In this document: in pieces, positions 1 through 64,000 of the stretch | How positions within the stretch are numbered: position 1 is the first letter of the stretch | Layout of the letters: every line of letters starts with the position of its first letter | Virus record (IMG/VR): IMGVR_UViG_3300035180_000343 | Span: 65,322 to 129,321 of that record | Length of the DNA: 64,000 nucleotides | Reading direction: 5' to 3' (one strand) | DNA from: a virus | Position numbers and translations under genes: made by a program | Notes under the pieces: generated by a model | Databases searched by the model: none | Told to the model about the DNA's origin: nothing | Seen by the model: only the letters and a program-made list of their open reading frames with translations

Positions 1-154
1 GTTGAAGATTGGCCGTCCTGGTATAGAAACTTGTTTGACGAGAGAACCCTCAGACTTGCAAATCGGACAATCTTTCAAATTGTCGTCTTTGATTGATTGG
101 TAGGCTTCGATCAATTCGTTACATTTTTGACATCGATATTCATAAAGTGGCATT

Positions 155-763
155 TCAATCTTCTCCAAATACGTCTTGGTAAACTGTTTTCATTCTGATG
201 ATGTCCGCACAAGTGTCGTGTAGACAATTGTGAGCAATCAACCCAGGAATATTCAAATTTTTGTACTTTCCGTATCCGTCGGTTGATCCAGTCAGAACAT
301 CGATGAAAGTTCTGATGTCGCGGATTGCCCAGGTATTGAACGGAAGATTCTTTCCAATCTGTTGATGCATTGACTCGATCATGGGGAAATCAAAATAGTT
401 GCCGCGACAAAAGACAAATGATTTTCTGTCATCGAATCGATATTCAGATTCGTGAAGATATTTAGACAGTTCGGTTAACCCATCTTCCATCGTCATGTCT
501 TCGTCGGAGTCTTCATAAACAGCTCTCGCCTCAGAACTCTGTTTCTTCCACCAGTCGATGGTGCTTTTGTCAACTGTTCGACGATATTTGTCCCTTTGTT
601 CGCGTTTGTTGAATTTGACTGAGAATCCATCTTTAACATATTCTTCGAAGGATTTGTTTTCGTCAATTCGAAATGGAACACAGGCTAAAGACAACACAAT
701 TGAACTTGGCCGAGTCCCAAGAGTCTCGACGTCGAAATTTAGGAAAATTGGCGAATCTGTCAT
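155..763 (-). CDS. dexA: DEDDh 3'-5' exonuclease, T4 DexA-like
   Basis: FDVETLG ExoI motif, RGNYFD, HNCLHD; T4 core context. Confidence 0.75.
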   Translation of the reverse strand: MTDSPIFLNFDVETLGTRPSSIVLSLACVPFRIDENKSFEEYVKDGFSVKFNKREQRDKYRRTVDKSTIDWWKKQSSEARAVYEDSDEDMTMEDGLTELSKYLHESEYRFDDRKSFVFCRGNYFDFPMIESMHQQIGKNLPFNTWAIRDIRTFIDVLTGSTDGYGKYKNLNIPGLIAHNCLHDTCADIIRMKTVYQDVFGED

Positions 764-1272
764 TTTTTGCTTCCCATGAGCAGTATATAACGGTTAATAT
801 GTTTGATTTCTTTTTCAAATGGATCAATATCCAACAATGCAATTGGCTGATATTTCGCCAGAGCTGCAACGGTATCAAGAGAAATTACGTTATTGATTGC
901 TGACTGAATGATATTCTCTCTTGTTTGTCCAATACATTGTTCTTTCTCACGTTCAATGTTGGCATCTAAATTTTCCCGAAATTTGAAGAACTCGTCTGCC
1001 ACTTGATATGCATGTTTAGACGCCATTAGATTTAGATACGGAGGACGGTCGAATTGTCTAAGGTTAGCAACGAAGTGATATTTGATTTTCTCCATGTCTG
1101 CGTCATAGTGATTCAACAACGACAAGCATTGTAAGTTGTATTTCAAATACTTTGAATCCGTTGATTTCGTCCATCCAAGTTTAGTAAAATCGTATTTTCC
1201 TTGAAAGTGTAAATATAGTCCCATGAAACAGTTGTAAACATCGATGGGAGAAAACGTTGTTGTGACCATCAA
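760..1272 (-). CDS. 59: helicase loader, T4 gp59-like
   Basis: N-terminal VYNCFMGLYLHFQGKYDF resembles gp59; next to gp33. Confidence 0.7.
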   Translation of the reverse strand: MMVTTTFSPIDVYNCFMGLYLHFQGKYDFTKLGWTKSTDSKYLKYNLQCLSLLNHYDADMEKIKYHFVANLRQFDRPPYLNLMASKHAYQVADEFFKFRENLDANIEREKEQCIGQTRENIIQSAINNVISLDTVAALAKYQPIALLDIDPFEKEIKHINRYILLMGSKK

Positions 1273-1556
1273 AACTCCATCATTTGATTTGAAGTTCGTT
1301 TCAATAATCCAACACTTTCTCCTTGGACTCTAAGTTTCTCTTTAAGGGATTCCGATAACATTGCTGGGATGTCTTCGAAATCTACCTTATTAAGTTCGCT
1401 CCATTGAAGCAGTGCTTGGATATAATCCCCGTCAGTTTCGAGCACTGCTAACAATTCGATCTCTTCCGATACATTTCGTGGATTATCAAATTGACGATCA
1501 AACTTTTCAATTGGATCATTGATATGTTCGATGTCGTCAAAGAATAAATTATTCAT
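1269..1556 (-). CDS. 33: late-transcription coactivator, T4 gp33-like
   Basis: size, DYIQALLQWSE...LSESLKEKL...GLLK pattern, adjacent to gp59. Confidence 0.7.
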   Translation of the reverse strand: MNNLFFDDIEHINDPIEKFDRQFDNPRNVSEEIELLAVLETDGDYIQALLQWSELNKVDFEDIPAMLSESLKEKLRVQGESVGLLKRTSNQMMEF

Positions 1557-1567
1557 CTGCTATTCTC

Positions 1568-2635
1568 CTATCTTTTCCAAAGATTTTGTAAATTAAGATC
1601 GCCCAAATCATTCCTCACAGAGGATGTTAGATAACTAGACAATTCTACTTCCTGTGGAGCCACCTGTGAATTTTCGCTAGTGAAGTGCTTTTCAATCCAA
1701 GGTAAAGGATGCTCAATTCGTGGGATGCCATCCACCAGTTTCACCGCCTTCATACGTCGAGGTAACAAGTAGTCAATATAATTTGACAGAATTTTCTCGT
1801 TCAAACCCAACATCGTTCCATTCTCAAACAAATACCTCGCCCATTCTTTTTCTTGTTCTGCCGCCGCCATGAAAATCTGTGTTGCATTCTTTCGATTGTC
1901 GCCGATGATTTGCACGAATTCTGGGTCATCTTGTGGAAGTAGCTTTAAGATGTGCTGAACTAAAACAAGGTGCATGTTCTCGTCACGAGCGATCATCTTG
2001 ATAGTCTTAGCTGATGCTTCAACCATTCCTCGTTCCATGAATGCGAACGTGCATGCAAAAGAAACATAGAATCTGATGGCTTCAAGTGCATTTGCAGAAA
2101 TCAGCGCAAGATAAAGATTTTCTTTGTTTGGATTGTTGCGTAGACGATCATATGATTCGGTGATGTCATGTGCGCAATCCACGATTGGACGAATATTGGG
2201 CATGTCGTCAACCACTTCAGCAGGGTTTGGATAGATAGCCCGTAAGATGTAGGTATAACTTGCACTGTGGATAGACTCGAAAAACGACCATGTTAGAATG
2301 GCATTTTCTAATGTCGGGTCAGTGCAGTGTTCCAAGAAAGTGAGAGCTGGTGCCCTTCCCTGGATTGAATCCAATAAGATTTGTCGTTTAAGATTAGATG
2401 TAAAGATGAACTGTTCGGCATCTGTCATCTTATCGAAACTACGTTTCTCTTGAGAAAAGTCGATTTCCTGTGGACGCCAAAAAAAGGATTTCATCTTCTC
2501 GTCAATTTTGTCCAAGATTGGATAACGTATTGTATCGTAACGACAGATGCCATGTCCACTCTCGCCAAAGAATAACTTGTCGGGGTGAACATTCATTGAT
2601 AGAACTGGTTGAAAAGTGGTCATTAGTAACTCCAT
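1568..2635 (-). CDS. nrdB: ribonucleotide reductase class Ia beta subunit
   Basis: FFWRPQEI, LDSIQGR, ESIHSASY, EAIRFYVSF, DENMH, APQEVE..SY. Confidence 0.97.
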   Translation of the reverse strand: MELLMTTFQPVLSMNVHPDKLFFGESGHGICRYDTIRYPILDKIDEKMKSFFWRPQEIDFSQEKRSFDKMTDAEQFIFTSNLKRQILLDSIQGRAPALTFLEHCTDPTLENAILTWSFFESIHSASYTYILRAIYPNPAEVVDDMPNIRPIVDCAHDITESYDRLRNNPNKENLYLALISANALEAIRFYVSFACTFAFMERGMVEASAKTIKMIARDENMHLVLVQHILKLLPQDDPEFVQIIGDNRKNATQIFMAAAEQEKEWARYLFENGTMLGLNEKILSNYIDYLLPRRMKAVKLVDGIPRIEHPLPWIEKHFTSENSQVAPQEVELSSYLTSSVRNDLGDLNLQNLWKR

Positions 2636-2673
2636 AAAGTTTAATTATACGCTAAATTACCTGATAAGTCAAG

Positions 2674-4920
2674 TCAGAGTTTACATGCACCACTTTCACA
2701 TCCACCATCTTCTAACATATCATCCCCGGATCCATCATATGTGTTTGAATAGTATAACGTTTTCACTCCAGACTGATAAGCAAACAATAGGTCAGAAATA
2801 AGACAACTCATAGTAATTTCACCACGGGATGGGTTATAACTGGTATTTGCTGAGATTGATTGGTCAACCCAACGTTGCATTACTGCAACTGTTTTAAGAT
2901 AATCTCGAACATCGACATTCCATAGAGTCTCATATACGTTATTCAGTTTGCTAAATTCTGGAACAACTTGTGGCAATACACCCTCTTTGGATCCTTTGAT
3001 GGTGATTAGACTTCTTGGCGGTTCAAATCCAGATGTTTCGTTCGATAGCTGTGAACTTGTTTCACAGGGCATTAGTGCCATTAAAGTTGCGTTACGAATA
3101 CCATATTTGAGTGCTCGAGTTTTCAATGCATCCCAATCCATTCTAGTTTGCCCTGGCACCACACTGACGTCTTTGGGGAAAATGCCGTCATGATATCGAG
3201 TGCGAACATCAATGCTTCCTCGTTCTTCCGCAAGACTGATTGACGATTCTGTTAGATAATAAGCAATACGCTCCATCAACTTATCGGTTTCTAGCAGTGC
3301 TTCATCTGATCCCCATGTCATTCGACCTTTAGCTAACCAGTGTGCATATCCAATAATACCTATTCCAAGTGGACGATACCGTTCGGTGTGACGTCGGGCA
3401 GCGTCGTTCATATAGTCTTGATATGATAAAAGCTCATCCAACCCTCTGTTTAAAACTTGACAACAATCTCTAAGAATATCAATCTGTGACTCTGTCATTT
3501 CTTTGCTGAATTTACCAACATTAACAGCGGCCAGAGTGCATAGAGCAATGAGGGATTCATTATTGCCCATTGGTGCAGTAGGAAGACAGATTTCTTGGCA
3601 TAGGTTAGATAAGAAAATGTGTTCATAGAATGGAGTTTGCGTATTTACGTTATCAGCATTAAAGATATAGATTCGACCAGTCTCAAATCGTTCGTTCATC
3701 AACTTGGAAAAATATTCCATTGCTGGGATACTTTTACGAGTGACCTTTGGAGACGTTTCGTATTTTTCATACAAAGTTTTGAAAAGTTCGGTGTCATTGC
3801 TATAGAAGGCATCATATAAATCTGGTACTTCTTCTGGGCTGAATAAAGTAATATTGCCACCAGTTACAAGTCGTTCATACATGAATCCATTTAACGCAAC
3901 CGAATAATCCATGGTTCTGATTCGTGTTTCTTCTGTCCCTTTGTTGTTCTTAAGCTCAATCAAGCTCTCGAACTCAATATGCCAACCTGGATACGACATC
4001 GTAGCAGATGCACCACGAACTGATCCCTGTGAACATGATTTAAGTGCGGCATTGAAATACTTTGCAAAAGGAATGACCCCAGTAGTAACTGCTGTGCCTT
4101 TGTTGACTAATTGTCCAACACCACGAATACGCCCGACATTGATACCAATTCCTGCTTTCTTGGATGCATATTCAACAATAGCGGAAGCAGTGGAATTTAT
4201 AGATGACAGCGAATCTCCACTATCAATTACCGTACAAGATGAGAATTGTTTTACTGGTGTTCTCATACCAGCCATAATTGGCGTGGGCAATGAAATATAA
4301 TGTTGACTTGCCAAATCGTAGAATTTCTTAACCCACATCATTCGAGTTTCTTTCGGATAACGTGCAAATAGCGTAGCAGCAACCATGATATATGGAAACT
4401 GGAAAGATTCATATATCTTCCTCGTCTTTCTATTTTGTACCAAATATTTCTTGCGCATCTGTTCGGCGCCGGCATATCTGAACAGATCGTCTCGACGGTG
4501 GTCGATCATTGAATTGAGTTCGTCTATTTCTTCATCGTTATAATATTGTAGAATATCGCCCGAGTAGAACCCAGATTCAATGTTGCGATTTAAAACTGTT
4601 CGCAGGTGAGGTGGCATGTTAGTGCCGAATGCTTCTTTGCGAACTGTAAACCAAACCAGTCTTGCTGCCACGTGGTCATAGTTTGGTGTGTCTTCGGAAA
4701 TCAAGTCAGATGCTGCTTTTATTAGAAGTGAATGTATCTCACTTGTTTTCATCCTGTTGTAGAAATGTATTTGTGCCTGCATTTCTATATGCGACACGGA
4801 GACGCATCGAATGGGTGTGAGGCCATCGTCGTTGTCGCCACCACATGCCCATTCAAGGACATTATGGATTTTAGTTAAATCAAGAGGTTGGACTGATCCG
4901 TCACGTTTAATTACGTTCAA
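2674..4920 (-). CDS. nrdA: ribonucleotide reductase class Ia alpha subunit
   Basis: ATP-cone VIKRDG, FSSC, SNLCQEI, CTLAA, LMPCETSS, C-terminal CESGAC. Confidence 0.97.
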   Translation of the reverse strand: MNVIKRDGSVQPLDLTKIHNVLEWACGGDNDDGLTPIRCVSVSHIEMQAQIHFYNRMKTSEIHSLLIKAASDLISEDTPNYDHVAARLVWFTVRKEAFGTNMPPHLRTVLNRNIESGFYSGDILQYYNDEEIDELNSMIDHRRDDLFRYAGAEQMRKKYLVQNRKTRKIYESFQFPYIMVAATLFARYPKETRMMWVKKFYDLASQHYISLPTPIMAGMRTPVKQFSSCTVIDSGDSLSSINSTASAIVEYASKKAGIGINVGRIRGVGQLVNKGTAVTTGVIPFAKYFNAALKSCSQGSVRGASATMSYPGWHIEFESLIELKNNKGTEETRIRTMDYSVALNGFMYERLVTGGNITLFSPEEVPDLYDAFYSNDTELFKTLYEKYETSPKVTRKSIPAMEYFSKLMNERFETGRIYIFNADNVNTQTPFYEHIFLSNLCQEICLPTAPMGNNESLIALCTLAAVNVGKFSKEMTESQIDILRDCCQVLNRGLDELLSYQDYMNDAARRHTERYRPLGIGIIGYAHWLAKGRMTWGSDEALLETDKLMERIAYYLTESSISLAEERGSIDVRTRYHDGIFPKDVSVVPGQTRMDWDALKTRALKYGIRNATLMALMPCETSSQLSNETSGFEPPRSLITIKGSKEGVLPQVVPEFSKLNNVYETLWNVDVRDYLKTVAVMQRWVDQSISANTSYNPSRGEITMSCLISDLLFAYQSGVKTLYYSNTYDGSGDDMLEDGGCESGACKL

Positions 4921-4945
4921 GTTGAAGACTCCGCGATGTTAGATG

Positions 4946-4974
4946 AAAAGCCACGAATTTTTAGGCTCGTGGCA
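4946..4974 (-). terminator. stem-loop upstream of nrdA
   Basis: gccacga...tcgtggc inverted repeat with A-run on plus strand. Confidence 0.5.
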
Positions 4975-5193
4975 GGTAATTGACATACGATATATAAAAT
5001 TTGCTATTCTTTTTGTGGAAAATTATTGATAATTTCAGCATCTTTTGGATTAGACGGGTCAAACTTTTGAATGCGAAATCCTTTGGCATACTCTTCGTCG
5101 ACTTTAGTTATTCTAACGAGTGGATATTTATTCCAATTCGTTCGTATATACTTTACATCGGTTTCGTTTTTAATCGTCATTATTCTTAAGCAC

Positions 5194-5457
5194 TTATAGT
5201 CCGACTTCGAGATGATAAAGCGCGTTCACTTCATATACTTCTAAATCGCCAATTTTTAGTGATTGGTTATCTTCTTCTGAACTCAGGACATTTTTTGTTA
5301 ATGCATCCTTTTCTGCTCGAACGATTGCTAACTCGATACTACCGAGATATACCTTAGTTGGCTTCTTTCCAGTTTCGCGCTCAAAGTAGTATGCTTTTTT
5401 GAAAATCGTGGTGGAAATACTAGTAGATTGTTGCATTAAGTTACCTCGAGAAATCAA
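5194..5457 (-). CDS. hypothetical protein
   Basis: ORF overlapping dCMP deaminase stop. Confidence 0.6.
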   Translation of the reverse strand: MISRGNLMQQSTSISTTIFKKAYYFERETGKKPTKVYLGSIELAIVRAEKDALTKNVLSSEEDNQSLKIGDLEVYEVNALYHLEVGL

Positions 5458-5999
5458 TAGAAGTCGACTTCAACACCGCTTTCATTAAACATGGTGGCTG
5501 CTACTTCAAAACTGTCGGCCCACCGACCGTCTATCTCGGGTAAAGGGGCGATAACTTTAGTAATTCCTGCCTGGATGATTAGTTTAGCGCATTCCGCGCA
5601 TGGATGGAGCGCACTGACAATAAGTGTCCCACCTGCAACGGATATTCCTGAGCGTGCGGCAGTTGCTATCGCATTGGCCTCAGCGTGAATAACATACTTC
5701 AGCTTTGTAGCTCTGTCATTCAGTCTTGCATCGGTATCCTCCACCCCAACGGGGAATCCATTATACCCGATGCTTAATATGCGATTCGCTTCGTTGACAA
5801 TACAGCACCCGACCTTGGTACTTGGGTCTTTTGACCATGATCCTACCAAATGTGCCAGGTCCACAAATTTTGATTGCCATGATGGTTTCATTCGCCTGTT
5901 CCAACGCCGATAAACCAACCAAGAAACAGGGAAACTGGTATCGACAAGAGAAACCAGAACAATAGTGCGAGCAAGTAATTCATTTCGTTCTCCTTTCAC
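5454..5999 (-). CDS. cd: dCMP deaminase
   Basis: SKDPSTKVG, GYNGFP, HAEANAI, PCAECAK Zn motifs. Confidence 0.92.
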   Translation of the reverse strand: MKGERNELLARTIVLVSLVDTSFPVSWLVYRRWNRRMKPSWQSKFVDLAHLVGSWSKDPSTKVGCCIVNEANRILSIGYNGFPVGVEDTDARLNDRATKLKYVIHAEANAIATAARSGISVAGGTLIVSALHPCAECAKLIIQAGITKVIAPLPEIDGRWADSFEVAATMFNESGVEVDFY

Positions 6000-6249
6000 T
6001 TCGGCGCACAGGCTCGTATGTCACATCGAAAATATCCGGCTTACAGGGATATAACTCACCTTTGACACCCCGAATTATCCAATCCCCGATGTTTGCTTTC
6101 ATCGTTCCTTCCAAGGTTACGATGTAAAGCCCTTCAGGACGGTTTCTAATTTCTCGCGTACCTCCCATGTTCATAATCCGCTCAACGCTTTCATTAGTCC
6201 CATCGTAGCATTCTGCTTCAATTACAACCGGCTTCTTTCTAAATTTCAT
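5980..6249 (-). CDS. conserved small phage protein (KKPVVIEA...GDWII...YPCKPDIF family)
   Basis: recognisable motifs; paralog at 44534..44836. Confidence 0.7.
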   Translation of the reverse strand: MKFRKKPVVIEAECYDGTNESVERIMNMGGTREIRNRPEGLYIVTLEGTMKANIGDWIIRGVKGELYPCKPDIFDVTYEPVRRSERRTK

Positions 6250-6285
6250 GATTTTTAGTTTTCCTTTGTTGTTTATATCTTCGCG

Positions 6286-6618
6286 TCAGGCACCAGTCGC
6301 TTTCGACCCCATTAACGCTGCAAGCGTGTCCGATGTCATCGCGTCAGTGTTGCGCCCCTTGTCCAAATACATCAGTGTCAGTCTCCGTACAGCGGTCAGT
6401 GCCTCCACCTCGGTCAGCCCGGCAAGGCCGCCGCAGTGCGCAAGGTCTGCGATCTGCTTTAGCGTATTCTCTTCCTCCGCCACGTCGGTTTCTCGACGCG
6501 TTCTCAGTTCGCGCAGCCATCGCACAAGCTCCGCATGCTCATTTCCACAGTCCGTACCGCGGCACTTGTAAGCCTGCGCATCTGCATGTGCTATCGCTTC
6601 GTCAATTGTCATATTCAT
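6286..6618 (-). CDS. hypothetical protein in GC-rich island
   Basis: RBS ggag before ATG; high GC3. Confidence 0.65.
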   Translation of the reverse strand: MNMTIDEAIAHADAQAYKCRGTDCGNEHAELVRWLRELRTRRETDVAEEENTLKQIADLAHCGGLAGLTEVEALTAVRRLTLMYLDKGRNTDAMTSDTLAALMGSKATGA

Positions 6619-6629
6619 GTCTCCGTAGT

Positions 6630-6707
6630 GTGTTCTAACCCAACAGTCGATGTGGACGTCTGAGCAATGAAGCTGTTACAAGGCCAGTGACTTCTATGTT
6701 AGAGCAC
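6630..6707 (-). other. attC-like imperfect hairpin
   Basis: GTGCTCTAAC...GTTAGAACAC ends (9/10 complementary), 78 bp, immediately before RBS+ATG. Confidence 0.35.
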
Positions 6708-6763
6708 TCGCGTATACCCACGGCGCAATTGTGCGCCCCGTCGTGGTTATTCCATTCTCCTTT

Positions 6764-7354
6764 CTACCCATCAATACGCTTGAACTCAATATGAGTTCCA
6801 TTGCCACCGACCTCTATTACATATCTAGGGATAGTACTTCCTTCGGGAATCTCATCAAATTCCGGTGACAGAGCCGTGTATTCAATTGCATCGGTATAGT
6901 ACATCGTTTCACACCGAATAACAATACAGCGCCCCATGATAGATCTGACTATATCGGGGCGCTCTTCTATTAGTTTACGGCTTATCTCGAAACGGCCTAC
7001 TCGTCTGTTCTCATTCGTCTGAGTTATTTTTCCATGTTCGTCATTCGTCGGGGCGGCGGACAATTCTTCTGCGTTATCGGATGGCTTTAAATGTACTGTC
7101 ATTTGTGAACTATCTAAGGCAGTGCACTTCAGCACATCGACTCCAGAACGTACAGAGTAATCAGCGCCACCACTAGACCATGAGTTAGTAATGGTTATAG
7201 TATTAATCATGTCGCTTACTTGATCACAATCATCACTACCTTGCTTCCAGTCACAGGAGTCACACTCCCACTTGCCGTTGCGCTCTTTAATGTTTCCACC
7301 ACAGGCACATGGGAAACTAGGTTCTTTATCTTCCGGTATGCTATCGAACGCCAT
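6764..7354 (-). CDS. hypothetical protein with N-terminal Zn ribbon (possibly fused modules)
   Basis: CACGG...CDSC; RBS aaggag. Confidence 0.6.
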   Translation of the reverse strand: MAFDSIPEDKEPSFPCACGGNIKERNGKWECDSCDWKQGSDDCDQVSDMINTITITNSWSSGGADYSVRSGVDVLKCTALDSSQMTVHLKPSDNAEELSAAPTNDEHGKITQTNENRRVGRFEISRKLIEERPDIVRSIMGRCIVIRCETMYYTDAIEYTALSPEFDEIPEGSTIPRYVIEVGGNGTHIEFKRIDG

Positions 7355-7371
7355 TTAGTTCTCCTTGTTGT

Positions 7372-7584
7372 TCATATCTTCGCACCAGGCCATTGTCCGA
7401 TGTCTCGGTGCAACTGCTCCAGCTCGCCGTCCCACGGAACGAACGCACGTACACTGTCATTCATTCCCCACTCTTTGCCACATCGCGTACAACCAACCTT
7501 CCGGCTTGTCTGGCTGAAAACCCGTTGCACCACGTAGCGATGTCCAAACAGCGCGCAAATTAGTTTCTTAAGCACTTTCATCAT
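7372..7584 (-). CDS. small Cys/His prophage-type protein
   Basis: LICALFGHRY...CTRCG. Confidence 0.65.
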   Translation of the reverse strand: MMKVLKKLICALFGHRYVVQRVFSQTSRKVGCTRCGKEWGMNDSVRAFVPWDGELEQLHRDIGQWPGAKI

Positions 7585-8009
7585 TCTTTATGTTTGCCGC
7601 TGCCAATTCCAAGCCCCTCGTTAATCGTATCTAACGCGCGTACTACTGCATCAAGCATGCTAATGATGTCGCCTAGTAATTTTTCAGAACTTCGGGAGGG
7701 TTCTTCAATATCTGACTTCACTGAGTTGTTCGGATATGACACGTCAGGTAGCTTAATCTCAACTGGCTTGCGGGTTTCAAATCCGCAGCATCGACCGACC
7801 AGATCAATTTTTCCGCATTGGGTGCACCTCCACATAACTTGTACTTTGTCACATGGTTGATCATTACTCAGCCAACGTTTAATGCCGTCCGATCCTACGT
7901 ACCATTTCGGTGTTCCGGCAAATTCTGTTTTATTTACGCCGTACTTATCCAGTACGGCCTGCAAGTCATTTGTGAATGCCTGTGTTACTTGTTCCTTTGT
8001 CTGCATCAT
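7581..8009 (-). CDS. early hypothetical protein
   Basis: directly downstream of early promoter 8039-8067. Confidence 0.6.
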   Translation of the reverse strand: MMQTKEQVTQAFTNDLQAVLDKYGVNKTEFAGTPKWYVGSDGIKRWLSNDQPCDKVQVMWRCTQCGKIDLVGRCCGFETRKPVEIKLPDVSYPNNSVKSDIEEPSRSSEKLLGDIISMLDAVVRALDTINEGLGIGSGKHKE

Positions 8010-8038
8010 TTTGTTCTCTGTTTATGCATTATGAACAA

Positions 8039-8067
8039 ATTATATAAGAAGACCGAAAGAATGTCAA
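8039..8067 (-). promoter_or_regulatory. repeated sigma70 early promoter copy 1
   Basis: TTGACA-17-TATAAT with conserved spacer and leader. Confidence 0.85.
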
Positions 8068-8246
8068 GACTTTTTCTGAATTTTGTTCTTCAGAATCCAC
8101 TTGTCTCCAAGTGTTTCAATTGCTTTTAATCGTTTCTGTTCAAGTCTATCGGCAGCATCTTCGTCGACTTTGATACGTTTAACTGAAATGTATTCTTCAT
8201 CGTCGATAGCAGAAGCAGAGAAAAGATTCCTGAAAAAGTTAAACAT
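8064..8246 (-). CDS. hypothetical protein
   Basis: ORF coupled to PRTase stop. Confidence 0.55.
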   Translation of the reverse strand: MFNFFRNLFSASAIDDEEYISVKRIKVDEDAADRLEQKRLKAIETLGDKWILKNKIQKKS

Positions 8247-9025
8247 TATTCGATTCCTTTAATAATTGCATCACGACCACGGCTCATCTTCTTTACGTCT
8301 GCCATTGTTGGGTGGAAACCTTGAACTAAAATTGGGTCGTCAAATCGATTTCCAGTAGAAAGCGAAATTAGACAACATATCTTAGGAAGAACTTGGGCAA
8401 GAATATATTCATTTTCGACTCCATCGTCATCTCTGATATTAACTCTTGAACCCAAAGGAACTTCTTTAAGAAGCTCTGACTCTAATTCTTCCCTCCGTTT
8501 AATAAGTTCCGAGATCTGATCGTCAATTGTTTCTATCGTTTCCGGCTGCTCGACATATTCGGATTCAAACGGTTGCACTATCCATTGATCGATTGGAACA
8601 TTTTGTTCAACCACGAAATCTGGGGAACATTTAGAATTTTCTTTTTGCCACAATGTTGCGATACGCCAGAAATACAAATCAACATATGACTCGATTAAAA
8701 CTCGCTTAATTTTGTTAAGAGTTTCTCCAGAATCGACAAGATCATCCACTATAAGAAAGTTTGTCTGCCCATTTTTGTTCATATCTGGCGGAAGTATTAG
8801 ATCCGAAACCAAGACATTTCCTGTTTTCTTCGTTCCTTCATATGATTTAGCAACGACAAAAATCAATGGAATATTTAATGCCTCACTGATTCGATTTGCG
8901 ACATAATATCCACCTCGCATTACTGCGACTACATGGGTGAACTTATAATTCGAACCTTTGATTTTATCAATCAATTGATCGCAAAGTTTATTATACTCAT
9001 TCCAGCTTACATATCGTTTTTTCAT
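8246..9025 (-). CDS. type I purine phosphoribosyltransferase with extra C-terminal domain
   Basis: VAVMRGG, LIVDDLVDSGETL PRPP motif, WIVQPFE. Confidence 0.85.
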   Translation of the reverse strand: MKKRYVSWNEYNKLCDQLIDKIKGSNYKFTHVVAVMRGGYYVANRISEALNIPLIFVVAKSYEGTKKTGNVLVSDLILPPDMNKNGQTNFLIVDDLVDSGETLNKIKRVLIESYVDLYFWRIATLWQKENSKCSPDFVVEQNVPIDQWIVQPFESEYVEQPETIETIDDQISELIKRREELESELLKEVPLGSRVNIRDDDGVENEYILAQVLPKICCLISLSTGNRFDDPILVQGFHPTMADVKKMSRGRDAIIKGIE

Positions 9026-9060
9026 TTATTTCTCCTTCACTGTTTAACTACTATGGACAA

Positions 9061-9089
9061 ATTATATAAGAAGCCCGGAAGAATGTCAA
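9061..9089 (-). promoter_or_regulatory. repeated sigma70 early promoter copy 2
   Basis: TTGACA-17-TATAAT. Confidence 0.85.
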
Positions 9090-9102
9090 GAACTTCGTGA
9101 GA

Positions 9103-9525
9103 TCAATTGAATTTGGATTGACGATAGAAAAAATGATTCCCAATCACGGCAGTTCGAATCATCTTTTTCGTCCATCCTGGCCGAACTGTTTGGTTGTGGA
9201 AAAATTCTGCACCGTGTGTTGTATCCGAATGCGGCGAATGTAGGAAACGATATGCAATATCCAAGGATTGTTTCCATTCTGGGTTCTCTGAACTTGGAAT
9301 GATGGTCGGCGGCACAAAAACTTCATCTTCTCCGACGGGCTTGTGGACGAATCTTGATGTCCAAGAAAATTGTTTCCTCTCAAAAACAACACCACAGGTT
9401 GATTTGTCGGAACTATCTGATCTATTGAATGTTACGTGTGCGATGGCTTCTTTGCCACGAATTGATTCGTGCGATGCCTCGTAAAAAATGTTCAAAGCAA
9501 GACACATGAAAGTGCTAATAATCAT
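9103..9525 (-). CDS. SleB-like cell wall hydrolase (Hydrolase_2)
   Basis: CLALNIFYEA, VVFERKQFSW, IGNHFFY. Confidence 0.9.
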   Translation of the reverse strand: MIISTFMCLALNIFYEASHESIRGKEAIAHVTFNRSDSSDKSTCGVVFERKQFSWTSRFVHKPVGEDEVFVPPTIIPSSENPEWKQSLDIAYRFLHSPHSDTTHGAEFFHNQTVRPGWTKKMIRTAVIGNHFFYRQSKFN

Positions 9526-9627
9526 AGCTGGTCTCCTGACAGGGGAATAGAGTGTTTAGTGATCCTTCAGTTAAAATCAGTTGAAAATGGGAGGAACAAA
9601 TCCTCCCAGGTTGTGACAAGAATGATA

Positions 9628-10317
9628 CTACTTGAATGCTGGCTCGGAACCATACTTCAGAAAAGCATGTGCTCCAGTTTCAGAGTTTTTAACTAGAATT
9701 GGTTTCTTAGGATAGGAGCTATGATATGCTTTGATTTCTTTTCCGACTGGATGATCGTCTGGGAAAAAGTCTGTCCATCTCTGACCCTTTTGTCTACCTT
9801 TGAAAGCCTTGTTCCAATCTTCTGGAGACAATTCAAACACTTGAGTGTCGAATATCTTTTCTTTTCTATCAACCCAATTGCGTCGTCTAACCATTCCACC
9901 CAATGGAACTCCAACATTCGTCGATGTAGATGACCCATCTCCAACAGAGTTAGCAGCAACATCTTCCATGATTGGTTGAAGAATTGAATCCAACTTTTCT
10001 TCTAGAATCGAAATATCATTCTCAGATACTCCACGTTCCATTAGTTCCTCCTTTAATAGAGCAATTGACGTAAAAAGTGTTGCAACTCGTGTTTTTCCAA
10101 GTGGAACAATTTCTAGCATTCGTTTAATATTGAACACTAATCTATCGAGTAGTGTATAAGCATCTTTTTCTTCGGTTGTTTTGAGCTCGGAATATTTCCG
10201 TAAGACTTTTCCGTTTGCGTCAATAATTCCAAGTTTAAACGCATCAGTCTCGTCCCATTTTTGATTCAACTTTTGAAGAATCCTGAACGTAATAATCGAA
10301 TCGAGAAATCTGCTCAT
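9628..10317 (-). CDS. conserved T4-like hypothetical protein
   Basis: FRILQKL...DAFKLGIIDANGKVL pattern typical of T4-like phages. Confidence 0.7.
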   Translation of the reverse strand: MSRFLDSIITFRILQKLNQKWDETDAFKLGIIDANGKVLRKYSELKTTEEKDAYTLLDRLVFNIKRMLEIVPLGKTRVATLFTSIALLKEELMERGVSENDISILEEKLDSILQPIMEDVAANSVGDGSSTSTNVGVPLGGMVRRRNWVDRKEKIFDTQVFELSPEDWNKAFKGRQKGQRWTDFFPDDHPVGKEIKAYHSSYPKKPILVKNSETGAHAFLKYGSEPAFK

Positions 10318-10730
10318 CTTGGTCTTTCCTGGGTAAACTCTTCTAGTTTGGCTAACATTCCGAAATCGAATTGTGTTCTGTCGGGTCGAATTGTTAAAGT
10401 TGAATTTATTCGCAATTCATCTGGCATGATTTCAAGCCACGTGAACAAACATGCCAGATGATTTTCTAAATTTCTCGAATCTAACAGAAATGTGGATCTA
10501 ACTACAAAATCAACATCCAAACAATTGCAAGCAATGACTACATTATTGATTGCTAATTTTAAGAATTTTTCATCCCCACTCGAAATAAACTTGCTTAGGC
10601 TTAGGGAAATTCTCGAAATAGTATCGCAATCTTCTTGAAACGTCCGCATCGACACTGGCTGAACTTTATAAGCCTTTGCCGCATAAATTTGAAAATTTGA
10701 TCTAGTCAGCTCCCGATAAGCAGTTGTCAA
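10314..10730 (-). CDS. conserved T4-like hypothetical protein
   Basis: ELT..NFQIYAAKAY...FQED pattern; usual partner of the neighbouring gene. Confidence 0.65.
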   Translation of the reverse strand: MTTAYRELTRSNFQIYAAKAYKVQPVSMRTFQEDCDTISRISLSLSKFISSGDEKFLKLAINNVVIACNCLDVDFVVRSTFLLDSRNLENHLACLFTWLEIMPDELRINSTLTIRPDRTQFDFGMLAKLEEFTQERPR

Positions 10731-10731
10731 T

Positions 10732-11166
10732 TTAGAAGAATTCCTTTAGTTCATCTTCTTCTTCGTTGAAGTCTGCACCGTCGTCATCCTCTTCGTCATC
10801 TTCAACATTTTCGCTTCGAAGAAGAATGGATACGTTATATCCTTGATTAAAGGAAAGTGAGAATTCATACTTCTCATTATCTTTATCAAACATATCGATG
10901 TCAATTGAGATCAGGTCGTCCCCAATAGTTTCTGCAATTTCAGAATAGAGACCTGAAACCAACTCGTCTCTATTGAGTTCGACGTCTGGCTCAAGTCCGA
11001 TTTCTTTAAGAGCATCCATACAAGCCAAAGTAAGATCGACGATTTCTTCTGGGGTCTTGCAATCGAATTCGTCGGAAACATCTGACAATGTATCAATTAC
11101 TTCCTGTTCATCTTCACCCATCTCGTCGTCGTTGTTGAACATGACTGCGACAATTGCTGACATCAT
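10732..11166 (-). CDS. acidic hypothetical protein
   Basis: D/E-rich ORF. Confidence 0.6.
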   Translation of the reverse strand: MMSAIVAVMFNNDDEMGEDEQEVIDTLSDVSDEFDCKTPEEIVDLTLACMDALKEIGLEPDVELNRDELVSGLYSEIAETIGDDLISIDIDMFDKDNEKYEFSLSFNQGYNVSILLRSENVEDDEEDDDGADFNEEEDELKEFF

Positions 11167-11172
11167 CTATCC

Positions 11173-11523
11173 TTATTGGTTTTTTGGTTGATCGTTAGAT
11201 TCTGGAGCAACTGGAGCAGCCACTTCTGGAGCAACTGGAGCAGCCACTTCTGGAGCCACTGGAGCAGCCACTTCTGGAGCCACTGGAGCAGCCGCCACTT
11301 CTGGAGTCGCATTGGGGTTTGAAGGTTCAACTTTTTCGACTTCAGCTTTAACTTCTTCTACAACCTTTTCAACTTCAGCTTTAACTTCTTCAACAACTTG
11401 TTCCATATACTTTGCCATATCAGGCACAGCTATCAACAGCTCTCCAGTGATACGATGTCTCCATCCTTCTTCAGACTTAACTGCATCTTTACACCATTCT
11501 GGTGCTTTGTCGTAAATAGACAT
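11173..11523 (-). CDS. late hypothetical protein with APVAPEVA repeats
   Basis: ATAAATA and aggag upstream; paralog of 11551..11805. Confidence 0.7.
   Translation of the reverse strand: MSIYDKAPEWCKDAVKSEEGWRHRITGELLIAVPDMAKYMEQVVEEVKAEVEKVVEEVKAEVEKVEPSNPNATPEVAAAPVAPEVAAPVAPEVAAPVAPEVAAPVAPESNDQPKNQ
11201..11306. repeat. 24-bp coding tandem repeat, about 4.3 copies
   Basis: tctggagc(a/c)actggagcagccact units. Confidence 0.95.
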
Positions 11524-11550
11524 ACTTTTCTCCTGATTGATAATTTTGTT

Positions 11551-11805
11551 TTATTTATCTACAACATCCGTTGCTTTTGGCGTAGACTTCTTAGTTCTTG
11601 GTTTCTTAACTACCAGTGGTTTTTCTTCAACAGTCTCAACTACCAGTGGTTTTTCTTCAACAGTCTCGACTGTCTCAACTACTTCCATATACTTATCCAT
11701 TTCTGGAACAGAAATTAAGAGTTCCCCTGTAACATGATGTGCCCACCCTTTAGGTGTCTTGACCGCATTTTTGCACCAATGTGGTGCTTCATCATAAACA
11801 GACAT
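11551..11805 (-). CDS. late hypothetical protein, tandem paralog
   Basis: MSVYDEAPHWCKNAV vs MSIYDKAPEWCKDAV; 33-bp internal duplication. Confidence 0.7.
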   Translation of the reverse strand: MSVYDEAPHWCKNAVKTPKGWAHHVTGELLISVPEMDKYMEVVETVETVEEKPLVVETVEEKPLVVKKPRTKKSTPKATDVVDK

Positions 11806-11840
11806 ACTTTTCTCCTGGCTAATGATTTTGTTTTATTTAT

Positions 11841-13263
11841 CAGATGGCACCGTAAAACCTTGGCCTTTATGTCAGGGATATAAGGCGTGTTTTTAACTTG
11901 TTCCAAGTATATATTAGTAAAACCATTTTGTCAAGTGCTTTGACAATAATGAGTTCGTCAAAGTTGAACAATTATATAAATATACGTATATGAAACAATT
12001 ACTCGCATACAAATATCGGATTTATCCAACAAAGGATCAAGAAATCCTCTTGAGCAAAACCTTTGGTTGTAAGAGAGTAATCTTCAACCATTACCTAGAA
12101 GTGCAGCAAACCAGATACAAAAACAAAGAACCTCGGTTAAGCAATTTCGACATCAACAAAGACATCACCAAGTTAAAAGATGAAAAGGAATGGTTGAGGG
12201 AAGTCGATATAAACGCACTACAAGCGGCGGCGGGAGATTTGTCTGTTGCATATGACAATTTCTTCAAGTCGGTTACTGGTAAGAGAAAAGGTCCGAAGAT
12301 TTCTCCACCGAAGTTCAAGAACAAAAATTCTAGACAGTCGTATAGGACTCGTAATGTTCGCGTCAATGAAGACGGTTCTTTACAGATACCAAAACTAAAG
12401 TCAGTCAAAGCAGCCATCCACAGAGAAATTCCAGAAGGATCGATAATTAAATCGGCGACCATATCAAGGAACCCAGATGGAAGATATTACGCATCAATAT
12501 TAGTTGAAACAGAAGTAGCATTGCAGCCAATGACAGGTAAAGAAGTCGGTTGCGATTTAGGTCTCAAGGATTTGTTAATCACTTCAAGTGGTATAAAATT
12601 CAAAAGACCCGATGATTTACCAAACATTGCGAGAACCAAGCAATTGTTGAAGTTGAAGCAAAGACAGTTCGCAAGAACCGTTAAAGGTAGCAAAAATCAC
12701 GAATCGTTAAGACTTCAAGTAGCACGACTTTATTCGAAGAGCACAAGACAAAGAAATGAATATTATCATCTAGTTAGCAGATACTTGGTTGATAATTACG
12801 ATTCTATCTACGTCGAAGACTTGTCGAGTAAAAATATGTTACAGAATAGGAAGTTGAGTCGAGCGATTCATGAAGTGGCTTGGACAACTTTGTCCAATAT
12901 GATTTCATATAAATCATCTTGGGCTGGTAAAACTTATCATCAAATCGATCGTTGGTATCCAAGTAGCAAGACCTGTAGCTCTTGTGGTCATAAGCTCGAG
13001 AAACTTGATCTTGGCACTAGAGAATGGACTTGTCCGTCTTGTGGAACTCATCATGATCGTGATTTAAATGCTGCTATGAACATTCTTCATGTCGGTCAAG
13101 CCGACTGCTACGGAGAAGAAATGAAGTCGCAAGCAACAGGCGACTTGGGACTAGAGATCCCAGTGGCCCTACAGAAAATGACCATTAAAATCGAGAGATC
13201 CAACGCTACGTTGGTTGGTCATGGGAGTGGGCAAGCTACGTCCTTTAGGGCGTGGTAGTTGAC
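11841..13263 (+). mobile_element. IS200/IS605-family tnpB-only (IS1341-like) element, copy 1
   Basis: TTTAT|CAGATGG left end; right-end hairpin ending GTAGTTGAC; no tnpA. Confidence 0.9.
11990..13258 (+). CDS. tnpB: TnpB RNA-guided nuclease
   Basis: AYKYRIYPT, GCDLG (RuvC-I), VEDL (RuvC-II), CxxC-CxxC, HDRDLNAA (RuvC-III). Confidence 0.97.
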   Translation: MKQLLAYKYRIYPTKDQEILLSKTFGCKRVIFNHYLEVQQTRYKNKEPRLSNFDINKDITKLKDEKEWLREVDINALQAAAGDLSVAYDNFFKSVTGKRKGPKISPPKFKNKNSRQSYRTRNVRVNEDGSLQIPKLKSVKAAIHREIPEGSIIKSATISRNPDGRYYASILVETEVALQPMTGKEVGCDLGLKDLLITSSGIKFKRPDDLPNIARTKQLLKLKQRQFARTVKGSKNHESLRLQVARLYSKSTRQRNEYYHLVSRYLVDNYDSIYVEDLSSKNMLQNRKLSRAIHEVAWTTLSNMISYKSSWAGKTYHQIDRWYPSSKTCSSCGHKLEKLDLGTREWTCPSCGTHHDRDLNAAMNILHVGQADCYGEEMKSQATGDLGLEIPVALQKMTIKIERSNATLVGHGSGQATSFRAW

Positions 13264-13294
13264 CATAAATTGACATTTTGATTCTCCTATATCT

Positions 13295-14122
13295 TCAATG
13301 TTTTTTCGGTTTAGCAGTTTCCATCCGCTTAAGAGTTGTTTGCCACAACTTTCTAAACTTCCCACGAACAACTCCACCTCTAGCAAACGACAAGATTTGC
13401 TTTGACGCAAACCGATTCGACGATGACGTAGATTTCGATTTATCCCAAATTTGCTTCAATGATTTATATGGCAACCCAGTTATTTTTACAAGTTTTGCTA
13501 CTTCTGGATTTGTTCGTCCTTCTTCAATGAAATCTCCGTCTATCGAATCTTGAACCATCTCGTCAATTAAATCCGCAAGCGCCAATTCATTTTCTTCTAG
13601 AATTGTCCGGAGTTCTTCAAAGAGTTTCTTAGCAGATGTAGCAGTCGCCGTCGACGGACACATCGACTTAAATAACTGGAAATTATTTGTTTTGACTGCT
13701 TCTCTTGATTTGGTTGCGCTAACGTCTTCGTCTGTTCTTGGGGACTGGATGATTTCAACTTTTGTAAATCCTTTGTCAGTGGCCCACTTTTCAAGACTCT
13801 TAGCATAACCACCAGTAGCTTGATCTTCACCAACAACTATATATAATTGGGTATATCCGAGTTCTTTTAACGCTGTTACCATTTTAAATGGATCTCGGAT
13901 TTTATCGTTTTCAATGACTGTTATGTTTTTAAAGAATGTCTTGACCCATTTGACCTTGGAATTGAAATCCAATGGATTTTTCTTGTTATCTTGTGTATGC
14001 GAAAGACAAAGTATTGGATCCCCGTTGACTTTCTTTGCAGTCTCGACCGCAAGATTTACAAGTTTTTCGTGTCCGGATGTCGGGGGATTAAACCTCCCAA
14101 AGATTGCAACTGCTGTTTTCAT
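13295..14122 (-). CDS. HIGH-motif cytidylyltransferase-like protein
   Basis: FGRFNPPTSGHEKL, VVGED, VSAT. Confidence 0.85.
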   Translation of the reverse strand: MKTAVAIFGRFNPPTSGHEKLVNLAVETAKKVNGDPILCLSHTQDNKKNPLDFNSKVKWVKTFFKNITVIENDKIRDPFKMVTALKELGYTQLYIVVGEDQATGGYAKSLEKWATDKGFTKVEIIQSPRTDEDVSATKSREAVKTNNFQLFKSMCPSTATATSAKKLFEELRTILEENELALADLIDEMVQDSIDGDFIEEGRTNPEVAKLVKITGLPYKSLKQIWDKSKSTSSSNRFASKQILSFARGGVVRGKFRKLWQTTLKRMETAKPKKH

Positions 14123-14622
14123 TGTTCCAGTTCCGAGTAAAGAAGTCTAGGTCTAAACGAAAAACTATCGACCCCAACATCTAAGAGTTTCCTATGTGTT
14201 TTGGTATTTGTGCCATGGCAATGACCATGCAAAAACAAATCAATTTCATCCCCAATCTTTTCAATATCTTTTGGATCGATTGGACGATGTGACATGAAGA
14301 ATGTGTTACCACCAACTTCTATTGTTGCACAATCCTGAATCTCAACCCATTCTAAATCAAGTGTTTTCTTCTTATCATGGTTCCCGATAATAAGAACCTT
14401 TTGTCCGTTCAATCTAGAAAATATTTCGGAATTCAGTTCGGTAGAAATTCCACATGAAAAATCCCCTAGATGAAACACCAGATCATCTGGTGATATCGAT
14501 TCATTCCATCGTTGGATCATAGTTTCGTTCATTTCTTCCGATGTTTCGAATGGACGATTGCAGTATTTAATGATATTCCGATGCCCAAAATGTGTATCCG
14601 ACGTAACCCAAATTTTACTCAT
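14119..14622 (-). CDS. calcineurin-like metallophosphoesterase
   Basis: SDTHFGH, HLGDF, GNHD, HGHCH. Confidence 0.92.
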   Translation of the reverse strand: MSKIWVTSDTHFGHRNIIKYCNRPFETSEEMNETMIQRWNESISPDDLVFHLGDFSCGISTELNSEIFSRLNGQKVLIIGNHDKKKTLDLEWVEIQDCATIEVGGNTFFMSHRPIDPKDIEKIGDEIDLFLHGHCHGTNTKTHRKLLDVGVDSFSFRPRLLYSELEQ

Positions 14623-14623
14623 C

Positions 14624-15523
14624 TCAAACCTTTCTTTTAGAGTCTTTAAACTCTTTCGTCGTTACTTTAAGAGATTTGCCATTGATCGCAAGGACAATCC
14701 CTTCAATTTCTTTTCCAAACTTATCTTTTCCGTCGATATCAGCATTTAGAATCAACGTCGCAAGGTCTTCTTTTACTTTATTGACAATAGCAAGCAAATT
14801 CTCTTTTTGAATTTTGTCGGCTGCTTTTCTACTTTTCAAAATTTCTATATGAGAATCATCAAAATTGACTAGAGGATCAATAGTAGCATTTATATCCAAT
14901 GAGTCTATTTTCATTGAAGTATCGGCAAATTTAATTTTATCATTGCTAAACTTGAACAAATTTTTCTTTATAGACTCTTGTTGATCTTTTGGCAACTGTT
15001 CGCCAGTTGAAGCAACAACAAAATCAATTGGAAAAATAGTCATCAAACTTCCGAGTTTTGTCTTGTCATATTTTATAGTGACAAACGTAATCCCAGTGTC
15101 GTCTTCGGTTGCCATTGGGTTATAAAATATCTCACATATAAGTTTAACGTCATTTGGGATTGCTGTCAAGAAGTCTGCCGATTTAAAAATGTCAAACATA
15201 TCGTCATAGTGTTGAGCACGGATAACAATTTCGTCCTTTGCTCCTTTTGCTTTTGCATGAGTCGAGAATGCTTTTGGTTCAAATATCGGACCAGTTCTTG
15301 ACCCCTCAACAAACACTTTTCCGTCTTTGTTTTTTCCAATACGAAATCCTAGTCCGTCTACTTTCAATGATACCGGAATATCTTTTAAAACCCCACCTAA
15401 TTCAGATTTAAACGATTTTACGAGGGAGATGAATTCTTCCGGTTTCATCGCTTGTAGATGTTCCATTGTAGTTCGTTTTGTCTGGACTACGTCTTCATAA
15501 ATGAACTGTCGAAATGTTTTCAA
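14624..15523 (-). CDS. ligase-fold nucleotidyltransferase-like protein, putative internal head protein
   Basis: KVDG and EGIV...K motifs; N-terminus MKTFRQFIYE. Confidence 0.6.
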   Translation of the reverse strand: MKTFRQFIYEDVVQTKRTTMEHLQAMKPEEFISLVKSFKSELGGVLKDIPVSLKVDGLGFRIGKNKDGKVFVEGSRTGPIFEPKAFSTHAKAKGAKDEIVIRAQHYDDMFDIFKSADFLTAIPNDVKLICEIFYNPMATEDDTGITFVTIKYDKTKLGSLMTIFPIDFVVASTGEQLPKDQQESIKKNLFKFSNDKIKFADTSMKIDSLDINATIDPLVNFDDSHIEILKSRKAADKIQKENLLAIVNKVKEDLATLILNADIDGKDKFGKEIEGIVLAINGKSLKVTTKEFKDSKRKV

Positions 15524-16767
15524 AGTTGAAACCCCATCTTGTCTGCGGCGCGGCCATCGAGTGACCCTCTAACCTGATACGATTTTGACCTAAGATATAC
15601 TCTTGAGGACGACATATTATTCAATAAATCTTTTCCAGTTAAAACTTCCCATTTTGGGATACCAGTTGCGCCAATGTCTAGTTTTACATAAACTAAATCG
15701 GATGACAATGCATCTGAAATAAATGGTCTAAAATCTAACCTTGGGTCGGTTTTCGAATAAGTCTCAATCAATTGTCCAACTACTTGACTCAGCCCAATTG
15801 TTGTAATGCCCTTATTCCAAAAATCAATCTTGGATGGGTCAACTGATTCAATCCACTTCATTGCCGCATACGGAATGAGTTCATCTTTTCTCGCGTTCTT
15901 TTGAACCCACGAAGAATCAAATGTCTTGAACTCTTTGAACTTCATTTCTTTCAGATATTCCCCAGCTTTTATAGGACCAACCCAAGCAGTATTTGACTCG
16001 ATCTCCCGAATTATATTCGTCATTGGATCATTAAACCACTTCGACTTCTTATCTAACATTGAAAGAAGATCGGAACCCTTGACGGTATTTGTATGTTTTG
16101 CTGCAGTCTTTGCAGATACATTTATTACGCCAGTTGACTCAATAATATAGTCGAGCAATGGTTCGTTTGGTCTTTTTGGAAATTCAACGATTGAATATTT
16201 GTTGGCAACCTTTCCGATTGTTGCAAACATATCATTTTCAACAATTGCAATCGGTCCGAGACATTCTCCAAAGTCCTTCATCACTGATGCGATGTCAATA
16301 TTCTTTCTATGTTCTTTGAAAAAATCAACCAACGTGGAATTTGGAATTTTGCCCAATTGATGAGAAATTAACATTGAACAATAAGACCCAGTCATTCCTA
16401 ATTTTAACTCGTTTGTATTTCCTTGTAAAGTCTCGACATATTTTGGATATTTCAGGGGTTGAGTTAGACCAAACTTATCGGGTTTCAGAACATTTTGAGG
16501 AAGACGAGTTGACGTCACTTCGATTTTCATAACAATGAATTCGGTTGGGCTTATTTCGATATATCCTTTGGATGATTTCAAAATGCCGGACCCGTTTGTT
16601 TTTCTCTTCCATTTTGGGTTGTGATCTAGAAGTGTGGTGATTGCTCCCGCTCGTTGTGCATTCGGCAAGAATATATGATAAACCGTCTTCTTAGGTCTTC
16701 CTTGTGTCAGAACAGAAATATCAGACGCACCAGTGATTTCTTTTAGCTCTTCAACAAAATCTTTCAC
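15520..16767 (-). CDS. hypothetical protein, possible PD-(D/E)xK nuclease fold
   Basis: FGE..GP...FP..PNEPLLD...VSAK pattern. Confidence 0.45.
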   Translation of the reverse strand: MKDFVEELKEITGASDISVLTQGRPKKTVYHIFLPNAQRAGAITTLLDHNPKWKRKTNGSGILKSSKGYIEISPTEFIVMKIEVTSTRLPQNVLKPDKFGLTQPLKYPKYVETLQGNTNELKLGMTGSYCSMLISHQLGKIPNSTLVDFFKEHRKNIDIASVMKDFGECLGPIAIVENDMFATIGKVANKYSIVEFPKRPNEPLLDYIIESTGVINVSAKTAAKHTNTVKGSDLLSMLDKKSKWFNDPMTNIIREIESNTAWVGPIKAGEYLKEMKFKEFKTFDSSWVQKNARKDELIPYAAMKWIESVDPSKIDFWNKGITTIGLSQVVGQLIETYSKTDPRLDFRPFISDALSSDLVYVKLDIGATGIPKWEVLTGKDLLNNMSSSRVYLRSKSYQVRGSLDGRAADKMGFQL

Positions 16768-17873
16768 TTGTACCTCGCGTAGAAGGATTTCTTCATTTCG
16801 TCGAAGTCTTTAACGGATCCACCGAGTTTCTTAGTTAGAACGCTAATCATCGCATTCTTCTCATCGAGATCCTTGTCTGGATCTCCACGGTATAGTCCCT
16901 GTGCCGAATCTCCCCAGAGTGTATAAGCAAACCCAGTAACAATCGGCTTCCATGTGGACTTCGGAAGATTTTTTTGAATGAGGTCGATAAGTCCCGTGAA
17001 ACTACTAAATTGTTTGAGCTCGTCCGAAGATGGAGAATGTCCAAACCATTCTTTAAATACGAAATCTAGATCAGTGTTGCCAGGAGATTCTGTTGTCGAC
17101 ATTTCTCTATAATGTGGAATGTCGTTTGTCTTTATTTGTTTTCCAGAATCATCTTTGATTGGGGAAAGTTTGGTTCGTAGCCCACCAGTAACACTGAATG
17201 CGCGCTCACTTGAAAGGATTTCTTTATCTTTCCCTCTAGACGTCTTTGCTGGAATCAAAACCTTCTTAAGATTTGGAGCTTCCATTGCGCGCAGAAGATA
17301 TTTGTGAGCAACTCCCTTAATACCTTGCTCCATATCTTCCCATGCTGAGGAATGACTAAACTGTGCCCATGGCGTCGGTTTGCCAGTTTTGTCGAATTCT
17401 ACCAACTCCATATCAATCTGAATGTTGGTATCATATGGAACAAGTGTCCATAGAGTGATAAATTGTCCAGCCGATTTCTTATATCCAACGAATGTCAACG
17501 GGCCAAATGTTTCACCTTCGATACCAGAATTCAAGAATTTTTCAACAAACGGTTCAAGGTTGCCATCGACTTGAGTGTCAATATCTCCAACCGACTGTTT
17601 CACTTTAGAAAACTTTTCGTCTTCAATTTTCTTCAAGTCAAAGAAATGAAATGCAGAACCAGAAAGAAATTCTTTAGACTTGAAAAGAGAATCGTTCCAC
17701 AAATAAAGACCAGTCGACTTCGAAAATGCTTTATTGATTTCAGACAATCCCTTATCAATAACAGGGACGATTTCTTTTCTTGATAGTTTTGTCAGGTCAA
17801 TTCGTTGTGCTTCGGCGTCTCCCAAACGAACATTTCCACCTTCTGAAACGAACTTTCTAAAACTTTTTAACAC
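16764..17873 (-). CDS. pol-beta-type nucleotidyltransferase-like protein, putative internal head protein
   Basis: LSGS...GDID motif; probable GTG start gives MLKSFRKFVSE. Confidence 0.6.
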   Translation of the reverse strand: MLKSFRKFVSEGGNVRLGDAEAQRIDLTKLSRKEIVPVIDKGLSEINKAFSKSTGLYLWNDSLFKSKEFLSGSAFHFFDLKKIEDEKFSKVKQSVGDIDTQVDGNLEPFVEKFLNSGIEGETFGPLTFVGYKKSAGQFITLWTLVPYDTNIQIDMELVEFDKTGKPTPWAQFSHSSAWEDMEQGIKGVAHKYLLRAMEAPNLKKVLIPAKTSRGKDKEILSSERAFSVTGGLRTKLSPIKDDSGKQIKTNDIPHYREMSTTESPGNTDLDFVFKEWFGHSPSSDELKQFSSFTGLIDLIQKNLPKSTWKPIVTGFAYTLWGDSAQGLYRGDPDKDLDEKNAMISVLTKKLGGSVKDFDEMKKSFYARYK

Positions 17874-17906
17874 GAGATTTCCACCCAAAGTAATTTCCTT
17901 ATCGTG

Positions 17907-18659
17907 TTATTTATGGACATTTCGATACTTGACAATCATATCGATCATAACTTGTTCGTCTTGGTTTGGATTCTCACACTTTAAATAGGAATCCATTAAA
18001 TCATTTGCAAACTTGGATGTGCTTGGATCGACTTTATAAACTTCGTCAATTCCATTCAACTTCATTACGAGAAACCGTTTGACGCATTGTTTACATTCGC
18101 CACATGGGACTCCATCATTATGCCAACAACTTGTAGTTTCTTTCAGTTCTGGAATGATTTCTTTTCCGAATGTCTCGATAGCCCATTTTACGGTGTCAAC
18201 CTTTGACATCTTCTCTTCGACGAACGGAAACCTAACTTTACATCCATTGATGAATGGAGATAGCACATATGACAATACTTCCGAAGTCATTGCCCTAAAC
18301 TTTTCATTCTTGTCGGTTGCTTGTTCGTTGTCCTCGTCAAACAATGTCCCCATCCATACTTCATCTGGAAGTTCTTGGCTTGCGGCCAGAGTAGCAAATA
18401 CAAGATTCCTTCCAGGAATATAGATAGCAGATGCAAACGGATCAGACTTCTTGGACACGGGACGAATACCAGCTGGAGATAACCAATCAATAGTTCGAAT
18501 CTCAACATATTCTGGAAGTCGGTCAATCTCAACCTCTTCGGAATCTGCTCCATGTGCATAGTAAATACACTTTACATCCGCATCTGGATAATTCTTCTCG
18601 GCATATTTCTTCATCAGGAAACTGTCCAACCCACCACTATACAAAATCACAATCTTCAT
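17907..18659 (-). CDS. queC: 7-cyano-7-deazaguanine synthase QueC
   Basis: YSGGLDS, YIPGRN, SCW...CGECKQC. Confidence 0.9.
   Translation of the reverse strand: MKIVILYSGGLDSFLMKKYAEKNYPDADVKCIYYAHGADSEEVEIDRLPEYVEIRTIDWLSPAGIRPVSKKSDPFASAIYIPGRNLVFATLAASQELPDEVWMGTLFDEDNEQATDKNEKFRAMTSEVLSYVLSPFINGCKVRFPFVEEKMSKVDTVKWAIETFGKEIIPELKETTSCWHNDGVPCGECKQCVKRFLVMKLNGIDEVYKVDPSTSKFANDLMDSYLKCENPNQDEQVMIDMIVKYRNVHK
17908..17915 (-). promoter_or_regulatory. T4-type late promoter
   Basis: CATAAATA about 35 nt upstream of the NTase start. Confidence 0.6.
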
Positions 18660-18678
18660 TTGGAATCCTTAAAAATAA

Positions 18679-19065
18679 TCATTTGTGCCTTACGTTCTCT
18701 TTAGTAACCAAATCGTGCACAATTCTAACAACTTTTACGTCAGGACACAACCTTTCAATTTCGTCGGCCTGGATTGGGTCGTCTTCGTAGTGAATTACTA
18801 TTTTCATGTCAAAAATAGAGTTCAACAGATTGATGGTTTTTCCTTTATGAGTCCCAGACGACAATCTACTCTTTTTGTCGAATGGAAGTGGATTGAAGAA
18901 GGGGTAATTCATAATCCCCCTACTCTTCAACATCGCTATCGTTTCTGGAATTTCTTCAAACGACCTTCCAGTGATAATGACATCGTTTTCTCTTGGAGTT
19001 AATCCAGGATATTCTCCCATGAAAATAACTCCGTCAATGTCATAACTCGCAATAGGATCATTCAT
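18679..19065 (-). CDS. HAD-superfamily phosphatase
   Basis: YDIDG, ITGR, K, YEDD motifs; overlaps ino1 stop. Confidence 0.8.
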   Translation of the reverse strand: MNDPIASYDIDGVIFMGEYPGLTPRENDVIITGRSFEEIPETIAMLKSRGIMNYPFFNPLPFDKKSRLSSGTHKGKTINLLNSIFDMKIVIHYEDDPIQADEIERLCPDVKVVRIVHDLVTKENVRHK

Positions 19066-20344
19066 AGTCAGTCTTTCCAGCTTGAAATGTATATGGAAGA
19101 TCTTTCGCCCTTGGCCGTTTGTCTTTTAGTTGAGGCTCAGTCAACTTTGTCAACACTCTCCTTGCAAGTGCATCACACTCAAACTTTGCATCGTTGGTTG
19201 AAAGTTGAAGAGGAGGAGTTTTCTGAGTCCAAGCAGAAGGACCACGCAAAAATCCAACGACTCCAAGTTCCGAAGCCACTTTGCAGAATCGAATTGCCGA
19301 GATAACCACTCCACCGGAATTAGGAGAATCTTGAACCGACATTCGACATGCAAGCTCATAACGAGCTCCAGCAAATCCGTAAGCAACTATGTCGATATTA
19401 CAAATCTTATTATCAGACCCAACATATTGTCCACCTGGTTTCTGATGAACAGTTAATGATGGGCCAGCATAGAGTGTCATTCCGGCAATTGATTCATTTC
19501 GAACCGAGTTTTGTCCCTTCAATACGTTTTCTTTTGAAACGTGTTTACTATGGAGCCTATCTTTGCTCGACATATTTAAGAAATCGGTATTTGCCGTTCT
19601 ACCAGTTCTAATATGTTCCTGACCCTGTGTGCTTCCCGCGCTCATATTAAGTTGAATATGCTGAGAAACTATAAGACCAGAATCGAGCATTGCTCCTTGG
19701 AGAACTTCGGAAAGTCTCGATGCTCCCCATGCCGACCGCATATCTGACCCAACAATTGTTAGCCCAGCATCAATAAATTTCTGTTCATATTCCATAGTCT
19801 CTTCGGTTGAAATTAGTGTCGGAATACAATTTACTACATGGCATTTTGCTTGAATTGCGGCGTCAATATAAAACCGACTTGCTTCTTCTGAACCAACTGG
19901 AAGGTAGTTAATTACTACGTCGACCTTATGATATTTTAAAAGATCGACAATTCGTTGGAACGGCTCGGCTGGAATTGCTCCAGTCCTAAATGAAACATCT
20001 TCTGGGAAATCTAGCATATAGGGAGCAACTCCGTCGAGCTCAGGTCCAGAGTAGACAATTGCTCCCTTTTCGACACACGCAGTCGGTCCAGTGTCAACAA
20101 TCTGCCGAACGTGGTCCATCGCACAATTTGGTTTAGCGCGAAGTGCTTCGATTAGTGGACGGTTAACTTTTCGAATATCAACATCAAACCCACAAACGAA
20201 TTCAATATCGTGAGCAGTATAACCCCCAATATCATGATACATCAACCCGACTTTATCGGTCGGGTTTTCATTGTAATATTGGACTCCCTCAACTAAACTT
20301 TTTGCACAATTTCCAACACCAACAATCGCGACTCTGATTTTCAT
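19058..20344 (-). CDS. ino1: myo-inositol-1-phosphate synthase
   Basis: IVGVGNCA, NYLPVGSEEA, VNCIP, DSPNSGGV, KTPP. Confidence 0.92.
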   Translation of the reverse strand: MKIRVAIVGVGNCAKSLVEGVQYYNENPTDKVGLMYHDIGGYTAHDIEFVCGFDVDIRKVNRPLIEALRAKPNCAMDHVRQIVDTGPTACVEKGAIVYSGPELDGVAPYMLDFPEDVSFRTGAIPAEPFQRIVDLLKYHKVDVVINYLPVGSEEASRFYIDAAIQAKCHVVNCIPTLISTEETMEYEQKFIDAGLTIVGSDMRSAWGASRLSEVLQGAMLDSGLIVSQHIQLNMSAGSTQGQEHIRTGRTANTDFLNMSSKDRLHSKHVSKENVLKGQNSVRNESIAGMTLYAGPSLTVHQKPGGQYVGSDNKICNIDIVAYGFAGARYELACRMSVQDSPNSGGVVISAIRFCKVASELGVVGFLRGPSAWTQKTPPLQLSTNDAKFECDALARRVLTKLTEPQLKDKRPRAKDLPYTFQAGKTDYE

Positions 20345-20363
20345 ACAATTTCCTTCATTATAT

Positions 20364-21790
20364 CAGTTAGTGCCATAAAATCTTGGTCTTTAGGCCAAAA
20401 ATATAAGGCGTGGTTTTCAACTTGTTTTAATAGTGTATATTAGTGGAATGATTTTGTCAAGTGCTTTGACAAAATTATTTCGTCAAAGTTGAACAATTAT
20501 ATAAATACGTAATATGAAACAATTTATCTCGTACAAATATCGGATTTATCCAACAGAAGACCAACAAGTTCTTCTGAGTAAAACCTTTGGCTGTAAACGA
20601 GCGATTTTCAACCATTACCTTGAAATACAGGAAACTCGATTTAAAAACAAAGAACCTCGGTTAAGCAATTTCGACATCAATAAAGACATTACCAAACTGA
20701 AGAAAGAAAAGGAATGGCTATATGAAGTTGATAATGCTGCATTACAATCTTCTGCTGAAGACTTAACAAAAGCATACGACAATTTCTTCAAGTCGGTTAC
20801 TGGTAAGAGAAAAGGTCCGAAGATATCTCCACCGAAGTTCAAGAACAAGAATTCGCGCCAATCATATAGAACTCACTACGTTCACGTTAATGAAGACGGA
20901 ACACTGCATATTCCGAAACTAAAGTCAGTCAAAGCAGCCATCCACAGAGAAATTCCAGAAGGATCGAAAATTAAATCGGCGACCGTTTCAAGAAATCCTG
21001 ACGGAAGATATTATGCATCAATTTTAGTAGAAACAGAAGTAACATCAAGGCCGATGACCTATCGGGAAGTCGGTTGCGATTTAGGTCTCAAGGATTTGTT
21101 AATTACCTCAAGTGGTATAAAATTCAAGAGGCCAGATGAATTGCCGAACATTGCGAGAACCAAGCAATTATTGAAGTTGAAGCAAAAACAGTTCGCGAGA
21201 ACCGTTAAAGGTAGCAAAAATCACGAATCTTTAAGACTCCAAGTAGCACGGCTTTATTCGAAGAGCACAAGACAAAGAAACGAATATTATCATCTAGTTA
21301 GTAGATACTTGGTTGATAATTACGATTCTATCTACGTTGAAGACTTGTCGAGTAAAAATATGTTACAAAACAGGAAGTTGAGTCGAGCAATCCACGAAGT
21401 GGCGTGGTCAACCTTGTCTGGGATGATCCAGTACAAATCATCTTGGGCTGGTAAAACTTATCATCGGATTGATCGTTGGTATCCAAGTAGCAAGACTTGC
21501 TCTTCTTGTGGTCATAAACTTGAAACACTTGACCTCGGCACCAGAGAATGGACTTGTCCGAACTGTGGAACTCATCATGACCGTGATTTAAATGCTGCTA
21601 TGAACATTCTTCATGTCGGACAATCCGACTGTTATGGAGAAGCAATAAAGTCGCATGCAATAGGCGACTTGGGACTAGAAATCCCATCGGCCCTACAGAA
21701 AATGACCATTAAAATCGAGAGATCCAATGCTAATGTGTTGGTTGGTCATGGGAGTGGGCAAGCCGCGTCCTTTAGGAAGCGGTAGTTGAC
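20364..21790 (+). mobile_element. IS200/IS605-family tnpB-only element, copy 2
   Basis: TATAT|CAG left end; right end GGTAGTTGAC. Confidence 0.9.
20514..21785 (+). CDS. tnpB: TnpB RNA-guided nuclease
   Basis: RuvC D/E/D intact, zinc finger. Confidence 0.97.
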   Translation: MKQFISYKYRIYPTEDQQVLLSKTFGCKRAIFNHYLEIQETRFKNKEPRLSNFDINKDITKLKKEKEWLYEVDNAALQSSAEDLTKAYDNFFKSVTGKRKGPKISPPKFKNKNSRQSYRTHYVHVNEDGTLHIPKLKSVKAAIHREIPEGSKIKSATVSRNPDGRYYASILVETEVTSRPMTYREVGCDLGLKDLLITSSGIKFKRPDELPNIARTKQLLKLKQKQFARTVKGSKNHESLRLQVARLYSKSTRQRNEYYHLVSRYLVDNYDSIYVEDLSSKNMLQNRKLSRAIHEVAWSTLSGMIQYKSSWAGKTYHRIDRWYPSSKTCSSCGHKLETLDLGTREWTCPNCGTHHDRDLNAAMNILHVGQSDCYGEAIKSHAIGDLGLEIPSALQKMTIKIERSNANVLVGHGSGQAASFRKR

Positions 21791-21795
21791 CAAGC

Positions 21796-23067
21796 TCAAA
21801 AGAAACTACTGATGTCGACTTGCTTTTCTTTCACTGCAACTGATTTCATTGACGATTTAAAAATGTTCGACCATTCGTCAAAATCTGTTTTTGTATCTAC
21901 ATCTTGAAACGAACGATACATCGAAAACTTTTTCATGTCAACAACATCCTCAAGTCTTGGAGCAGACAAGAATGTTTTTATAGCTTCCAACAATGCCAAA
22001 CTCGATGTAACAGCAAATGCCGTCCATACTCTAACAATCTCATTCTTATCTTTTCCAGCAGCAATATGTTTTTCGTTGCTGCTGTTGATTACATTGTGTA
22101 GGTGCTTTGGGCTATGGACTCCATCCAACTGGTCTATCTCTTTGATTTTGTTGAATATTTTTTCATATGCTACTTGGTCATAATGCCGTCCAAATGAAAA
22201 TTGATTTTGGTCTGGACCGTCCGCAACATAAAAACAACCTTTTGTGATTCCACTTGTATGAGATGTCGAATCGAAACTTAAAATAACATCTGAATTTCTA
22301 CCATCTCTAAAGCATACCAAGTTTGGTACGAGCCGACGCATTGATCCAACACCCAAAAGGTGAATCTGTTTGTTTTTTAGATTATATTTTCGAAGTATTT
22401 GGAAACTAGCGAATGTTCGAACAAAGGATTCATATTCTCCATTTCCAAGTGAGGTTGAACCAAGAGAAATTCCACCTAAGTAGTCATGATAATCTGGGGG
22501 AAGTTCGTTCAGAATAATATCCGCCCATTGTAAAAAAGTGTCGACATCATTTCCCTGAACAATCATCAATGGTTTGCTAACTGTTCCGAATTCTCTAAAG
22601 GCGTCGATTTGCTCTTTCAGATTAGCTGCCGAATCCTTCGCACACTTTACGAAAATATCCTTATCGAAGAATCTGTCACCAGTGCTACCAATCTTTGAGG
22701 AAGCAGTTGGGGTATAAAGAGGAATCTCGTCAAACGACATCGCAATTGTTGAGTTCTTTGCTTGAGACTCATATATTTTTCGCTTGATGCCAGAGTCAAT
22801 CTTCGACCCACGAGTGATAATTTGAAGACCGCCAGAATCAGCATGAATATCACAAATTACATCTCGTAGATATTTGTTCAGTACATCTCCTCCCGATTTT
22901 TCCGTAAATGCGTTATATAACATTCCAAGAGAATATCCTTTTGCCTTTACCTTTTTGAATAAATTGCGAAGGAACTCGGTATTCTCTTCTGTATAAGACG
23001 AATTCATCAAGAGTTTTGGATATCCAACTCCAGACATAATGTAGTGGAACCGATCAACATCAACCAT
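21796..23067 (-). CDS. dpdA: TGT-fold DNA 7-deazaguanine transglycosylase (DpdA/DpdA2-like)
   Basis: HADSGGLQ, MSFDEIP, HLLGVG, SFDSTS; fused stop/start with folE. Confidence 0.8.
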   Translation of the reverse strand: MVDVDRFHYIMSGVGYPKLLMNSSYTEENTEFLRNLFKKVKAKGYSLGMLYNAFTEKSGGDVLNKYLRDVICDIHADSGGLQIITRGSKIDSGIKRKIYESQAKNSTIAMSFDEIPLYTPTASSKIGSTGDRFFDKDIFVKCAKDSAANLKEQIDAFREFGTVSKPLMIVQGNDVDTFLQWADIILNELPPDYHDYLGGISLGSTSLGNGEYESFVRTFASFQILRKYNLKNKQIHLLGVGSMRRLVPNLVCFRDGRNSDVILSFDSTSHTSGITKGCFYVADGPDQNQFSFGRHYDQVAYEKIFNKIKEIDQLDGVHSPKHLHNVINSSNEKHIAAGKDKNEIVRVWTAFAVTSSLALLEAIKTFLSAPRLEDVVDMKKFSMYRSFQDVDTKTDFDEWSNIFKSSMKSVAVKEKQVDISSFF

Positions 23068-23744
23068 TATTTTTGCCTTGCTAAAGAAAGAAATTCTTGT
23101 CGAGCACTTGGATTATCTCTAAACGCACCCGACAAGAAACTTGTCGATGTTGTTGCTCCAGTTGACTCAACACCTCTCCATGAAACGCAAAAATGTTCAC
23201 ATTCCATTACAACGGCGACATCGTCTGTCTCACAAATAAATTTTACTGTTTCACCAATCTGTTGGGTCTGAAGTTCTTGGAGTGTCGGGCGGCGAGAAAA
23301 ATATTCAACAATTCGTGGGAGTTTAGATAGTCCCAATGCAATATTCTTGGGCTTATAAGCAATTGTGCATGTTCCAACAATCGGAACAATATGATGAGAG
23401 CAGCTACTTTTCACTGGAATATTATGCTCGATAACAATCTCATCATAATGGTGGTCATTTGGAAACCCAGTACACTTGGGGAAATTTTCGGGTTTCAGAC
23501 CCCACATTGTTTCTTTAACTAACATCTTCGCAACTCGTTTTGGAGTGTCAACATGGGATGGGTTTGTCATATCCATACCAATAGTCGTCAACATTTCCAA
23601 AACATTCTGTTGAATTTTCTCAATTTTTTCATCGTCTGGAACATTTAACATTGCTTCATCTACCGCACTTTCGAGGTGCAAAGATTTTAAATGTTGAAGA
23701 ACCTTCAATCCAAGAACTGGATCACATTTCGTTGATTGTAGCAT
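23067..23744 (-). CDS. folE: GTP cyclohydrolase I
   Basis: DTPKRVAK, CSHH, GLSKLPR, LQE, HFCVSWRG. Confidence 0.95.
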   Translation of the reverse strand: MLQSTKCDPVLGLKVLQHLKSLHLESAVDEAMLNVPDDEKIEKIQQNVLEMLTTIGMDMTNPSHVDTPKRVAKMLVKETMWGLKPENFPKCTGFPNDHHYDEIVIEHNIPVKSSCSHHIVPIVGTCTIAYKPKNIALGLSKLPRIVEYFSRRPTLQELQTQQIGETVKFICETDDVAVVMECEHFCVSWRGVESTGATTSTSFLSGAFRDNPSARQEFLSLARQK

Positions 23745-23828
23745 TCGAGTTTCCTTTTTGTTTTCGAATTTAAATTGTAACTTAAACTTGAGGAATTGTC
23801 AAGTCCTCATACCTACTTATGCGAGGTT

Positions 23829-25664
23829 TTACACCTCAATTGATGAGAAATCTTTCTTCTTTTTCAATGTGCTAAATCCACTTGGGCCACTTTTTTCTTC
23901 TTTTTCGTCTGGACTTCCCTTCTCGAGTATTCTACCGTTAGCAGGTTGATCGACGTTGTAGAGAAGCATCTTTGCCCGATCAACTCCGACAACGAATCTC
24001 TTGTTCATCACTGGATCGGAAAACCGATTCTTCAACTGCTTAAACATAATCATGTTCTGTTCATCAAGTGCTTCGGTTCTAATGATAGCAAATATTGCAT
24101 CTGCAATCATTGCTGTTCCGAACGAATCTGAGATTTCGGTGATTTCCGAATCGGAATTATTGTTACCAGATCTGGAGAACTGTGTACTACTTATAATCGG
24201 AACATTAAATTCAATTGCCAACCCACGCAATTCTTCTGCAATCGATTTTACCATACTATAACTATTAACATTATTCCCTGCTTTATATCGAACAGACGAC
24301 ATAATATTAACATAATCAACCATTATAATATCTGGAACAAATTCTTGTTTCAATTGAAGGTCATTTAGAAGTGCTCGAAAATGTGCAACATTTGCGCCAG
24401 CAGTTGGATATTCTTTAACCACCATCTTTCCAGTTATTGTTGGCAGAACCTCGGACATTCGTTGAACATATTTTTCCTTTGACCACTTCTCAAGCTCGCC
24501 AAGATTCGTTTGCAAAAGATTTGCGTCAATACGTTCGAGGATGCGTTCTTCAGCCATCTCTAGTGTGATATAAAGAACATTTTTCCCAGACTTGATATAA
24601 GACGATGCGAGGCTACATTTTACCATGCTTTTGCCAGCATTGGTATTATGTGAGCTAACATTTTCTGTCCAGTATCTATGATTAGGATGGTCAATTACAA
24701 CGTCAACAATTGGAATTCGATTCCCCGTCTTTTGTATTACGTATTCCGTTCGATATCCAGATTTTGTTAGAATATTTAGATGGGGAATATTATTCGCGTC
24801 AAGATCAAGCAGTTCTTTTGCAGAAAACCACCCAGATACAGTTTCGAATAAATGATTCTCATTACACCTAATCAAGTGACCGTCTATTTGGAGGATATAT
24901 TCGTCCCATATCCCCTTATCAACATATTCCGCAATCGGAACCCATCCATCGGGCGAGTCAATTTCAACATCGGAATTATTCATCAACTGTTGAATTCTAC
25001 CAACCGTTGAGTTCAACTCGTGCCAATGTTGCGTAGACTTTTGTCGAGTTCTAATCTTAACTTTAGTATCTGGATGAACACAACCCGCTATTAGCAACGT
25101 CAATGTTTTCTTAGGCAATCCACCACCGGTAATGGTATTGAGCATGTCGATATCAAACGGAATTCGAACCGATTCCGCATGCAACTTCTCAAACCGTTCT
25201 TCAACGTCAGTTAATGACTGCCCAACCGATTTATTAAAAGATACTGATAATGCATCTTTTAGAATATCCGGAAGTTGATCTCGGCTTTGTTCTTCGTCGT
25301 TAATAATTTCAATACATTTTAGAACAGAATTATAAACACTTCGTTCTTTAATCCAGGCTTCGGCGTGTTCGACTAACCATGCCTGGCTTGGCTCCTTAAT
25401 TCTCGATGATGCAACCTCAGCAAGGACGCACTCCGCTTGTGTTACAGAATCTTCTGAAAGTTTATTGTTCGTTCGTAAAGAAACAATAATCTCATCTTTT
25501 GACGGCAGAACATTGTATTTAGAAACAAACTCGTCCACTGCTTTGAAAACAGTTTTTTTGCTTGTTTCTGTGAAATATTCCTCCTTCAAAAAAGGAAGAA
25601 CATGCTTAGCAAAGTCTGGGTTAAAGAAGAGACCATGTAAAACTTGCTCTTCGATTCCAGACAT
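23829..25664 (-). CDS. 41: replicative helicase gp41 with mini-intein
   Basis: TGGGLP, split P-loop AG|TNAGKS, TLEMAEE, VDY, SDSFG. Confidence 0.95.
   Translation of the reverse strand: MSGIEEQVLHGLFFNPDFAKHVLPFLKEEYFTETSKKTVFKAVDEFVSKYNVLPSKDEIIVSLRTNNKLSEDSVTQAECVLAEVASSRIKEPSQAWLVEHAEAWIKERSVYNSVLKCIEIINDEEQSRDQLPDILKDALSVSFNKSVGQSLTDVEERFEKLHAESVRIPFDIDMLNTITGGGLPKKTLTLLIAGCVHPDTKVKIRTRQKSTQHWHELNSTVGRIQQLMNNSDVEIDSPDGWVPIAEYVDKGIWDEYILQIDGHLIRCNENHLFETVSGWFSAKELLDLDANNIPHLNILTKSGYRTEYVIQKTGNRIPIVDVVIDHPNHRYWTENVSSHNTNAGKSMVKCSLASSYIKSGKNVLYITLEMAEERILERIDANLLQTNLGELEKWSKEKYVQRMSEVLPTITGKMVVKEYPTAGANVAHFRALLNDLQLKQEFVPDIIMVDYVNIMSSVRYKAGNNVNSYSMVKSIAEELRGLAIEFNVPIISSTQFSRSGNNNSDSEITEISDSFGTAMIADAIFAIIRTEALDEQNMIMFKQLKNRFSDPVMNKRFVVGVDRAKMLLYNVDQPANGRILEKGSPDEKEEKSGPSGFSTLKKKKDFSSIEV
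24645..25082 (-). other. 146-aa mini-intein in helicase P-loop
   Basis: CVHPDT...SSHN|T; no endonuclease domain. Confidence 0.92.
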
Positions 25665-26017
25665 TATTCTTCCTCATTGATGAATTTAGTGGATTCAAGC
25701 AGATGTTTGAGTACGATATCATAAATGATATCTTGAATTTTCAATTTAATATCGCCTTCCAATTCAACATCTTCTTCGTCCAAATTAAATGTATTGTATT
25801 CAAAACTCAAGACACCGTCTTTCAACTCAAATGTTTTAGAGTTAAGTTTGACCAAGACTTTCTCGTCCTCTAACGCAATTAAGATATCTTGATCCAACGA
25901 AGAAATTGCATACTTAACGTTTGCTAATTTATCATCAACTGCCTTTATAAGTTCGTCGATGGAGGTAATGTTTTCATAAGAGTTACTCATTCGTTGTCTC
26001 CTCTGGTTGGGCCTCAT
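25664..26017 (-). CDS. hypothetical protein at the T4 gp40 position
   Basis: between uvsX and gp41. Confidence 0.6.
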   Translation of the reverse strand: MRPNQRRQRMSNSYENITSIDELIKAVDDKLANVKYAISSLDQDILIALEDEKVLVKLNSKTFELKDGVLSFEYNTFNLDEEDVELEGDIKLKIQDIIYDIVLKHLLESTKFINEEE

Positions 26018-27047
26018 CTGTATCTACTTCTCCTGCACCATAACAAAACAATGGTTTCATTTTCTCATTGATGAGATCCAATATTTCCTTTGTAAAATAC
26101 TTCTCGGGGTCTCGATTTATTTGCGTTCCAAACACCTTTCTACCATCTGGGAGAACAAGCCGAGTCGAATCCTTCTTGAAGACTCCACATTTTTCCGCAA
26201 TATCAACTAAACCATAGTATCGTTGTAGGCCGGTGTCGTGCCGAATCAAGACGGAAACCTCTGCTCCAGTCTTAGTCAACCTAGATTTATAAAGATTCGC
26301 GCGAATATTCAATCCAACCAGTTGGCCATCTTCTTTCTCTTTGCGCTTGTTCAGGATAACAATTGTCGATGCCGCATACTTGACACCACTTCCACCACCT
26401 ATCTCGGCTGGACTATACATATCAAAAACGGCGTAGACATGGTTGGTCAAAATCATCGGGACTTTTGCTTGTGCCAGCTTCAGTGTTAAAATCCTGAATG
26501 CTCCCTTAATAAGCTGCGTCCGAGTCATGTCTTTTACATCTTTTCCCTCTGTAGTATCCTTTACCTCTTTATTAGTCGACAACATGCCAAGAGAATCTAG
26601 AACAAACAACATTCGTGGCCGAGATTCCTTCTTTGCTTCGATATATTTGTCAAGAATCCTAACTGCCTGAGTCCGAAAGTCTTCAACTGTTGCAACTGGA
26701 ATAATGAATATGCGCTTTGAATCAATCCCACGACTTTCAATATCTTCCTTTGTAATTGCACCTTCTGATTCAAAATAAAAGCAAGCAGAATCGGGATGTG
26801 CTTCCAAGAAGTTTTTTGTTCCAGTCAAGACCGCAAAAGATTTTCCCGAGGCTTCCTCACCAGCTAAAGCAGTCACTTTCCCAACTGGATATCCTTTGTA
26901 AATATCCCCAGAAATCAAAGCATTGAGCGCATATGAACCAGAGTCGATATATTCCGTTATATCCCCACTCATTACACCGTCACATACTGCTTGTGCCATG
27001 TTGTTCTTTGTTTCTTTTACCAAACTATTCCATAGTGCGTCACTCAT
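25983..27047 (-). CDS. uvsX: RecA-like recombinase UvsX
   Basis: DSGSYALN, AGEEASGKS, LDSLG, GGGSG. Confidence 0.95.
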   Translation of the reverse strand: MSDALWNSLVKETKNNMAQAVCDGVMSGDITEYIDSGSYALNALISGDIYKGYPVGKVTALAGEEASGKSFAVLTGTKNFLEAHPDSACFYFESEGAITKEDIESRGIDSKRIFIIPVATVEDFRTQAVRILDKYIEAKKESRPRMLFVLDSLGMLSTNKEVKDTTEGKDVKDMTRTQLIKGAFRILTLKLAQAKVPMILTNHVYAVFDMYSPAEIGGGSGVKYAASTIVILNKRKEKEDGQLVGLNIRANLYKSRLTKTGAEVSVLIRHDTGLQRYYGLVDIAEKCGVFKKDSTRLVLPDGRKVFGTQINRDPEKYFTKEILDLINEKMKPLFCYGAGEVDTDEAQPEETTNE

Positions 27048-27104
27048 AGTTACATCCTTCTTGTAAAATTTGAAGTATAACGGATTCTTTTCGAAAAGTC
27101 AAGA

Positions 27105-27138
27105 GACAAAAACAAGAATGAGGCCGAAGCCTCATTCT
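27105..27138 (-). terminator. intrinsic terminator with UUCG loop
   Basis: AGAATGAGGC-TTCG-GCCTCATTCT then U-run. Confidence 0.85.
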
Positions 27139-27156
27139 GTTTGGTTGGATTGTTGG

Positions 27157-27441
27157 TTAGCCGACAACGTAAGCATTAACTTTTCCGTCAGTATAACCTG
27201 TAACTGTTGCCATCATTTTCGGATATTTGTCCGTTAGAGATAACTTGGCAATTGGAGCCGCCGGAGTTGTCGAGCATGTTCCAAGAGGTAACCAATTCAC
27301 TCCAGTAACAGATCCGTAGAAGGTTACCGTGCTTGTTCCAACATTCTCGACGACAAACGTACCATCCATTTCTAATAGTGCTTCAATTACTGCCGAATCG
27401 TTCAACGTCGAAGAGTTTTCAAAAAACTTTCTAACTTTCAT
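27157..27441 (-). CDS. late hypothetical (putative virion) protein
   Basis: ATAAATA and aagga upstream. Confidence 0.65.
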   Translation of the reverse strand: MKVRKFFENSSTLNDSAVIEALLEMDGTFVVENVGTSTVTFYGSVTGVNWLPLGTCSTTPAAPIAKLSLTDKYPKMMATVTGYTDGKVNAYVVG

Positions 27442-27468
27442 GATTTATTCCTTCAAAACCATATTTAT

Positions 27469-28893
27469 CAGGTGGCGCCGTAAAACCTTGGCCTTCAGGC
27501 CAGGGATATAAGGCGTGCTTTTTAACTCGTTCCAATAGTATATGTTAGTGAAACCATTTTGTCAAGTGCTTCGACGAAATAATTTCATCAGAATTAAATA
27601 ATTGTATAAATACGTATATGAAACAATTACTCGCATTCAAATATCGGATTTACCCGACAAAGGATCAAGAAATCCTCTTGAGTAAAACCTTTGGCTGCAA
27701 GCGAGCAATCTTCAATCATTACCTAGAAGTGCAGCAAACCAGATACAAAAACAAAGAACCTCGGTTAAGCAATTTCGACATCAACAAAGACATCACCAAA
27801 CTAAAAGATGAGAAGGAATGGTTAAGGGAAGTCGATTCGGTTGCTCTACAATCTTCTGCTGAAGATCTAACAAAAGCATATGACAATTTCTTCAAATCCG
27901 TAACTGGTAAAAGAAAAGGTCCAAAGATTTCGCCACCGAAGTTCAAGAACAAGAATTCACGTCAGTCGTATCGAACTCGTAATGTTCGAATTAATGAAGA
28001 CGGTTCGTTACAAATACCGAAACTAAAGTCAGTCAAAGCAGCCATCCATAGAGAAATCCCAGAAGGATCGGTGATCAAGACAACGACCATTTCGAGGAAT
28101 CCAGATGGAAGATATTATGCATCAATTTTAGTAGAAACAGAAGTAGCACTGCAACCAATGACCCATAGGGAAGTCGGTTGCGACCTCGGGTTAAAGGATT
28201 TGCTTATCACCTCAAGAGGTATAAAATTTAAAAGACCAGATGAATTACCGAACATTGCGAGAACCAAGCAATTGTTAAAAGCAAAGCAAAAACAGTTCGC
28301 AAGAACTGAAAAGAGTAGCAAAAATCACGAATCTTTAAGACTTCAAGTGGCACGTTTATATTCAAAGGTCACCCGACAAAGAAATGAATATTATCATCTA
28401 GTTAGTAGATACTTGGTTGATAACTATGACTCCATCTATGTCGAAGACTTGTCGAGTAAGAACATGCTACAAAACAGGAAGTTGAGTCGAGCGATTCATG
28501 AGGTAGCTTGGTCAACCTTATCTGGGATGATCCAATATAAATCATCTTGGGCTGGTAAAACTTATCATCGGATTGATCGTTGGTACCCAAGCTCAAAGAC
28601 CTGTTCTAGTTGTGGTCATAAACTTGAAACACTTGACCTCGGCACCAGAGAATGGACTTGTCCAGATTGCGGAACTCATCATGATCGTGATTTGAATGCT
28701 GCTATGAACATTCTTCAGGTCGGTCAAGCCGACTGCTACGGAGAAGCAATAAAGTCGCATGCAATAGGCGACTTGGGAGAAATCCCATCGGCCCTACAGA
28801 AAATGATCATTAAAATCGAGAGATCCAATGTTGATACGTTGGTTGGTCATGGGAGTGGGCAAGCCGCGTCCTATAAAGGACGCGGTAGTTGAC
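27469..28893 (+). mobile_element. IS200/IS605-family tnpB-only element, copy 3
   Basis: TTTAT|CAGGTGG left end; right end GGTAGTTGAC. Confidence 0.9.
27618..28892 (+). CDS. tnpB: TnpB RNA-guided nuclease
   Basis: RuvC D/E/D intact, zinc finger. Confidence 0.97.
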   Translation: MKQLLAFKYRIYPTKDQEILLSKTFGCKRAIFNHYLEVQQTRYKNKEPRLSNFDINKDITKLKDEKEWLREVDSVALQSSAEDLTKAYDNFFKSVTGKRKGPKISPPKFKNKNSRQSYRTRNVRINEDGSLQIPKLKSVKAAIHREIPEGSVIKTTTISRNPDGRYYASILVETEVALQPMTHREVGCDLGLKDLLITSRGIKFKRPDELPNIARTKQLLKAKQKQFARTEKSSKNHESLRLQVARLYSKVTRQRNEYYHLVSRYLVDNYDSIYVEDLSSKNMLQNRKLSRAIHEVAWSTLSGMIQYKSSWAGKTYHRIDRWYPSSKTCSSCGHKLETLDLGTREWTCPDCGTHHDRDLNAAMNILQVGQADCYGEAIKSHAIGDLGEIPSALQKMIIKIERSNVDTLVGHGSGQAASYKGRGS

Positions 28894-28895
28894 GC

Positions 28896-29192
28896 TTAGC
28901 CTGTCGACTCAGCATCACCCAAAAGGGTTTCGGCCAAGATTTGAAACTCTTCGTCTTCCGAAATCAACTCATTCAGATTGTTCTTAAAATACGTTTTGGC
29001 AAGTTTCCGTAGATGTTTGGGAGCAATCTTATACTTTTCCGAAAGAGCCTTGATTTCTTCTGAAATAAACGATCTCTCTCCTGCAATACGAATCTGACAA
29101 TCGCCGATTTCTTTAATCGACTTCATAATTGTGTCGCGAACTTTAGGATCCGCTAGTACGTTGGTAATGCTTGATTGGTCAATTTCTTTCAT
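28896..29192 (-). CDS. dsbA: dsDNA-binding protein, T4 DsbA-like
   Basis: IKEIGDCQIRI...KIAPKHLRKLAKTYFK pattern. Confidence 0.65.
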   Translation of the reverse strand: MKEIDQSSITNVLADPKVRDTIMKSIKEIGDCQIRIAGERSFISEEIKALSEKYKIAPKHLRKLAKTYFKNNLNELISEDEEFQILAETLLGDAESTG

Positions 29193-29219
29193 CTTTCATT
29201 TTCCTAATTGAATCTTCGT

Positions 29220-29438
29220 TCAAATGTCGTCTAGCACTGCTTGAATTTCATCTGGATCAATTGCTTGGCCACAGACAAGCTGGTCTTTGACGTATCCCAA
29301 TGCTTCGTAAAGTTCATCAGCATCATTGGCAACCTTTTTCAATCTTTCACCATCTACGTAATTCGCGACGGCCACTTTAATGATTCCTCTTCCGTCACGA
29401 ACATCTATTTCAAATAGATACATTTCGTTTCTCCTCAT
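29220..29438 (-). CDS. early hypothetical protein, paralog of 48986..49189
   Basis: shared ANYVDGERL...YVKDQL..GQAIDP..IQAVLDDI. Confidence 0.7.
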   Translation of the reverse strand: MRRNEMYLFEIDVRDGRGIIKVAVANYVDGERLKKVANDADELYEALGYVKDQLVCGQAIDPDEIQAVLDDI

Positions 29439-29647
29439 CGTCCCATGCCTCTAAAAATGCGTCGAGAGAACTGAAGACGACGCTTCATGTTTTTAGGGGG
29501 AACTGAAGAAAAGAATGGCAAATTATATTCGCCTGTGGCAAACTCATTTCCGCATTCCGACATACGAACAAAATTCATCTTCGTTCCTTTATCGTCGGCA
29601 TCAGCTGTTGCGAACTTTACAAATGGGACTTGTTGATATTTGTACAT
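29435..29647 (-). CDS. early hypothetical protein, paralog of 51667..51885
   Basis: shared MY.YQQ.PF.KF...NLPFFSSV.PK. Confidence 0.7.
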   Translation of the reverse strand: MYKYQQVPFVKFATADADDKGTKMNFVRMSECGNEFATGEYNLPFFSSVPPKNMKRRLQFSRRIFRGMGR

Positions 29648-29680
29648 TTTCTTTCTTCTTAATCGCGTTAGAAAACAACT

Positions 29681-30079
29681 TTACTTAACATCTCCAGAAA
29701 CTTTCATGTTTCCTCTGATATGCATTGTCCCATTGACTACTGCATTTCCACGAATCTTTGCGTTCGAATAGACACTCGCACAATCGCAAACCTCTGCATT
29801 CTCAAAAACTTCCGAGTCTCCAGCAACCCACGAGTCACCACAAACCTTTGCGTTTCCGTAGATCATTGCATTTCCATAAACCCATGCGTTCTCAAAGACT
29901 TGTGCGTCGTCAAACACCATTGCGTTTTCATAAACCCAAGAATCTCCATCTTGGGACAAATTTGCTTCGGACGCAATCCAGCCGCCAAGATCACCGGCCT
30001 TTACATTGCCGAAGTCCTTGAGTGCTTTGATTTGGAACAGGCCGCGGTCGTTCTTGATATCCGTCAACTCATATTTCAT
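29681..30079 (-). CDS. hexapeptide-repeat (left-handed beta-helix) protein
   Basis: V(Y/F)xNAx repeats; paralog of 40820..41188. Confidence 0.8.
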   Translation of the reverse strand: MKYELTDIKNDRGLFQIKALKDFGNVKAGDLGGWIASEANLSQDGDSWVYENAMVFDDAQVFENAWVYGNAMIYGNAKVCGDSWVAGDSEVFENAEVCDCASVYSNAKIRGNAVVNGTMHIRGNMKVSGDVK

Positions 30080-30115
30080 TTTATTACTCCTTCACTGTTT
30101 AACCACTATAAACAA

Positions 30116-30144
30116 ATTATAAAAGAAGTCTGAGAGAATGTCAA
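30116..30144 (-). promoter_or_regulatory. repeated sigma70 early promoter copy 3
   Basis: TTGACA-17-TATAAT. Confidence 0.85.
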
Positions 30145-30171
30145 GAACTTTTCGAAATTTTTACAAAAAAA

Positions 30172-30201
30172 TGTGGAGGACATTTTGACATGTCTTCCAC
30201 A
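30172..30201 (-). terminator. terminator after gp32, near-identical to 48933-48962
   Basis: tgtggagga...tcttccaca stem, U-run on minus strand. Confidence 0.75.
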
Positions 30202-30210
30202 CATCCAACA

Positions 30211-31146
30211 TTAGAACGGGATGTCGTCTTCGTCGCTTGCCAAGGATTTGAAGAAGTCGTCGTCATCGCTGTTTAGGACAGTCTCTTTCTTCTCTGCTCC
30301 CCGCGATTGTGTCGGCTTTTCAAATGGGGTTTCGGTTTCCTTAACTCCACTTGTCATTGCCTCAAGCTCTTTTTCTGCCTTGACATCTTCAATGCCGATG
30401 ATAGAATTGAATTTCTTGGTCAGCTCTTCGAACGATTTGAAATGCACTGGAGAAACGATCTCTTGAAGATCAGTCATTTCCTCAAGAATAGCCTCCAACT
30501 TCTTTTCATCTCCGTCGAACAAGTCCTCGGCTGGAGATACCTCGGACAGGTCATAGTTACGATAACCTTCGACCTTCCGAATCTTCAACTTCATAATACA
30601 ACCGTCGAAGAAAGCAAACGGATCTCGTGGCTCTTCGCCAAATTCTGCTGGGGGATCCATTGCCAATTTTAGCTTGTCAAAGATTTTAGCACCGAACTTG
30701 AACTTGAATACCTTGCCTTCACATTCGGGTTTCTTTGCATCAGTGATGACAATAATGTTCGCAATATAACTCATCTTACGTTTGCGTTCGCGAGCAACTA
30801 CTTTATCCGATTCGATGCCAGAATTCCACAAAATAGAATTCTCTACACAAACTGGACATTCTTGGTTTAATGTAGTCGGACAGTTCTCGATAAACCATTT
30901 CCCCTTAGGTCCTTTGAACCCATGGGAATACATCTTTACGAACGGCAGACCGTCTTCTGTTTTTGCTGGAAGAAAACGAATCTTTGCAAAGCCGTTGCCG
31001 TTCTCGTCTACTGTTGGTTGCCAAAATCCTTCGTCGTCCTTTGCAAACTTGCCTGCGGATGCTTCTTCGGCAACATTCTTTTTCAACTTGTCTAGTAGGG
31101 ACGATGATTTGTTTTTCTTTAGTGCGCTTAAATTTATAGCTGTCAT
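30211..31146 (-). CDS. 32: single-stranded DNA-binding protein gp32
   Basis: GNGFAKIRFLP, ENCPTT...CPVC, acidic tail DDDIPF. Confidence 0.96.
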   Translation of the reverse strand: MTAINLSALKKNKSSSLLDKLKKNVAEEASAGKFAKDDEGFWQPTVDENGNGFAKIRFLPAKTEDGLPFVKMYSHGFKGPKGKWFIENCPTTLNQECPVCVENSILWNSGIESDKVVARERKRKMSYIANIIVITDAKKPECEGKVFKFKFGAKIFDKLKLAMDPPAEFGEEPRDPFAFFDGCIMKLKIRKVEGYRNYDLSEVSPAEDLFDGDEKKLEAILEEMTDLQEIVSPVHFKSFEELTKKFNSIIGIEDVKAEKELEAMTSGVKETETPFEKPTQSRGAEKKETVLNSDDDDFFKSLASDEDDIPF

Positions 31147-31204
31147 GTTTCGGGTCTTCCTTATGGTTTGGGTCTTACAATTAGTTTTGGGTCTTGCTGT
31201 ATAT

Positions 31205-32269
31205 TTAGCTCAGTTTTAACAGCAACGTATCTGACGTAAGTCGACTTGAGATGGTTCCTTCGACTGACGCAATCGAATCAAAAATCTTCTTCAATTCAGA
31301 TACCGATTTGTTGACAATTTCCTTCACAAAGAGATCTGGTTTCCGAATGGTTTTCCACAACGACTTTTCCAAGTCATATCCACGAATAGACGTTCCAGAA
31401 ACTGTCAATCCAGCTGGTTCGGTTGAAACGAAGAATCCAAACTTACGACGGACGACGTCATAAACCCACAGTTGACGAGAGCCAACAATTCTAATTGGGT
31501 TCACTGATTGAATGTTGAATTCTTCGCTCTTCCCCAAATAATTCAGCTTCTGAACAACCTTTGCGGCGTTCACTTTTTTGACCACTGGGGCCTTGACTCG
31601 AGTTTTACGAGTCGCATGAACGAATGAGGAAATTCGTTCTTTTAGTTTTTTCATTTCCGATTTCAGTGTTTTTGCAGTCGTTTGGTTATATTGATCTTCG
31701 TTCTCCTTAATATCTAACAGAAGAGATTCAATTTGCTTAACACCTTCTGCCAACGACTTTGCATCGTGGCCATTTACATCGATTTTAATTGGCTTGTTAA
31801 GCACCAATCCATCGATAAAATATTCCAATTCTTCGAGGAAGAGATTGGGTTTGGGTTGAACAACCCGAGCTGGTTTAACTTCTACTTCTACTTCGTCCAC
31901 TTCTTTATAATTTGCTGCCAATGATTCCAACCGATTCTTCATCTTCTCTAGGTCGGAATCCATCAAATCAAACCCACGGTCTTTGATCCGCAATACAAAT
32001 CCAATATTCTTAAACTCGTCGCGATGAACCTTTTGTAGGGTCGAAACAATTTGTGGAAGCTCTTTCTTCGCGAACCAAATTGAATACGTTTTGCTATCAT
32101 CTTGAGAAGCAGTTGCCGCATAAAAATTCAGTGCTTTCATGAGCTCCAACCGATACTCGGATGTCTGAATATGATTAATCCATGTCGGCTCAATGCCAGT
32201 TCCAAGCAACTGAACTGCTAACTGTTTTTCTCGATTACCAATCTTTGCCATTTTCTTCTCCGTCATCAC
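31205..32269 (-). CDS. conserved T4-like hypothetical protein
   Basis: long ORF after early promoter; SVNP..IVGS..LWVYD motif. Confidence 0.7.
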   Translation of the reverse strand: MMTEKKMAKIGNREKQLAVQLLGTGIEPTWINHIQTSEYRLELMKALNFYAATASQDDSKTYSIWFAKKELPQIVSTLQKVHRDEFKNIGFVLRIKDRGFDLMDSDLEKMKNRLESLAANYKEVDEVEVEVKPARVVQPKPNLFLEELEYFIDGLVLNKPIKIDVNGHDAKSLAEGVKQIESLLLDIKENEDQYNQTTAKTLKSEMKKLKERISSFVHATRKTRVKAPVVKKVNAAKVVQKLNYLGKSEEFNIQSVNPIRIVGSRQLWVYDVVRRKFGFFVSTEPAGLTVSGTSIRGYDLEKSLWKTIRKPDLFVKEIVNKSVSELKKIFDSIASVEGTISSRLTSDTLLLKLS

Positions 32270-32285
32270 TCAACCATCTGAACAA

Positions 32286-32314
32286 ATTATATAAGAAATC
32301 CGGAAGAATGTCAA
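32286..32314 (-). promoter_or_regulatory. repeated sigma70 early promoter copy 4
   Basis: TTGACA-17-TATAAT. Confidence 0.85.
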
Positions 32315-32316
32315 GG

Positions 32317-32607
32317 CTAGAACAGTGGCAATTTATATTTTTCACAGAAATGTTCCAGGAAAGCGGCAGAAACTCCGAAATGCGCCGCTAAACCTTCTCT
32401 CGTTCTGTGCTCATTGAACATCGAAAGCCACTTGTCGATGTCGATCAATTTCATAACAATTTCGGCCTCACGATTCAGCAGACAAATTCGGTATTGGTCT
32501 TCTATCATCTTCTCGGCGATGTTATAATCAATCGTCATTTTCTGTCTCCCGTTGAACAGCAAAATCACCGAACAAAACTGGCCACCGTTTGGCAAATTCG
32601 TCACCAA
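32317..32607 (-). CDS. hypothetical protein (true start probably MTIDYN)
   Basis: ORF; 5' part overlaps thyX. Confidence 0.5.
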   Translation of the reverse strand: MVTNLPNGGQFCSVILLFNGRQKMTIDYNIAEKMIEDQYRICLLNREAEIVMKLIDIDKWLSMFNEHRTREGLAAHFGVSAAFLEHFCEKYKLPLF

Positions 32608-33178
32608 GTGGAATCATGATCTGTCGAATTTGTGGATGTGCGTCTCGATGTGTCCTAAGACGCAAAACGTGTCGCCATTCTCTAGCATTAGCAGTCATTT
32701 GAATTTCTGTCTTGGTGCTGTTTGGAAGAACGGACCGCGCTTCCTGGGGACTTGCTCCAGCCTCTAGCATCGCAAAATAAGTTTCTTCCGCAAAGTTCAT
32801 TCCAATCTGCCAGACCGCACGACATTCTGGCGAAGAATCCGGGAATGCTCCAAACGGATCAATGACAGTGATTTCATTTCCGAACTTTTCTTTTCCGTAA
32901 TTACAATATCGCGTCGACTCTTGACTATACGCGGCTAAACGATGTCGCACTAATTCGTGGGACACTCCACGATCAGTCACGAACTTCACAGTGATTACAC
33001 CGTGCTCTAATACGCTTTCGTGTTTCATGTTCATTAACCGAGAGATCAGTGCTTCGTCTGACCCCGGACACATTTTGTCTTCACTCTTGTAACAGACTCG
33101 ACCGCCGAGCTCGATGTTTCGAAGCAAATCGTTGTGGTCGATGATTTCGAATGATGGTTGAATTACTCGCACAGTCAA
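32528..33178 (-). CDS. thyX: flavin-dependent thymidylate synthase
   Basis: HESVLEH, RGVSHELVRHR, SQESTRY. Confidence 0.96.
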   Translation of the reverse strand: MTVRVIQPSFEIIDHNDLLRNIELGGRVCYKSEDKMCPGSDEALISRLMNMKHESVLEHGVITVKFVTDRGVSHELVRHRLAAYSQESTRYCNYGKEKFGNEITVIDPFGAFPDSSPECRAVWQIGMNFAEETYFAMLEAGASPQEARSVLPNSTKTEIQMTANAREWRHVLRLRTHRDAHPQIRQIMIPLGDEFAKRWPVLFGDFAVQRETENDD

Positions 33179-33375
33179 ACTCCGTTGATGATTTTGGAAA
33201 ATTTTTCATTTGCTACTTTTAAAGACGCATACGATCCTTTAGGGTCAATTTTATTTCGGTCGACCTGTTCAATTTGATATTCTTTTGAATGATTAAAAAT
33301 ATCTTCAATCTCAACAATCCTTAGAAAAAGATTCTTGCTTGAATGAACGCGAACGACATGTCGATTTGCTAGCAT
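33175..33375 (-). CDS. hypothetical protein
   Basis: ORF coupled to thyX. Confidence 0.5.
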   Translation of the reverse strand: MLANRHVVRVHSSKNLFLRIVEIEDIFNHSKEYQIEQVDRNKIDPKGSYASLKVANEKFSKIINGV

Positions 33376-33533
33376 TTGAACCTCAAGTAATAATTTACTT
33401 TAATATCAATAAGTTAAGTCATTTTCTTCAAGTAAACTTTATACTTTAAAATCAATGACTTACCCGTTTTGGCATGTTTACGACGTCTTTTTTAATGTTT
33501 GAGCTACCCTAGCTCGTTTTTCTTTGCGTAATC

Positions 33534-34445
33534 TCAGCCATTTCTCTTTTCATACATTGCACCCTTAGCCAAGCCCTCAGAAACGTATATAGACGAGATT
33601 TTGTCTACATCCAGCCCGTCTGTCAAGCATTCGGCCTTTATTTGTTCTACAAAAAAGTCGGTAAGGTTTTCAACTGTGGTTTCAGTGTCAACAATTTGAT
33701 ATTTTGCATCGTCCGAAATAATCTTAATTTGAATAGTCCCACGACACTTGCTATCATATGTGACAGTCTTTGATGATTCATCCCAGTTGCTCGACCAAAT
33801 GAACATTGTGTTGTCAAATTTGGCTACAACCTTTTGAATTGTTTTTCCAAACCCAACTAATTCATCTTTTGAAATGGAATTGATTGTAACCGTCAAATAA
33901 GACAGATGACCATGTAAAGTCTGACATCCAAACGAAGAAGAGTTCTTCAAACCATGGGTATAGGAGAAATAAAATACGTTTTCATTATTTTGACCAGGCA
34001 TTCCTTCGATGTCAATTGTGTTGAAACATTTAATCTTAAGAGTTGGGTTCAACTCATTCAAATATTCTTCCAGTGCAACCGTGAAGGTATCAAACAGATT
34101 CTTTTCGGGATCTTCTTCGATGAACCGAACCCCATTATCTGGAACTCTAATCTCAAACATCTTCGTCTTAATGATATAGACATGCCCAACTAACTTCGTC
34201 GAAACAACACCAGATCGATTAGAAATGATTAACTTGTGGTCAAACCCAGTCTCTTTGTCGTCAATCTGACTCTTCAATTTCTTTTTAATTGAAGAAAAAT
34301 CTTCGACAACTTGTTCTTCATTGTCGGTTGATCCGGAAACGGTGAATTTTGGGTTAAACGAAGCCCCCAAAATATTTCCATTTTCTGTAATAAAAGCACA
34401 ATCAATGGTAGTAACCTGACCTAACCACATCGTCGAAGTGTTCAT
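33534..34445 (-). CDS. queD: tandem-domain QueD-like (T-fold) CPH4 synthase
   Basis: FDHKL, YTHGL...CQTLHGHLS, ETTVEN. Confidence 0.75.
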   Translation of the reverse strand: MNTSTMWLGQVTTIDCAFITENGNILGASFNPKFTVSGSTDNEEQVVEDFSSIKKKLKSQIDDKETGFDHKLIISNRSGVVSTKLVGHVYIIKTKMFEIRVPDNGVRFIEEDPEKNLFDTFTVALEEYLNELNPTLKIKCFNTIDIEGMPGQNNENVFYFSYTHGLKNSSSFGCQTLHGHLSYLTVTINSISKDELVGFGKTIQKVVAKFDNTMFIWSSNWDESSKTVTYDSKCRGTIQIKIISDDAKYQIVDTETTVENLTDFFVEQIKAECLTDGLDVDKISSIYVSEGLAKGAMYEKRNG

Positions 34446-34501
34446 TTATAAATCCCTTTGTAAAATTGTAGTATAACTGAAAATGTCTGACTTGTCAAAC
34501 C

Positions 34502-37498
34502 TTAAAAGAAATCATCGATGCTATATCGTTTTTCGGCCGACCAATTGATGGTAGATAGAATGTTGTTAATCGGACTCATGAATGCTTTTTCCCATTGAAG
34601 TTCCTTGTCAATGTACGGGACCAAATCGGGTGGCATTTTATCGACAAAAGCAAACGCATTCTCTCGCATTGGATTTGGAATTTTCATATAGAAAAACTTG
34701 ATCTTTTCCCCTTCTCCTACCAATCTAAACTCTGATTCCAATTTAGAATCGGTGACGTACTTATTATACATCAATGCTGCTCGAACGTGAAACGGCGTTC
34801 CTCCCCTATAAATTGAATTTTTGTCCTTATACTTTTCCAAGTTATTAGCAGTTCTTGGAAAGGCAATCTGCTCTGGGGGAAAATTCATGAATTCATTTTT
34901 ACACTGTTTGATGAATTCTTGCAAATCAGACTCGGTGCTCAATAAGCATTTCTGTAGAGCAGTCTTTAAAGTTTTTCTACATACGGTTGGAGTGCTCGCC
35001 CGATTAACTTCGATTCCAGTTACTGAAATCTGTGGCTCGTCATATATTACACCTTCATTATAAAGATAGGCAAGAACATATCGTTTCTTCCCTCTCCAAA
35101 TTGCGGCCTGACAAATCTTTTCAATCTTAAATGCAAATGCATTCTCATAACAATTTAGGCCGTCGAATATTTCCTTACATGCCGCATCTACTACCTGTTG
35201 AAGTTTTTGGTTAACGAATTTCTCGATAGCGATAGCAATTTTGTTTGCATTAGATAAAATTGATTCTGGGAATAGTTTTGTAACTATTTGATTTAAATCG
35301 AGATATAATGAATTGTGCACTAAAATGTTGTTGGCAAAAAAGTTATGACATTCATTCACTTCGATGTCATATACCCAATCTTCAACGATTCCCAATGACT
35401 CAATCTTAAAATCTGTTTCTTCTTTCATCGATGTTCTTTTGAGTTTAATAAATTTGTCCGATGATAGTACATCTTTTGGTTTAATGGAAATTATTTCCCC
35501 GTCTCGCTTAACAATCAAGGAATGGTCGGAGGTACAAATAATAGAATCTTTCCCCACAGTTATTTTAAACATCTCTTTCTTTACTTTATGTTTCATAACA
35601 TAGTTGATTGGTCTATATACTTGGTTTCCCTCGGAATCGACGGCTGCTGCGTTCAATCCAACTTTAGACTTTACTATATTTCCGGTACTTGTTTTAATCT
35701 CGGGTGCATCTGTTTGATTAAAGATTTCCTCGATTGTCTTTTGGCAATTGTCTAGCTGAATTAACGACGATCCAGCGACGGAATCAGTATCGGTGTACGC
35801 AACAAAATCAATATCCTGTGTTTTCAGCAATTGATTCAAAAATTCGTTGACTCGATTGCCGACATGACGAATCAACAACTGACCAGTCAACGTCGTTGCT
35901 TCCGCACACCTATTGTCAAAGTGTCTGAAGAAACGATTAGCAGTGGCGCCATAAAACGAATTCAACAACGTTTTCAATGCGTTTTGTTTATTATCTAACG
36001 CTGAAATTTCCAAATCCAGTTCTAACTTTCGCCTTTCGTCTGTCTCTTTTTGCTTTTCCTTTTTCTTCTCGATCATCAACTTTTTCGTATCTGCGCGTCT
36101 ATTATATACTCGAGTTACGATCTTTCCGATATGACTTTGTTTACGCCGATAAAAAGATCCATTAGGAGCAAACGACAAGTCATACTTCTTTAAAACTGCT
36201 TCAATCTTTTTAATGTTCTTTAACAAAGCATCGACAGAATGCATTAAATAGAATTCTCTGAGCTCCAATGGAAGAGCGTCATATTCAACAATTGTCTCGG
36301 ATGAAATATTAACAGAACGAATATTAGATGGGTAAAGTGAGTTTGCATCGAGACTTACTACCCATTCATGTCGCCCAACAATCGGGTCTTTTACATACGC
36401 ACCTTCAATTGAACTTGAATCGCTTGGAGGTGTAAAAACAGCATCGACAAAAATGTTTTCCCTTGCCAGCTCATTTTGAATAAAGAAATCCCATGTTTTA
36501 ACTGGGCTAAACACGTCCTCGTAGTTCACCCCAGCCATATAGGCAACACTGATATGCTGGCTTAGAAGTTTCTTTTTGTTTTCAATGTCTACAATTAGTT
36601 GAACGTCTATGCAGTTATATTCGACGAACTTTTTCCAGTCTCGATCTTGAAATGCTTGGAATGATTCAAACTCGCTGTGATCTAGCTTGTTTGCGCCAAG
36701 CACTTCGAACGCTATATCGTCAAGTTTATAACTTTCTCTTTCACCTGGAACATACTTCTTAAACAAGTCAAGATAATCAATGAGAGCAATGCCACCAATC
36801 TTATATGAATAAGAATTTGTTAGATCATCATACCTCTCATATATGTTACCAATTGGCGAAAGTCGTTTTGTTTCTTCTGGGCCAAGAATTTTCGATATCC
36901 GACGAACTAGATATGGGATATCAAACCCGTCACTATTCCATCCTACGATGATGTCTGGACAATTTCCGTTAATATGATTTACAAAAGATTGAAGAAGGAA
37001 TTGTTCAGTTGCACAATAACGATAATCTGTCTTATCTGTTTCAAGCGGATGAAGTCCCCATGTGATGAACTTAGACCCGTTAAAAATTGTGATGAGGGAA
37101 ACCCTTTCTGCAGCATCCCTCGGATTTGGGAATCCACCGAGAACAACCTCGGTTTCGATGTCCAAATAATAAGTTAGAATCTTTGATTCATCATACGTCG
37201 ACGGAATTTCAAATTTCTCTGAGATATATGCGTAGGGGAAATTGGTATTTCCAAACAGCTCAAACCCTACAACAGCATCATATTCCTTTAAGTATTCTTT
37301 TGCTTCTCGAATTGAATCGAATTTGGTGGGGGAAATATTATCTCCCTTCATCGACTTATACTTAGATTCCTTGTTTGACTTGGTGAATAAAGTAGGGGAA
37401 TATTCGTCAATGGTCGTGACACGATTGCCATTCCGATCAATAAATCTACAAAAGACTTTGTTTCGATATTGCTGGAAATTTAGAAAAAACGGTTGCAT
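34502..37498 (-). CDS. 43: family B DNA polymerase gp43 with mini-intein
   Basis: DIETE, WNSDGFD, SLDANSLYPS, KTLLNSFYG, YTDTD|S. Confidence 0.97.
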   Translation of the reverse strand: MQPFFLNFQQYRNKVFCRFIDRNGNRVTTIDEYSPTLFTKSNKESKYKSMKGDNISPTKFDSIREAKEYLKEYDAVVGFELFGNTNFPYAYISEKFEIPSTYDESKILTYYLDIETEVVLGGFPNPRDAAERVSLITIFNGSKFITWGLHPLETDKTDYRYCATEQFLLQSFVNHINGNCPDIIVGWNSDGFDIPYLVRRISKILGPEETKRLSPIGNIYERYDDLTNSYSYKIGGIALIDYLDLFKKYVPGERESYKLDDIAFEVLGANKLDHSEFESFQAFQDRDWKKFVEYNCIDVQLIVDIENKKKLLSQHISVAYMAGVNYEDVFSPVKTWDFFIQNELARENIFVDAVFTPPSDSSSIEGAYVKDPIVGRHEWVVSLDANSLYPSNIRSVNISSETIVEYDALPLELREFYLMHSVDALLKNIKKIEAVLKKYDLSFAPNGSFYRRKQSHIGKIVTRVYNRRADTKKLMIEKKKEKQKETDERRKLELDLEISALDNKQNALKTLLNSFYGATANRFFRHFDNRCAEATTLTGQLLIRHVGNRVNEFLNQLLKTQDIDFVAYTDTDSVAGSSLIQLDNCQKTIEEIFNQTDAPEIKTSTGNIVKSKVGLNAAAVDSEGNQVYRPINYVMKHKVKKEMFKITVGKDSIICTSDHSLIVKRDGEIISIKPKDVLSSDKFIKLKRTSMKEETDFKIESLGIVEDWVYDIEVNECHNFFANNILVHNSLYLDLNQIVTKLFPESILSNANKIAIAIEKFVNQKLQQVVDAACKEIFDGLNCYENAFAFKIEKICQAAIWRGKKRYVLAYLYNEGVIYDEPQISVTGIEVNRASTPTVCRKTLKTALQKCLLSTESDLQEFIKQCKNEFMNFPPEQIAFPRTANNLEKYKDKNSIYRGGTPFHVRAALMYNKYVTDSKLESEFRLVGEGEKIKFFYMKIPNPMRENAFAFVDKMPPDLVPYIDKELQWEKAFMSPINNILSTINWSAEKRYSIDDFF
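35312..35782 (-). other. 157-aa mini-intein in polymerase motif C
   Basis: YTDTD|SVAGSS...NNILVHN|SLY; Ser1; CTSDHS block B. Confidence 0.92.
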
Positions 37499-37547
37499 GT
37501 ATTTCCCTCTCGCTAAACCACAATTTTAAAGTCTTTTAAGCTGAAAG

Positions 37548-37751
37548 TCAAATGTCTTTCAGCTTGGTGGTTAACCAAAGGTAGATTGGTCGTTGTGCCT
37601 TTTCGTGATGTGTCAACGTGTCTTTGATTTGCTGAACGACGGCTGGGATTGGAACAAAATCTGAAGAATCTGTCAGATCAATTGTTGGCATCTCTTCCTG
37701 TTCCGGAGACTGTGCCACTGGAACACTCTTCTTTCTTTTCGCTTCTCCCAT
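37548..37751 (-). CDS. hypothetical protein
   Basis: MGEAKRKK N-terminus. Confidence 0.55.
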   Translation of the reverse strand: MGEAKRKKSVPVAQSPEQEEMPTIDLTDSSDFVPIPAVVQQIKDTLTHHEKAQRPIYLWLTTKLKDI

Positions 37752-37753
37752 TT

Positions 37754-38644
37754 TTAAGCTCCAATTGCGTTGTTATATACTTCAACTTGAAGTCTTGGGC
37801 TGAACATAAATCCTTTATTAAGGGCATAATCTGCAATAAAATGTTCGATTTTATTTTGTTGTTCTAGATCAGCACCAACAGGCATCAATGCAATTTTAAA
37901 ATTACCATTCTGTTCAATTCCGAGTTTATCAATGGCAGCTTTAAGATCTCGAACCGAACTAATATTCCAATCAACTACAAACTTATATCCAATTGAAAGA
38001 TTCGTTGGAAATTCCGAAATCAAATTATCGAACGCACCAGGAATAATTGCCTTTTCGCTCTTCTCACCTGAAACACTTTCCAATTTCGGGCTGACATTGA
38101 TTTCAACTGGAACATCCCCAACCAATCGTTTGAATTCGAAAACAAATTCTTTTGATAGCACTTGGGTTCCATTGGTCTCAAAACAGAACTTTTTGAACAC
38201 AATGTTTCTTTTTTGAAATTCTTGTAGAATTAACAATATTGCTTCTTGGTTCACTGGAAGAAACGGCTCGCCTCCAGTGAATGTCATATTAAACTTTGAA
38301 GAGGGAACAAAGGAAGGCAACAAATCAAGAAGATTATCGACAACTTCTTCTGGTGTCTCGTTCTTCTGGAGTTTCTTAAACGGCCCAGCCCAACTATACG
38401 CACTGTCACATCCGAGCGAAAATTGTTCTGCAGTTAGTTGTTCGACCCCAATGTCATTGTTTGTTGCTTTAGCAATTTCAATATAAGAATCTAGGTGGGA
38501 ATCGACACCAGAATTTCCAAACCCAGCACATTGAAGGTTGCAACCAAAAAACCTTAACCAAAGACTTGGCTCCCCAACTTGGAATGCCTCTCCTTGCATC
38601 GAGGCAAACATTTCACTATAACGAATCAATTTAGACATGTTCAA
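37754..38644 (-). CDS. queE: radical SAM 7-carboxy-7-deazaguanine synthase QueE
   Basis: SMQGE, RFFGCNLQC...CDS, TGGEP, ETNGT, SPK. Confidence 0.92.
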   Translation of the reverse strand: MNMSKLIRYSEMFASMQGEAFQVGEPSLWLRFFGCNLQCAGFGNSGVDSHLDSYIEIAKATNNDIGVEQLTAEQFSLGCDSAYSWAGPFKKLQKNETPEEVVDNLLDLLPSFVPSSKFNMTFTGGEPFLPVNQEAILLILQEFQKRNIVFKKFCFETNGTQVLSKEFVFEFKRLVGDVPVEINVSPKLESVSGEKSEKAIIPGAFDNLISEFPTNLSIGYKFVVDWNISSVRDLKAAIDKLGIEQNGNFKIALMPVGADLEQQNKIEHFIADYALNKGFMFSPRLQVEVYNNAIGA

Positions 38645-39194
38645 GTTCCTTAATTACGAATTCAATTCTTTCATCTAGATCGATAATCGATTCTGGAATA
38701 CAAATCATTGTCACCCCGTTGATCGAAATTCGACCAAATATGTATTTCAATGATTCGTTTATACTTTTCACGAAAGAGGAATCACACGATGCTTTATATT
38801 TCAAATTGCGTTCTTCTTCTGGAATTTCAATTCCAGGTTGAACAAGAAAGACGACATCAAAATATGATTGCAAATTCTTAAAACATTTCAATGTATGTTC
38901 GCCATCATATCCATATAAACGTGAATTGTGAGATTCAATATAAGAGGAATAAGCCAATACATCCAGTGGAGTTCTATCGGAAACAAAATCAATTCGTTTG
39001 TATTCTTTAAATTGTTTCTTCAGATATTTCCGAATCTTCTCTTGTGTTTCAAGAGAACTAGCCACTTCTAATCTATGTTCTTCTAGGAACTTTGCAACGT
39101 TGGTTTCGAGAAATTCATACCCCAGTCGTTCTGCTAAAGCAATGGCAAGTGTCGTCTTGCCAGTTCGTTGTGCCCCACAAATTCCAATTCTCAT
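38631..39194 (-). CDS. P-loop nucleotide kinase (AAA_28/NadR-like)
   Basis: GAQRTGKTT, SDRTPLD. Confidence 0.8.
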   Translation of the reverse strand: MRIGICGAQRTGKTTLAIALAERLGYEFLETNVAKFLEEHRLEVASSLETQEKIRKYLKKQFKEYKRIDFVSDRTPLDVLAYSSYIESHNSRLYGYDGEHTLKCFKNLQSYFDVVFLVQPGIEIPEEERNLKYKASCDSSFVKSINESLKYIFGRISINGVTMICIPESIIDLDERIEFVIKELEHV

Positions 39195-39211
39195 CTTACT
39201 TCTCCTTTGTG

Positions 39212-39589
39212 TTAAACTTTGATCTCGCTGTATCCAGTTGCTGTCGAAAACACAATCCTTTTTATCTTCATTGCTTGAATGATCGGAAAACAGAGTTCAC
39301 ATGGCATAGCTAACCCAGTTCCACCTTTTTTCATCGACCTAGAGACAAACATAGTCGAACCATTCAACTCTTTAATTCTGCCACTTTTAATCAACTTCAT
39401 CACAGCATCCATCTCGGCATGAAGAGAACCCTCAAAGTGATTAGATTTTAGCCGACTCTTTCTAATTTGGTTATGACCAGTCGAAATAATTCGATCACCT
39501 TTAGTAATCACGCATCCGACATTAGCTCTGTCGAATGTAGACTTAAAGGATTCGATAGTCGCCTTTTCCATCAATCTTGTGTAGTTCAT
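39212..39589 (-). CDS. Zn-dependent nucleoside deaminase-like protein
   Basis: HAE...PCELC; start corrected to MNYTRL downstream of TTGACA-17-TATACT. Confidence 0.8.
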   Translation of the reverse strand: MNYTRLMEKATIESFKSTFDRANVGCVITKGDRIISTGHNQIRKSRLKSNHFEGSLHAEMDAVMKLIKSGRIKELNGSTMFVSRSMKKGGTGLAMPCELCFPIIQAMKIKRIVFSTATGYSEIKV

Positions 39590-39674
39590 GCTAAAAGTAT
39601 AATGGATTTGGTCTGAAATGTCAATAATTTTCTGTAGAAAAGAAAGGGATGTCGTTTGACATCCCCGAATATTT

Positions 39675-40000
39675 GATCCAGCCACTTCTGTTGCCAAGCA
39701 GGCTGGTCGCTCCGAGTCTTAAATCAGTCTGCAATTAAGCAGCCAGACGAACCTCATATGTTGCGTCGTTAGACGCTTCCACGTTTGCATTTACTTCATT
39801 TGCTTCTTCAACTATCACGGCTTCTGCGTTGCCGATTCTCCAGTTATCTTAATCATCGCCAATCGATTCCAATTCAGCCCCATCGGAAATACAGACAATT
39901 GCGTCTATACTTCTGATGAGGTTGGTGGAGCTGGAGAGACTCGAACTCTCTTCTTGTTCGACTTTCGATAACCTTCACCGAATTCTTTAAATCAATTTGG
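39675..40000 (-). ncRNA. ssrA: circularly permuted (two-piece) tmRNA
   Basis: T-arm plus CAGCTCCACCA (ends 39923) lies upstream of 5' GGGGCTG (39881); G3:U70; tag ORF ANVEASNDATYEVRLAA* 39788-39735. Confidence 0.9.
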
Positions 40001-40064
40001 GCCAAAATACATCAGAGGATTTGGCGAAAAACGTTTTAATTGACAACCACGTACCAAAAACATA

Positions 40065-40454
40065 TTACTTCTCCAGGTACTTTCTCCAAGGCTCGGGCAT
40101 GTTACAATTTGAACCACACCGCTTAAAGAGTGGAGCAATATCTTTGTCATCGAATCCTGCCAAGCCACAACCTACCCTTGTGACCCAGAATTGAATGTGA
40201 GGGTTAGCAAGGGATGCATTAACGAAGTCATTGATGTGACCTCGAACTTTGTCGAACGAAAGACTCCGAATGTTTTCGTCTTTTGTTGGAATTGCTAGAG
40301 ATTGTCCCACCAACCCTCGTCCAAGTCCACGCACGGCGCCGAATCGAAGTTGAGCTTCGAGTGCGGCACCTGCTCCGTGAATCCCGGCAAGGTTTGATCC
40401 GAACACGAAGATTTCTCCATTCTCTGGAGTTGTCATGTCTTTATGGTATTTCAT
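40065..40454 (-). CDS. conserved phage protein (FVFGSNLAGIHGAGAA family, Macro-like)
   Basis: motifs FVFGSN..G.HGAGAA, VTRVGCGLAG; start corrected. Confidence 0.75.
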   Translation of the reverse strand: MKYHKDMTTPENGEIFVFGSNLAGIHGAGAALEAQLRFGAVRGLGRGLVGQSLAIPTKDENIRSLSFDKVRGHINDFVNASLANPHIQFWVTRVGCGLAGFDDKDIAPLFKRCGSNCNMPEPWRKYLEK

Positions 40455-40581
40455 GATCCAGCCCCAATCAAAATTGTTCCGTTGATCTTCTCGAAAATCG
40501 TGATGACGACCAAAGCACACATCATCACACCACAAACAATCCCAATCACTCGATCTGTATTGATTTCCATTTTATTCTCCA

Positions 40582-40818
40582 TCAAAATTCGATTACTTCA
40601 TAATTGTCAATGCAGCCATCTTCGCGATCGTCGAATCTCTTAACATTAATGTCAACGGAAAACTTTTCGAATGTGTCTCCGATTTGTTCGAGCAGTTTGT
40701 TGTAGCAGAAATCTTCAGACATGAGAACTGCTTCACCTTCATCTTCGGCAAATGTGATAGCACTGCCACCAAAATTCGAACCGTAATCTGTGCTAAACTT
40801 CACTACATACGCGTTCAT
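40582..40818 (-). CDS. hypothetical protein
   Basis: ATG directly after the 40820 stop. Confidence 0.55.
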   Translation of the reverse strand: MNAYVVKFSTDYGSNFGGSAITFAEDEGEAVLMSEDFCYNKLLEQIGDTFEKFSVDINVKRFDDREDGCIDNYEVIEF

Positions 40819-40819
40819 T

Positions 40820-41188
40820 TTATTTCCCCTGAGCATTGCCAAGCATCCATGTATTGCCGAACACCTCGATATTGTCACCCACTTGGGCGATACCGCCGAC
40901 ATAGGCATTATCGCCCACCAGCGCATTGTCAAACACTGATGCATCGCCTCCCACCCATGCATCGCCTCCCACCCATGCATTGTCGAACACGTGTGCATTG
41001 CCACCAACCAACGCGTTACCACTAACCCACGCATTGTCACCAACCCATGCGTTCCCTTTTTGGGACAAATTTGCTTCGGACGCAATCCAGCCGCCAAGAT
41101 CACCAGCCTTTACATTGCCGAAATCTTTAAGTGCTCTAATTTGGAACAGACCACAGTCGTTCTTGATATCCGTCAATTCATATTTCAT
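40820..41188 (-). CDS. hexapeptide-repeat protein, paralog of 29681..30079
   Basis: near-identical N-terminus MKYELTDIKND...; VGGDA repeats incl. 18-bp duplication. Confidence 0.8.
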   Translation of the reverse strand: MKYELTDIKNDCGLFQIRALKDFGNVKAGDLGGWIASEANLSQKGNAWVGDNAWVSGNALVGGNAHVFDNAWVGGDAWVGGDASVFDNALVGDNAYVGGIAQVGDNIEVFGNTWMLGNAQGK

Positions 41189-41225
41189 TTTCGTTTCTCC
41201 TTCACTGTTTATACACTATGAACAA

Positions 41226-41254
41226 ATTATATAAGAAGTCCGAAAGAATGTCAA
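41226..41254 (-). promoter_or_regulatory. repeated sigma70 early promoter copy 5
   Basis: TTGACA-17-TATAAT; 12-bp stem-loop cccaccctagaa/ttctagggtggg just upstream. Confidence 0.85.
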
Positions 41255-41322
41255 GAACTTTTTGATAGCCCACCCTAGAATTTTCAAATAATTCTAATTT
41301 TTCTAGGGTGGGTTGATAAGGA

Positions 41323-41718
41323 TTAAAGCGTTGTTCGTTCTAAAGAATGTTCGATGAAGTCGAGCGCGTTCTCTATTGCGACAAGTTGATGTCGAAGTTC
41401 AGAAAACAGTGGAGGATATTCTTCTGGGAGAATGTGATCTTTCTCTTTAAATGGTGGAATGTTAGATGCCATTACTGGATACAACTTTACGTTCACCGAT
41501 TCTGCAAGGCGTTCTGCTCTTTGAACTATATGTTTTGCTAATGCTACTACATCTGTTGCCACTGATGAGTGTTCAACTGTCTCGAGACTCTCTTGATGAT
41601 TGCGGAAAGTCGTATTAATTTTCTGATTCATTCTATTTTCTCCTTTACTTGTTTTCATCATTATTACACAACGATATACCAGTCTTCTGAAAGCATATCT
41701 GTCTGACTGGCAAGCCAA
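41323..41718 (-). CDS. hypothetical protein (start probably MNQKINT)
   Basis: ORF. Confidence 0.5.
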   Translation of the reverse strand: MACQSDRYAFRRLVYRCVIMMKTSKGENRMNQKINTTFRNHQESLETVEHSSVATDVVALAKHIVQRAERLAESVNVKLYPVMASNIPPFKEKDHILPEEYPPLFSELRHQLVAIENALDFIEHSLERTTL

Positions 41719-41951
41719 CCTGGCAGCATCGCCTGGCGCCCATTCGAGTCAACAGTCCACATATCAATATGCGGCAGAATTTCACAACTATCTGTTTGTA
41801 AGGCATCGTGGTATGGGGTTCCTTCTTTCAACCTCGCATCCTTCGTTCCTGGAACAAGAATAAGCCACATGCCCTTTCCGTTCCATCCGACGCGAGAAAC
41901 TTTCTCGCCGGATTTAAGTGCTTCAATGGCTTCGCCAAAGTTCATATTCAT
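41664..41951 (-). CDS. tad2: DUF2829 / Tad2-like nucleotide-signal sponge
   Basis: MNFGEAIEALKSGEKVSRVGWNGKGMWL...WLASQTDMLSEDW. Confidence 0.75.
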   Translation of the reverse strand: MNMNFGEAIEALKSGEKVSRVGWNGKGMWLILVPGTKDARLKEGTPYHDALQTDSCEILPHIDMWTVDSNGRQAMLPGWLASQTDMLSEDWYIVV

Positions 41952-42007
41952 TTCCTTTACGGTATGTTCCCTGAGTGGGCAGGGGGCTAACCCATTTTGT
42001 AAATTCA

Positions 42008-43081
42008 TTACGACCTTCTAAGGTACTTGAGCCAAATACGTTCAGATTGATTAACAAAACTTTTCAAGTAGAATCGTTCGACTGTAACATTTACTGGTTT
42101 CATCGCCCAAACAATCCTCATTTTACACGAGATATCATCGGAATCGTTAGGAGATGCATTGAACATTGGCGCGGCCCATTTAACCTCATTCCCAGTTACA
42201 ATTGGCACGCCAGCAGTAACCATATCAGCGGCAATGATGTTGAAGGTCTCACTGAAGTTCACTTGCAACCCGATGTCAATTTTAGAAGAAATCAATTTCA
42301 TAAACTGTTCATGTGGCATCCATGGATGCTCAATAAGTTTGTGACCATTAACACTAAGTCTAACAAAAAGTTCTCGAAGATTCTTTAGAATTGGATCTCC
42401 GTTGCCTTCTACTCGATTGCCATTGATATGGAAATGTAACTTTTTACCAATACGCCGTGCAAACTTTAAAGCAGCCACTGCTTGTAGTAGTTGATTCTTC
42501 AATGGACGAACAGCACCGAAACATCCAACCGAAACATAGTCTTTAGAAGAATCATATTTCTTTATTGGAAGAGGGGAACTAATGTCATAGTAATTGGGGA
42601 GGAATACAACCTTTTCTTTCACTTTATGGGACGGCCATCCAAAATGATGACCAATCAAGAACTCAAGCTCTTCTTGTATGACATCCGAGTTCCCCGAAAC
42701 CGAAACATTAGGATGCTCAACAAATCGGAATAACCAATTCATTGCAATTCCTTCGGTTGCTACGAATGGAACTTCCGAGTGAAACCTAATGATCCATTTT
42801 ACATTGGGGTGCAGTTTTGTCAGCACTTCGAATTTCTCTGGCACTACCCAAAGAGCTTCAATTATTACATGAGTTGGGCGAAATTCTGTTACAACTTTAT
42901 CAATTGAATTATTATCCTCTACCACGGCAAGCTCAGAGCATATACCATTTTTTAATAGCATATCTTTTACAAACCGAGCCGAGTTTAGTAGACCCGTTGA
43001 GACTCCCGAATGTGAATAGGATTCATGTTGGCTGTAATCTTCACGACGTTTGCAAATAAATAAAACTCTTTTACTTTTCAT
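42008..43081 (-). CDS. GT-B glycosyltransferase-like protein
   Basis: CFGAVRPLKNQL, FSETFNIIAADMVTAGVP (EX7E-like). Confidence 0.75.
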   Translation of the reverse strand: MKSKRVLFICKRREDYSQHESYSHSGVSTGLLNSARFVKDMLLKNGICSELAVVEDNNSIDKVVTEFRPTHVIIEALWVVPEKFEVLTKLHPNVKWIIRFHSEVPFVATEGIAMNWLFRFVEHPNVSVSGNSDVIQEELEFLIGHHFGWPSHKVKEKVVFLPNYYDISSPLPIKKYDSSKDYVSVGCFGAVRPLKNQLLQAVAALKFARRIGKKLHFHINGNRVEGNGDPILKNLRELFVRLSVNGHKLIEHPWMPHEQFMKLISSKIDIGLQVNFSETFNIIAADMVTAGVPIVTGNEVKWAAPMFNASPNDSDDISCKMRIVWAMKPVNVTVERFYLKSFVNQSERIWLKYLRRS

Positions 43082-43107
43082 CTTGTGTTCTCCATCGAAC
43101 CATTTTA

Positions 43108-43393
43108 GTCAACTACCACGCCCTAAAGGACGTAGCTTGCCCACTCCCATGACCAACCAACACATCAGCATTGGATCTCTCGATTTTACTAGTCATTTTC
43201 TGTAGGGCCGATGGGATTTCTAGTCCCAAGTCGCCTGTTGCTTGCGACTATACTACTTCTAGTTACTTTGACAAAATCATTTCACTAGGTAAAATGTAAT
43301 AATTTGGTTCTCGTCATTACATGGTTATTTATACAAATTAAAAGCACGCCTTATATCCCTGGCCTGAAGGCCAAGGTTTTACGGCACCATCTG
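43108..43393 (-). mobile_element. 286-bp non-autonomous tnpB-IS derivative: left end plus omegaRNA scaffold
   Basis: TTAT|CAGATGG left end; 142-nt scaffold 43249-43108 ending GTAGTTGAC; tnpB deleted. Confidence 0.9.
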
Positions 43394-43428
43394 ATAAGCA
43401 GGTTCATCGAGAACCCTTCGATATTTAT

Positions 43429-43458
43429 CAGATGGCGTCATAAAACCTTAGCCTTTAG
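43429..43458 (+). mobile_element. isolated IS left-end remnant
   Basis: TTTAT|CAGATGGCGTCATAAAACCTTAGCCTTTAG. Confidence 0.75.
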
Positions 43459-43777
43459 ATATGGCAGTTGGATTTTCAAAACAAATTTCAACGAGATGTT
43501 CTAATGTATTGATAAAATACTCGCCTTCGCCAATATACACATTAGGACTTTCTGTTTCTTGTTTGTTTCGATCATATATAAACCACATCAGCCAATCGAA
43601 ATTATTAGCGCCAATAACTTCTTTTAACAGATTATCCCTGTTATTCCAAAACGAATCTGGAACCAAGGTCAAAATGCTATTATCTTCTCCGAATGCTTCA
43701 CTAATTTTGTCGACGCGTTGGTTATAATCTTCAGTAGCCTGGACGTATTCTTTTACGATTTCCAAGAAGTTAGCCAT
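43448..43777 (-). CDS. hypothetical protein
   Basis: ORF; stop codon lies in the left-end remnant. Confidence 0.6.
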   Translation of the reverse strand: MANFLEIVKEYVQATEDYNQRVDKISEAFGEDNSILTLVPDSFWNNRDNLLKEVIGANNFDWLMWFIYDRNKQETESPNVYIGEGEYFINTLEHLVEICFENPTAISKG

Positions 43778-43993
43778 TACATCATCCTTTGATAAGTTAG
43801 TAGTTTTCTTTTGTAATACGATATTCCGAACCTTTATATTCTTCTTTCTTTTCTTTCAACAACTTATTAGCTTCTTCGACTGTTAGGCACTGTTTATTGA
43901 AGAGAGTTTTGTATCCCTCTGCTACGATGACGTGCCATGTCTTCATATTGTGAGATGTTGCCATTTTAGTTCTCCTATTTACTTCTATCTAGA

Positions 43994-44069
43994 AGGAGTC
44001 TAGGTGGATTCGAACCACCGACCTCGCGTTTATCAGATCGCGCGCTCTAACCACCGAGCTTCAGACTCC
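43994..44069 (-). tRNA. tRNA-Ile(GAT)
   Basis: GGAGTCT/AGACTCC acceptor, CT-GAT-AA loop, GGTTCGAATCC; one extra base in anticodon stem; no encoded CCA. Confidence 0.85.
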
Positions 44070-44076
44070 TAAATTT

Positions 44077-44153
44077 TGGTGGGCCCGCACGGACTTGAAC
44101 CGTGGACCAAAGGATTATGAGTCCTCTGCTCTAACCAACTGAGCTACAGGCCC
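44077..44153 (-). tRNA. tRNA-Ile2(CAT)
   Basis: GGGCCTG..., GAGGA-CTCATAA-TCCTT, CCA encoded; IleX-like. Confidence 0.9.
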
Positions 44154-44160
44154 TAAATTT

Positions 44161-44350
44161 TGGCGGGCTATGGCCTCAAACCCCGGCCCGTCGAATAAAA
44201 GAGTGTAGGTCAGGTCGCTATATCGTTCGGTGTGTTCCCAACCGGATAACGGATCGAAATCCCCGATTTCTACCAGCTACATACTATGCGGCTGGCTACC
44301 CCGAACAAACGTCTTATATCGACGAATACCCCTCACTGCTACACTTAAAA
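44161..44350 (-). ncRNA. unknown structured RNA ending in CCA
   Basis: nested long-range stems between two tRNAs; no ORF. Confidence 0.6.
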
Positions 44351-44356
44351 CTTCAT

Positions 44357-44439
44357 TGCACGGCCGAGTGGACTCGAACCACCATACTCCAGTTACTCGG
44401 TTAACGTCCGCTTAGAAGGCGGATGAGATACGGCCGTGC
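44357..44439 (-). tRNA. non-canonical tRNA-like RNA with TCT (Arg) anticodon
   Basis: 9-bp acceptor, TCCGC-CTTCTAA-GCGGA, T-arm GGTGG-TTCGAGT-CCACT; no D-arm. Confidence 0.7.
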
Positions 44440-44533
44440 ATTAAAGTTTCATCAACTAACTTTTTGATGTTTCTTTAACATCACAAACAAATTTTAACTT
44501 CTTTTTGTCGCGATGTCAAGAACTTTTACGAAA

Positions 44534-44836
44534 TCACGCTTCTTCGAACAGTTCGTTAAATGTATCGGCGGTATATACGAAAAAGTTTCCATGCGCGTCT
44601 CGAACAACCCAATCACCTGGCTCGGCAATGTAGTATCCATCAAATGTCGGAATGAGGAGAACTTCATTGACCCATCTGGCATATCTTTTACTGTTAAATT
44701 TTGAATCAGCGAACAACCTCGAGTTAATCCAGTCTAACACCAAATAACTATCTGCGTCGTTGAGAAACTGTTGTGCCTCAATGAACTCCGGTTTTTTCCT
44801 AAATATTTTAACATTCACTGACATTTTAATCTCCAA
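44534..44836 (-). CDS. paralog of 5980..6249 family
   Basis: RKKPEFIEA...PGDWVV. Confidence 0.65.
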   Translation of the reverse strand: MEIKMSVNVKIFRKKPEFIEAQQFLNDADSYLVLDWINSRLFADSKFNSKRYARWVNEVLLIPTFDGYYIAEPGDWVVRDAHGNFFVYTADTFNELFEEA

Positions 44837-45045
44837 ATTTACTTCACTTCAAGAAATCGAACCTTGAATCCAGAATCTTGCATTTCATTAGCAAACTTCA
44901 ACGCCGATTCCTCAGATTTAAATGCACGAAAATCAACCATAACCGAATCCACAAACACTATAACTTTAAACATCTTGTTCTCCTTCACTGTTTAACCACA
45001 CTATGAACAAATTGTTAGAATTCCGAGCTGAAGCTCGGAATAAAA

Positions 45046-45348
45046 TTAGATGTAAACTAAACCGGATACGAGGACATACCCGAAATATGGATCAAAATAG
45101 GAAATGATAAAAGCAAAAGAACGATCGTTGGGGGAGGGAACCCAGGCCCGAACCTCATAGGTAGACTTCTCAATGAGGTTGGGGTCTTCGCCAGCAGTAG
45201 AAGCCATCCAACGTTCAAACGCCAGAGCAACAGACTCTCCAGTGATTTTGGGAGCTTCAAAATCGAACGTGCCAGACTCGCCGGTACCAGAATCAGTAAA
45301 AACAACACGAGCGTTAATCATGATATTCTCCTTTTCTTTTGTTTGCAT
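45046..45348 (-). CDS. early hypothetical protein
   Basis: downstream of promoter copy 6. Confidence 0.6.
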   Translation of the reverse strand: MQTKEKENIMINARVVFTDSGTGESGTFDFEAPKITGESVALAFERWMASTAGEDPNLIEKSTYEVRAWVPSPNDRSFAFIISYFDPYFGYVLVSGLVYI

Positions 45349-45387
45349 CGTATTTCCTTCGTCGCGGTTTAACTACACTATGAACAA

Positions 45388-45416
45388 ATTATATAAGAAG
45401 TCCAAAAGAATGTCAA
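45388..45416 (-). promoter_or_regulatory. repeated sigma70 early promoter copy 6
   Basis: TTGACA-17-TATAAT. Confidence 0.85.
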
Positions 45417-45628
45417 GAACTTTTTAACAAATCGGACAAAATTCTTTGAATAGTCAACAATTCTTCAATTGCCTTTTTGTTAAACCCGTTCCGATTAGGT
45501 CGATCGGCAATGACCAACGAGTTCAAATATTGGTCACAGAGATCAGACGGCCAAAGCAACTTTAATGCCTCGATTACATGAGGATATTTCTTTTCCAATT
45601 CACTACACATTTTAATCCTGACAATCAA
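45413..45628 (-). CDS. hypothetical protein
   Basis: YPHV...LW...YLNSL...DRPNRNGF pattern. Confidence 0.6.
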   Translation of the reverse strand: MIVRIKMCSELEKKYPHVIEALKLLWPSDLCDQYLNSLVIADRPNRNGFNKKAIEELLTIQRILSDLLKSS

Positions 45629-45831
45629 AACAATTTTAGGTTTTCTCGGATGACATCAATTTCGGCATATTTGTTGAACACTCCGAGGAATTCGTTAGGA
45701 TAGTCGTTGACCATCAAATTGAACTTCAATGTTTCGGACGTTGGAAAAGATGATACAACCCCATTGACCTTGAATACTGCAATGTTCCCAAATTGCGTCT
45801 TTTTAACGATATCGTGCACAGTTTCGCTCAT
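45625..45831 (-). CDS. hypothetical protein
   Basis: ORF with RBS. Confidence 0.55.
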   Translation of the reverse strand: MSETVHDIVKKTQFGNIAVFKVNGVVSSFPTSETLKFNLMVNDYPNEFLGVFNKYAEIDVIRENLKLF

Positions 45832-45858
45832 TTTGCTTCTCCTCTTTGTTTAAAATAG

Positions 45859-46149
45859 TTACCGCCACCCTATCTGCCGCATGATTTTGACGTCACATCG
45901 ACAAACTGGATCATATACCCATTCTTCACGATACACAGGAATTGGTTCTCGGTATTGAGGCTCATAGTAGATTGTTTGTGGTGGCTGTTGATACTGTGGA
46001 GGTTGAACTGAACGAGATTGGTTCAAGTCGTACCCGAGAATTCCACCGATAATAGCGGGCGCAACCCAACCGCCGTGACCGAACCCATGCTCAGCGTGAG
46101 CAGTAAACGATATAGCCATTAAGGCAGCAGCAATCAATGTAGATTTCAT
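45859..46149 (-). CDS. small secreted/membrane protein
   Basis: signal peptide, glycine zipper GGILG, Q/P-rich. Confidence 0.7.
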   Translation of the reverse strand: MKSTLIAAALMAISFTAHAEHGFGHGGWVAPAIIGGILGYDLNQSRSVQPPQYQQPPQTIYYEPQYREPIPVYREEWVYDPVCRCDVKIMRQIGWR

Positions 46150-46159
46150 TTTTGTTCTC

Positions 46160-46354
46160 CTATGCAGTTTGTGGATCCATCGCGAACGGCACTTCTGTTC
46201 GCGGAACCTGAATTAGTATCGTCTTTGCAGTCGGAAGGTGCTCCGTCACGACACCTTTGATCTCTTCCATGCTACAATCCCCGATGTGGATGAGATGTTT
46301 AGTTCCGTCTGCTAAACGACACGCACATACATACTTTACTTCGTCGTTTCCCAT
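46160..46354 (-). CDS. hypothetical protein
   Basis: ORF. Confidence 0.5.
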   Translation of the reverse strand: MGNDEVKYVCACRLADGTKHLIHIGDCSMEEIKGVVTEHLPTAKTILIQVPRTEVPFAMDPQTA

Positions 46355-46977
46355 TTTGATTTTTCCTCGAGGAAGTCGTCTTTCGAATATGTTCCAGTCA
46401 TTTCAAGTGGAACACCTGTCTTAATGCTTTCTTTCAATTTCAAAGCAAATTCAGTGATTTCCTGTTCGTTACGAAGTTCAACTGGATAACAAAGGTCAAT
46501 ACCTTTTCCATAGTTAAGCCATTCTGTTTTAATTGAAGGATGAACTACGATATCAGACGTTGTCTTATATCTTTCATTCGCCTTCTTGAACTCATCATAC
46601 CACAATTTACGTTGAGACCTAGAATCATTTTGAGAGATTTTATATCCAATGACCTTCTTACGACTCTTTCCCTGCTTCTTCCAAATTGGGGTATCTTTAG
46701 ATAACCAGTCCGAAGCCAATCCAGAATTAGGATATAGATGTTGAACTTCATTATGTGCAAGGTCTTCACATTTATCCAAATATCTCATTCGAGGATGAAC
46801 CCACCAAACAACATGGTAGATTCCATTGATAAAAAACCCGAAGTCATCCCACCAAGAATAGTTCTTTTGTTCGTCATAACAATGATAAATGACGACCCCG
46901 TCTTTGTTTGGGATACGATGCTTTGCTCCTTGGACATTCCATCTTGACCGAAGCAATTCCATATGTTTATTCTTCAA
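46336..46977 (-). CDS. hypothetical protein
   Basis: WWDDFGF...WWVHPRM. Confidence 0.65.
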   Translation of the reverse strand: MKNKHMELLRSRWNVQGAKHRIPNKDGVVIYHCYDEQKNYSWWDDFGFFINGIYHVVWWVHPRMRYLDKCEDLAHNEVQHLYPNSGLASDWLSKDTPIWKKQGKSRKKVIGYKISQNDSRSQRKLWYDEFKKANERYKTTSDIVVHPSIKTEWLNYGKGIDLCYPVELRNEQEITEFALKLKESIKTGVPLEMTGTYSKDDFLEEKSKWETTK

Positions 46978-46979
46978 TT

Positions 46980-47741
46980 TTACATCTCCACTATCAAATC
47001 AGGTCTAAAAGAATTATACTCGCCGTAATATCCACGTGGATTACAAATGACCCGAGTTCCATTCTTAGCATAATCACAAGAAGAATGAGTGTGACCATGT
47101 ACCCAAAGATCACACTTTCCAAGAAGATGCCCGAGATCGTTAGTGAAATATGGTCCTAAACTATTTCCAGAATAGCGAGGATCTATGCTTTCCAAAAATG
47201 GGACAAAGTGTGTCATGACGACAGTTTGTCCATCAAACTTTTTCTTCAATTGGCCTTCGATCCATTTAATGTTCCTCTGTCCCATTGCTCGGCATTCTTC
47301 AACTGTGAACCGACCATTTTCTCCTTTGATTTGGAAGAAATCGTTAATGTCCGCCCTCGCCTGTCGCATGTTGAACTCGACTCGTTCTTCAGAGTGCATT
47401 TTCCATTCAAACGTAGTCCACAACGTACTTCCAATGAATCTAATTCCTTGTATTTCAACTGTCTTGTTGTTCAGCAAAACGACCTGAGTATTCTTGAACT
47501 CTTTCTGAAAATGTTTGTTCAACTCATCGATTGTTTTGACACTATAGTATTCGTGGTTTCCAGGAACAAACAACACAGGAACTTCACGTGGAATATTCCG
47601 AATCAAATCCTTGACCTTGTTAGGAGTCTCCAGTCCACTATAAACGTCACCAACTAGGAGCAATATATCCTCATCCAAATATTCTAATTCCAATGGATGA
47701 TTCTCCAAGTGGAGATCCGACAAAATTCGAATAGCAGTCAT
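46980..47741 (-). CDS. calcineurin-like metallophosphoesterase
   Basis: SDLHLE, VGD, PGNHE, HGHTH. Confidence 0.92.
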   Translation of the reverse strand: MTAIRILSDLHLENHPLELEYLDEDILLLVGDVYSGLETPNKVKDLIRNIPREVPVLFVPGNHEYYSVKTIDELNKHFQKEFKNTQVVLLNNKTVEIQGIRFIGSTLWTTFEWKMHSEERVEFNMRQARADINDFFQIKGENGRFTVEECRAMGQRNIKWIEGQLKKKFDGQTVVMTHFVPFLESIDPRYSGNSLGPYFTNDLGHLLGKCDLWVHGHTHSSCDYAKNGTRVICNPRGYYGEYNSFRPDLIVEM

Positions 47742-48844
47742 TGAGAATTCTTTTTAAAGTTCGAGTAAACATTACGAAGAGAATATTTATTTAGCATATA
47801 CTTTTCAAAAAACTTCTTGAAATCTGGATCTTTTCCTTCGATTTCCTTTATGGCCAATCCAAAATACGGATGACAACGGTGGAGCAATGCAAACTCTTTT
47901 CTTTCTAACTGTTTCCCAATATTCGCCAATTCTTTCGTCGATTCGATAATTTGATCAAAATCTTTAGTCACTTGATGTTCAATATCCAAGATCGGATCGA
48001 GTGACAATCCCTCTTCAACGATAGTAGATTTCAAATCATCTAAAGTTTCGTCGAGAATCAATTTAACAACATCCCGACCACGCAATTCAGTCCTAAGTCT
48101 GTGATGAAGAAGATACCATTCGGTCTTTATCTTAACGCGTTCTTGAGTGCTCTTATTGAAGAGAACGTAGCCCTCAAAGTTTATTTTAAGTTTGACATCG
48201 AGAAAGATCTCGTCTAGGGTCTTGTTCCATACTGGAATTGAATCAATCCCCAATTGTTTAGCATAAAATATTGGATCATGATACCATCCATCGTTATTTT
48301 CTCGAACAGCCAGTAAAACTAAACGAGGTTCTTGTCCATAGTCCAATACAATTCTGCTATCGGGAGAAGTGAATTCAAAAATCGAAGTCAGGCTATCGTT
48401 TGCGATGGATTTGACTGCTTCGTAAAACCGACCGTTTGTTGTATTATTGTATTCATCTGCAAATTTTTGACAATTCACTGCGACGTCTGAGTAAAATGAC
48501 TTCTTCGTTTTCCAGAACACTTTATCATTAACGACAACTGGAGAAACCATTGAGCCGTCACGTTTCTCCAGAACGATGACGTCGTTCCAATTCCAGTTTC
48601 GAACAACACCGATCTGAGTTTCCGGCCGCTCTCCCATGTTAAAAAACTTCTCGAATGGCCGACAAACAACATTTCCAGTGGAGTCAAACGTGATGCCACG
48701 ACATTCTTTTGCCAAAGGAATTTCCCAAAGATCATTAGTGGAAATCATATATGAGCAGATAGTCAATTGCTCACCATTAACTTCCTCTTCTTTAAACTTA
48801 ATCATGGGTTCATTTTGTAAACCCTTGAAATCACTGATATTCAT
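47738..48844 (-). CDS. rnlA: T4 Rnl1-type RNA ligase
   Basis: ECRGI, PFEKFFN, EKRDGS, FEGYV, KIKTEWY. Confidence 0.92.
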   Translation of the reverse strand: MNISDFKGLQNEPMIKFKEEEVNGEQLTICSYMISTNDLWEIPLAKECRGITFDSTGNVVCRPFEKFFNMGERPETQIGVVRNWNWNDVIVLEKRDGSMVSPVVVNDKVFWKTKKSFYSDVAVNCQKFADEYNNTTNGRFYEAVKSIANDSLTSIFEFTSPDSRIVLDYGQEPRLVLLAVRENNDGWYHDPIFYAKQLGIDSIPVWNKTLDEIFLDVKLKINFEGYVLFNKSTQERVKIKTEWYLLHHRLRTELRGRDVVKLILDETLDDLKSTIVEEGLSLDPILDIEHQVTKDFDQIIESTKELANIGKQLERKEFALLHRCHPYFGLAIKEIEGKDPDFKKFFEKYMLNKYSLRNVYSNFKKNSQ

Positions 48845-48875
48845 TATACATTCACTGTTTATACACTATGAACAA

Positions 48876-48904
48876 ATTATAAAAGAAGTCAAGAACATTG
48901 TCAA
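48876..48904 (-). promoter_or_regulatory. repeated sigma70 early promoter copy 7
   Basis: TTGACA-17-TATAAT. Confidence 0.85.
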
Positions 48905-48932
48905 GAACTTTTTCGAAGTTTTTACAAAAAAA

Positions 48933-48962
48933 TGTGGAGGACATTTTGACATATCCTCCACA
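48933..48962 (-). terminator. terminator, near-identical to 30172-30201
   Basis: tgtggagga...tcctccaca. Confidence 0.75.
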
Positions 48963-48985
48963 CATTTTCCTAATTGAAGCTTCGT

Positions 48986-49189
48986 TTAGATGTCATCTAA
49001 CACTGCTTGAATTTTGGCTGGATCAATTGCTTGACCACGATCAAGCTGGTCTTTGACATATTCTACTGCGTCATAAAGGTTAACAACATCCTTGACAAGT
49101 TTTCCCAATCTTTCGCCATCTACGTAATTCGCGACAACTATTTCCATGGGTCCTTTTCCGTCACAAATATCTATCTCGAACATTTGCAT
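48986..49189 (-). CDS. early hypothetical protein, paralog of 29220..29438
   Basis: protein similarity. Confidence 0.7.
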   Translation of the reverse strand: MQMFEIDICDGKGPMEIVVANYVDGERLGKLVKDVVNLYDAVEYVKDQLDRGQAIDPAKIQAVLDDI

Positions 49190-49225
49190 TTTATTTCTCC
49201 TTCACTGTTTAACCACTATGGACAA

Positions 49226-49254
49226 ATTATATAAGAAGTTCGAAAGATTGTCAA
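49226..49254 (-). promoter_or_regulatory. repeated sigma70 early promoter copy 8
   Basis: TTGACA-17-TATAAT. Confidence 0.85.
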
Positions 49255-49261
49255 GAACTTT

Positions 49262-50020
49262 TTAGGTTGACGATTCCGATTCTACATCGTCACAAACGGC
49301 TTGGAATGGAATAACGACGGGTTTAAAACTACCGACCCCATTTTCGTATAAAAGAATATGGCTATCTTGTGGCGCATATAGTTTAAAAATGTCGGGATGA
49401 ATAATGTGCTTTGGCGATTCGGTTACTTTGTCGCGGAATTCTTCTGGTACTTTATGAGTTCCTTTGCGTTCAAAAATCAACAAATTTTGACGATACCAAG
49501 ATTCAACTTTTATATTTTCCCAAAATTCTTCACGGATGTCATAACAGACAAATCCTTTGGCAGCAAACAAATCGCTCCAATATTTGGGTGGTTGTTCGTT
49601 GACATGGAACACTCCGCCTTGCCCTGGAACTGCGGCGGAGAAAATAACCATGTCACAATGTCGAGCAATGTTATCAACGAGTCCTTTTGCGGATTCTGGA
49701 GGCAGATGCTCGGCAACTTCAACGCAAACACCAATGTCAAACTTCCTTCCAAGATCAATTTCGTCGGAAGCTAAGTCTCCATAGAACACGGGGACATCAA
49801 TCGGTTCAATGCTGTCGAATTCCGTTTCAACGCCTTGGACAACATCAGCACCCATATCCCTAGCAACTTTTAGCCATTCTCCCGTTCCACATCCAAAATC
49901 AACAACCGAATAGTTCGGCTTCATAAACCGTCGCAGCAATTCTTCGGCAGAAGATCGTTTGAAGTAAGAAGAATACTTCATTGCTCGATGCAAAATTCCA
50001 TAAAGATCGTTTTTTGTCAT
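49262..50020 (-). CDS. class I SAM-dependent methyltransferase (glycan-type)
   Basis: VDFGCGTG, CVEVAEHL, PGQGG..HVNEQ. Confidence 0.88.
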   Translation of the reverse strand: MTKNDLYGILHRAMKYSSYFKRSSAEELLRRFMKPNYSVVDFGCGTGEWLKVARDMGADVVQGVETEFDSIEPIDVPVFYGDLASDEIDLGRKFDIGVCVEVAEHLPPESAKGLVDNIARHCDMVIFSAAVPGQGGVFHVNEQPPKYWSDLFAAKGFVCYDIREEFWENIKVESWYRQNLLIFERKGTHKVPEEFRDKVTESPKHIIHPDIFKLYAPQDSHILLYENGVGSFKPVVIPFQAVCDDVESESST

Positions 50021-50021
50021 T

Positions 50022-50585
50022 TTACTTCCCCTTTCGGCTTTCTTTAATTTGTTTCAGTGCTGCTGCTCCGTTGTCTGGAAAGACCCGCTTGAGTTCTTTT
50101 CGGATGAACTCAACAAGTGCCAAACCAGAGTTAGTGAATTCGTCGAGAGAAAACAAATAATATTCTTCTTGGTTCATTCGCTCTCTGGTAATTTCTTTAG
50201 CAATTTCTTTGCTAAAATTTTCACCATTGCAAACAGAAATAGCAACTCTCAAATCGCGAGTGTCATAATCCATTACAATGTAGAAGCATGTTCCCTTGGT
50301 GCTGTCGGCATATCCAGTTTTTTTGTCTATTGGTCGAACGTATCGATAGAACTCCGCTACGCCTGGTTTAGAAGACGACGCAGGTTTAACATCTTTGAAC
50401 ATCGGATGTCGACGTTTGTTTGCTTCGTTCTTTCGACGCATCCGAAGAGTCCTCAAAACAGAACGAAGCGCATTCTTGGCATAGTTTTCAGTCATTTCGC
50501 CAACAGGAATTTCTTGACCGCCAGCAGTGACCCACAGTTCATCGAGTTCGTTACGTTCGGGTGGATATTTAATTTGATTACACAT
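50022..50585 (-). CDS. hypothetical protein
   Basis: ORF coupled to MTase. Confidence 0.6.
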   Translation of the reverse strand: MCNQIKYPPERNELDELWVTAGGQEIPVGEMTENYAKNALRSVLRTLRMRRKNEANKRRHPMFKDVKPASSSKPGVAEFYRYVRPIDKKTGYADSTKGTCFYIVMDYDTRDLRVAISVCNGENFSKEIAKEITRERMNQEEYYLFSLDEFTNSGLALVEFIRKELKRVFPDNGAAALKQIKESRKGK

Positions 50586-50695
50586 TTTTAGACTCCTTCA
50601 AAATTTTTTGCATATTGGAATTTGTATTCGGATTTCGGCTTGCTTTAATAGCCGATCAATTAAATCTTGATACATTGTTTACTTTTCTAAAACAA

Positions 50696-51631
50696 TTAGA
50701 ACTCGATGTAGGGATTTCCAACTTGCATCACTTTAAATCCAAGGTTTCTCCACATACGACATACACTTGGCCTGTCATCAATAACGCCAATAACATTATA
50801 GAATGGAGCAACGTGTTTCCAAAACAATTCTTCCTTAACTACGACGTCTTTTCGCATGTCATTTTTTGATCTCATATACAGCGCAGAATAAGGAATCTTG
50901 TTAGTTTTAATCCATTCTTCTGTTTCTGGCCTACACACTTCATCCCTGCCAGACATCAAAACAATATCAACCCGACCAGCCAATCCCACAATAATCTCTC
51001 GAACAAGGCTGTCTACATCGTCCAGACCAACTTTTGACCATTCAAACGGTTTACGTTTACCATTCATATGTGCAAGCGTTCCGTCGATGTCACACAAAAC
51101 AGCAGTAGGAAGGTTAGAGTTTGGGTAATATTGGGATGTAACCCCAATCGACTTCATCATCTCATGCCACTGTTCCATCTGCTTGGCGATAACACTATGT
51201 CCAACACCATTCTTTCGGGCAGCATCTCTAGCCCAGGCTTCTTCAATAGTGATTGGGAAATACTTTACTTCAATGTCTTTTGGGTCGACACCATAATCCC
51301 AAATCATCTTCGATTTGTGTGCGTTCAACCGTTTGACATTAAGATTGGTGTCGGCGACAATAAACCCGTCCATCTGACTATATGAAACCAACCAAGAAAT
51401 ATATTTTTCAACTCCCTCGGTGATCTCGGATTCCCATTGCCAATTCCACTTTGACCAAACAAGTTCTCGACACTCACCGTTTGTTTTCTCAACGAGAAGA
51501 TTTTTACGAAAATCATCTCTCGAAACAATGGCCCAATGTTCTCCGATTTTCGACTTTTCGGCCACAAACTGATTGGCCCAAGTCGTCTTGCCACTGGCAC
51601 TAATGCCGACCGTGTAAATAACTTTCATCAC
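50696..51631 (-). CDS. pseT: polynucleotide 5'-kinase/3'-phosphatase
   Basis: GISASGKTT kinase; DIDGT HAD; DDR. Confidence 0.93.
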   Translation of the reverse strand: MMKVIYTVGISASGKTTWANQFVAEKSKIGEHWAIVSRDDFRKNLLVEKTNGECRELVWSKWNWQWESEITEGVEKYISWLVSYSQMDGFIVADTNLNVKRLNAHKSKMIWDYGVDPKDIEVKYFPITIEEAWARDAARKNGVGHSVIAKQMEQWHEMMKSIGVTSQYYPNSNLPTAVLCDIDGTLAHMNGKRKPFEWSKVGLDDVDSLVREIIVGLAGRVDIVLMSGRDEVCRPETEEWIKTNKIPYSALYMRSKNDMRKDVVVKEELFWKHVAPFYNVIGVIDDRPSVCRMWRNLGFKVMQVGNPYIEF

Positions 51632-51666
51632 TTATACCTCTAAAATGTGTCGTTTCCAATTCTTTC

Positions 51667-51885
51667 TTAAGCAAGATAGTCAAGCTGTCCAATGCTTCTA
51701 AAGATGCGTCGAACAACCTGATGACGACGCTTTATGCTTTTAGGAAGAACTGAAGAAAAAAATGGCAAGTTGCATTCGCTTACGGTAACCTCTTCACCAC
51801 TTTCCAGTTCTCGGACAAAGTATATCGTTGCCCCAGTATCGTCTGTTATGAACTTTATAAATGGGTTTTGCTGATATTCGTACAT
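51667..51885 (-). CDS. hypothetical protein, paralog of 29435..29647
   Basis: protein similarity. Confidence 0.7.
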   Translation of the reverse strand: MYEYQQNPFIKFITDDTGATIYFVRELESGEEVTVSECNLPFFSSVLPKSIKRRHQVVRRIFRSIGQLDYLA

Positions 51886-51910
51886 TTTATTTTTCCTTCA
51901 CCTCTGTTTT

Positions 51911-51994
51911 TGGTGCATGAGGAGAGACTCGAACTCTCAATCCTTGCGGCGGCAGATTTTAAGTCTGCTGTGTATTCCATTCCACCACTCATGC
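51911..51994 (-). tRNA. tRNA-Leu(TAA)
   Basis: GCATGAG/CTCATGC, CT-TAA-AA, long variable arm, CCA. Confidence 0.93.
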
Positions 51995-52009
51995 TATTGT
52001 TCAATGTTT

Positions 52010-52528
52010 TTAGAATTCTTTAATCGTGTTTGTATACGAAAGGTATTCACCTTTCATGGTATATTTCGCAACACCGGAACTCATTTTTTCATGTTGCTGC
52101 TTTGTCAAATAACAAAATTTGCCTGTCGGTGTTACATAAACCCAGCGTTTAACTGTTTTCCTACGAACTTCGGAACCGCTCAATTTCATGTTGTGACGCG
52201 TCGAATGGTCAACTCCCAATCCCTTCATTAAGGAACGAAATTCGGGGCCGTGAAACTGTTTTGCGTGTGGAATATATTTAGAAACATAATGGTGGCACAC
52301 TTCGTGAGCAACAGTCCTCACCAACACTTGTCCTGGGAATTCTTTAAGGTAATCGATACTGATTACAATTTTACCGGCATTTAATTTTGCAACACCGGCA
52401 ACGCCCTTTTTTAGTTTGTCGATGCTGATATCCAATGGAAATTTAGGATATCCCATTTTTTGGAGTTTGTCTTGAACTTCGGCCATACGAGCTCTAACTA
52501 TTTCAATCATGTTCTTCTCCTTCGTCAC
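52010..52528 (-). CDS. SprT-like zinc metalloprotease
   Basis: AGVA, HEVCH, HGPEF. Confidence 0.85.
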   Translation of the reverse strand: MTKEKNMIEIVRARMAEVQDKLQKMGYPKFPLDISIDKLKKGVAGVAKLNAGKIVISIDYLKEFPGQVLVRTVAHEVCHHYVSKYIPHAKQFHGPEFRSLMKGLGVDHSTRHNMKLSGSEVRRKTVKRWVYVTPTGKFCYLTKQQHEKMSSGVAKYTMKGEYLSYTNTIKEF

Positions 52529-52550
52529 TGTTCAACTACACTATGAACAA

Positions 52551-52579
52551 ATTATATAAGAAGTCCAAAAGATTGTCAA
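52551..52579 (-). promoter_or_regulatory. repeated sigma70 early promoter copy 9
   Basis: TTGACA-17-TATAAT. Confidence 0.85.
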
Positions 52580-52650
52580 GAACTTTTTGAAAGATTCTGC
52601 AACTTGTGTGATTGGATTGTCGGTTTCAAATCCAATCACACACCGTTGAA

Positions 52651-53607
52651 TTAAGCCAGCAGAGCTGCCATTGCTTCGTTCTTGATTTTGTCGGAACCGC
52701 CGAAAGAAGCATCCCAAAACTGTTGAGATTCATTCCGCTTTCCAGAGCCATGAGTATACATATTCGTAATTGCGTTCAATGCACCCCACGCAGTTCCCTT
52801 TGCAATATCGGCCCCAGCACCAGTACGGTAAAGGTCGAGAAGTTGATTCACTTTCCGAATATCGCCCCAAGACTGTTCTTCTTTCTTAGGATCAAAAAAC
52901 AGTTTTTGGTAGAACTCTTGAACAGCGTTTTCTGTCATCTTTGTCGACGCCAGAGTTTCAACATTCTGTTTGAATTTGTCCCACGCATCGTCAATCAAAC
53001 CAAGATCTAGTTTAACTGAGTTCGCGTCAAAATCCGAACGATGAGTCTTCTTTACAAGGTTCTTTGACGATTCATTGAGAGCAATCGACAGCGTGTTGTT
53101 ACAAACTACACGCTCAGAAACAAACTTAGCAGTAGTTGAAAGGGTACCGTCGACACTTGTTACCAACAGAAGGTTTCCTTTGACTTCATCTTCACCTGCA
53201 AGTTTGAAGTCTTTTCCAGTCTCAGCAAGAGCCCAGAAACGCTTTCCGCCGAACAAAACTCCAGCAGTCGACAAAGCCATTCCATGGGTTGTGGTCAGAT
53301 CACGGAAAAATTCCAACACTTCCCCAGGTTGAACAACCCGATAGTCATTCGATACGATGCTTAACGCTGTATTGGTATCAGAACGAAAAAGTGCTTTCCT
53401 ATCTGGGAAAATATGTTCGCCAGCAGCCGACTGATATTTCACCATGGATTCGAATACTTCCCAATCCATCCCAGCCTGCGTCTTCCAGACTTCAATTGGT
53501 GCACCAACTTCGAGCTCTTCGCCCAAACCGTGCCAAATTTTTGAACGCTGACCAGTAAAGGCCATTTCAACTTTTCCGTTTTCGCGAATTGACAATTCAT
53601 GTGCCAT
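52651..53607 (-). CDS. DUF932 (TIGR03299-like) phage/plasmid protein
   Basis: WHGLG, RVVCNNT, GTAWGALNA. Confidence 0.85.
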   Translation of the reverse strand: MAHELSIRENGKVEMAFTGQRSKIWHGLGEELEVGAPIEVWKTQAGMDWEVFESMVKYQSAAGEHIFPDRKALFRSDTNTALSIVSNDYRVVQPGEVLEFFRDLTTTHGMALSTAGVLFGGKRFWALAETGKDFKLAGEDEVKGNLLLVTSVDGTLSTTAKFVSERVVCNNTLSIALNESSKNLVKKTHRSDFDANSVKLDLGLIDDAWDKFKQNVETLASTKMTENAVQEFYQKLFFDPKKEEQSWGDIRKVNQLLDLYRTGAGADIAKGTAWGALNAITNMYTHGSGKRNESQQFWDASFGGSDKIKNEAMAALLA

Positions 53608-53641
53608 TTTTATTCCCCTTCATCACTGTTAATAAAAACAA

Positions 53642-53670
53642 ATTATATAAGAAGATAGAAAGAATGTTAA
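53642..53670 (-). promoter_or_regulatory. repeated sigma70 early promoter copy 10
   Basis: TTAACA-17-TATAAT. Confidence 0.8.
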
Positions 53671-53701
53671 GAACTTTTTCGAAAGATTTTGTTCTTTAGA
53701 A

Positions 53702-53727
53702 TTCGTTCTTTAGGCGTAGCAGTTAAC
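53702..53727 (+). mobile_element. IS right-end remnant
   Basis: ttcgttctttaggcgtagcagttaac matches 23/27 to right end tacgtcctttagggcgtggcagttaac. Confidence 0.65.
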
Positions 53728-53739
53728 CAATTCTGCTTT

Positions 53740-54087
53740 TTAGCCTCGCAGTCCGATCAAGTAGTTAAGCATCGCCTGAGCATTTTCGAGAGTTTCGCCA
53801 CCATTTTTCCAATCTGACCAACGCTCGTATGGCGACCCATCACAATAATCCTTCCCAGTGTTTCTTTTGATCGGACATGATTTAGAGCAACCGTTCGACA
53901 TTCGTTTGCCGGTATTGATGGGGTGGTAAAGCTGACAAAGTGGACAATCATCACTTCCGTTCTCAATGGGATGGTTATTTCCGAACTTCATTTCCTCGAC
54001 GATTCTCGTCCACTTCACGATCGAGCCTTCAATTGCTTCGAGTTCTTCGAGTCCCGTTTCAATCATATTCTTCTCCTTCTTCACCAT
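53740..54087 (-). CDS. Cys-rich early hypothetical protein
   Basis: CPLCQ...C..CPI...C. Confidence 0.65.
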   Translation of the reverse strand: MVKKEKNMIETGLEELEAIEGSIVKWTRIVEEMKFGNNHPIENGSDDCPLCQLYHPINTGKRMSNGCSKSCPIKRNTGKDYCDGSPYERWSDWKNGGETLENAQAMLNYLIGLRG

Positions 54088-54106
54088 TCAACTACACTGT
54101 AAACAA

Positions 54107-54135
54107 ATTATAAAAGAAAACTGAAACATTGTCAA
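54107..54135 (-). promoter_or_regulatory. repeated sigma70 early promoter copy 11
   Basis: TTGACA-17-TATAAT. Confidence 0.85.
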
Positions 54136-54185
54136 GAACTTTTCGAAAGATTTTGTTCTTTAGAATTCGTTCTTTAAATGTTTCA

Positions 54186-54324
54186 GTTAACTGCCACGCC
54201 CTAAAGGACGTAGCTTGCCCACTCCCATGACCAACCAGCATTGTACTGGATCTCTCGATTTTAACGATCATTTTCTGTAGGGCCATTGGGATTTCTAGTC
54301 CCAAGTCGCCTATTGCATGCGACT
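54186..54324 (-). ncRNA. orphan TnpB omegaRNA (reRNA) scaffold
   Basis: 139-nt homolog of tnpB 3' end from AGTCGC hairpin to GCAGTTAAC; no tnpB, no left-end terminus. Confidence 0.85.
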
Positions 54325-54387
54325 ATACTATTTTTAGTTACTTTGACAAAATCATTTCACTAAATAATATATACATGCAATCAACTT

Positions 54388-54630
54388 CTAGTCCGGAATT
54401 TTACTAAACCAATTCTTAACAGCAGCCTCAACTGCTTTTACTGCTTCATCTTCAGTATCAAAGTCGCCAATATGTCTTTGAATTCCAGGTAATTCACAAA
54501 TAGCAGTAAATTTTGACTTGCCAGCCTTGGAGATACCACTGTCGAAGTGAACCCCTCCGACATTCCATGGACCGAGGAACATTGCATCGCTGCTATCTGT
54601 TTTCTTTTCAGTTTCTTTTTTTACTCTCAT
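54388..54630 (-). CDS. hypothetical protein, tandem paralog
   Basis: FLGPWNVG shared with 54671..54892. Confidence 0.7.
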   Translation of the reverse strand: MRVKKETEKKTDSSDAMFLGPWNVGGVHFDSGISKAGKSKFTAICELPGIQRHIGDFDTEDEAVKAVEAAVKNWFSKIPD

Positions 54631-54670
54631 TCTGTCCTTCCTTTTCTTTACGTTTAACTATTATGGGAAA

Positions 54671-54892
54671 TTATTTCGGCAATTTGCCGAACCAATATTT
54701 AATATCTTTTTCAACTGCTTCTTTTGCTTTATCTTCCGCGTCAAAAGTGCCAATACGACCACTAACGCCTGGTAAACCAATTAAAGCAGTATATTTCGAC
54801 CCTTCAAATTGAACACTGCCAACATTCCACGGCCCAAGAAATACCGAGCTGTTTTTTGAACTCTGTGAATCTTTTTTCCAATCAATCTTCAT
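54671..54892 (-). CDS. hypothetical protein, tandem paralog
   Basis: FLGPWNVG...VE..(I/V)K.WF.K. Confidence 0.7.
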   Translation of the reverse strand: MKIDWKKDSQSSKNSSVFLGPWNVGSVQFEGSKYTALIGLPGVSGRIGTFDAEDKAKEAVEKDIKYWFGKLPK

Positions 54893-54942
54893 TTTTTATT
54901 TCTCCTTTACTGTTTAACTACGTTTTACTACACTGCGAACAA

Positions 54943-54971
54943 ATTATATAAGAAGTCCGAAAGAATGTCAA
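54943..54971 (-). promoter_or_regulatory. repeated sigma70 early promoter copy 12
   Basis: TTGACA-17-TATAAT. Confidence 0.85.
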
Positions 54972-54983
54972 GAACTTTTTCGA

Positions 54984-55412
54984 TCAACTTCCTTTAAACT
55001 TTCGTTTTCCGATAGAATGTTTTGCTACTAAATTCCAGTCATTCTTTTCGTCAAACGACAATACCTTGATATTCGAACAAATTGGGCCAAAATGTTTCAT
55101 CTCTTTCTCTTTTTCAAGAATCTTCACTAGATTCCAATTTTCTAACAAAAGAGCAATCGACCTAACCCTCTCTAAATCCGAATCGGATGGAACGGCATCC
55201 TTACCATCCATTGCGAGCAACGATTTAAAATGAGAGATAAAGTATCGCCCCATTTTATGGAACACGTGACAAGATTGAGTTAGAGTCCGTTGCTTTATGC
55301 TTGGGATTCCAATTCTTGAAAGTGTTTCAACGACACGGTTAAATTGGCTCGTAGAAAGTGGTTCAATTTCAACCATCTCAGCTAGAATGTCTTGCATATA
55401 TTCCTGTTCCAT
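54984..55412 (-). CDS. regA: translational repressor RegA
   Basis: ETLSRIGI, QSCHVFHK.GRY.I.HFK. Confidence 0.93.
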   Translation of the reverse strand: MEQEYMQDILAEMVEIEPLSTSQFNRVVETLSRIGIPSIKQRTLTQSCHVFHKMGRYFISHFKSLLAMDGKDAVPSDSDLERVRSIALLLENWNLVKILEKEKEMKHFGPICSNIKVLSFDEKNDWNLVAKHSIGKRKFKGS

Positions 55413-55438
55413 CGTTAGCTCTTTTTGATTGCAACTGA

Positions 55439-55846
55439 CTATTTATCCCGCTTTGATTTAGCTTTCCCACCCATTTCATACCAGCTTGAAATGGTTTCTA
55501 AATCTTTCTCAGACAGAATAGACAAGTAATCCCTTGCCTCTCGGGTAGAACATTCAAATACTTTAGAAATGAGTTCTACGTTTTCCTCTTTGACACCCTT
55601 TGCCCATTTACAATACGGAGATAGTTTTTTTGTTTTTGCAATATGAAACAGAAAATCATATTGTAGTTTCGGGTCAAGGTGGAAGTTTTCATTTATCACC
55701 TGGGCTGCCTCTGCCATCGAAGCATTCATCGACCCCCATTTCATCATCATAAATGTTGGATAATCTTTCTCGTCATCTTCGGTAAGTTGAAGATATTTCT
55801 TATTAGTGATCGACGGAATAATTTCCTTGAAAAGATCGTAACTCAC
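55439..55846 (-). CDS. 62: clamp loader small subunit gp62
   Basis: LQYDFL, KWAK, EARDYL; between gp44 and regA. Confidence 0.88.
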   Translation of the reverse strand: MSYDLFKEIIPSITNKKYLQLTEDDEKDYPTFMMMKWGSMNASMAEAAQVINENFHLDPKLQYDFLFHIAKTKKLSPYCKWAKGVKEENVELISKVFECSTREARDYLSILSEKDLETISSWYEMGGKAKSKRDK

Positions 55847-56811
55847 TTGAAAGTCACCTCAGACATACATTCCACGCTAAATGCAGCCAAATTTATTTCT
55901 GGGTTTACACTCGACATTGCTCGATATTCGTAATTAGCAATTAGCAGGATTAGATTTGGAATACTTTGTGGTTCGACGAGTTCATATGCCAAATCATAAA
56001 TCTTACGAAACAACCCTTGCACATCGGAATGACAGTTAGCAGCAATCCATTGTCTAGCATCCCCGAACTTTTTGTTCTTCAATGCTCGAATATACATTGT
56101 GATGTCTTGATCTCCAGAAGATGCTGAAACAGAAACTTCGTCAATCTTACCAGTCGTTTGAGCAATATTCTGAAGTTCGTTAATAGTTCGGCGAAAGTCT
56201 GGAAAATACTTTTTCACAAGAGATGCTAAAGCTGGTTTTTCAACTGGGATTTGTTCTTCTTCTAAAATCTGAATTAAACGACCCATGAAAGTCTTAGCAA
56301 CCTTTGACATTTCGTCTTTAGGGATTGCTAGTGAGATATTCGTACAACGTGAATGGATTGCGTCGATAATCTTATTGGGAAAATTGCAAGTTAGAATGAA
56401 TCGACATGTTTTTGCGAACTCTTCCATCGCTCCACGAAGAGCTGCCTGAAAGATTGGAGTTGCATGATCGAACTCGTCGAGAATTACGATTTTGATTGGG
56501 GATTCTGAATCGAACGACACGGTGCTCGCAAACGTTGTAATTGTGCTCCGAAGAACATCAATCCCTCTGGCGTCTGATGCATTGATAACAATGAAGTCAG
56601 CCCCCATTTCTCTCGCTAGAGCTTTAGCAAAAGTTGTTTTTCCAATGCCAGCCGAACCCGACGCGAGGATATTAGGACAATCTTTCTGATCAACGAACGA
56701 CTGAAGGGTTTGCTTCACGGTATCGACTAAAATACAGTCTCGAACTCGAGCTGGGCGGTACTTTTCGACCCAAAGCAAATGAGATGGATCAAATTCAAAA
56801 TCTTCTGACAT
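55843..56811 (-). CDS. 44: clamp loader large subunit gp44
   Basis: LWVEKYRP, GIGKTT, LDEFD, SRC, YFPDFRR; start corrected to MSEDFEF. Confidence 0.95.
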   Translation of the reverse strand: MSEDFEFDPSHLLWVEKYRPARVRDCILVDTVKQTLQSFVDQKDCPNILASGSAGIGKTTFAKALAREMGADFIVINASDARGIDVLRSTITTFASTVSFDSESPIKIVILDEFDHATPIFQAALRGAMEEFAKTCRFILTCNFPNKIIDAIHSRCTNISLAIPKDEMSKVAKTFMGRLIQILEEEQIPVEKPALASLVKKYFPDFRRTINELQNIAQTTGKIDEVSVSASSGDQDITMYIRALKNKKFGDARQWIAANCHSDVQGLFRKIYDLAYELVEPQSIPNLILLIANYEYRAMSSVNPEINLAAFSVECMSEVTFK

Positions 56812-56864
56812 TTTTGACTCCTCACAAGATGTGGTGGAAAATTTCCACCACATCGAACTCACAA

Positions 56865-57314
56865 TTAGTGTGCCGACACCCCAGAACTACCAAACCCACC
56901 TTCACCCCGATCAGAAACTCCGAGTTCTTCAACAATTTCAAACTCGGGTTGAATCACTGGAAGAAACATCATTTGACAAATTCGATCATGGGGATTGATA
57001 ACAAATTCATCGTTTGGGTTAGTGTTCCAAATACATGCCTTCACTGGCCCACGATAGTCCGAATCAATTAACCCAACGAGGTTTCGAAGAACAATTCCTT
57101 TCGTGCCAAGGCCAGAACGTGGAAGCAAAACAGCACAAACATCTGGATCAGCAATTTCCATTTTAAATCCAAGATCAATCATCATGGACTCGCCTGGATA
57201 TATGACCACTTTTTCAGTAATGCACGCATAACAATCTACTGCAGCTGCCCCAGAACTCGCCCGTTTCATGGATGCTGCAAATGCAGACGTCGGCAGAATC
57301 CTAACTTTAGACAT
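56865..57314 (-). CDS. dut: trimeric dUTPase
   Basis: PRSGLG, GLIDSDYRG, RGEGGFGSSG. Confidence 0.96.
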   Translation of the reverse strand: MSKVRILPTSAFAASMKRASSGAAAVDCYACITEKVVIYPGESMMIDLGFKMEIADPDVCAVLLPRSGLGTKGIVLRNLVGLIDSDYRGPVKACIWNTNPNDEFVINPHDRICQMMFLPVIQPEFEIVEELGVSDRGEGGFGSSGVSAH

Positions 57315-57483
57315 GTGCAGTGTCTCCTGTCTTTTCTTTCTGCTTGGTCTTCTTGAACTCCAGGTAGTGTTTTTCGGCAGAAATAATCGATTTTTTAAAA
57401 ATGTTTCGAGCTGCTTTGTCCTTGATCCCGTTTAGCAGGTTCTTTACTTCATGTGACATTTTAAAATGTTGATCTAGTGACAT
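57307..57483 (-). CDS. small conserved hypothetical protein (58 aa, not in ORF track)
   Basis: aagga RBS; MSLDQHFKMSHEVKNLL... Confidence 0.55.
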   Translation of the reverse strand: MSLDQHFKMSHEVKNLLNGIKDKAARNIFKKSIISAEKHYLEFKKTKQKEKTGDTAHV

Positions 57484-57494
57484 CGTAATTCCTT

Positions 57495-58157
57495 TTAGTT
57501 TGCTTCAAGTGTGATTGCATATTGAATAGAACCGTCTGCAGATGTCCAAATTGAAAATCCCCTAGCAGACACCCGAACAACATAATCCATAGGCATTACT
57601 TTAATATTTTCCAACTTCAAGGAAAGTTCGAGCTCCTTGGACTTCACATCGCTAACTGGAAGCTGAAAAGAATTGGACGAACTGTTCTTGTTATCTTGGA
57701 CAATAAGAAATACTCCATCTTTTCCACTCTTGATTTTAATATCAGGAACATTCAAAATCCCACCAGCCTTCTGAAGTTTGGCGATCTGATCCTTTGTAAT
57801 AGTGAACGTCAGGTCAACTTCTTCTGGCAATTTGATTTCTTTGGTTGGAAAAACGATTAGAGCTGGATTACAATAACCATACTTAATACCACCTCGAGTG
57901 TCGCCCTCTTCTCGAACAATTAAAAACTTTTCGTCAAACGAAATGTCCGGAGTATTGAACAAGGAAAGAACACCAATAAATTCGGAAAGCGAATAAATCG
58001 CGAAGTCGGATGGGAACGTGTCCTTGATTGTCGATTCAGCAACGATGTTTCTTGCAATGGCAATAGTGCTGAGTTTATTTCCCGCTTTAACGTTCAACGA
58101 AAAGTTGATTGCGGAAAAATTCTTAAGAACGTCAATTGTTTCTGGGGATAGGCGCAT
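57495..58157 (-). CDS. 45: sliding clamp gp45
   Basis: MRLSPETIDVLKNFSAIN, FAIYSLSEFI. Confidence 0.95.
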   Translation of the reverse strand: MRLSPETIDVLKNFSAINFSLNVKAGNKLSTIAIARNIVAESTIKDTFPSDFAIYSLSEFIGVLSLFNTPDISFDEKFLIVREEGDTRGGIKYGYCNPALIVFPTKEIKLPEEVDLTFTITKDQIAKLQKAGGILNVPDIKIKSGKDGVFLIVQDNKNSSSNSFQLPVSDVKSKELELSLKLENIKVMPMDYVVRVSARGFSIWTSADGSIQYAITLEAN

Positions 58158-58194
58158 TGTGTTTCACTTCCTTCAATTGTTGAAAAATGATATT

Positions 58195-58818
58195 TTAATT
58201 ACTTTCGTCTTGGTTGTCAAGCGATTCTTCATCCAATTGTTGTGGAGGATAAGGAATTCTTGGAAGCCAATCGAAATCTGTTACTATTCTGTCTGCAAGT
58301 TTAAACTTTATCATTTCTTCTGCCGTCATCCAAAAATCAGATGGGCCAAAGAAAGTTTTGCTAATTTGTCGATGAGTTAAATTGCTATATTTTTCGATCA
58401 ACCTGAACATTCGATTCCTAACATTTTTAGTCTCCGAATTGTAAGCCAAGATCTCATGTTCTTTAACAGAATCACCAAAACTCATCGAAAATTGGTGGCA
58501 CAAAATCGAAACATTTTCAGTTAAAAGCCGTTCATGTGCTGCAATAAAAATCATGAATGCCGAACTATAAACTTCCCCGATTCCAATTGCAGTGATTGGA
58601 ATGGAACTCATTCTAATTGCGTCGATTAGTTTAAATGCATAAGCAACATCGCCCCCTCCAGAAGTAATAATCAAGTAAATTCTATCAAGTCTTTGGGCAG
58701 CATTCTCGAACATGATTGAGTTGACGATCGGAATAACTGTTTCCTCGGAAATCATTCCATCTAGTGTATAAACACCAAGCGTTTCTAAAACCTTTTTGTC
58801 CTCATCTTGTTCACACAT
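58195..58818 (-). CDS. ClpP-like serine protease
   Basis: TSGGG, VYSSAF, HQ, DFWMTAEE. Confidence 0.85.
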   Translation of the reverse strand: MCEQDEDKKVLETLGVYTLDGMISEETVIPIVNSIMFENAAQRLDRIYLIITSGGGDVAYAFKLIDAIRMSSIPITAIGIGEVYSSAFMIFIAAHERLLTENVSILCHQFSMSFGDSVKEHEILAYNSETKNVRNRMFRLIEKYSNLTHRQISKTFFGPSDFWMTAEEMIKFKLADRIVTDFDWLPRIPYPPQQLDEESLDNQDESN

Positions 58819-58853
58819 TTTGATTCTCTCAAGTTACACTACAGGGTTAAAGG

Positions 58854-60554
58854 CTACTCCAGCTGACTCCAGTTTCCATTTTTACGAATCTTTATAATAG
58901 ATTGAAGTTTGTCCTGAAGATCAGGGCGATGTGAAATCATAAAGACATTTGAGTCTAGAGATTCCAACAGATTCACAAACACCGTCATTCCGTCTGAATC
59001 AAAAACACTATCAAACAATTCATCAAAGAACAAAAGATTCGTATTTAATGAGTTCTTAATCTTTGCCAATTCTATTAGAGTCAGAAGAATTGAAAAGTCA
59101 ATTCTTGCTCTTTCGCCGGCGCTAAAATTTTCATATGAGAAGTCTTCGAAGAATCTTGCTTTTATTGTTTCATCAAATGTCTCATTTAACATAAACGACA
59201 CATTCAAGTCTTGTTGCTCGAGATATTTATTAATCAATCCATTGATGATTGGTAGATATATCGAAATGATCTTGGCTCGAATTCCAGAATCCTTTAACAA
59301 CAGGCCACACGTATCTAGATAATGTTTTTTAACAATTAGTTCTTTTTTATCAATCTTTGTCTGTTCAAACTCTTTATAAGCGACTCGAATCTGCTGTTTG
59401 ACATTGAACTGTTCTTGATTATTTTTGTCTACATCCGATATCTTTCCCTCTAAGTCCCTGATAAACTTAAGGTTATTGTCAATCTCTTTGGTATTTGACG
59501 AAATTTCGGTTTCGAGTTTGGAAATCTTTGAAATCAAAGAGTTATATGTTTTGGCATCTGATTCGTGTTGTTCAATTTCCTTTAACAACTTGTCTAATTT
59601 ATGTTTTAAATCATTTATTTGTTCTTCGTCTTGGTCAATCTTTGATTTTCTAAAATCTTCATTTATTGGTTGGCTACAGGTTGGACAGCAAACATTCTCA
59701 GAAAAGAATTTGATTTCCTTTAGCAATCTATTCTGGTCTTCTTTATTCTGGTTCGTTGCAACCTTGAAAGACAATAAAACATTGTCACTCGCCTTATTTG
59801 CCTTCGAGGAACTTAGCTTGGAAATTTCCTTTAACAGCTCCGAATTCTTCGTGTTTAACTTGTCAATGTCCGCCTCAAGTTTTTTAATATGATCGATCAA
59901 CGATTTTTTCTGGGTTTCACTGTTAGCAATTAGTGCTTCATATCCAGTTTTCAATGCCAACATCTTTTCTTTTAAAACTTTCTGGAGATTATCTAATTCT
60001 CTAGCCGATTCTTTCAATTCTTTATTGATAATATAGAGTTGTTCGTTCATTCCAGTAAATATTGAAATGTCAAGAATATCCTCGATAATTTGGCGTCGAT
60101 TCGCAATTGGCAGTTGCATAAACGAAACATATTCCGCACCACCAAGACATACCAATTGAGTGAATGTATTGATATTGAAATGTAGAATGTGGTCTTCAAG
60201 GAATTTCTGATAATCCCTTACCGATGGATTCTGATTTACAACCGTTCCATTCTCATAAATTTCAAATACTTGTGGATTCTGCCCACGGCGAACCATGAAC
60301 TGAATTCCGTTCGATTCAAATTCTAACTCGACTAGACAATCTTTCTTGTTTATAGAGTTAATTAAATTCTTCTTGGTAACCCCTCGAGAAGTTTTCCCAA
60401 ACAATACCCATGTCAGTGCAGTTGGAATAGAACTTTTTCCACTTCCGTTGGTGCCTTGAATAAGTGTCGTCTTGGATCTATTAAGGAAAATCTCAGTAAA
60501 TTGATTGCCAAAAGAAAGAAAATTCTTAAATCGAAGTGTCTTAAAAGTAATCAA
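58854..60554 (-). CDS. 46: recombination endonuclease subunit gp46 (Rad50-like)
   Basis: NGSGKS, CPTC hook, FSAGE, FDE. Confidence 0.95.
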   Translation of the reverse strand: MITFKTLRFKNFLSFGNQFTEIFLNRSKTTLIQGTNGSGKSSIPTALTWVLFGKTSRGVTKKNLINSINKKDCLVELEFESNGIQFMVRRGQNPQVFEIYENGTVVNQNPSVRDYQKFLEDHILHFNINTFTQLVCLGGAEYVSFMQLPIANRRQIIEDILDISIFTGMNEQLYIINKELKESARELDNLQKVLKEKMLALKTGYEALIANSETQKKSLIDHIKKLEADIDKLNTKNSELLKEISKLSSSKANKASDNVLLSFKVATNQNKEDQNRLLKEIKFFSENVCCPTCSQPINEDFRKSKIDQDEEQINDLKHKLDKLLKEIEQHESDAKTYNSLISKISKLETEISSNTKEIDNNLKFIRDLEGKISDVDKNNQEQFNVKQQIRVAYKEFEQTKIDKKELIVKKHYLDTCGLLLKDSGIRAKIISIYLPIINGLINKYLEQQDLNVSFMLNETFDETIKARFFEDFSYENFSAGERARIDFSILLTLIELAKIKNSLNTNLLFFDELFDSVFDSDGMTVFVNLLESLDSNVFMISHRPDLQDKLQSIIKIRKNGNWSQLE

Positions 60555-61660
60555 ACCGTTTCCGCCTGTTGAGCTTTAACCAAAAGATCTCGCATATAGT
60601 TTTTCAATGTTTCCTTGTCTAGATCAGTTTGAATCTCAGAATTTATGAAATCTGAAATGAACTCGAAAGTGTCCTTCGACGCCGACCTAATTTTGTCCTC
60701 GTCAATCGTCCCACCTTCAGCAAGAATCTCAGACGTCATATCGACAATAGAAATGTTAAACGCGCCACTATTATATAACTTATCGGCGAACTCTTCAAAT
60801 AATAATAAGTCCTGCTTCTTCTCAACGATCAACTTGACGTATTTGTTTTTAATTTTAGATGAGATTTCGTCAAACTTTGAGATTATTTCTTTGACATCGT
60901 TTTTGTTCGTGTCGTCGTAATAAAGTTTAATGAAATTCTTAAATGGATTTTGGATGAACTCGAGCTCATAATTGCCGTCTGTTCCAGTTAATATATGAAA
61001 CCCACGCTTGGAACCACAGTCTCCCCAATTGAATTCCATAGGAGACCCAAGATAATGAATATTATCCGAGCTCGATTTCTCATGATAATGACCAGACAAC
61101 ACGATTGGAAATTTCTCTAGAAAATCTCGAGACACTTGACCGTGAGACGAAACTACATTCTGAAGATACTTAAACCCAGAAAGTTCGAGGTGGGCGAAAA
61201 CTATATTTGAACTAGAATTTACTAAAGCATCGGTAGATTGTTGAGTGCTGAACGTATTGATCCATGGAAGAAAAAGACACAGTTCCCCTTGAATGTCAAC
61301 CTCTTTTGGATTAGAAAATACTTGAATATTGGATTGATATTCAGACTTAACTAGCAAGTCAAGAGAATTCAGCTCGTTCGTATTTTTCATCGCAGTATCA
61401 TGGTTTCCGACTAGCATATAACACTTAATGTCATGCTTCACAAGTTGATCGAAAAAATATTCTTTGGCAAGTGCTAACGTGTGATGATTGGTAAATTTCC
61501 TTCTATCAAAGAAATCCCCAAGATGAACGATTGTCTTTATGTTTCTCGATATGAGTTCGGGAAAGAAATGTTGTTCATAATATTCTTTGAAGATATTATG
61601 AAATAAAACCGAATCTCCGCGTGTTCCCCAATGGGTGTCAGAAATTAGAGCAACCTTCAT
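60551..61660 (-). CDS. 47: recombination endonuclease subunit gp47 (Mre11-like)
   Basis: SDTHWG, HLGDFFD, GNHD, SGHYH. Confidence 0.95.
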   Translation of the reverse strand: MKVALISDTHWGTRGDSVLFHNIFKEYYEQHFFPELISRNIKTIVHLGDFFDRRKFTNHHTLALAKEYFFDQLVKHDIKCYMLVGNHDTAMKNTNELNSLDLLVKSEYQSNIQVFSNPKEVDIQGELCLFLPWINTFSTQQSTDALVNSSSNIVFAHLELSGFKYLQNVVSSHGQVSRDFLEKFPIVLSGHYHEKSSSDNIHYLGSPMEFNWGDCGSKRGFHILTGTDGNYELEFIQNPFKNFIKLYYDDTNKNDVKEIISKFDEISSKIKNKYVKLIVEKKQDLLLFEEFADKLYNSGAFNISIVDMTSEILAEGGTIDEDKIRSASKDTFEFISDFINSEIQTDLDKETLKNYMRDLLVKAQQAETV

Positions 61661-61700
61661 ATAACTCCTTTTAGAAAATCTTCGCTTATGGGGGGTAATT

Positions 61701-62249
61701 TCAGTACAACGATTCTACGTCGTATTTACTTTTCGGTTTTTGATTTTCTGCCTTTTTGGGTTCGAACAGACGTTCGAGATCTGGGTCACTTGATTCCGCA
61801 ATCATTTCAACGAATTGATTATGATATTCCACGTCGTCATCTTGATTTTGTGCGCCATACATATGGTCAATTGAAGATTGTTGTGCGATCTTCTGTTTAA
61901 CGTAAATCTGTTTCTTCTCATGAGTTATCCTCGCTCGGAAAGCATTAAACGCAATCTGAGTGAAATAAGCAAATGCATTCGAAGATTTCTCTGGATTAAA
62001 TCTATCCGCATATCGAATCATGACTTCGATTGCATCCCCGATAAATTCTTCTTTCCACGAATATCCAGCAAACTTCCATTTCGTTGCAAGGCGGCGAGCA
62101 ATCAAGATGATTCCACCCGCAACACTGTCTGGAATCATTGGCCGTTCTAATTCAGATTCCTTTGCTGCTCTACACTTGTATATCCACTCACTAACTTCAG
62201 CAGTGAATTGTTTATTCGGTAAATACTCAATTGGCTTAGATGTTTCCAT
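61701..62249 (-). CDS. 55: late sigma factor gp55
   Basis: EFIGDAIE...FNPEKS.NAFAYFTQIAFNAF. Confidence 0.95.
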   Translation of the reverse strand: METSKPIEYLPNKQFTAEVSEWIYKCRAAKESELERPMIPDSVAGGIILIARRLATKWKFAGYSWKEEFIGDAIEVMIRYADRFNPEKSSNAFAYFTQIAFNAFRARITHEKKQIYVKQKIAQQSSIDHMYGAQNQDDDVEYHNQFVEMIAESSDPDLERLFEPKKAENQKPKSKYDVESLY

Positions 62250-62270
62250 ATTGTCTAAATCTTCTCTAAA

Positions 62271-63176
62271 TTAAACTTGTGAGCCTACAACTGTTCCATC
62301 TGTATCTGAAGTTGGAGCAGAATTCTTAATGCGAAGCCTCCCAGAGATATCAACCCAAATATAATATGACCCAAGAACAATTTGTGCGCCGTTCCATGTC
62401 CCACCGTTCGCCCCACCTAATATCAATGACCCTGTCATTGTCGCACCAGTCTTGTCAACCTTTAAATTGGCAACTGTATCTACATAAACCTTATTTGCTA
62501 CATTATTATTAGATACTGGAGACGGAACAGACAAATAGGTTGTAATGGTTGCGTCGCTAGTCTTAGCAATAAAATTAGTATCTACATATCGCTTAGTTGT
62601 GGCTGTTAGTGGATTTGAAAACGAATCTGGATCGGCATTTAGTGTCAATGTTCCAGTCATTGCCGATCCAGATAGTTTAACATAAGCAGCATCGAACAAT
62701 GCTACAAAATTGCTGATGTCTGTTTTTTGATCAACATAATCTTTTCTGACAGCATGGCCAGCCAATGTTGGAGCATGCGCCAAAGTTAAATTGCCACTCA
62801 TTGTGTCGTCAGTGTCTTTTCGAAGAAATACTCCAAAAGCACCCGGCATTGCTTCGATTGAAGTAGCAATCTTGTTATCTACATAACTCTTATTGACTGC
62901 TAGATTTCCAGAAGACGCATTGTCAATTGTATAGGTAAGATAAATTGGGTTACCGCACGATTCAGTTGCTAATCCAGTCTTTTTAATGAAGTTCGATTGG
63001 ATATACGACAATGGAACGAGGTCAGACGCAGTAGTTCCGAAGTTTGGAAGTTTAAGTGGCCCATTAACAGTGCCGCCCGTTATACTCAGTTTCGAGTCAT
63101 TGAGAAACGAAAAATTTGAATCAATCTCAGCATTCGTTAATGGAGACCCTTTGCCTGCTCTAAGTGTCAATGACAT
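62271..63176 (-). CDS. tail-fibre-like structural protein
   Basis: repeated YVD...MSG.LTL modules; C-terminal WVDISGRLRIKNSAPTSDTDG. Confidence 0.65.
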   Translation of the reverse strand: MSLTLRAGKGSPLTNAEIDSNFSFLNDSKLSITGGTVNGPLKLPNFGTTASDLVPLSYIQSNFIKKTGLATESCGNPIYLTYTIDNASSGNLAVNKSYVDNKIATSIEAMPGAFGVFLRKDTDDTMSGNLTLAHAPTLAGHAVRKDYVDQKTDISNFVALFDAAYVKLSGSAMTGTLTLNADPDSFSNPLTATTKRYVDTNFIAKTSDATITTYLSVPSPVSNNNVANKVYVDTVANLKVDKTGATMTGSLILGGANGGTWNGAQIVLGSYYIWVDISGRLRIKNSAPTSDTDGTVVGSQV

Positions 63177-63593
63177 TTAATTTTGACCTCTATTTTGTTT
63201 TAAATAGTCTAACAACTGTTCTGAGCTGCCGACGAATACGGTATTGTTTACTTGAGTATTATTCTGATTTGTCGGAACAATATTTTGTTCTATGCGTTCC
63301 GCCTTATCGAGATTATATAACTGAACTGCCATCTCTCCAAGATTTTTCATAAAAGTTGAAGCAACCTCAAATGCTCGAGGACTTTCAGATTCTTTTGCTA
63401 AGTCAACTAGCGCATCGAAAACCGTTCTAGAGGTCTCGACGATTTCTCTAATTGTATCTTTTGCTAAAGTTTGATCCGACGAAAGTTCAACTTCTTGTTT
63501 TACGACTGGAAGAGAAGCGGGTTGATCTATGGTTGCCACATCCGTGGTAGCAACCATAGGGTTCATGTTTAGAAGATTTTCAACTGTTTTCAT
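63177..63593 (-). CDS. 16: terminase small subunit gp16
   Basis: AKESESPRAFEVA, NNTVFVGSSEQL; CATAAATA late promoter upstream. Confidence 0.88.
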   Translation of the reverse strand: MKTVENLLNMNPMVATTDVATIDQPASLPVVKQEVELSSDQTLAKDTIREIVETSRTVFDALVDLAKESESPRAFEVASTFMKNLGEMAVQLYNLDKAERIEQNIVPTNQNNTQVNNTVFVGSSEQLLDYLKQNRGQN

Positions 63594-63611
63594 ACACGTA
63601 TTTATGTGATG

Positions 63612-64000
63612 TCAAACGAGTTCCTCAAACGAGTTCGCTACGTCCTTATCTTCCCTGACCCCAATGAATCGTGGAAGGAACAATGACCATCCTCCCTTCT
63701 CATCCTGAATTTTAACATTGTAACGAACTGTGACAATCTTGTCAAAAATTGCGTCTGGGGTCAGTTCTTTTCGCTGTTTGTCCGAAAATCCAGACCCGAC
63801 TCCGACACGAACTATCATATCTCGGGTTGCACAAATCAGGTTGCCAAGACATTGGGAATATTTCCCTTGACCGAGTTCCCATCCAACCACAATCAAGTCA
63901 GCTTCTTGTTCGGCTTTGAATTTACAAAGATCCTTGGATCTGGAACCTTTCCACTTCGACTCGATGTTTTTAACGATGATTCCTTCCTCTCCAGCTTCAA
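63612..64000 (-). CDS. 30: ATP-dependent DNA ligase, 3' part (truncated by window edge)
   Basis: EGIIVKN...CKFK, VGVGSGFSD, FLPRF. Confidence 0.9.
   Translation of the reverse strand, partial: EAGEEGIIVKNIESKWKGSRSKDLCKFKAEQEADLIVVGWELGQGKYSQCLGNLICATRDMIVRVGVGSGFSDKQRKELTPDAIFDKIVTVRYNVKIQDEKGGWSLFLPRFIGVREDKDVANSFEELV

Follow-up and report, generated by a model that had tools for sequence, protein, structure and literature searches.

Three tnpB genes with intact nuclease residues, carried by an uncultured T4-like phage, open with start signals that resemble those of the phage's own late genes, and are thus probably switched on late in infection and spread as homing endonucleases do. They lie in a stretch of 64,000 nucleotides (the window) of a 129,321-bp viral record. 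As an explanation of the whole, phage-adapted tnpB elements with late, leaderless expression and homing-type spread are given a probability of roughly 0.55; within it, late expression of tnpB is well supported by sequence comparison, and homing is the part that we infer.

Anatomy and age of the tnpB elements

The genes are found on the + strand at 11990–13258 (copy 1, 422 aa, with RuvC residues D189, E276 and D358 intact), 20514–21785 (copy 2, 423 aa) and 27618–28892 (copy 3, 424 aa). The first-pass annotation had described them as nuclease-intact, antisense to the phage genes and placed in intergenic gaps, and this holds: all neighbours are on the - strand, and each of the three proteins scores above the curated Pfam cut-offs for HTH_OrfB_IS605, OrfB_IS605 and Cas12f1-like_TNB (HTH, RuvC and zinc-ribbon TNB domains) and keeps the D/E/D triad. 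Across 21 aligned TnpB proteins, D189, E276, D358 and the four zinc-ribbon cysteines were unchanged in every one. ISDra2 TnpB (8bf8/8exa) aligns with the RuvC residues of the window proteins (E 2.9e-67), and we take the three columns to be its catalytic D191, E278 and D361. Blast and a three-copy alignment identify the copies as paralogues with about 86% nucleotide identity, which therefore count as one observation and not as independent evidence; their distance of about 15% at the nucleotide level implies that movement between sites is rare. Over 28 tnpB pairs, dN/dS was 0.075–0.148 at dS 0.58–0.96; the copies are old and under purifying selection. Metagenomes contained at least 120 protein clusters at ≥74% identity. 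Copy 1 gave no match by megablast against 50,697 phage records, and the TnpB relatives that tblastn found in 231 phage records were all below 60% identity, so that no cultured carrier of this TnpB clade is known. Judged by sequence, the three window elements belong to a clade known so far only from phage contigs.

The element around copy 1 spans 11841–13263 (+ strand; three-copy alignment, blast and right-end mapping), follows the candidate TAM TTTAT at 11836–11840 and ends in GGTAGTTGAC. Copy 2 occupies 20364–21790 (+; TAM TATAT, 20359–20363) and copy 3 27469–28893 (+; TAM TTTAT, 27464–27468). All are complete elements of the tnpB-only, non-autonomous IS200/IS605 form, a type presumably covered by the group name IS1341: subterminal imperfect hairpins with covariation are present at both ends, there are no inverted repeats, and insertion is seamless 3' of a short motif, the copy-3 site in the relatives L111 and L112 corresponding, but for 2 nt, to the left flank joined to the right one. 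The TAM was inferred from junctions alone; TTAT ends 8 of the 9 defined left junctions, TTTAT being commonest and copy 2 having TATAT. The absence of tnpA from the window, noted earlier, extends to the whole 129,321-bp record (CheckV completeness 71%), in which neither Y1 TnpA (PF01797) nor serine-recombinase TnpA (PF00239) was found. For copy 1, an omegaRNA scaffold (to 13263) followed by a guide (flank CATAAATTGACATTTTGATT) is predicted at approximately 13125–13283 on the + strand. Across 20 sequences, 54 base pairs are predicted in this region and 24 of these show compensatory changes; the 20 right ends adjoin 20 different flanks; the omegaRNA matched no Rfam family at gathering score. Within this genome, each guide matches its own flank alone.

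That the elements are decaying, functionless passengers, whose start box and reading frames persist by chance or through recent arrival, is very improbable. Such a reading can draw on a mini-element remnant at 54186–54375 (-), which has its deletion junction in common with the mini element at 43108–43393 (see below) and lacks the left-end tip, on a solo left-end scrap at 43422–43457 (+, with TATTTAT just before it) and on the relative L017, whose left end is rearranged, but it is at odds with a dN/dS of about 0.1 at dS 0.6–0.9, catalytic residues unchanged in 21 of 21 proteins, 24 omegaRNA pairs with compensatory changes and the protein clusters in metagenomes.

The left ends also carry outward promoters. 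That of copy 1, of sigma70 type (11906–11934, -; TTGACA-17-TATACT, 11/12 consensus), points at the flanking gene 11551–11805 (-); those of copies 2 and 3 run from 20460 to 20432 and from 27565 to 27537, respectively. An upstream GTCAAA box is conserved 17–18 nt before the box that precedes tnpB. As a -35 element of tnpB it was rejected because its spacing on the + strand is unfit; its - strand sequence, TTGAC, might be used by the outward promoter.

The box before tnpB and the late genes of the phage

Each tnpB gene is preceded on the + strand by TATAAATA, at 11975–11982 (copy 1, 7 nt to the ATG at 11990), 20500–20507 (copy 2, 6 nt) and 27605–27612 (copy 3, 5 nt). In agreement with the earlier description of a box 5–7 nt ahead of the ATG, no Shine-Dalgarno or GGAG-like stretch precedes any of the three ATGs, the spacer being too short for one. 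Since the Pfam HTH match includes residue 1, the protein truly begins at this ATG. With 4 occurrences in the window versus 2.4 expected, TATAAATA is not enriched as such.

The box recurs throughout the phage-borne relatives. All 21 other viral-contig relatives (61–90% aa identity) have NATAAATA or CTAAATA 5–7 nt ahead of the ATG, giving a late-type box in 24 of 24 phage-borne loci (3 in the window plus 21 in viral contigs; among the latter, L010 represents the copy-3 site again, and two, L019 and L030, are duplicates). Over these loci the first base is T in 9, C in 12 and G in 1, CTAAATA occurs in 2, and the spacer is 5 nt in 19, 6 nt in 2 and 7 nt in 3. In an upstream alignment of 20 sequences the mean column identity was 35% and the seven box columns each reached at least 90%, so that, among the non-coding features of these 20 diverged phage-borne copies, only the box is strongly conserved; since the phage clade may be monophyletic, this conservation speaks for constraint and does not indicate which sigma factor reads the box. 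Among bacterial relatives (35–46% identity; 80 loci, 10 of them excluded because the N-terminus or upstream DNA was missing), 0 of 70 had the box within 22 nt of the start. The box was therefore not simply inherited, contrary to the earlier suggestion that it might merely be an inherited -10 element. Many bacterial relatives have a -10 at 6–7 nt ahead of the ATG, which suggests that leaderlessness is ancestral and the type of box alone changed. The related TnpBs of FBKp34 and phiA009, which are not T4-like phages, have Shine-Dalgarno leaders, and phiA009 shares the left end in which CAG directly follows TTTAT.

These bacterial starts lend some weight to the view that the tnpB box is the element's own -10 for host sigma70, its likeness to a T4 late box being incidental; tnpB expression would then be early or constitutive, under a leaderless promoter of bacterial ancestry. 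TAnAAT stands 6–7 nt ahead of the ATG in bacterial loci L033, L035, L041, L073 and L078, TATAAA matches the -10 consensus at 5 of 6 positions, and TATAAT is found at the corresponding place of the L112 mini element. We nevertheless regard this view as quite unlikely: the 7-mer is present in none of the 70 bacterial relatives; the box has neither a -35 nor a TG extension, and a sigma70-type scan gave no match overlapping it; if transcription starts at the AUG, position -11 is T, not A; the C, G and CTAAATA variants would weaken a -10, whereas the first base may vary in T4-like late boxes (accessible text of PMC1524935); and four native late-type genes open with the same layout.

The box is accompanied by the phage-encoded partners of a T4-type late promoter, whose presence had been claimed and is now borne out by phrog matches: a gp55-type late sigma factor (61701–62249, -; phrog_234, E 8.6e-45), a gp33-like late-promoter co-activator (1269–1556, -; phrog_254, E 7.2e-12) and a gp45-type sliding clamp (57495–58157, -; phrog_223, E 2.3e-60). 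The distance from tnpB box to ATG agrees with the geometry published for T4, where the late box lies at -13 to -6 with little conservation of its T at -13, and the late box of Aeh1 is given as CTAAATA (accessible text of PMC1524935). Moreover, the 29 nt ending in the tnpB box are identical at 26 positions to the tail-sheath late promoter (E 3e-4). ATAAATA-N4-7-ATG starts an open reading frame of at least 100 aa in 7 cases, versus 0.015 on average and at most 1 in 200 Markov simulations, and 4 of the 7 are native late-type genes (gp2, small terminase, HNH endonuclease and helicase). Of the native starts, that of the small terminase (63177–63605, -; ATAAATA-cgtgt-ATG) most resembles the tnpB start, and in relative L013 an IS exactly adjoins the small-terminase box. 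In the structural half, 9 of 10 TATAAATA occurrences are on the coding strand, and intergenic boxes lie upstream of sheath, scaffold, major capsid and baseplate-wedge genes; the sheath, scaffold and capsid genes combine TATAAATA with ordinary leaders. For distant carriers, the box variant was compared with each carrier's own late promoter on contigs that are mostly fragments: box-plus-ATG starts numbered 9 vs 4 in the control for G002 and 6 vs 2 for G005 (little or no excess), TATAAATA preceded the capsid gene in one of three (G004), and gp55-like matches were weak (E 1e-9 to 1e-21, 4 of 5).

The late-promoter reading of the first-pass annotation is thus upheld by relatives, geometry and native genes; its homing part is kept as an interpretation. 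We suggest that a T4-type late box, (N)ATAAATA, has replaced a bacterial sigma70 -10 or Shine-Dalgarno leader in this clade, that gp55-RNA polymerase would start at the AUG or 1–2 nt ahead of it, and that the message would be translated without a leader. Internal initiation at an A/U-rich start lacking a Shine-Dalgarno, on a longer transcript, may also account for the arrangement. Among the sequencing runs listed as containing the stretch there was no RNA run.

Occupied sites, empty sites and mini elements

Presence/absence alleles of the window elements occur in co-occurring, otherwise near-identical genomes. The copy-3 site is empty in L111 and L112 (96% identical), and copy 3 is missing from contigs of four metagenome runs, occupied and empty alleles being found in the same samples; runs X1 and X4 show the joint 27468->28895, and in runs X2 and X3 the allele is a replaced one. 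Five further sites are occupied in relatives and empty in this phage. For copy 1, which the first-pass annotation had used as its example of an IS-free target (TTTAT followed by CATAAATTGAC), there was one joint, 11790->13266 plus 4 nt, a weak one whose shorter side is 28 nt; the cytidyltransferase beside this copy has no relatives in viral contigs, so that a clean copy-1 empty allele is lacking. The copy-2 site was rejected as a simple insertion, L111 having some 110 nt of unrelated sequence at that point; L112 has a mini element at this site, in opposite orientation. In 6 of 6 comparisons, the differences between occupied and empty alleles are concentrated in the TAM or in the bases with which the target begins. 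The copy-3 IS-free alleles mismatch the resident guide at target positions 1–2, and the known empty alleles either have guide mismatches adjoining the TAM or lack a TAM; they may therefore be poor targets, and present-day homing into them may be inefficient.

Such mismatches would also fit an account in which late expression is real and TnpB has its canonical role only: once a host TnpA has excised the element, a rare event, TnpB would cut the donor site again, and a sister phage genome would restore the element, with no spread into IS-free co-infecting phages. In favour of this account, the copies are of considerable age and bound to their own sites, and IS200/IS605 hairpins with covariation are kept at both ends, so that TnpA could act in trans. 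We hold this account to be rather unlikely, given that there is no tnpA in 129 kb, which should make excision within the phage rare, that strong purifying selection on TnpB is hard to sustain through this role alone, that occupied and empty alleles are found together in the same samples, and that the clustered TAM/seed differences resemble the outcome of past targeting. Under the preferred reading of homing-type spread, tnpB mRNA would be synthesised late, from replicating DNA, its 3' end providing the omegaRNA scaffold with a guide identical to the flank; the RNP would cleave TTTAT-flanked IS-free alleles of co-infecting genomes, and the element would be copied in by recombination-dependent replication. 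Harm to the phage would be limited by intergenic insertion, by keeping the flanking gene's late box and by supplying an outward early promoter.

A gene-less mini element at 43108–43393 (-; TAM CTTAT, guide TAAAATGGTTCGATGGAGAA) begins with a hairpin-bearing left-end tip. Next come a TATAAATA of its own (43333->43326), which does not correspond in position to the tnpB box, then a hairpin and finally about 150 nt of omegaRNA and right end. Additional copies are found in L016, L112 and metagenome contigs. The mini-element TATAAATA is present in two of the three loci read (the window and L016), L112 having TATAATAA in its place, and also in the loose-end consensus sequences of 4 of 4 runs, which hints at a guide RNA driven by a late promoter. 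Non-autonomous IS200/IS605 mini elements of this kind are, we assume, those named PATE; like these, 43108–43393 has both ends and the entire omegaRNA without tnpB, but it differs in bearing its own TATAAATA.

Relation to known systems and possible significance

Cas12 descends from TnpB, which is itself a compact genome editor and whose natural biology is known mainly from bacterial chromosomes in which TnpA is present. The window elements have in common with ISDra2 and other tnpB-only IS200/IS605 elements the three Pfam domains, the RuvC triad, the zinc ribbon, subterminal hairpins and an insertion point 3' of a short T-rich motif, which is also the TAM. They differ in that their TnpBs are only about 40% identical to the solved ones and that they reside in a lytic T4-like phage with no TnpA partner in the record, start with a T4-type late box and apparently no leader instead of sigma70/SD signals and have an outward early promoter in the left end. 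TldR proteins, as far as available descriptions go, are likewise phage-carried members of the TnpB family with a guide RNA, but these nuclease-dead repressors have lost RuvC activity and belong to temperate phages, whereas the window TnpBs have an intact triad, a T4-like carrier and a guide taken from the element's own flank.

A functional parallel may be the homing endonuclease genes of T4 (I-TevI, I-TevII, I-TevIII and segB) and Aeh1 (mobE), which lie between or within phage genes, have late promoters directly upstream that confine translation to late times, embed promoters that serve downstream phage genes, and spread into nuclease-free alleles in co-infection (accessible text of PMC2988022). 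The window elements resemble them as selfish nuclease genes among phage genes with a putative late promoter and an embedded promoter for phage genes. However, the T4 enzymes recognise DNA by protein, whereas the TnpB target is predicted to be set by RNA guide and TAM, and the RBS-sequestering hairpins of T4 contrast with window tnpB genes that have no RBS.

A more far-reaching reading, that the clade represents RNA-guided homing elements specialised for T4-like phages, is tentative and has five parts. First, a gp55 late promoter would drive leaderless tnpB together with the guide RNA, tying nuclease production to replicating phage DNA. Second, because the TAM, TTTAT, is complementary to the core of the late box, insertions would fall within late promoters on the other strand, and the element would rebuild the interrupted box with its own left tip; copy 3 is inserted within the TATAAATA box of gene 27157–27441 (-). 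Third, the left end would give an early promoter to the gene cut off by the insertion. Fourth, mini elements, consisting of late box and omegaRNA, would supply extra guides in trans, similar to a CRISPR array of one spacer. Fifth, the clustered TAM/seed differences of empty alleles would be traces of an arms race of phage genomes with the element against those without it.

Within article texts and abstracts, our search of the literature on TnpB with phage late promoters, homing and co-infection found no description of this arrangement, and in the accessible part of a 2026 review RNA-guided homing between viral genomes appears only as a theoretical category (PMC13565253). If our interpretation is true, a TnpA-less TnpB lineage in lytic phages, which borrows late-transcription signals and has presence/absence alleles with escape-like TAM-proximal changes, would be a natural case of such homing. 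The lineage also offers TTTAT as a TAM candidate, along with natural guide/target pairs, both matched and mismatched. Of second interest, for phage gene regulation, are the native late genes of this T4-like phage that appear to be leaderless.

Three TnpB elements in a T4-like phage

The window covers bases 65,322–129,321 of a 129,321-bp IMG/VR virus record with a GC content of 39% and a CheckV completeness of 71%. PHROG scans identified the carrier as a T4-like phage with genes for ribonucleotide reductase, UvsX, a gp41-type helicase, gp32, the gp43 polymerase, gp44/62, gp45, RegA, gp46/47, gp55, a gp33-like protein, small terminase, tail sheath, tail tube, portal, prohead protease, scaffold, major capsid and baseplate proteins. 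In a simple ORF map, the structural genes form a + strand block (record 3.9–57 kb), from which a - strand block runs to the end. The window also contains a permuted (two-piece) tmRNA gene (39735–39983, - strand; Rfam RF04321, 79.9 bits), three tRNA genes (43995–44153 and 51914–51994, - strand; RF00005) and QueC-, GTP cyclohydrolase-, QueD- and QueE-like genes (17907–18656, 23067–23741, 33534–34442 and 37754–38641, - strand). The last four suggest 7-deazaguanine DNA modification, which the inferred TAM (the short T-rich motif directly 5' of an element), TTTAT, would escape, as it contains no G.

The + strand ORFs of the three elements (copies 1 to 3; window 11841–13263, 20364–21790 and 27469–28893) were assigned to TnpB by Pfam and had PHROG transposase matches with E-values of 1e-116 to 1e-118. 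With residue 1 already part of the Pfam HTH match, the tnpB ATG is the real start. The first-pass annotation had reported intact RuvC D/E/D residues in all three copies, and indeed D189, E276 and D358, together with four zinc-ribbon cysteines, were invariant across 21 aligned proteins (the three window copies and 18 of 21 viral loci, leaving out L015, which has a truncated ORF, and the duplicates L019 and L030) and aligned with those of ISDra2 TnpB. The reported absence of tnpA from the window held when the search was extended to the whole record, in which neither a Y1 nor a serine TnpA was found.

Alignment of the three copies with their flanks revealed sharp boundaries: the left end (CAG) directly follows TTTAT (copies 1 and 3) or TATAT (copy 2), the right end (GGTAGTTGAC) lies 5 nt past the stop codon, and both ends carry imperfect hairpins. 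Inside each left end, an outward-pointing, near-consensus sigma70 promoter on the - strand (TTGACA-17-TATACT in copies 1 and 3, TTGACA-17-TACACT in copy 2) was among the best matches of a promoter scan, which gave no sigma70-type match overlapping the tnpB box on the + strand. Two tandem paralogous small genes (window 11173–11523 and 11551–11805, - strand) have near-identical upstream regions (ATAAATA-leader-AGGAGAAAAG-ATG), and the box of the second gene directly adjoins copy 1.

A probable late-promoter box ahead of tnpB

The T4-type late-promoter box TATAAATA that had been noted shortly before the three tnpB ATGs was confirmed at window 11975–82, 20500–07 and 27605–12, with spacers of 7, 6 and 5 nt, respectively; in agreement with the reported lack of a Shine-Dalgarno sequence, no purine-rich stretch of this kind fits between box and ATG. 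As the window shows no enrichment of the box (4 found, 2.4 expected) and the three tnpB copies are paralogous to one another, the case for more than chance has to be made from relatives. Among viral contigs, a scan yielded 21 loci encoding proteins of 61–90% identity, and in all 21, as in the three window copies, the box stands just before the ATG. Over these 24 loci, its first base is T in 9, C in 12 and G in 1, with CTAAATA in two, and the spacer to the ATG is 5 nt in 19, 6 nt in 2 and 7 nt in 3. According to a published study, the T4 late box spans -13 to -6 and has a poorly conserved first T, and the late box of Aeh1 is CTAAATA (PMC1524935); given the T4 geometry, a 5-nt spacer would make the A of the ATG position +1. 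When 172 nt of upstream DNA up to the first codons were aligned for 20 sequences (L010, L019, L021 and L030 left out), mean column identity was 35% and the only well-conserved columns were the box and the ORF start. Metagenomes held at least 120 protein clusters of at least 74% identity.

A scan of prokaryotes (one genome per species) gave 80 loci of at most 46% identity, and none of the 70 with readable upstream DNA and start codon had the box within 22 nt of the start. Many of these 70 carry GGAGG or a TAnAAT hexamer 6–7 nt ahead of the ATG, and because of the latter the leaderless tnpB layout is probably ancestral, the change lying in the type of box. TnpB relatives in two cultured non-T4-like phages have Shine-Dalgarno leaders. 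Aeromonas phage phiA009 has the TTTAT–CAG left end and the hairpin in common with the window elements but, unlike them, TTGACA-17-TAAACT and AAGGAGG before the tnpB ATG. The phage-borne tnpB clade may descend from one acquisition.

The phage's own genes use the same box. TATAAATA occurs 14 times in the record, nine times on the + strand and once on the - strand of the structural block, and the genes for tail sheath, scaffold, major capsid and one baseplate-wedge protein have an intergenic box upstream, leaders of 22–52 nt and AAGGAAG-like ribosome sites. ATAAATA followed after 4–7 nt by the ATG of an ORF at least 100 aa long was found seven times in the record; in 200 second-order Markov simulations, this pattern had a mean of 0.015 and a maximum of 1. 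The seven ORFs comprise the three tnpB genes and four native late-type genes, encoding a gp2-like DNA end protector, an HNH homing endonuclease between tail tube and portal, a helicase adjoining uvsY, and the small terminase. At the native starts (record 3872–3885, 11195–11206 and 20583–20594, + strand; window 63593–63605, - strand), the ATG lies 4–6 nt after ATAAATA without a ribosome site; in this phage, late genes may regularly be leaderless. Terminase and tnpB have nearly identical start strings (ATAAATAcgtgtATGAAAACA and ATAAATAcgtatATGAAACAA, respectively), and a stretch of 29 nt up to and including the tnpB box agrees with the tail-sheath late promoter at 26 positions.

Judged from sequence, the best-supported reading is that of a phage-adapted TnpB element whose tnpB would be transcribed as a leaderless message from a gp55-type late promoter. 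T4 homing endonucleases, which have late promoters immediately upstream and embedded promoters serving downstream genes (PMC2988022), are closely analogous; our literature search found no description of this arrangement of TnpB and phage late promoter. The motif (A/G)TCAAA is present exactly 18 nt before TATAAATA in the sheath, scaffold, capsid and tnpB promoters (record 8572–8600, 16092–16117 and 16973–16998; window 11954–11982), and GTCAAA is kept at 17 nt in distant tnpB copies.

Selection, guides and empty sites

Among eight close tnpB copies (28 pairs), dN/dS was 0.075–0.148 and dS 0.58–0.96; these are old copies, with purifying selection acting on the proteins. The last ~140 nt of the elements have a predicted common fold of 54 pairs, 24 of them with compensatory changes (20 sequences). 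Right-end similarity breaks off at (G/A)TTGA(C/T); beyond it lie 20 unrelated flanks, the putative guides of the TnpB guide RNA (omegaRNA). Within the record, each guide has its own flank as the sole match, and since the 5' neighbour there is the right end of the element and not a TAM, the resident alleles are not self-targets.

Two near-identical phage contigs, L111 and L112 (96% identical to the window), lack copy 3. Their empty allele reads TATTTAT-ATTTAGCC, the occupied allele of the window TATTTAT, element, GCTTAGCC; at target positions 1–2, the empty allele has AT in place of GC. On the - strand, the empty allele has a perfect TATAAATA ahead of the gene at window 27157–27441, and copy 3 was inserted inside this box, leaving GATAAATA. 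The same empty joint was found in contigs of metagenome runs X1 and X4, a third allele, in which the first 9 target bases are exchanged for 18 others, in X2 and X3, and the occupied form also among contigs of the four runs. Five further sites are empty in the record but occupied in relatives: in the baseplate region (L011), after the capsid gene (L012), exactly beside the terminase box (L013), and in L016 and L017. In L013 (2841–5211), two elements in inverted orientation flank ~370 bp of phage DNA by the terminase gene.

In all six occupied/empty pairs, the 60-nt flanks are near-identical save for ~10–20 nt around the junction, where either no TAM is present or the initial target bases differ. 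Escape from a nuclease that depends on TAM and seed would leave such a pattern, although the sample is small and there may be other causes. From the known TnpB mechanism and this polymorphism, we infer homing into co-infecting genomes, which appears in a 2026 review only as a theoretical category (PMC13565253). All four TTTAT junctions are part of TATTTAT, which is complementary to the late box; of the 51 intergenic TTTAT sites of the record, 17 are of this type (p ~0.012, a hand calculation on a small sample).

Mini elements

A gene-less mini element of 286 nt (window 43108–43393, - strand), a truncated copy of it (54186–54375) and several further element scraps were found in the record. The mini element consists of the left tip and hairpin, its own TATAAATA, a hairpin and a complete omegaRNA region. 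Its box, whose position is not homologous to that of the tnpB box, is also present in metagenome contigs and in the copy of L016; the L112 copy has TATAATAA there. In L016 (5590–5625), a mini element is nested in inverted orientation within the left end of another element. Where the late and early blocks meet (record 57341–57365, + strand), ATAAATAaccATG resembles the mini-element box region ATAAATAaccATGtaatgacgag; it may represent a further scrap or the start of a small RNA.

Follow-up and report, generated by a model that had tools for sequence, protein, structure and literature searches.

The virus contig studied here carries a gene that is very likely a genuine and probably functional phage ssrA, circularly permuted and closest in type to the tmRNA genes of Alphaproteobacteria. 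tmRNA is the RNA that frees stalled ribosomes. The gene lies in the window, the 64,000-nucleotide stretch that was analysed, which is part of an IMG/VR record of 129,321 bp estimated by CheckV to be ~71% complete. ARAGORN called a permuted tmRNA (tmRNA*) at 39644..40016 (-), the sole such call reported, and in a search of the whole 64-kb window the Rfam model tmRNA_permuted (RF04321) matched 39735..39983 (-) with 79.9 bits (E 1.1e-13) against a gathering score of 47, the match spanning positions 1-213 of the 213 in the model. The same match is the only one to RF04321 in the entire virus record. Reading along the minus strand, the parts follow one another in permuted order, with the CCA end at 39923, then a spacer (39922-39882) and only then the 5′ G at 39881. 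A preliminary description, made from the sequence alone, had proposed a phage-borne, circularly permuted two-piece tmRNA with its own tag frame and had suggested ARAGORN and the Rfam models as checks. Both programs, together with cofolding of the two pieces, support the proposal, and the positions it gave for the T arm, the CCA end, the 41-nt spacer, the 5′ end at 39881, the G3:U70 pair, P2 and the tag were all correct. The gene is present within the span originally given, 39675-40000, though it extends more widely, from about 40031 to 39636, and the appropriate annotation would be ssrA (permuted) with these limits.

The acceptor piece of the precursor, as defined by the sequence, the Rfam alignments and the cofold, comprises up to 109 nt (39923..40031; this and all further elements of the gene are on the minus strand). 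It opens with a 5′ leader (40031-39984) whose 5′ limit derives from sequence matching and is not a mapped RNA end: 40031 is the point where an independent metagenome contig of 3170 bp (L113) and the contigs of four sequencing runs cease to match the window. The match to the alphaproteobacterial model alpha_tmRNA (RF01849) starts at 40032, adjoining this limit. After the leader come the 5′ strand of P2 (39973-39954) and a T arm of 5 bp with a 7-nt loop (GAGAG 39950-39946, TTCGAGT 39945-39939 and CTCTC 39938-39934), followed by the 3′ strand of the acceptor stem (CAGCTCC, 39933-39927), the discriminator A at 39926 and an encoded CCA (39925-39923). The 5′ strand of the acceptor stem, GGGGCUG, is at 39881-39875. 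Seven pairs are formed between the two strands in the sequence and in the cofold, the third being G39879:U39929, the G3:U70 pair of alanine identity that had been recognised from the start. In the minimum-energy structure of the cofolded pieces the acceptor stem, the T arm and P2 together make the canonical tRNA-like domain. P2 had been described as pairing at 14 of 16 positions, and the cofold returns exactly this helix, with 8 bp between 39973-39966 and 39858-39851 and 6 bp between 39963-39958 and 39866-39861, separated by a 2x2 mismatch. Three additional pairs are made beyond it by 39956-39954 with 39872-39870, the 3′ strand of P2 as a whole occupying 39872-39851.

The intervening spacer (39882..39922, 41 nt), which is presumed to be removed on maturation, contains the hairpin noted in the preliminary description. 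This hairpin has 11 bp and a folding energy of -14.6 kcal/mol (z -5.48), a value that none of 200 shuffled sequences equalled. No ORF or other cargo is found within 39882..39922.

An 18-mer made up of the T arm and the next base, GAGAGTTCGAGTCTCTCC, is identical between the tmRNA (39933-39950 (-)) and a phage tRNA-Leu(UAA) gene (51921-51938 (-)), and not one match arose in 100 shuffles. A constraint common to both genes, gene conversion or coincidence may lie behind this identity.

The coding piece of the precursor (39637..39881) holds the acceptor 5′ strand, the P2 3′ strand, the tag frame and, after it, a 3′ hairpin and the terminator. Between P2 and the tag frame, a hairpin with the stem CGGC/GCCG (39834-39818) aligns with the pre-tag hairpin of RF04321; a second stem was not seen with folding tools that are blind to pseudoknots. 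The tag frame runs from the resume codon GCA at 39788-39786, which is preceded by GUAAAU, to the UAA stop codon at 39737-39735 (39735..39788) and encodes a tag of 17 codons, ANVEASNDATYEVRLAA. It opens with GCA AAC (Ala-Asn) and closes with CUG GCU GCU UAA (Leu-Ala-Ala). The RF04321 consensus (UAAAUGCAAACG; UAAaUGCaAACGA...GCuGCcUAA) aligns to the same frame, so that translation and alignment both confirm the tag first read from the sequence. ARAGORN reported a longer tag (EEANEVN...) that begins at an in-frame GAA upstream. Because of the alignment to the Rfam consensus and the GUAAAU context, the shorter reading from GCA 39788 is favoured.

Downstream of the tag frame, the alpha_tmRNA alignment defines a 3′ hairpin (39675..39708) with the stem CCAGCC/GGCUGG and the motif UGGCAACAGAA in its loop, a motif conserved at the same position in the alphaproteobacterial tmRNA model. 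The region 39640-39710 folds far better than shuffled sequences (z -5.06). An intrinsic terminator was identified by the terminator scan and by folding at 39636..39666, where a hairpin (39666-39645) with a 9-bp stem (5 G-C) and a 4-nt loop is followed by a U-rich tail; the tmRNA unit thus ends near 39636. The sequence of the terminator is unchanged in L113. The promoter scan found a strong sigma-70-like promoter just outside the tmRNA (TTGACA-17-TATACT, 11/12; 39596..39624 (-)), which serves the dCMP deaminase gene and delimits the tmRNA unit on its downstream side. Upstream of the tmRNA gene the same scan gave no convincing sigma-70-like promoter, and the transcript may come from read-through from the upstream gene or from an unrecognised signal. 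One weak promoter-like site, at 39697-39668, falls within the conserved 3′ hairpin and was set aside as a probable chance resemblance.

The similarity to the alphaproteobacterial type was assessed with RF01849, which matched 39675-40032 with 37.1 bits (E 5.7e-9), a score that is below the gathering score of 50 and is the best among the overlapping models of the clan. In this match the 3′ loop motif is kept and the outer helix of the model is unmatched. The features shared with bacterial permuted tmRNAs (RF04321/RF01849) are the gene order, the acceptor stem with its G3:U70 pair, the T arm, P2, the resume context UAAAU-GCA-AAC, the tag end GCUGCU-UAA and the loop motif. The gene differs from them in being carried by a phage, in its sub-cut-off alpha score and in the missing alpha outer helix. 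In addition, the alpha-like genes that were recovered have shorter tags. The nearest genes on viral contigs are about 67% identical and have alpha-like tags (ANDE... and ANDNFAP...). It had been suggested that a permuted tmRNA hints at the lineage of the host. While the nearest type is indeed alphaproteobacterial, the hint is weak given the low score and the mismatch seen for the phage Melnitz, which has an alpha-type ssrA in spite of its non-alphaproteobacterial host (PMC9004378), and the host is therefore not readable from the tmRNA subtype.

To look for bacterial relatives, GTDB was searched for the exact 28-nt word formed by the T arm, the acceptor 3′ strand and ACCA. Five matches were obtained, in Dehalococcoidia, Chloroflexi and marine MAGs. 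ARAGORN found tRNA-Ala(GGC) at three of these (L107, L108 and L109) and no gene at the other two, and in the four GTDB genomes with matches that were searched for tmRNA, a one-piece tmRNA scored above the cut-off in three and a permuted one in none. The matches were accordingly rejected as evidence of a host or donor. The permuted-specific part of the tmRNA had no bacterial genome match in this word search.

The tmRNA gene sits inside the replication module of a T4-like phage contig. Its same-strand T4-type neighbours include the DNA polymerase (34502-37498), SbcCD-like gp46/47, the replicative helicase, NrdA, a single-strand DNA-binding protein and an Rnl1-type RNA ligase. Upstream on the same strand is a gene of PHROG 2072, downstream is the dCMP deaminase gene (39589-39212 (-), PF00383 in Pfam), and the DNA polymerase is ~2.1 kb away. 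Lying within the contig, with phage genes on either side, the tmRNA gene is phage-borne and not a host fragment at a contig end. Among isolates, the DNA polymerase has its best matches in Synechococcus myophages, where identity is only about 40%. No SmpB (PF01668) was detected in the 129-kb record in a search that matched the control genomes, an absence that is unproven for the phage because the record is ~71% complete. With no SmpB in the contig, function of the tmRNA would hinge on a compatible SmpB of the host.

Several other genes were noted in the window. QueE-like radical SAM and QueD-like genes (37754-38644 (-) and 33534-34445 (-)) flank the DNA polymerase and would fit a pathway for 7-deazaguanine modification of DNA in the phage. 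A metallophosphoesterase gene (46980-47741, PHROG 1649) is directly preceded by the Rnl1-type RNA ligase gene (47738-48844, PHROG 562), both on the minus strand; the two resemble a pair of the tRNA-repair type, and the tRNA and tmRNA genes lie in this region too. Beside tRNA-Met, ARAGORN reported a tRNA-??? with the anticodon 'ga' at 43994-44069 (-), which also matches the Rfam tRNA model with 49.6 bits. By eye, only 4 pairs (CGCG/CGCG) make up its anticodon stem, and the loop, AUCUGAUAAA, has about 10 nt; the gene could encode a tRNA that is degenerate or whose anticodon loop is expanded.

By investigating the variation in related populations we found that the gene is preserved in a neighbourhood that is not, both flanks being variable or replaced. 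The tmRNA stretch is present in five metagenomic DNA runs, with no RNA run listed among them. They come from sediment and microbial mats, are all from one year and possibly from one campaign, and four of them were compared over 39560-40100. In these four the gene is about 99% identical to that of the window. There are 6 variant sites in the 406-nt block 39626-40031 as against 10 in the adjoining 66 nt (Fisher p 6e-6), and only one in the 245 nt of the coding piece; contigs under-report rare variants, and a low density of this kind could partly be due to a recent sweep instead of selection. Of the five variants that fall at positions predicted to pair, four leave the pairing intact. Three of these change G.U to A-U, at 39973 in P2, 39892 in the spacer stem and 39782 in the tag region, and one changes C-G to U.G, at 39967 in P2. 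The fifth disrupts a pair in a weakly predicted hairpin of the leader. The variant at 39782 also changes codon 3 of the tag from Val to Met, and the same Val3Met tag is found in L113, where the tmRNA is 98.8% identical to that of the window. The low variation and the kept pairs fit a conserved structured RNA gene in a mosaic neighbourhood.

In L113 the tmRNA is followed by the same deaminase gene and is preceded by a DUF7338 gene instead of the PHROG 2072 gene, before which there is a TnpB gene 88% identical to the TnpB gene of the window (11990-13258). The stretch 40031-40060 (-) appears as a mosaic hot spot, with at least three alternative upstream sequences joined at 40031, one of them with a 29-nt insertion. 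All of the alternative sequences upstream of 40031 retain the motif TTG(G/A)(C/T)ACGTGGTTGT.

From the structure of the gene and from established tmRNA biology we infer how the RNA would be processed, charged and used for tagging, and ordinary trans-translation run by host factors is the best-supported reading. Transcripts of permuted tmRNA genes are cut by enzymes of tRNA processing to give two pieces that afterwards stay base-paired (PMC11915505). Here, a single precursor transcript would end at the intrinsic terminator and host tRNA-processing enzymes would excise the spacer 39922-39882, with RNase P presumably cutting at G39881 and 3′ trimming stopping at the CCA end at 39923. The long P2 helix would keep the two pieces joined, and the host alanyl-tRNA synthetase would charge the CCA end by way of G3:U70. 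With SmpB and EF-Tu of the host, the tmRNA would then enter ribosomes that have stalled on mRNAs which are broken or lack a stop codon, translation would resume at GCA 39788 and ANVEASNDATYEVRLAA would be appended; the ribosome would be freed and the tagged protein passed to proteases of the host that recognise LAA at the C terminus. Since a T4-like infection stops host transcription and degrades mRNA, many truncated messages are to be expected, and the likely benefit to the phage is that ribosomes are kept available during infection. We found no experimental study in the literature on the function of any phage tmRNA.

It is also conceivable, if unlikely, that the same RNA is kept mainly as a counter-defence, rescuing ribosomes that stall when anti-phage RNases of the host such as anticodon nucleases, toxin mRNases or RNA-targeting CRISPR effectors cleave mRNAs or tRNAs, an idea already put forward in the preliminary description. 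In T4, tRNA that an anticodon nuclease has cleaved is repaired by a pathway to which Rnl1 belongs. The phage tRNA genes in the window and the Rnl1-type ligase beside a metallophosphoesterase ~8 kb from the tmRNA are circumstantially in keeping with such a role and make the repair of RNA damage a theme of this genome. Against this, nothing ties the tmRNA to any defence system, and T4 has Rnl1 yet no tmRNA. Were counter-defence nevertheless the main role, the tmRNA would work alongside the RNA ligase and the tRNA genes of the phage. That the tag, which is divergent, longer and polymorphic (Val or Met at position 3), is kept for a reason and not by drift, or else that the RNA is mainly one of counter-defence, we consider rather improbable; if the tag is kept for a reason, proteins tagged during infection might fare differently from those tagged by the host, for instance by escaping a host adaptor or being diverted from it.

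A decoy, in which the tRNA-like domain titrates host SmpB and so blocks trans-translation by the host, seems very unlikely. The 129-kb, ~71% complete contig without an SmpB match would suit a decoy, and such a role has been proposed for the tag-less tRNA-like fragment of mycobacteriophage DS6A. A molecule resembling the DS6A fragment is reported to inhibit tmRNA strongly in E. coli (PMC4131195, PMC11915505). A decoy, however, would need neither the coding piece nor the canonical resume context, the Ala-Asn start and the LAA end, whereas here the whole coding piece is kept with a single variant in its 245 nt. Although temperate elements often integrate at tmRNA genes, pieces of which are found in phages, there is hardly any likelihood that the gene is a functionless passenger, whether a recent capture of host DNA, the remnant of an attachment site or a product of chimeric assembly, given that it is complete and not a fragment, that a tyrosine integrase search of the 129-kb record found no integrase, that in the GTDB word search the permuted-specific part matched no bacterial genome and the only genes called at the 28-nt matches were those of tRNA-Ala, and that the same junction between tmRNA and deaminase is common to L113 and the contigs of four runs at even depth with variants that keep the structure, a pattern that argues against a chimera in particular.

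The reading as a functional phage ssrA is in line with what is known of other phages. tmRNA genes were found in 402 of 18,146 phage genomes, with 133 unique structures (PMC9004378). ARAGORN called 53 of these, in phage isolates, as two-piece, and 50 of the 53 are from marine or aquatic phages (PMC9004378). The carriers include the Pelagibacter myophages HTVC008M and Mosig, phiCbK-like Caulobacter phages, and the Synechococcus myophages S-CAM1, S-CAM3, S-CRM01, S-SSM7 and S-CBWM1 (PMC9004378). Melnitz, a T4-like phage of OM43, also has a two-piece ssrA (Buchholz et al, 2022, PMC9004378). The 2025 tmRNA database counts 79 bacteriophage sequences (PMC11915505). In our own searches the Melnitz gene, which is annotated as SsrA in GenBank in a phage of the family Kyanoviridae, was re-found with 113.4 bits for RF04321, as tmRNA* by ARAGORN and with the tag ANDNYVPVDYALAA. 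A search of IMG/VR with one junction pattern returned 56 loci, many of them on short contigs that may be host flanks of prophages, and ARAGORN called tmRNA* at 49 of the 56. The preliminary description had regarded a permuted tmRNA as unusual in a T4-like phage. The published examples and the Melnitz gene contradict this, and with the IMG/VR loci they place the gene in a type that is already known.

With Melnitz, HTVC008M and Mosig the present phage shares a T4-like myophage genome, a complete permuted tmRNA of the alpha type with its own tag, and a location among early, replication and nucleotide-metabolism genes. The tag differs in length, with 17 amino acids here compared with 14 in Melnitz, and the genes adjacent to the tmRNA are different. 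Moreover, the glutamine riboswitch of the 3′ domain of the Melnitz/Mosig-type ssrA was not found here: no Rfam model of the glnA type matched 39400-40300 even with E values up to 10, and none reached the gathering score in the window. The habitat, as given in the run records, is sediment and microbial mat, whereas Melnitz and the SAR11 myophages come from the open ocean. No match to the tmRNA gene was obtained with blastn in its 'distant' mode at E 1e-5 against 50,697 phage records, and among the other permuted tmRNAs recovered from IMG/VR the nearest reach no more than about 67% identity, over some 220 nt. There was no tmRNA at 22 loci with homologues of the upstream gene, nor at 27 loci with homologues of the DNA polymerase. 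All but one of the IMG/VR fragments found have a DNA polymerase of at most 43% identity, and the one close relative, L080, with 98% polymerase identity, does not extend to the tmRNA side.

The case opens no new question and, as both phage and host are uncultured, does not make the role of phage tmRNAs testable. It adds one divergent example, from a poorly sampled phage lineage, to a published class, and it speaks for the idea that a ribosome-rescue RNA of their own is common among large lytic phages.

Follow-up and report, generated by a model that had tools for sequence, protein, structure and literature searches.

A 286-nt element without tnpB in a T4-like phage retains a conserved omegaRNA scaffold and may borrow TnpB in trans

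Retention of, and homing at, their own insertion site is the usual selfish logic of IS200/IS605 elements, and insertion or excision of such an element leaves a precise joint without target duplication. Stand-alone omegaRNAs are known from bacterial genomes, and descriptions of them still give no established biological role. As summarised in PMC10691335, which cites Altae-Tran 2021, mobilised omegaRNAs of this kind lack an effector and have been shown to act in trans with compatible effectors. PATEs are stated to "often encode omegaRNAs", and the omegaRNAs of the Geobacillus stearothermophilus PATEs need the TnpB of other copies, with TnpA mobilising the elements in trans (Meers 2023, doi 10.1101/2023.03.14.532601). 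For ISDra2, a scaffold of 116 nt suffices for cleavage, and the overlapping C-terminal domain of TnpB is dispensable (PMC10097598). Moreover, the ISDra2 TnpB processes its own transcript, the 5' processing being TnpB-dependent (PMC10278001). A review describes "non-restorative homing", by which elements enter co-infecting phages or plasmids without the help of TnpA (PMC13565253). As to phages, full-text searches of the literature yielded only sporadic mentions of tnpB and no description of phage mini-elements of the kind reported here.

The element described in the following, M1, is located on the viral contig IMG/VR IMGVR_UViG_3300035180_000343, which comprises 129 kb and is 71% complete, i.e., 29% of the genome is missing. 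The stretch analysed, called the window, covers 64,000 nt (bases 65322-129321 of the record), and all positions refer to the window unless the contig is named. It is the replication/nucleotide-metabolism half of a T4-like phage of lytic (virulent) lifestyle and encodes a family-B DNA polymerase, the large subunit of ribonucleotide reductase (RNR), a DnaB-like helicase, a gp46-like SbcC, an RNA ligase and a UvsX-like RecA, with nearly all genes on the minus strand. Besides, a match to the permuted tmRNA family Rfam RF04321 (39735-39983, minus strand; 79.9 bits, E 1e-13, full model length) would represent a phage-encoded two-piece tmRNA. The features at and around M1 and the related copies of the window are compiled in Table 1.

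Table 1. Positions of M1, its parts and neighbours, and the related elements in the 64,000-nt window
Feature	Position	Strand	Remarks
Full element A	11841..13263	+	tnpB 11990-13258; scaffold 13125-13263; covariance model 166 bits
Full element B	20365..21790	+	tnpB 20514-21785; scaffold 21649-21790
Full element C	27469..28893	+	tnpB 27618-28892; scaffold 28753-28893
Downstream gene	42008..43081	-	ORF of 357 aa; ATG at 43081
Guide-equivalent flank	43088..43107	-	directly 3' of the M1 right end; overlaps the RBS of the downstream gene
M1, complete non-autonomous element, 286 nt, left to right end	43108..43393	-	end homology to the three tnpB elements
Scaffold of the omegaRNA, 142 nt, hairpin 1 to GTTGAC	43108..43249	-	covariance model 167.5 bits
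TTGTCA-16-TATAGT, sigma70-like box	43247..43274	-	10/12 positions
TTGACA-16-TAAAAT, sigma70-like promoter match, would fire outward through the left end	43268..43295	+	11/12 positions
Module of ~45 nt with late box and 7-bp hairpin	43288..43332	-	M1-type mini-elements only
TATAAATA, putative T4-type late-promoter box	43326..43333	-	77 nt upstream of the scaffold
Left-end tip of M1 with subterminal hairpin, ~61 nt	43333..43393	-	89-97% identity with the A and C left ends
TTAT, transposon-adjacent motif (TAM), 5' of the M1 left end	43394..43397	-	TTAT in 9/13 family members
tiny2, degenerate element of ~44 nt	43429..43472	+	left-end tip fused to right-end tip; own TTAT at 43425-43428
M2, sister copy with omegaRNA only, without left-end tip	54186..54373	-	scaffold 54186-54324; 163.6 bits

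Both ends of M1 carry subterminal hairpins, and both have homologous counterparts in the family members that code for protein. On the minus strand, TTAT is followed by CAGATGG from 43393 onward and the element ends with GTTGAC at 43108, in agreement with the original prediction. BLAST comparisons within the window give the left-end tip an identity of 81-97% with its counterparts in the three tnpB elements, and the scaffold (43249-43108) is 86-91% identical to their 3' ends, copy B being the closest (91%), which bears out the claim of a 142-nt 3' region common to all three tnpB copies. Likewise, the deletion stops where it was predicted to stop, as M1 becomes homologous to the full copies again exactly where scaffold hairpin 1 begins with its 5' arm, AGTCGC. 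The assumption that the left end is joined directly to the scaffold had to be given up: in between lie the ~45-nt module and ~38 nt, including TTGTCA...TATAGT, that form the end of the M1 leader and are homologous to the stretch directly upstream of tnpB in the full copies. In total, ~144 nt of left end and leader precede the scaffold, of which the leader accounts for ~80 nt. The module recurs in the mini-elements L006m, L012m and L016m; neither M2 nor the left ends of full-length copies contain it. Among the 13 family members, those without TTAT at the left-end flank show ATAT, TTAC or TCAT there, with one case unresolved. No ORF of at least 40 aa was found on the element strand of M1, and the tnpB matches in the contig are confined to the three full elements, with none at M1.

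The fold of the scaffold is a four-way multi-stem structure of 39 pairs, derived from an alignment of 21 sequences, 12 of them inside intact tnpB genes and nine non-coding. In this alignment 99.4% of the scaffold cells are paired, compared to 25-46% with slid partners, and compensatory changes on both sides occur in 11 of the 39 pairs, a number reached in none of 500 shuffles. One such double swap, GC to CG in hairpin 1, occurs in L005 alone, a copy that is non-coding. Folded as a single sequence, the M1 scaffold reaches a z-score of -3.5. The covariance model detects exactly five complete scaffolds in the contig; as M1 is the best match among them, its scaffold shows no decay. In the full copies, the scaffold coincides with tnpB codons 379-422 and ends at the element boundary. 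In L005 and L013, both non-coding, indels break the reading frame, yet nearly all scaffold pairs are intact, and conservation in these copies therefore acts on the RNA and not on a peptide. For the same reason, a peptide translated from the retained C-terminal frame of TnpB was ruled out. Additionally, the loop of hairpin 1 (CAAY, columns 10-13) and GTTG (columns 146-149, i.e., -6 to -3) form a candidate pseudoknot, 98.8% paired and almost invariant. Rfam holds no family matching the scaffold at gathering or relaxed thresholds. Given that 116 nt are enough for ISDra2, 142 nt would be ample. The original prediction of a TnpB-less derivative with an omegaRNA is supported, the scaffold being intact and structurally conserved according to covariation and the covariance model. 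With regard to hairpin 3 (alignment A3, columns 76-93), M1 resembles copy B, M2 resembles L001 and L012, and L013 resembles copy C and L014. This sharing of variants, combined with a deletion junction of apparently single origin, suggests that mini and full elements exchange sequence by gene conversion.

The TnpB proteins of copies A, B and C comprise 422-424 aa, possess three TnpB Pfam domains each, are mutually 88-90% identical and match the ISDra2 TnpB (8EXA/8H1J) with an E value of 3e-67. With the RuvC triad D189/E276/D358 and the Zn finger (both CxxC pairs) retained, all three are predicted to be catalytically intact, and loading of the M1 omegaRNA in trans is plausible since these proteins are encoded in the same genome. 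A Y1 TnpA was not found in the 129-kb contig (71% complete). Five other viral contigs (L080-L083 and L087) encode an intact one of 127-135 aa with HUH motif and catalytic Tyr, oriented divergently to a tnpB which is 80-82% identical to copy A and followed at its 3' side by the same scaffold family (142-154 bits). In these tnpA-bearing relatives, e.g., L080:1396-3123, the subtype of the end hairpin differs from that of the phage studied here (GTCC...GGGC). Copy B lies among genes for QueC (17907-18659), a myo-inositol-1-phosphate-synthase-like ORF (19058-20344) and GTP cyclohydrolase I (FolE; 23067-23744), an arrangement suggestive of a gene cluster for DNA modification of the 7-deazaguanine type into which element B has inserted. 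As FolE and QueC are encoded, the phage DNA may bear 7-deazaguanine modifications, and these could hinder cleavage by TnpB. Element-free sites corresponding to the tnpB elements of L012, L017, L014 and L008 are present in this phage at contig positions 1644-1891, 18402-18666 and 26875-27103 and at window positions 63482-63724. Comparison of occupied and empty sites of full-length elements between such diverged phages does not give clean joints, 8-25 nt being replaced, and the TAM-proximal (seed) positions of the guide differ, so that these sites would be poor targets. Possible reasons for the unclean junctions are sequence divergence, imprecise repair and evasion of cleavage.

As regards transcription, the T4 late box TATAAATA was verified at 43333-43326, where it had been predicted. 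Only four occurrences exist in the 64-kb window: three on the plus strand (11975, 20500 and 27605), which sit 5-7 nt before the ATG of the tnpB genes, and the fourth on the minus strand in M1 (43326). No obvious Shine-Dalgarno sequence was recognised at the tnpB genes (n = 3). The box is kept in the sister mini-elements L006 and L012, and it is common in the other half of the contig, with nine of ten occurrences on the plus strand, which is taken to be the strand of the late and structural genes there. As the -10 box of a T4-type late promoter, used by a gp55-type sigma factor, TATAAATA may serve M1 and the tnpB genes. Read-through from upstream genes is an equally simple source of the precursor RNA and is plausible because M1 is co-oriented with its neighbours and no terminator-like site was found between them. 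The TTGTCA-16-TATAGT box, originally proposed to drive the RNA, does exist at 43274-43247, but it overlaps the scaffold and its spacing as a promoter is not conserved in the sister copies. The TATAGT hexamer reaches 3 nt into the scaffold, so that transcripts beginning ~7 nt further on would lack the 5' arm of hairpin 1; the spacer measures 16, 16, 13 and 10 nt in sister copies; and sigma70-like matches around M1 occur at chance density (four found vs 3.1 +/- 1.6 in shuffles). For these three reasons, the box was ruled out as a conserved driver of the RNA. In the full copies, the position aligned to its -10 hexamer is occupied by TATAAATA, and the left ends contain the same opposite-strand TTGACA. 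TTGTCA probably belongs instead, as -35 box (TTGACA), to the stronger promoter match on the opposite strand.

M1 belongs to a dispersed family. An exact scan of IMG/VR with an invariant 22-nt core of the scaffold retrieved 17 loci in other viral contigs, and the invariant 20-nt core gave one chance match only, in a coding region of Nitrospirota, among 185,579 genomes of cellular species. Complete mini-elements with the junction of M1 and the 45-nt module were found at unrelated sites in L006/L011, L012 and L016, and L005, L013 and M2 share the junction without a left end. All of these copies, M1 included, combine the shared junction with differing flanks, the junction being shortened by 3-6 nt in some of the sister mini-elements. 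The presence of the same derivative at several sites points to a transposed family and not to a one-off deletion. M2 is 87% identical to M1 over 196 nt and shows the same deletion junction; in this copy, CAG stands in place of the tnpB stop codon TAG, and GTTAAC replaces GTTGAC at the right end. Its leftover C-terminal TnpB frame forms an ORF of 70 aa (54092-54304, minus strand) that runs into non-genic flank; it was considered as a real peptide and set aside, being a product of the TAG-to-CAG change that ends in non-genic sequence and is probably meaningless. In L016 (2285-2651), an M1-type mini-element together with an inverted right-end/left-end remnant replaces 25 nt which, in the phage studied here, contain a consensus TTGACA-17-TATACT promoter 3' of the DNA polymerase gene (34471-34499, minus strand).

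Apart from the M1 type, two independent deletion types were recognised. In L007/L009, a tnpA remnant is fused 45 nt upstream of the scaffold, and in L004/L077 (one contig) an internal deletion that keeps the frame has left a tnpB ORF of 108 aa. This ORF (L077:2504-2830, minus strand) joins the N-terminal HTH to the Zn-ribbon/TNB C-terminus, adjoins a C-terminal remnant of a Y1 tnpA and possesses an intact scaffold. All three deletion lineages retain the whole scaffold. The contig fragments bearing sister mini-elements lack tnpB, but these fragments are just 3-10% complete. Moreover, two tips-only elements of ~45 nt were observed, one at contig 61258-61302 (L076, outside the window) and one at window 43429-43472 on the plus strand (tiny2), each preceded by TTAC or TTAT and too short for any omegaRNA. 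Tiny2 lies head-to-head with M1, gives an inverted match to the left-end tips and has the same fusion junction as its counterpart. Such elements look like minimal TnpA substrates, and their existence means that ends alone can persist. The family therefore spans the full series from tnpA plus tnpB via tnpB only and omegaRNA only to tips only.

The five guides of the contig each have one perfect match in it, namely their own flank, and these flanks are preceded by GTTGAC or GTTAAC and not by the TAM. No other guide site with fewer than 2 mismatches was found in the 129-kb contig; for the M1 guide, no other contig match with <=2 mismatches appeared, and the near matches examined do not follow TTAT. 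Since a guide is the flank of the element's own insertion, it is the insertion site that determines the guide. Nothing indicates that guides are programmed toward other loci, and the natural target would be the empty allele. The multi-guide RNA-programmed nuclease system which the original prediction had derived from this arrangement is thus overstated, as each guide has its own flank, devoid of a TAM, as sole perfect match. The flank was further said to be the RBS region of a glycosyltransferase gene. The RBS is present, with GGAG at 43093-43090 within the 20 nt after GTTGAC, at a distance of 8 nt from the start codon (ATG, 43081); the gene label is only a lead, as searches of Pfam and PHROG with the downstream gene gave no match and a GT1/GT4-like glycosyltransferase is possible by the names of ESM-Atlas neighbours only. 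M1 has the same orientation as this gene and ends 26 nt 5' of its start codon.

Evidence for an empty allele came from contigs of four public DNA metagenomes (four studies; microbial mat and sediment), which were compared over window positions 41500-45000. None of the sequencing runs listed for the locus was an RNA run. Three runs show a contig with a joint between 43107 and 43394, i.e., exactly the 286 nt of M1 are absent, with the intervening letters at these joints not determined and the shorter side comprising only 30-43 nt. The fourth run (X4) shows 43105, AAT and 43395 in succession, which is an empty site with TTAA for TTAT and a changed first guide position. Read on the minus strand, the empty joint consists of TTAT directly followed by the flank, without target duplication, and equals exactly the TAM plus target expected for the M1 guide. 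As a rough figure, depth in run X1 is 77 for the joint contig vs ~222 for the flanking contigs, and occupied and empty alleles both appear common. On this basis, an element-free allele appears to co-circulate, M1 being polymorphic and not fixed. A third allele with a joint from 43107 to 43462 (runs X1 and X4) lacks 68 nt beyond M1 as well and matches no element boundary. The empty allele was not recovered when viral contigs were searched for exact copies of the right or the left flank of M1, nor by a scan of metagenome contigs with an 18-mer of the guide, whose 24 matches were all in unrelated coding sequence. Related loci reached via the downstream gene (<=55% amino acid identity) and the upstream ORF (58%) are too diverged to show the M1 site.

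It is rather probable that M1 is a non-autonomous, PATE- or MITE-like IS200/IS605 element of an ISDra2-like family in T4-like phages, whose omegaRNA borrows TnpB in trans. Such an element would have originated by a single internal deletion that removed tnpB from just after the promoter region to the first omegaRNA hairpin and would then have spread as a unit. Its RNA would be transcribed late from the minus strand, from its own TATAAATA and/or by read-through from upstream phage genes. TnpB from A, B or C, expressed from their own TATAAATA boxes, would bind the 142-nt scaffold in trans and trim the leader, and the complex with ~16 nt of flank as guide would cut TTAT plus flank, which is the element-free allele, either in co-infecting relatives or arising after excision. 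The occupied locus would be immune, as its target is preceded by GTTGAC and not by TTAT. The T4 recombination system supports homing. Phage recombination, for which UvsX-like and gp46-like genes are present, could copy M1 back and thereby bring about retention and over-inheritance. Jumps to new sites would require a Y1 TnpA such as the one carried by the autonomous relatives, the contig itself being without one. More tentatively, and with the odds rather against it in our estimation, the TnpB/omegaRNA elements of this phage lineage as a whole may drive their own RNA-guided homing from one co-infecting phage to another, for the most part without TnpA. The mini-elements (M1, M2 and relatives) would then be guide-only hyperparasites which code for no protein and owe their super-Mendelian inheritance to borrowed TnpB, expressed from a late promoter.

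These readings have to be weighed against simpler or more beneficial roles of M1. It could be a passive MITE or relic, moved only by TnpA acting on its ends, with the omegaRNA part as a recent, unused leftover. The 45-nt tips-only elements, by which ends alone are seen to persist or move, agree with this, and at 86-91% similarity to the full copies there was perhaps too little time for decay. However, three independent deletion lineages retain the entire 142-nt scaffold, compensatory changes occur in a non-coding copy, the frame-breaking indels of L005 and L013 spare nearly all scaffold pairs, and M1 scores highest against the family covariance model. The late-promoter box of the M1 lineage, moreover, lies in a module missing from full-length left ends. 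Hence passive persistence is considered rather doubtful. A far less credible version of a role without the RNA would be a mobile promoter or regulatory insert, in which M1 matters mainly for the promoters delivered to the downstream gene. Promoter-like boxes on both strands, the late box and the position of M1 26 nt upstream of the start codon in the same orientation fit such an insert, but it leaves the conservation of scaffold fold and transposon ends unexplained, the sigma70-like matches are at chance density and the sister copies occur in varied contexts; we regard it as very improbable.

Conversely, the RNA itself may have been domesticated, M1 and M2 being extra guides of a multi-guide TnpB nuclease that serves the phage, for instance by destroying competitor phages at these loci or by regulating the downstream gene. 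M2, L005 and L013 have lost the left end and still possess an intact scaffold, as if the RNA and not mobility had been kept; the late box of M1 matches the tnpB promoters; and competitors would be targetable given the co-circulating empty allele. Nevertheless, the guides are dictated by the insertion site and have no further match in the genome, M1 keeps intact transposon ends and is polymorphic rather than fixed, a TldR-like repressor role is unlikely with catalytically intact TnpB, and the self locus has no TAM. Besides, competitor killing and homing would be one biochemical act, the difference lying mainly in who benefits. A domesticated stand-alone guide-RNA gene is therefore judged unlikely, and the non-autonomous element that borrows TnpB is the reading we retain.

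This phage offers an unusually clean natural test bed, with three intact TnpBs and two guide-only derivatives (M1 and M2) in one genome, putative late promoters on the nuclease genes and on one guide gene, and apparently an empty target allele in the same samples. If M1 were over-inherited in mixed infections in a TnpB-dependent manner, a protein-less RNA gene could act as a homing element, and TnpB elements could spread in lytic phages without a transposase. If the homing-drive reading holds, the family would constitute an RNA-guided counterpart of the Seg and Mob endonuclease genes.

In comparison with the described systems, M1 resembles the stand-alone OMEGA omegaRNA loci (PMC10691335) in lacking tnpB and tnpA, in the presence of effector-bearing copies in the same genome and in the flank acting as guide. 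Unlike those loci, M1 resides in a virulent T4-like phage, carries a putative T4-type late-promoter box and apparently co-circulates with an empty allele. With the Geobacillus stearothermophilus PATEs (Meers 2023), it shares the minimal left and right ends and the absence of a protein gene, whereas M1 is located on a phage contig without tnpA and is part of a degradation series across phage contigs from tnpA plus tnpB to the 45-nt tips. As in the ISDra2 TnpB-omegaRNA (8EXA/8H1J; PMC10097598), the scaffold lies within the C-terminal coding region and folds into several stems, and the TAM is found 5' of the left end; in contrast to ISDra2, the inferred TAM is TTAT and not TTGAT, the pseudoknot is a candidate only and the RNA is unrelated at the Rfam level. 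The free-standing homing endonucleases Seg and Mob of T-even phages (PMC2988022, PMC2330249) provide an analogy and not a membership: an element-free allele is cut in a co-infecting relative, and recombinational repair leads to over-inheritance. Unlike in Seg and Mob, recognition by M1 would be RNA-guided, with the nuclease encoded elsewhere in the genome. The concept of guide-only elements has therefore already been published, and what M1 and its family add to it is the setting: the phage is lytic and T4-like, the nuclease genes as well as the guide bear late-promoter boxes, every stage of degradation is represented, and target and element apparently coexist in nature.

Follow-up and report, generated by a model that had tools for sequence, protein, structure and literature searches.

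The 64,000-nt stretch of DNA analysed here (the window) makes up the latter half of a 129-kb IMG/VR virus record from an uncultured, T4-like mat/sediment phage, and near 54 kb it carries a TnpB omegaRNA scaffold without a tnpB gene and without the left end of its element. A preliminary description took this immobile, promoter-fused scaffold for a domesticated guide aimed at a host, a plasmid, or a competitor phage, and read its retention as a sign of that domestication. The question raised by the locus is whether the copy is kept for what it could target, or whether it is a stranded piece of a mobile element. The scaffold copies and tnpB genes of the window are as follows.

54186-54324 (− strand): TnpB omegaRNA scaffold without tnpB; seven helices, 42 base pairs (the 54-kb copy)
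43108-43249 (− strand): scaffold copy of the 43-kb mini-cassette
13125-13263 (+ strand): scaffold copy
21649-21790 (+ strand): scaffold copy
28753-28893 (+ strand): scaffold copy
11990-13258 (+ strand): tnpB copy 1, 422 aa; possible protein partner in trans
20514-21785 (+ strand): tnpB copy 2, 423 aa; RuvC Asp/Glu/Asp aligned with ISDra2 TnpB
27618-28892 (+ strand): tnpB copy 3, 424 aa
43108-43393 (− strand): tnpB-less, PATE-like mini-cassette, left-end hairpin intact, flanked by TTAT

The five copies of the ~139-nt scaffold were recovered by BLASTN with positions 54101-54420 as the query (identities of 84-90%, E values of 1e-39 to 1e-65), and no sixth copy was found in the other half of the 129-kb record. 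Under a covariance model built from 16 copies (R1), the 54-kb copy scores 167.6 bits, the second best value in the genome, and forms 42 of the 42 consensus pairs; its identity to the 15 other copies is 84-95%. The 139-nt scaffold and its retained hairpins, both reported in the preliminary description, are thereby confirmed, with a correction to the last bases—that is, with GTTAAC (54191-54186) in place of the GTTGA(C/T) of all 15 other copies, the GTTAAC being attributable, from the alignments, to a native phage hairpin that overlaps the scaffold end. In sequence and structure, the copy is homologous to the tnpB 3′ region and right end, as expected of an omegaRNA. No Rfam family was found for the scaffold, and a relaxed threshold gave only noise-level miRNA/snoRNA matches on the hairpin. 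As in a non-autonomous element, there is no protein gene inside, but only the tail frame of the former tnpB, which reads through 70 codons (54092-54304, − strand) and is left open through the guide position and the hairpin by loss of the TAG stop; this frame is without an obvious ribosome-binding site and is probably not a gene.

The proteins with which such an RNA could work are encoded nearby. All three 422-424-aa ORFs contain HTH_OrfB_IS605 and OrfB_IS605 (Pfam) and Cas12f1-like TNB domains, with a scaffold at the 3′ end of each, and they align with residues 7-366 of ISDra2 TnpB (E = 8e-69), with the RuvC Asp, Glu, and Asp residues conserved; cognate TnpB with an apparently intact active site is thus present. 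The intact elements (11845-13263, 20372-21790, and 27476-28893, + strand) are all antisense to the surrounding phage genes, and each tnpB ATG is preceded by TATAAATA, a T4 late-promoter box. Both tnpB-less copies (43108-43393 and 54186-54373, − strand) are sense-oriented and would be co-transcribed.

A left-end hairpin, promoter stretch, and scaffold without tnpB, as at 43 kb, also occur together in related contigs obtained by IMG/VR pattern scans from the same group of metagenomes (L005/L003, L006, L008, L319, and L320). Each of these mini-cassettes lies at a different site, with a different following sequence and with TTAT(C) before it. The occurrence of mini-cassettes with a left end and the same junction at different sites and with different guides (the 43-kb copy, L005, L006, L008, L319, and L320) indicates that the parent element was mobile. 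The TAM is inferred to be TTAT(C), which stands at all 11 left ends; its first two positions vary in the natural flanks of the family, where ATAT and TCAT are found beside TTAT. In L006 (5555-5700), an inverted left-end copy adjoins the left end of the mini-cassette, suggesting a nested insertion of one element beside another.

Three features define the upstream side of the 54-kb copy.

54322-54349 (− strand): predicted sigma70-type promoter TTGTCA-16-TATAGT, with 10/12 matches, abutting the scaffold
54325-54373 (− strand): internal left-end-derived segment, TATATATTA..TAGTGAAATGATTTTGTCAA..TAGTAT, whose fusion to the scaffold is the junction of the 43-kb mini-cassette
54374-54390 (− strand): stop codon of the 80-aa gene and native flank, TAGAAGTTGATTGCATG, common to a scaffold-less allele (contig L348)

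The junction reads TTTTGTCAAAGTAACTAAAAATAGTAT|AGTCGC at 54 kb and TTTTGTCAAAGTAACTAGAAGTAGTAT|AGTCGC at 43 kb; both tnpB-less window copies have TTTTGTCAAAGTAACTA(A/G)AA(A/G)TAGTAT|AGTCGC, and the earlier statement that they share one promoter-scaffold junction is therefore borne out. The start implied by the predicted promoter falls inside the 5′ arm of helix 1. In a scan of the window, the left-end hairpin appeared at just four places (11850, 20372, 27476, and 43385), all of them remote from 54 kb. On comparison with L348, the stretch AAGTTGATTGCATG to the left of the copy is native flank rather than left-end sequence, and 54374-54390 would be the left limit of the inserted DNA. The claim that the copy is immobile holds as well, in that TnpA should be unable to move a copy with neither tnpB nor a left end. 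Furthermore, the right-end tip appears to have been lost along with the left end. The pair of end hairpins and the TAM flank expected of a PATE-like element are accordingly not found at 54 kb, because there is no left-end hairpin at the locus, the sequence is native flank from 17 nt past the upstream stop, and the right-end tip has been replaced.

What occupies the guide position is revealed by the scaffold-less allele. An exact-protein look-up of the upstream 80-aa gene yielded three contigs from other samples (L346, L347, and L348), of which L346 and L347 belong to the same JGI records as L124 and L125. In L348, the same 80-aa and 115-aa genes are separated by a spacer that is ~126 nt shorter and contains no scaffold. 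The flanks of this spacer are identical to those of the window on the left up to GATTGC(A/G)TG and on the right from GTTAA(T/C)TGAAACATTT, homology resuming with GTTAA(T/C)TGAAACATTTAAAG, and 62 unrelated nt starting CTTAT stand where the window has ~190 nt. A decayed scaffold in these 62 nt was ruled out, with 175 of 500 shuffles reaching the score of their alignment to the window insert. Because the guide and the GTTAA(T/C) before it are already present in scaffold-less L348, the guide is native to the phage, and GGTTAACTG also opens a paralogous spacer at 53727. The right joint would thus be a deletion joint, with both tips lost, since the native guide is part of a hairpin conserved in L348, and the GTTAAC tip is best read as a joint within a short GTT homology between the right end and native sequence. 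A guide lying directly after a canonical right-end tip and matching a TAM-flanked vacant site was therefore not found for this copy: its tip is GTTAAC, and the vacant allele in L348 has TTAAT, not TTAT(C), together with 62 extra nt.

The native sequence at the guide position is part of a larger structure.

54166-54185 (− strand): guide-position 20 nt, TGAAACATTTAAAGAACGAA, as given in the preliminary description; identical in L348, 5′ arm of the hairpin
54119-54188 (− strand): long hairpin followed by a U-rich run; −26.4 kcal/mol, z = −4.55
54107-54135 (− strand): early promoter TTGACA-17-TATAAT of the 115-aa gene, a repeat with ~12 copies in the window

In 200 shuffles, no fold as stable as the 54119-54188 hairpin was obtained; the 3′ arm of this hairpin overlaps the −35 region of the perfect TTGACA-17-TATAAT promoter. 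The hairpin folds identically in L348 (559-628), where the window pair C54186-G54121 is replaced by U-A; this single compensatory difference suggests that the stem itself is under structural selection. The hairpin is of the type of the composite promoter-terminator motifs (PeSLs) of T4-like phages (Arbiol 2010, PMC2839356; Comeau 2014, PMC4122927), described in coliphage, Yersinia-phage, and vibriophage relatives. As in PeSLs, a stem-loop (here the source of the guide) is joined to a recurring early promoter, and copies of the promoter bound indels between close relatives; unlike in those described, the phage is an uncultured one from a mat/sediment sample and the stem is unusually long. According to the folding model, the guide-position sequence would be base-paired in a transcript and kept for hairpin formation. 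As far as the two alleles can be compared, the 54-kb locus is shown to be a structurally perfect scaffold fused directly to a native, promoter-linked hairpin, with the 5′ arm of that hairpin in the guide position.

For the function proposed in the preliminary description, the omegaRNA would direct TnpB of the phage to cut a host, plasmid, or competitor sequence, TGAAACATTTAAAGAA, beside TTAT. The intact scaffold, the three tnpB genes with a catalytic triad in the same window, the predicted promoter at the junction, and the covariation of the scaffold family (described below) speak for such a guide. However, the guide pre-exists in the scaffold-less allele, within a hairpin that keeps its pairing by compensatory change, and target searches gave no credible candidate in IMG/VR, GTDB, metagenomes, or five related phage records. 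As stated earlier, no TTAT-flanked match to the guide is present in the window, and the same holds for the whole 129-kb record; in the five related records, even the best match lacks a TAM and departs from the guide at one seed position. The guide 16-mer has more than 114 matches in IMG/VR, of which none continues CGAA and three sequences have TTAT upstream, a chance level. TTAT(N) followed by the 16-mer was found 65 times in GTDB genomes (one per species, 185,579 species) and at least 120 times in JGI/ENA metagenome contigs; these matches, at least 185 altogether, come from many unrelated taxa, and among those listed they extend to 20 nt as chance would predict. The one full 20-mer among the at least 185 listed (L229), within an ORF on a 1.5-kb contig of very high AT content, was set aside as chance. 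Two further candidates were rejected, both without a TAM: a resemblance to ATGAAAACATTTAAA(C/G)AA gene starts (MKTFK...), which needs a 1-nt bulge, and an inverted-repeat self-targeting of the downstream promoter, with only 9-10 contiguous nt. A comparison can also be drawn with TldR and other domesticated TnpB-guide pairs of prophages, in that a guide RNA of TnpB ancestry is borne by a phage outside any mobile element (PMC10705468). In TldR systems, the protein is a dead nuclease and the guide is matched to conserved host promoters (PMC10705468), whereas the TnpBs of the window keep the catalytic triad and the 54-kb guide matches nothing but its own flank, with no target beyond chance in the 185,579 species genomes. 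A domesticated trans-acting guide is thus quite unlikely here.

The perfect 20-nt match in L348, preceded by TTAAT, admits a different kind of target, in which TnpB and the omegaRNA would cut L348-type alleles and repair would copy in the scaffold, perhaps with linked genes. Homing of TnpB at vacant sites is established (PMC10055086), and the flanks of the family do vary in the first two TAM positions. Yet TTAAT differs from the TTAT(C) of every left end, the copy itself has TTAAC before the same sequence, leaving a single base to separate self from non-self, and the guide is locked in the −26 kcal/mol hairpin. Moreover, the nearest cassette-free relative (L127) has no guide match at the homologous site. 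Selfish homing of this kind is very unlikely. A broader proposal, which we also consider quite improbable, is that an immobile guide-RNA gene has become fixed in a shufflable, promoter-bounded cassette and acts with the late-made TnpB of sister elements against the scaffold-less allele (with TTAAT as a relaxed TAM) or an unsampled target. If true, the locus would represent an early natural stage in the passage from selfish omegaRNA to a standing arsenal of several guides, five of them in this one phage.

The intactness of the scaffold has also been taken as a sign of selection. At the level of the family, 99.1% of cells are paired, five pairs change on both sides, and the covariation score is reached by none of 500 shuffles. 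The change of GGGA-CTAGAAA-TCCC to a GGGA-GAAA-TCCC tetraloop noted earlier in copy 3 is real and recurs in five related contigs (L006, L007, L008, L319, and L320), in a family that shows structural covariation. The 54-kb copy itself has two private changes, both in its last ten bases, one of which is explained by the native hairpin. The second, T to C at 54190, removes the tnpB TAG stop and turns a G-U pair at the base of helix 7 into G-C. This T to C was found in three of seven tnpB-less copies (54-kb, L319, and L320) vs. none of nine intact copies; the sites (window 54190, L319 near 2973, and L320 near 6337) have three different helix-7 backgrounds. In addition, L319 has a double compensatory change in helix 4. 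The recurrent T to C in tnpB-less copies and the L319 change together suggest, by comparative sequence evidence, a continuing RNA-level constraint on tnpB-less scaffolds as a group.

For the 54-kb copy in particular, intactness by itself does not show selection, because a non-functional scaffold is equally preserved. A 5′-truncated scaffold in L003 (1142-1234, − strand), corresponding to positions ~47-139 and ending in the canonical GTTGAC tip, is without helices 1 and 2 and one strand of helix 3, and is nonetheless ~99% identical over the remaining part. Over the orphan, contigs L124 and L125 do not differ from the window, but this identity carries no information, as there are only 11 differences in ~4 kb.

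The wider locus lies among genes for clamp-loader subunits, regA, a DUF932 gene, and a SprT-like gene, and the scaffold belongs to a small variable unit.

54147-54922 (− strand): accessory cassette of a 73-aa gene, an 80-aa gene, and the orphan scaffold, bounded by two early-promoter repeats

In a relative (L127/L128) with 98% identity upstream and 90% downstream, the promoter occurs once at this point and the cassette is entirely absent. Two indels separate the window from L127, namely the small-gene cassette (54147-54922) and a SprT-like gene with a tRNA (51904-52514), each with copies of the one early-promoter repeat at its borders. In a metagenome contig, 54084 is joined to 54929; in four metagenomes, word-depths are lower over the cassette than over its flanks, although depths of this kind do not allow ranking and were given no weight. 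Three runs show a scaffold copy that continues into ATATAATTTGTCCATAGTG and from there into the leader of the 73-aa gene (metagenome contigs, window 54185 and 54918), a joint that would place an element at the −10 box of the cassette promoter in other strains, and a scaffold-into-scaffold joint (54319/54189) was seen in one run. Retention as a sign of domestication is thus not upheld, the cassette being polymorphic and the L003 debris equally preserved. The comparison across related phages proposed earlier gave the same guide without scaffold in L348, no cassette in L127, and identity in L124/L125.

The two small genes (54388-54630 and 54671-54892, − strand) are tandem paralogues encoding 80- and 73-aa proteins that are 42% identical. 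The proteins have no Pfam match and show a weak PHROG match (E ~4e-4) to the C-terminal-half region of phage HNH endonuclease profiles, a region that appears to resemble an AP2-type DNA-binding motif. No homologues were found outside their own cluster, and a related-locus search run with the 115-aa protein and with the 80-aa protein was likewise negative. Megablast of positions 52000-56000 found nothing in the INPHARED phage collection, and neither the intergenic 21-mer nor the left-junction 25-mer had an exact match in IMG/VR.

Since the scaffold follows the 80-aa gene directly and in the sense direction, with no terminator between and with the hairpin and U-run after it, it might have been co-opted as a 3′-UTR element that stabilises or insulates the early mRNA of the small-gene pair, or as a decoy tuning the supply of TnpB to the three intact elements. 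That both tnpB-less window copies are co-directional with phage genes, while the three intact elements are antisense, also speaks for such a role. On the other side, a scaffold-less allele with the same hairpin exists in the same population, and conservation across diverged relatives was not found; we regard co-option as unlikely.

The 54-kb copy is instead probably a stranded remnant of a gene-less, PATE-like omegaRNA mini-IS of the phage's own IS605-type tnpB family. A mini-cassette consisting of left end, promoter, scaffold, and right end would have inserted between the 80-aa gene and the promoter hairpin, directly behind the TTAT of the CTTAT in an L348-like spacer. Two microhomology-bounded deletions would have followed, the first taking TTAT and the left-end hairpin, and the second taking the right-end tip and ~57 nt of flank; this history is drawn from two alleles only. 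Expression is probable, with the scaffold either transcribed as the 3′ portion of the early mRNA for the two small genes or driven by its own sigma70-like box, and the RNA could bind TnpB from the three intact elements; none of the runs recorded as RNA was found to contain the locus. With an accidental guide, base-paired in the hairpin and without a TAM-flanked target, the copy is likely idle or at most soaks up TnpB, and it may persist because it is young and not excisable. Against the remnant reading, no scaffold pair is broken, the recurrent T to C fits RNA-level selection, and both proposed deletions spared exactly the promoter-plus-scaffold unit. Of the interpretation in the preliminary description, the anatomy (no tnpB, no left end, and an abutting promoter box) thus stands, and the domesticated-guide function does not.

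Elements of this kind are already known: PATE-like, non-autonomous IS200/IS605 elements of Geobacillus stearothermophilus encode omegaRNAs (Meers et al., 2023, PMC10055086). Like these, the 54-kb copy has no protein gene, contains a complete omegaRNA scaffold of a resident tnpB family, and needs a nuclease in trans. The 43-kb copy and the copies in L005, L006, L008, L319, and L320 fit the PATE description fully, whereas the 54-kb copy, without left-end hairpin, TAM, and right-end tip, is a truncated derivative that is not transposable; it also resides in a lytic T4-like phage, and PATEs in a bacterial chromosome. With the ISDra2 TnpB-omegaRNA complex (PDB 8bf8/8exa/8h1j), the phage family shares alignable TnpBs with the conserved RuvC triad and a scaffold that overlaps the tnpB 3′ end and ends at the right end. 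It differs from ISDra2 in the TAM, inferred to be TTAT(C) as opposed to TTGAT, and in the detachment of the 54-kb scaffold from its gene.

The locus calls for caution, in that an intact, promoter-fused, immobile scaffold can mimic a domesticated weapon until a sibling allele exposes the guide as a promoter hairpin. It could also serve for testing whether tnpB-less scaffolds still load TnpB. Overall, the states found in one mat/sediment population—that is, no cassette, a cassette without scaffold, and a cassette with a stranded scaffold—form a series that documents how both tips are lost from omegaRNA mini-elements in a highly recombining phage.
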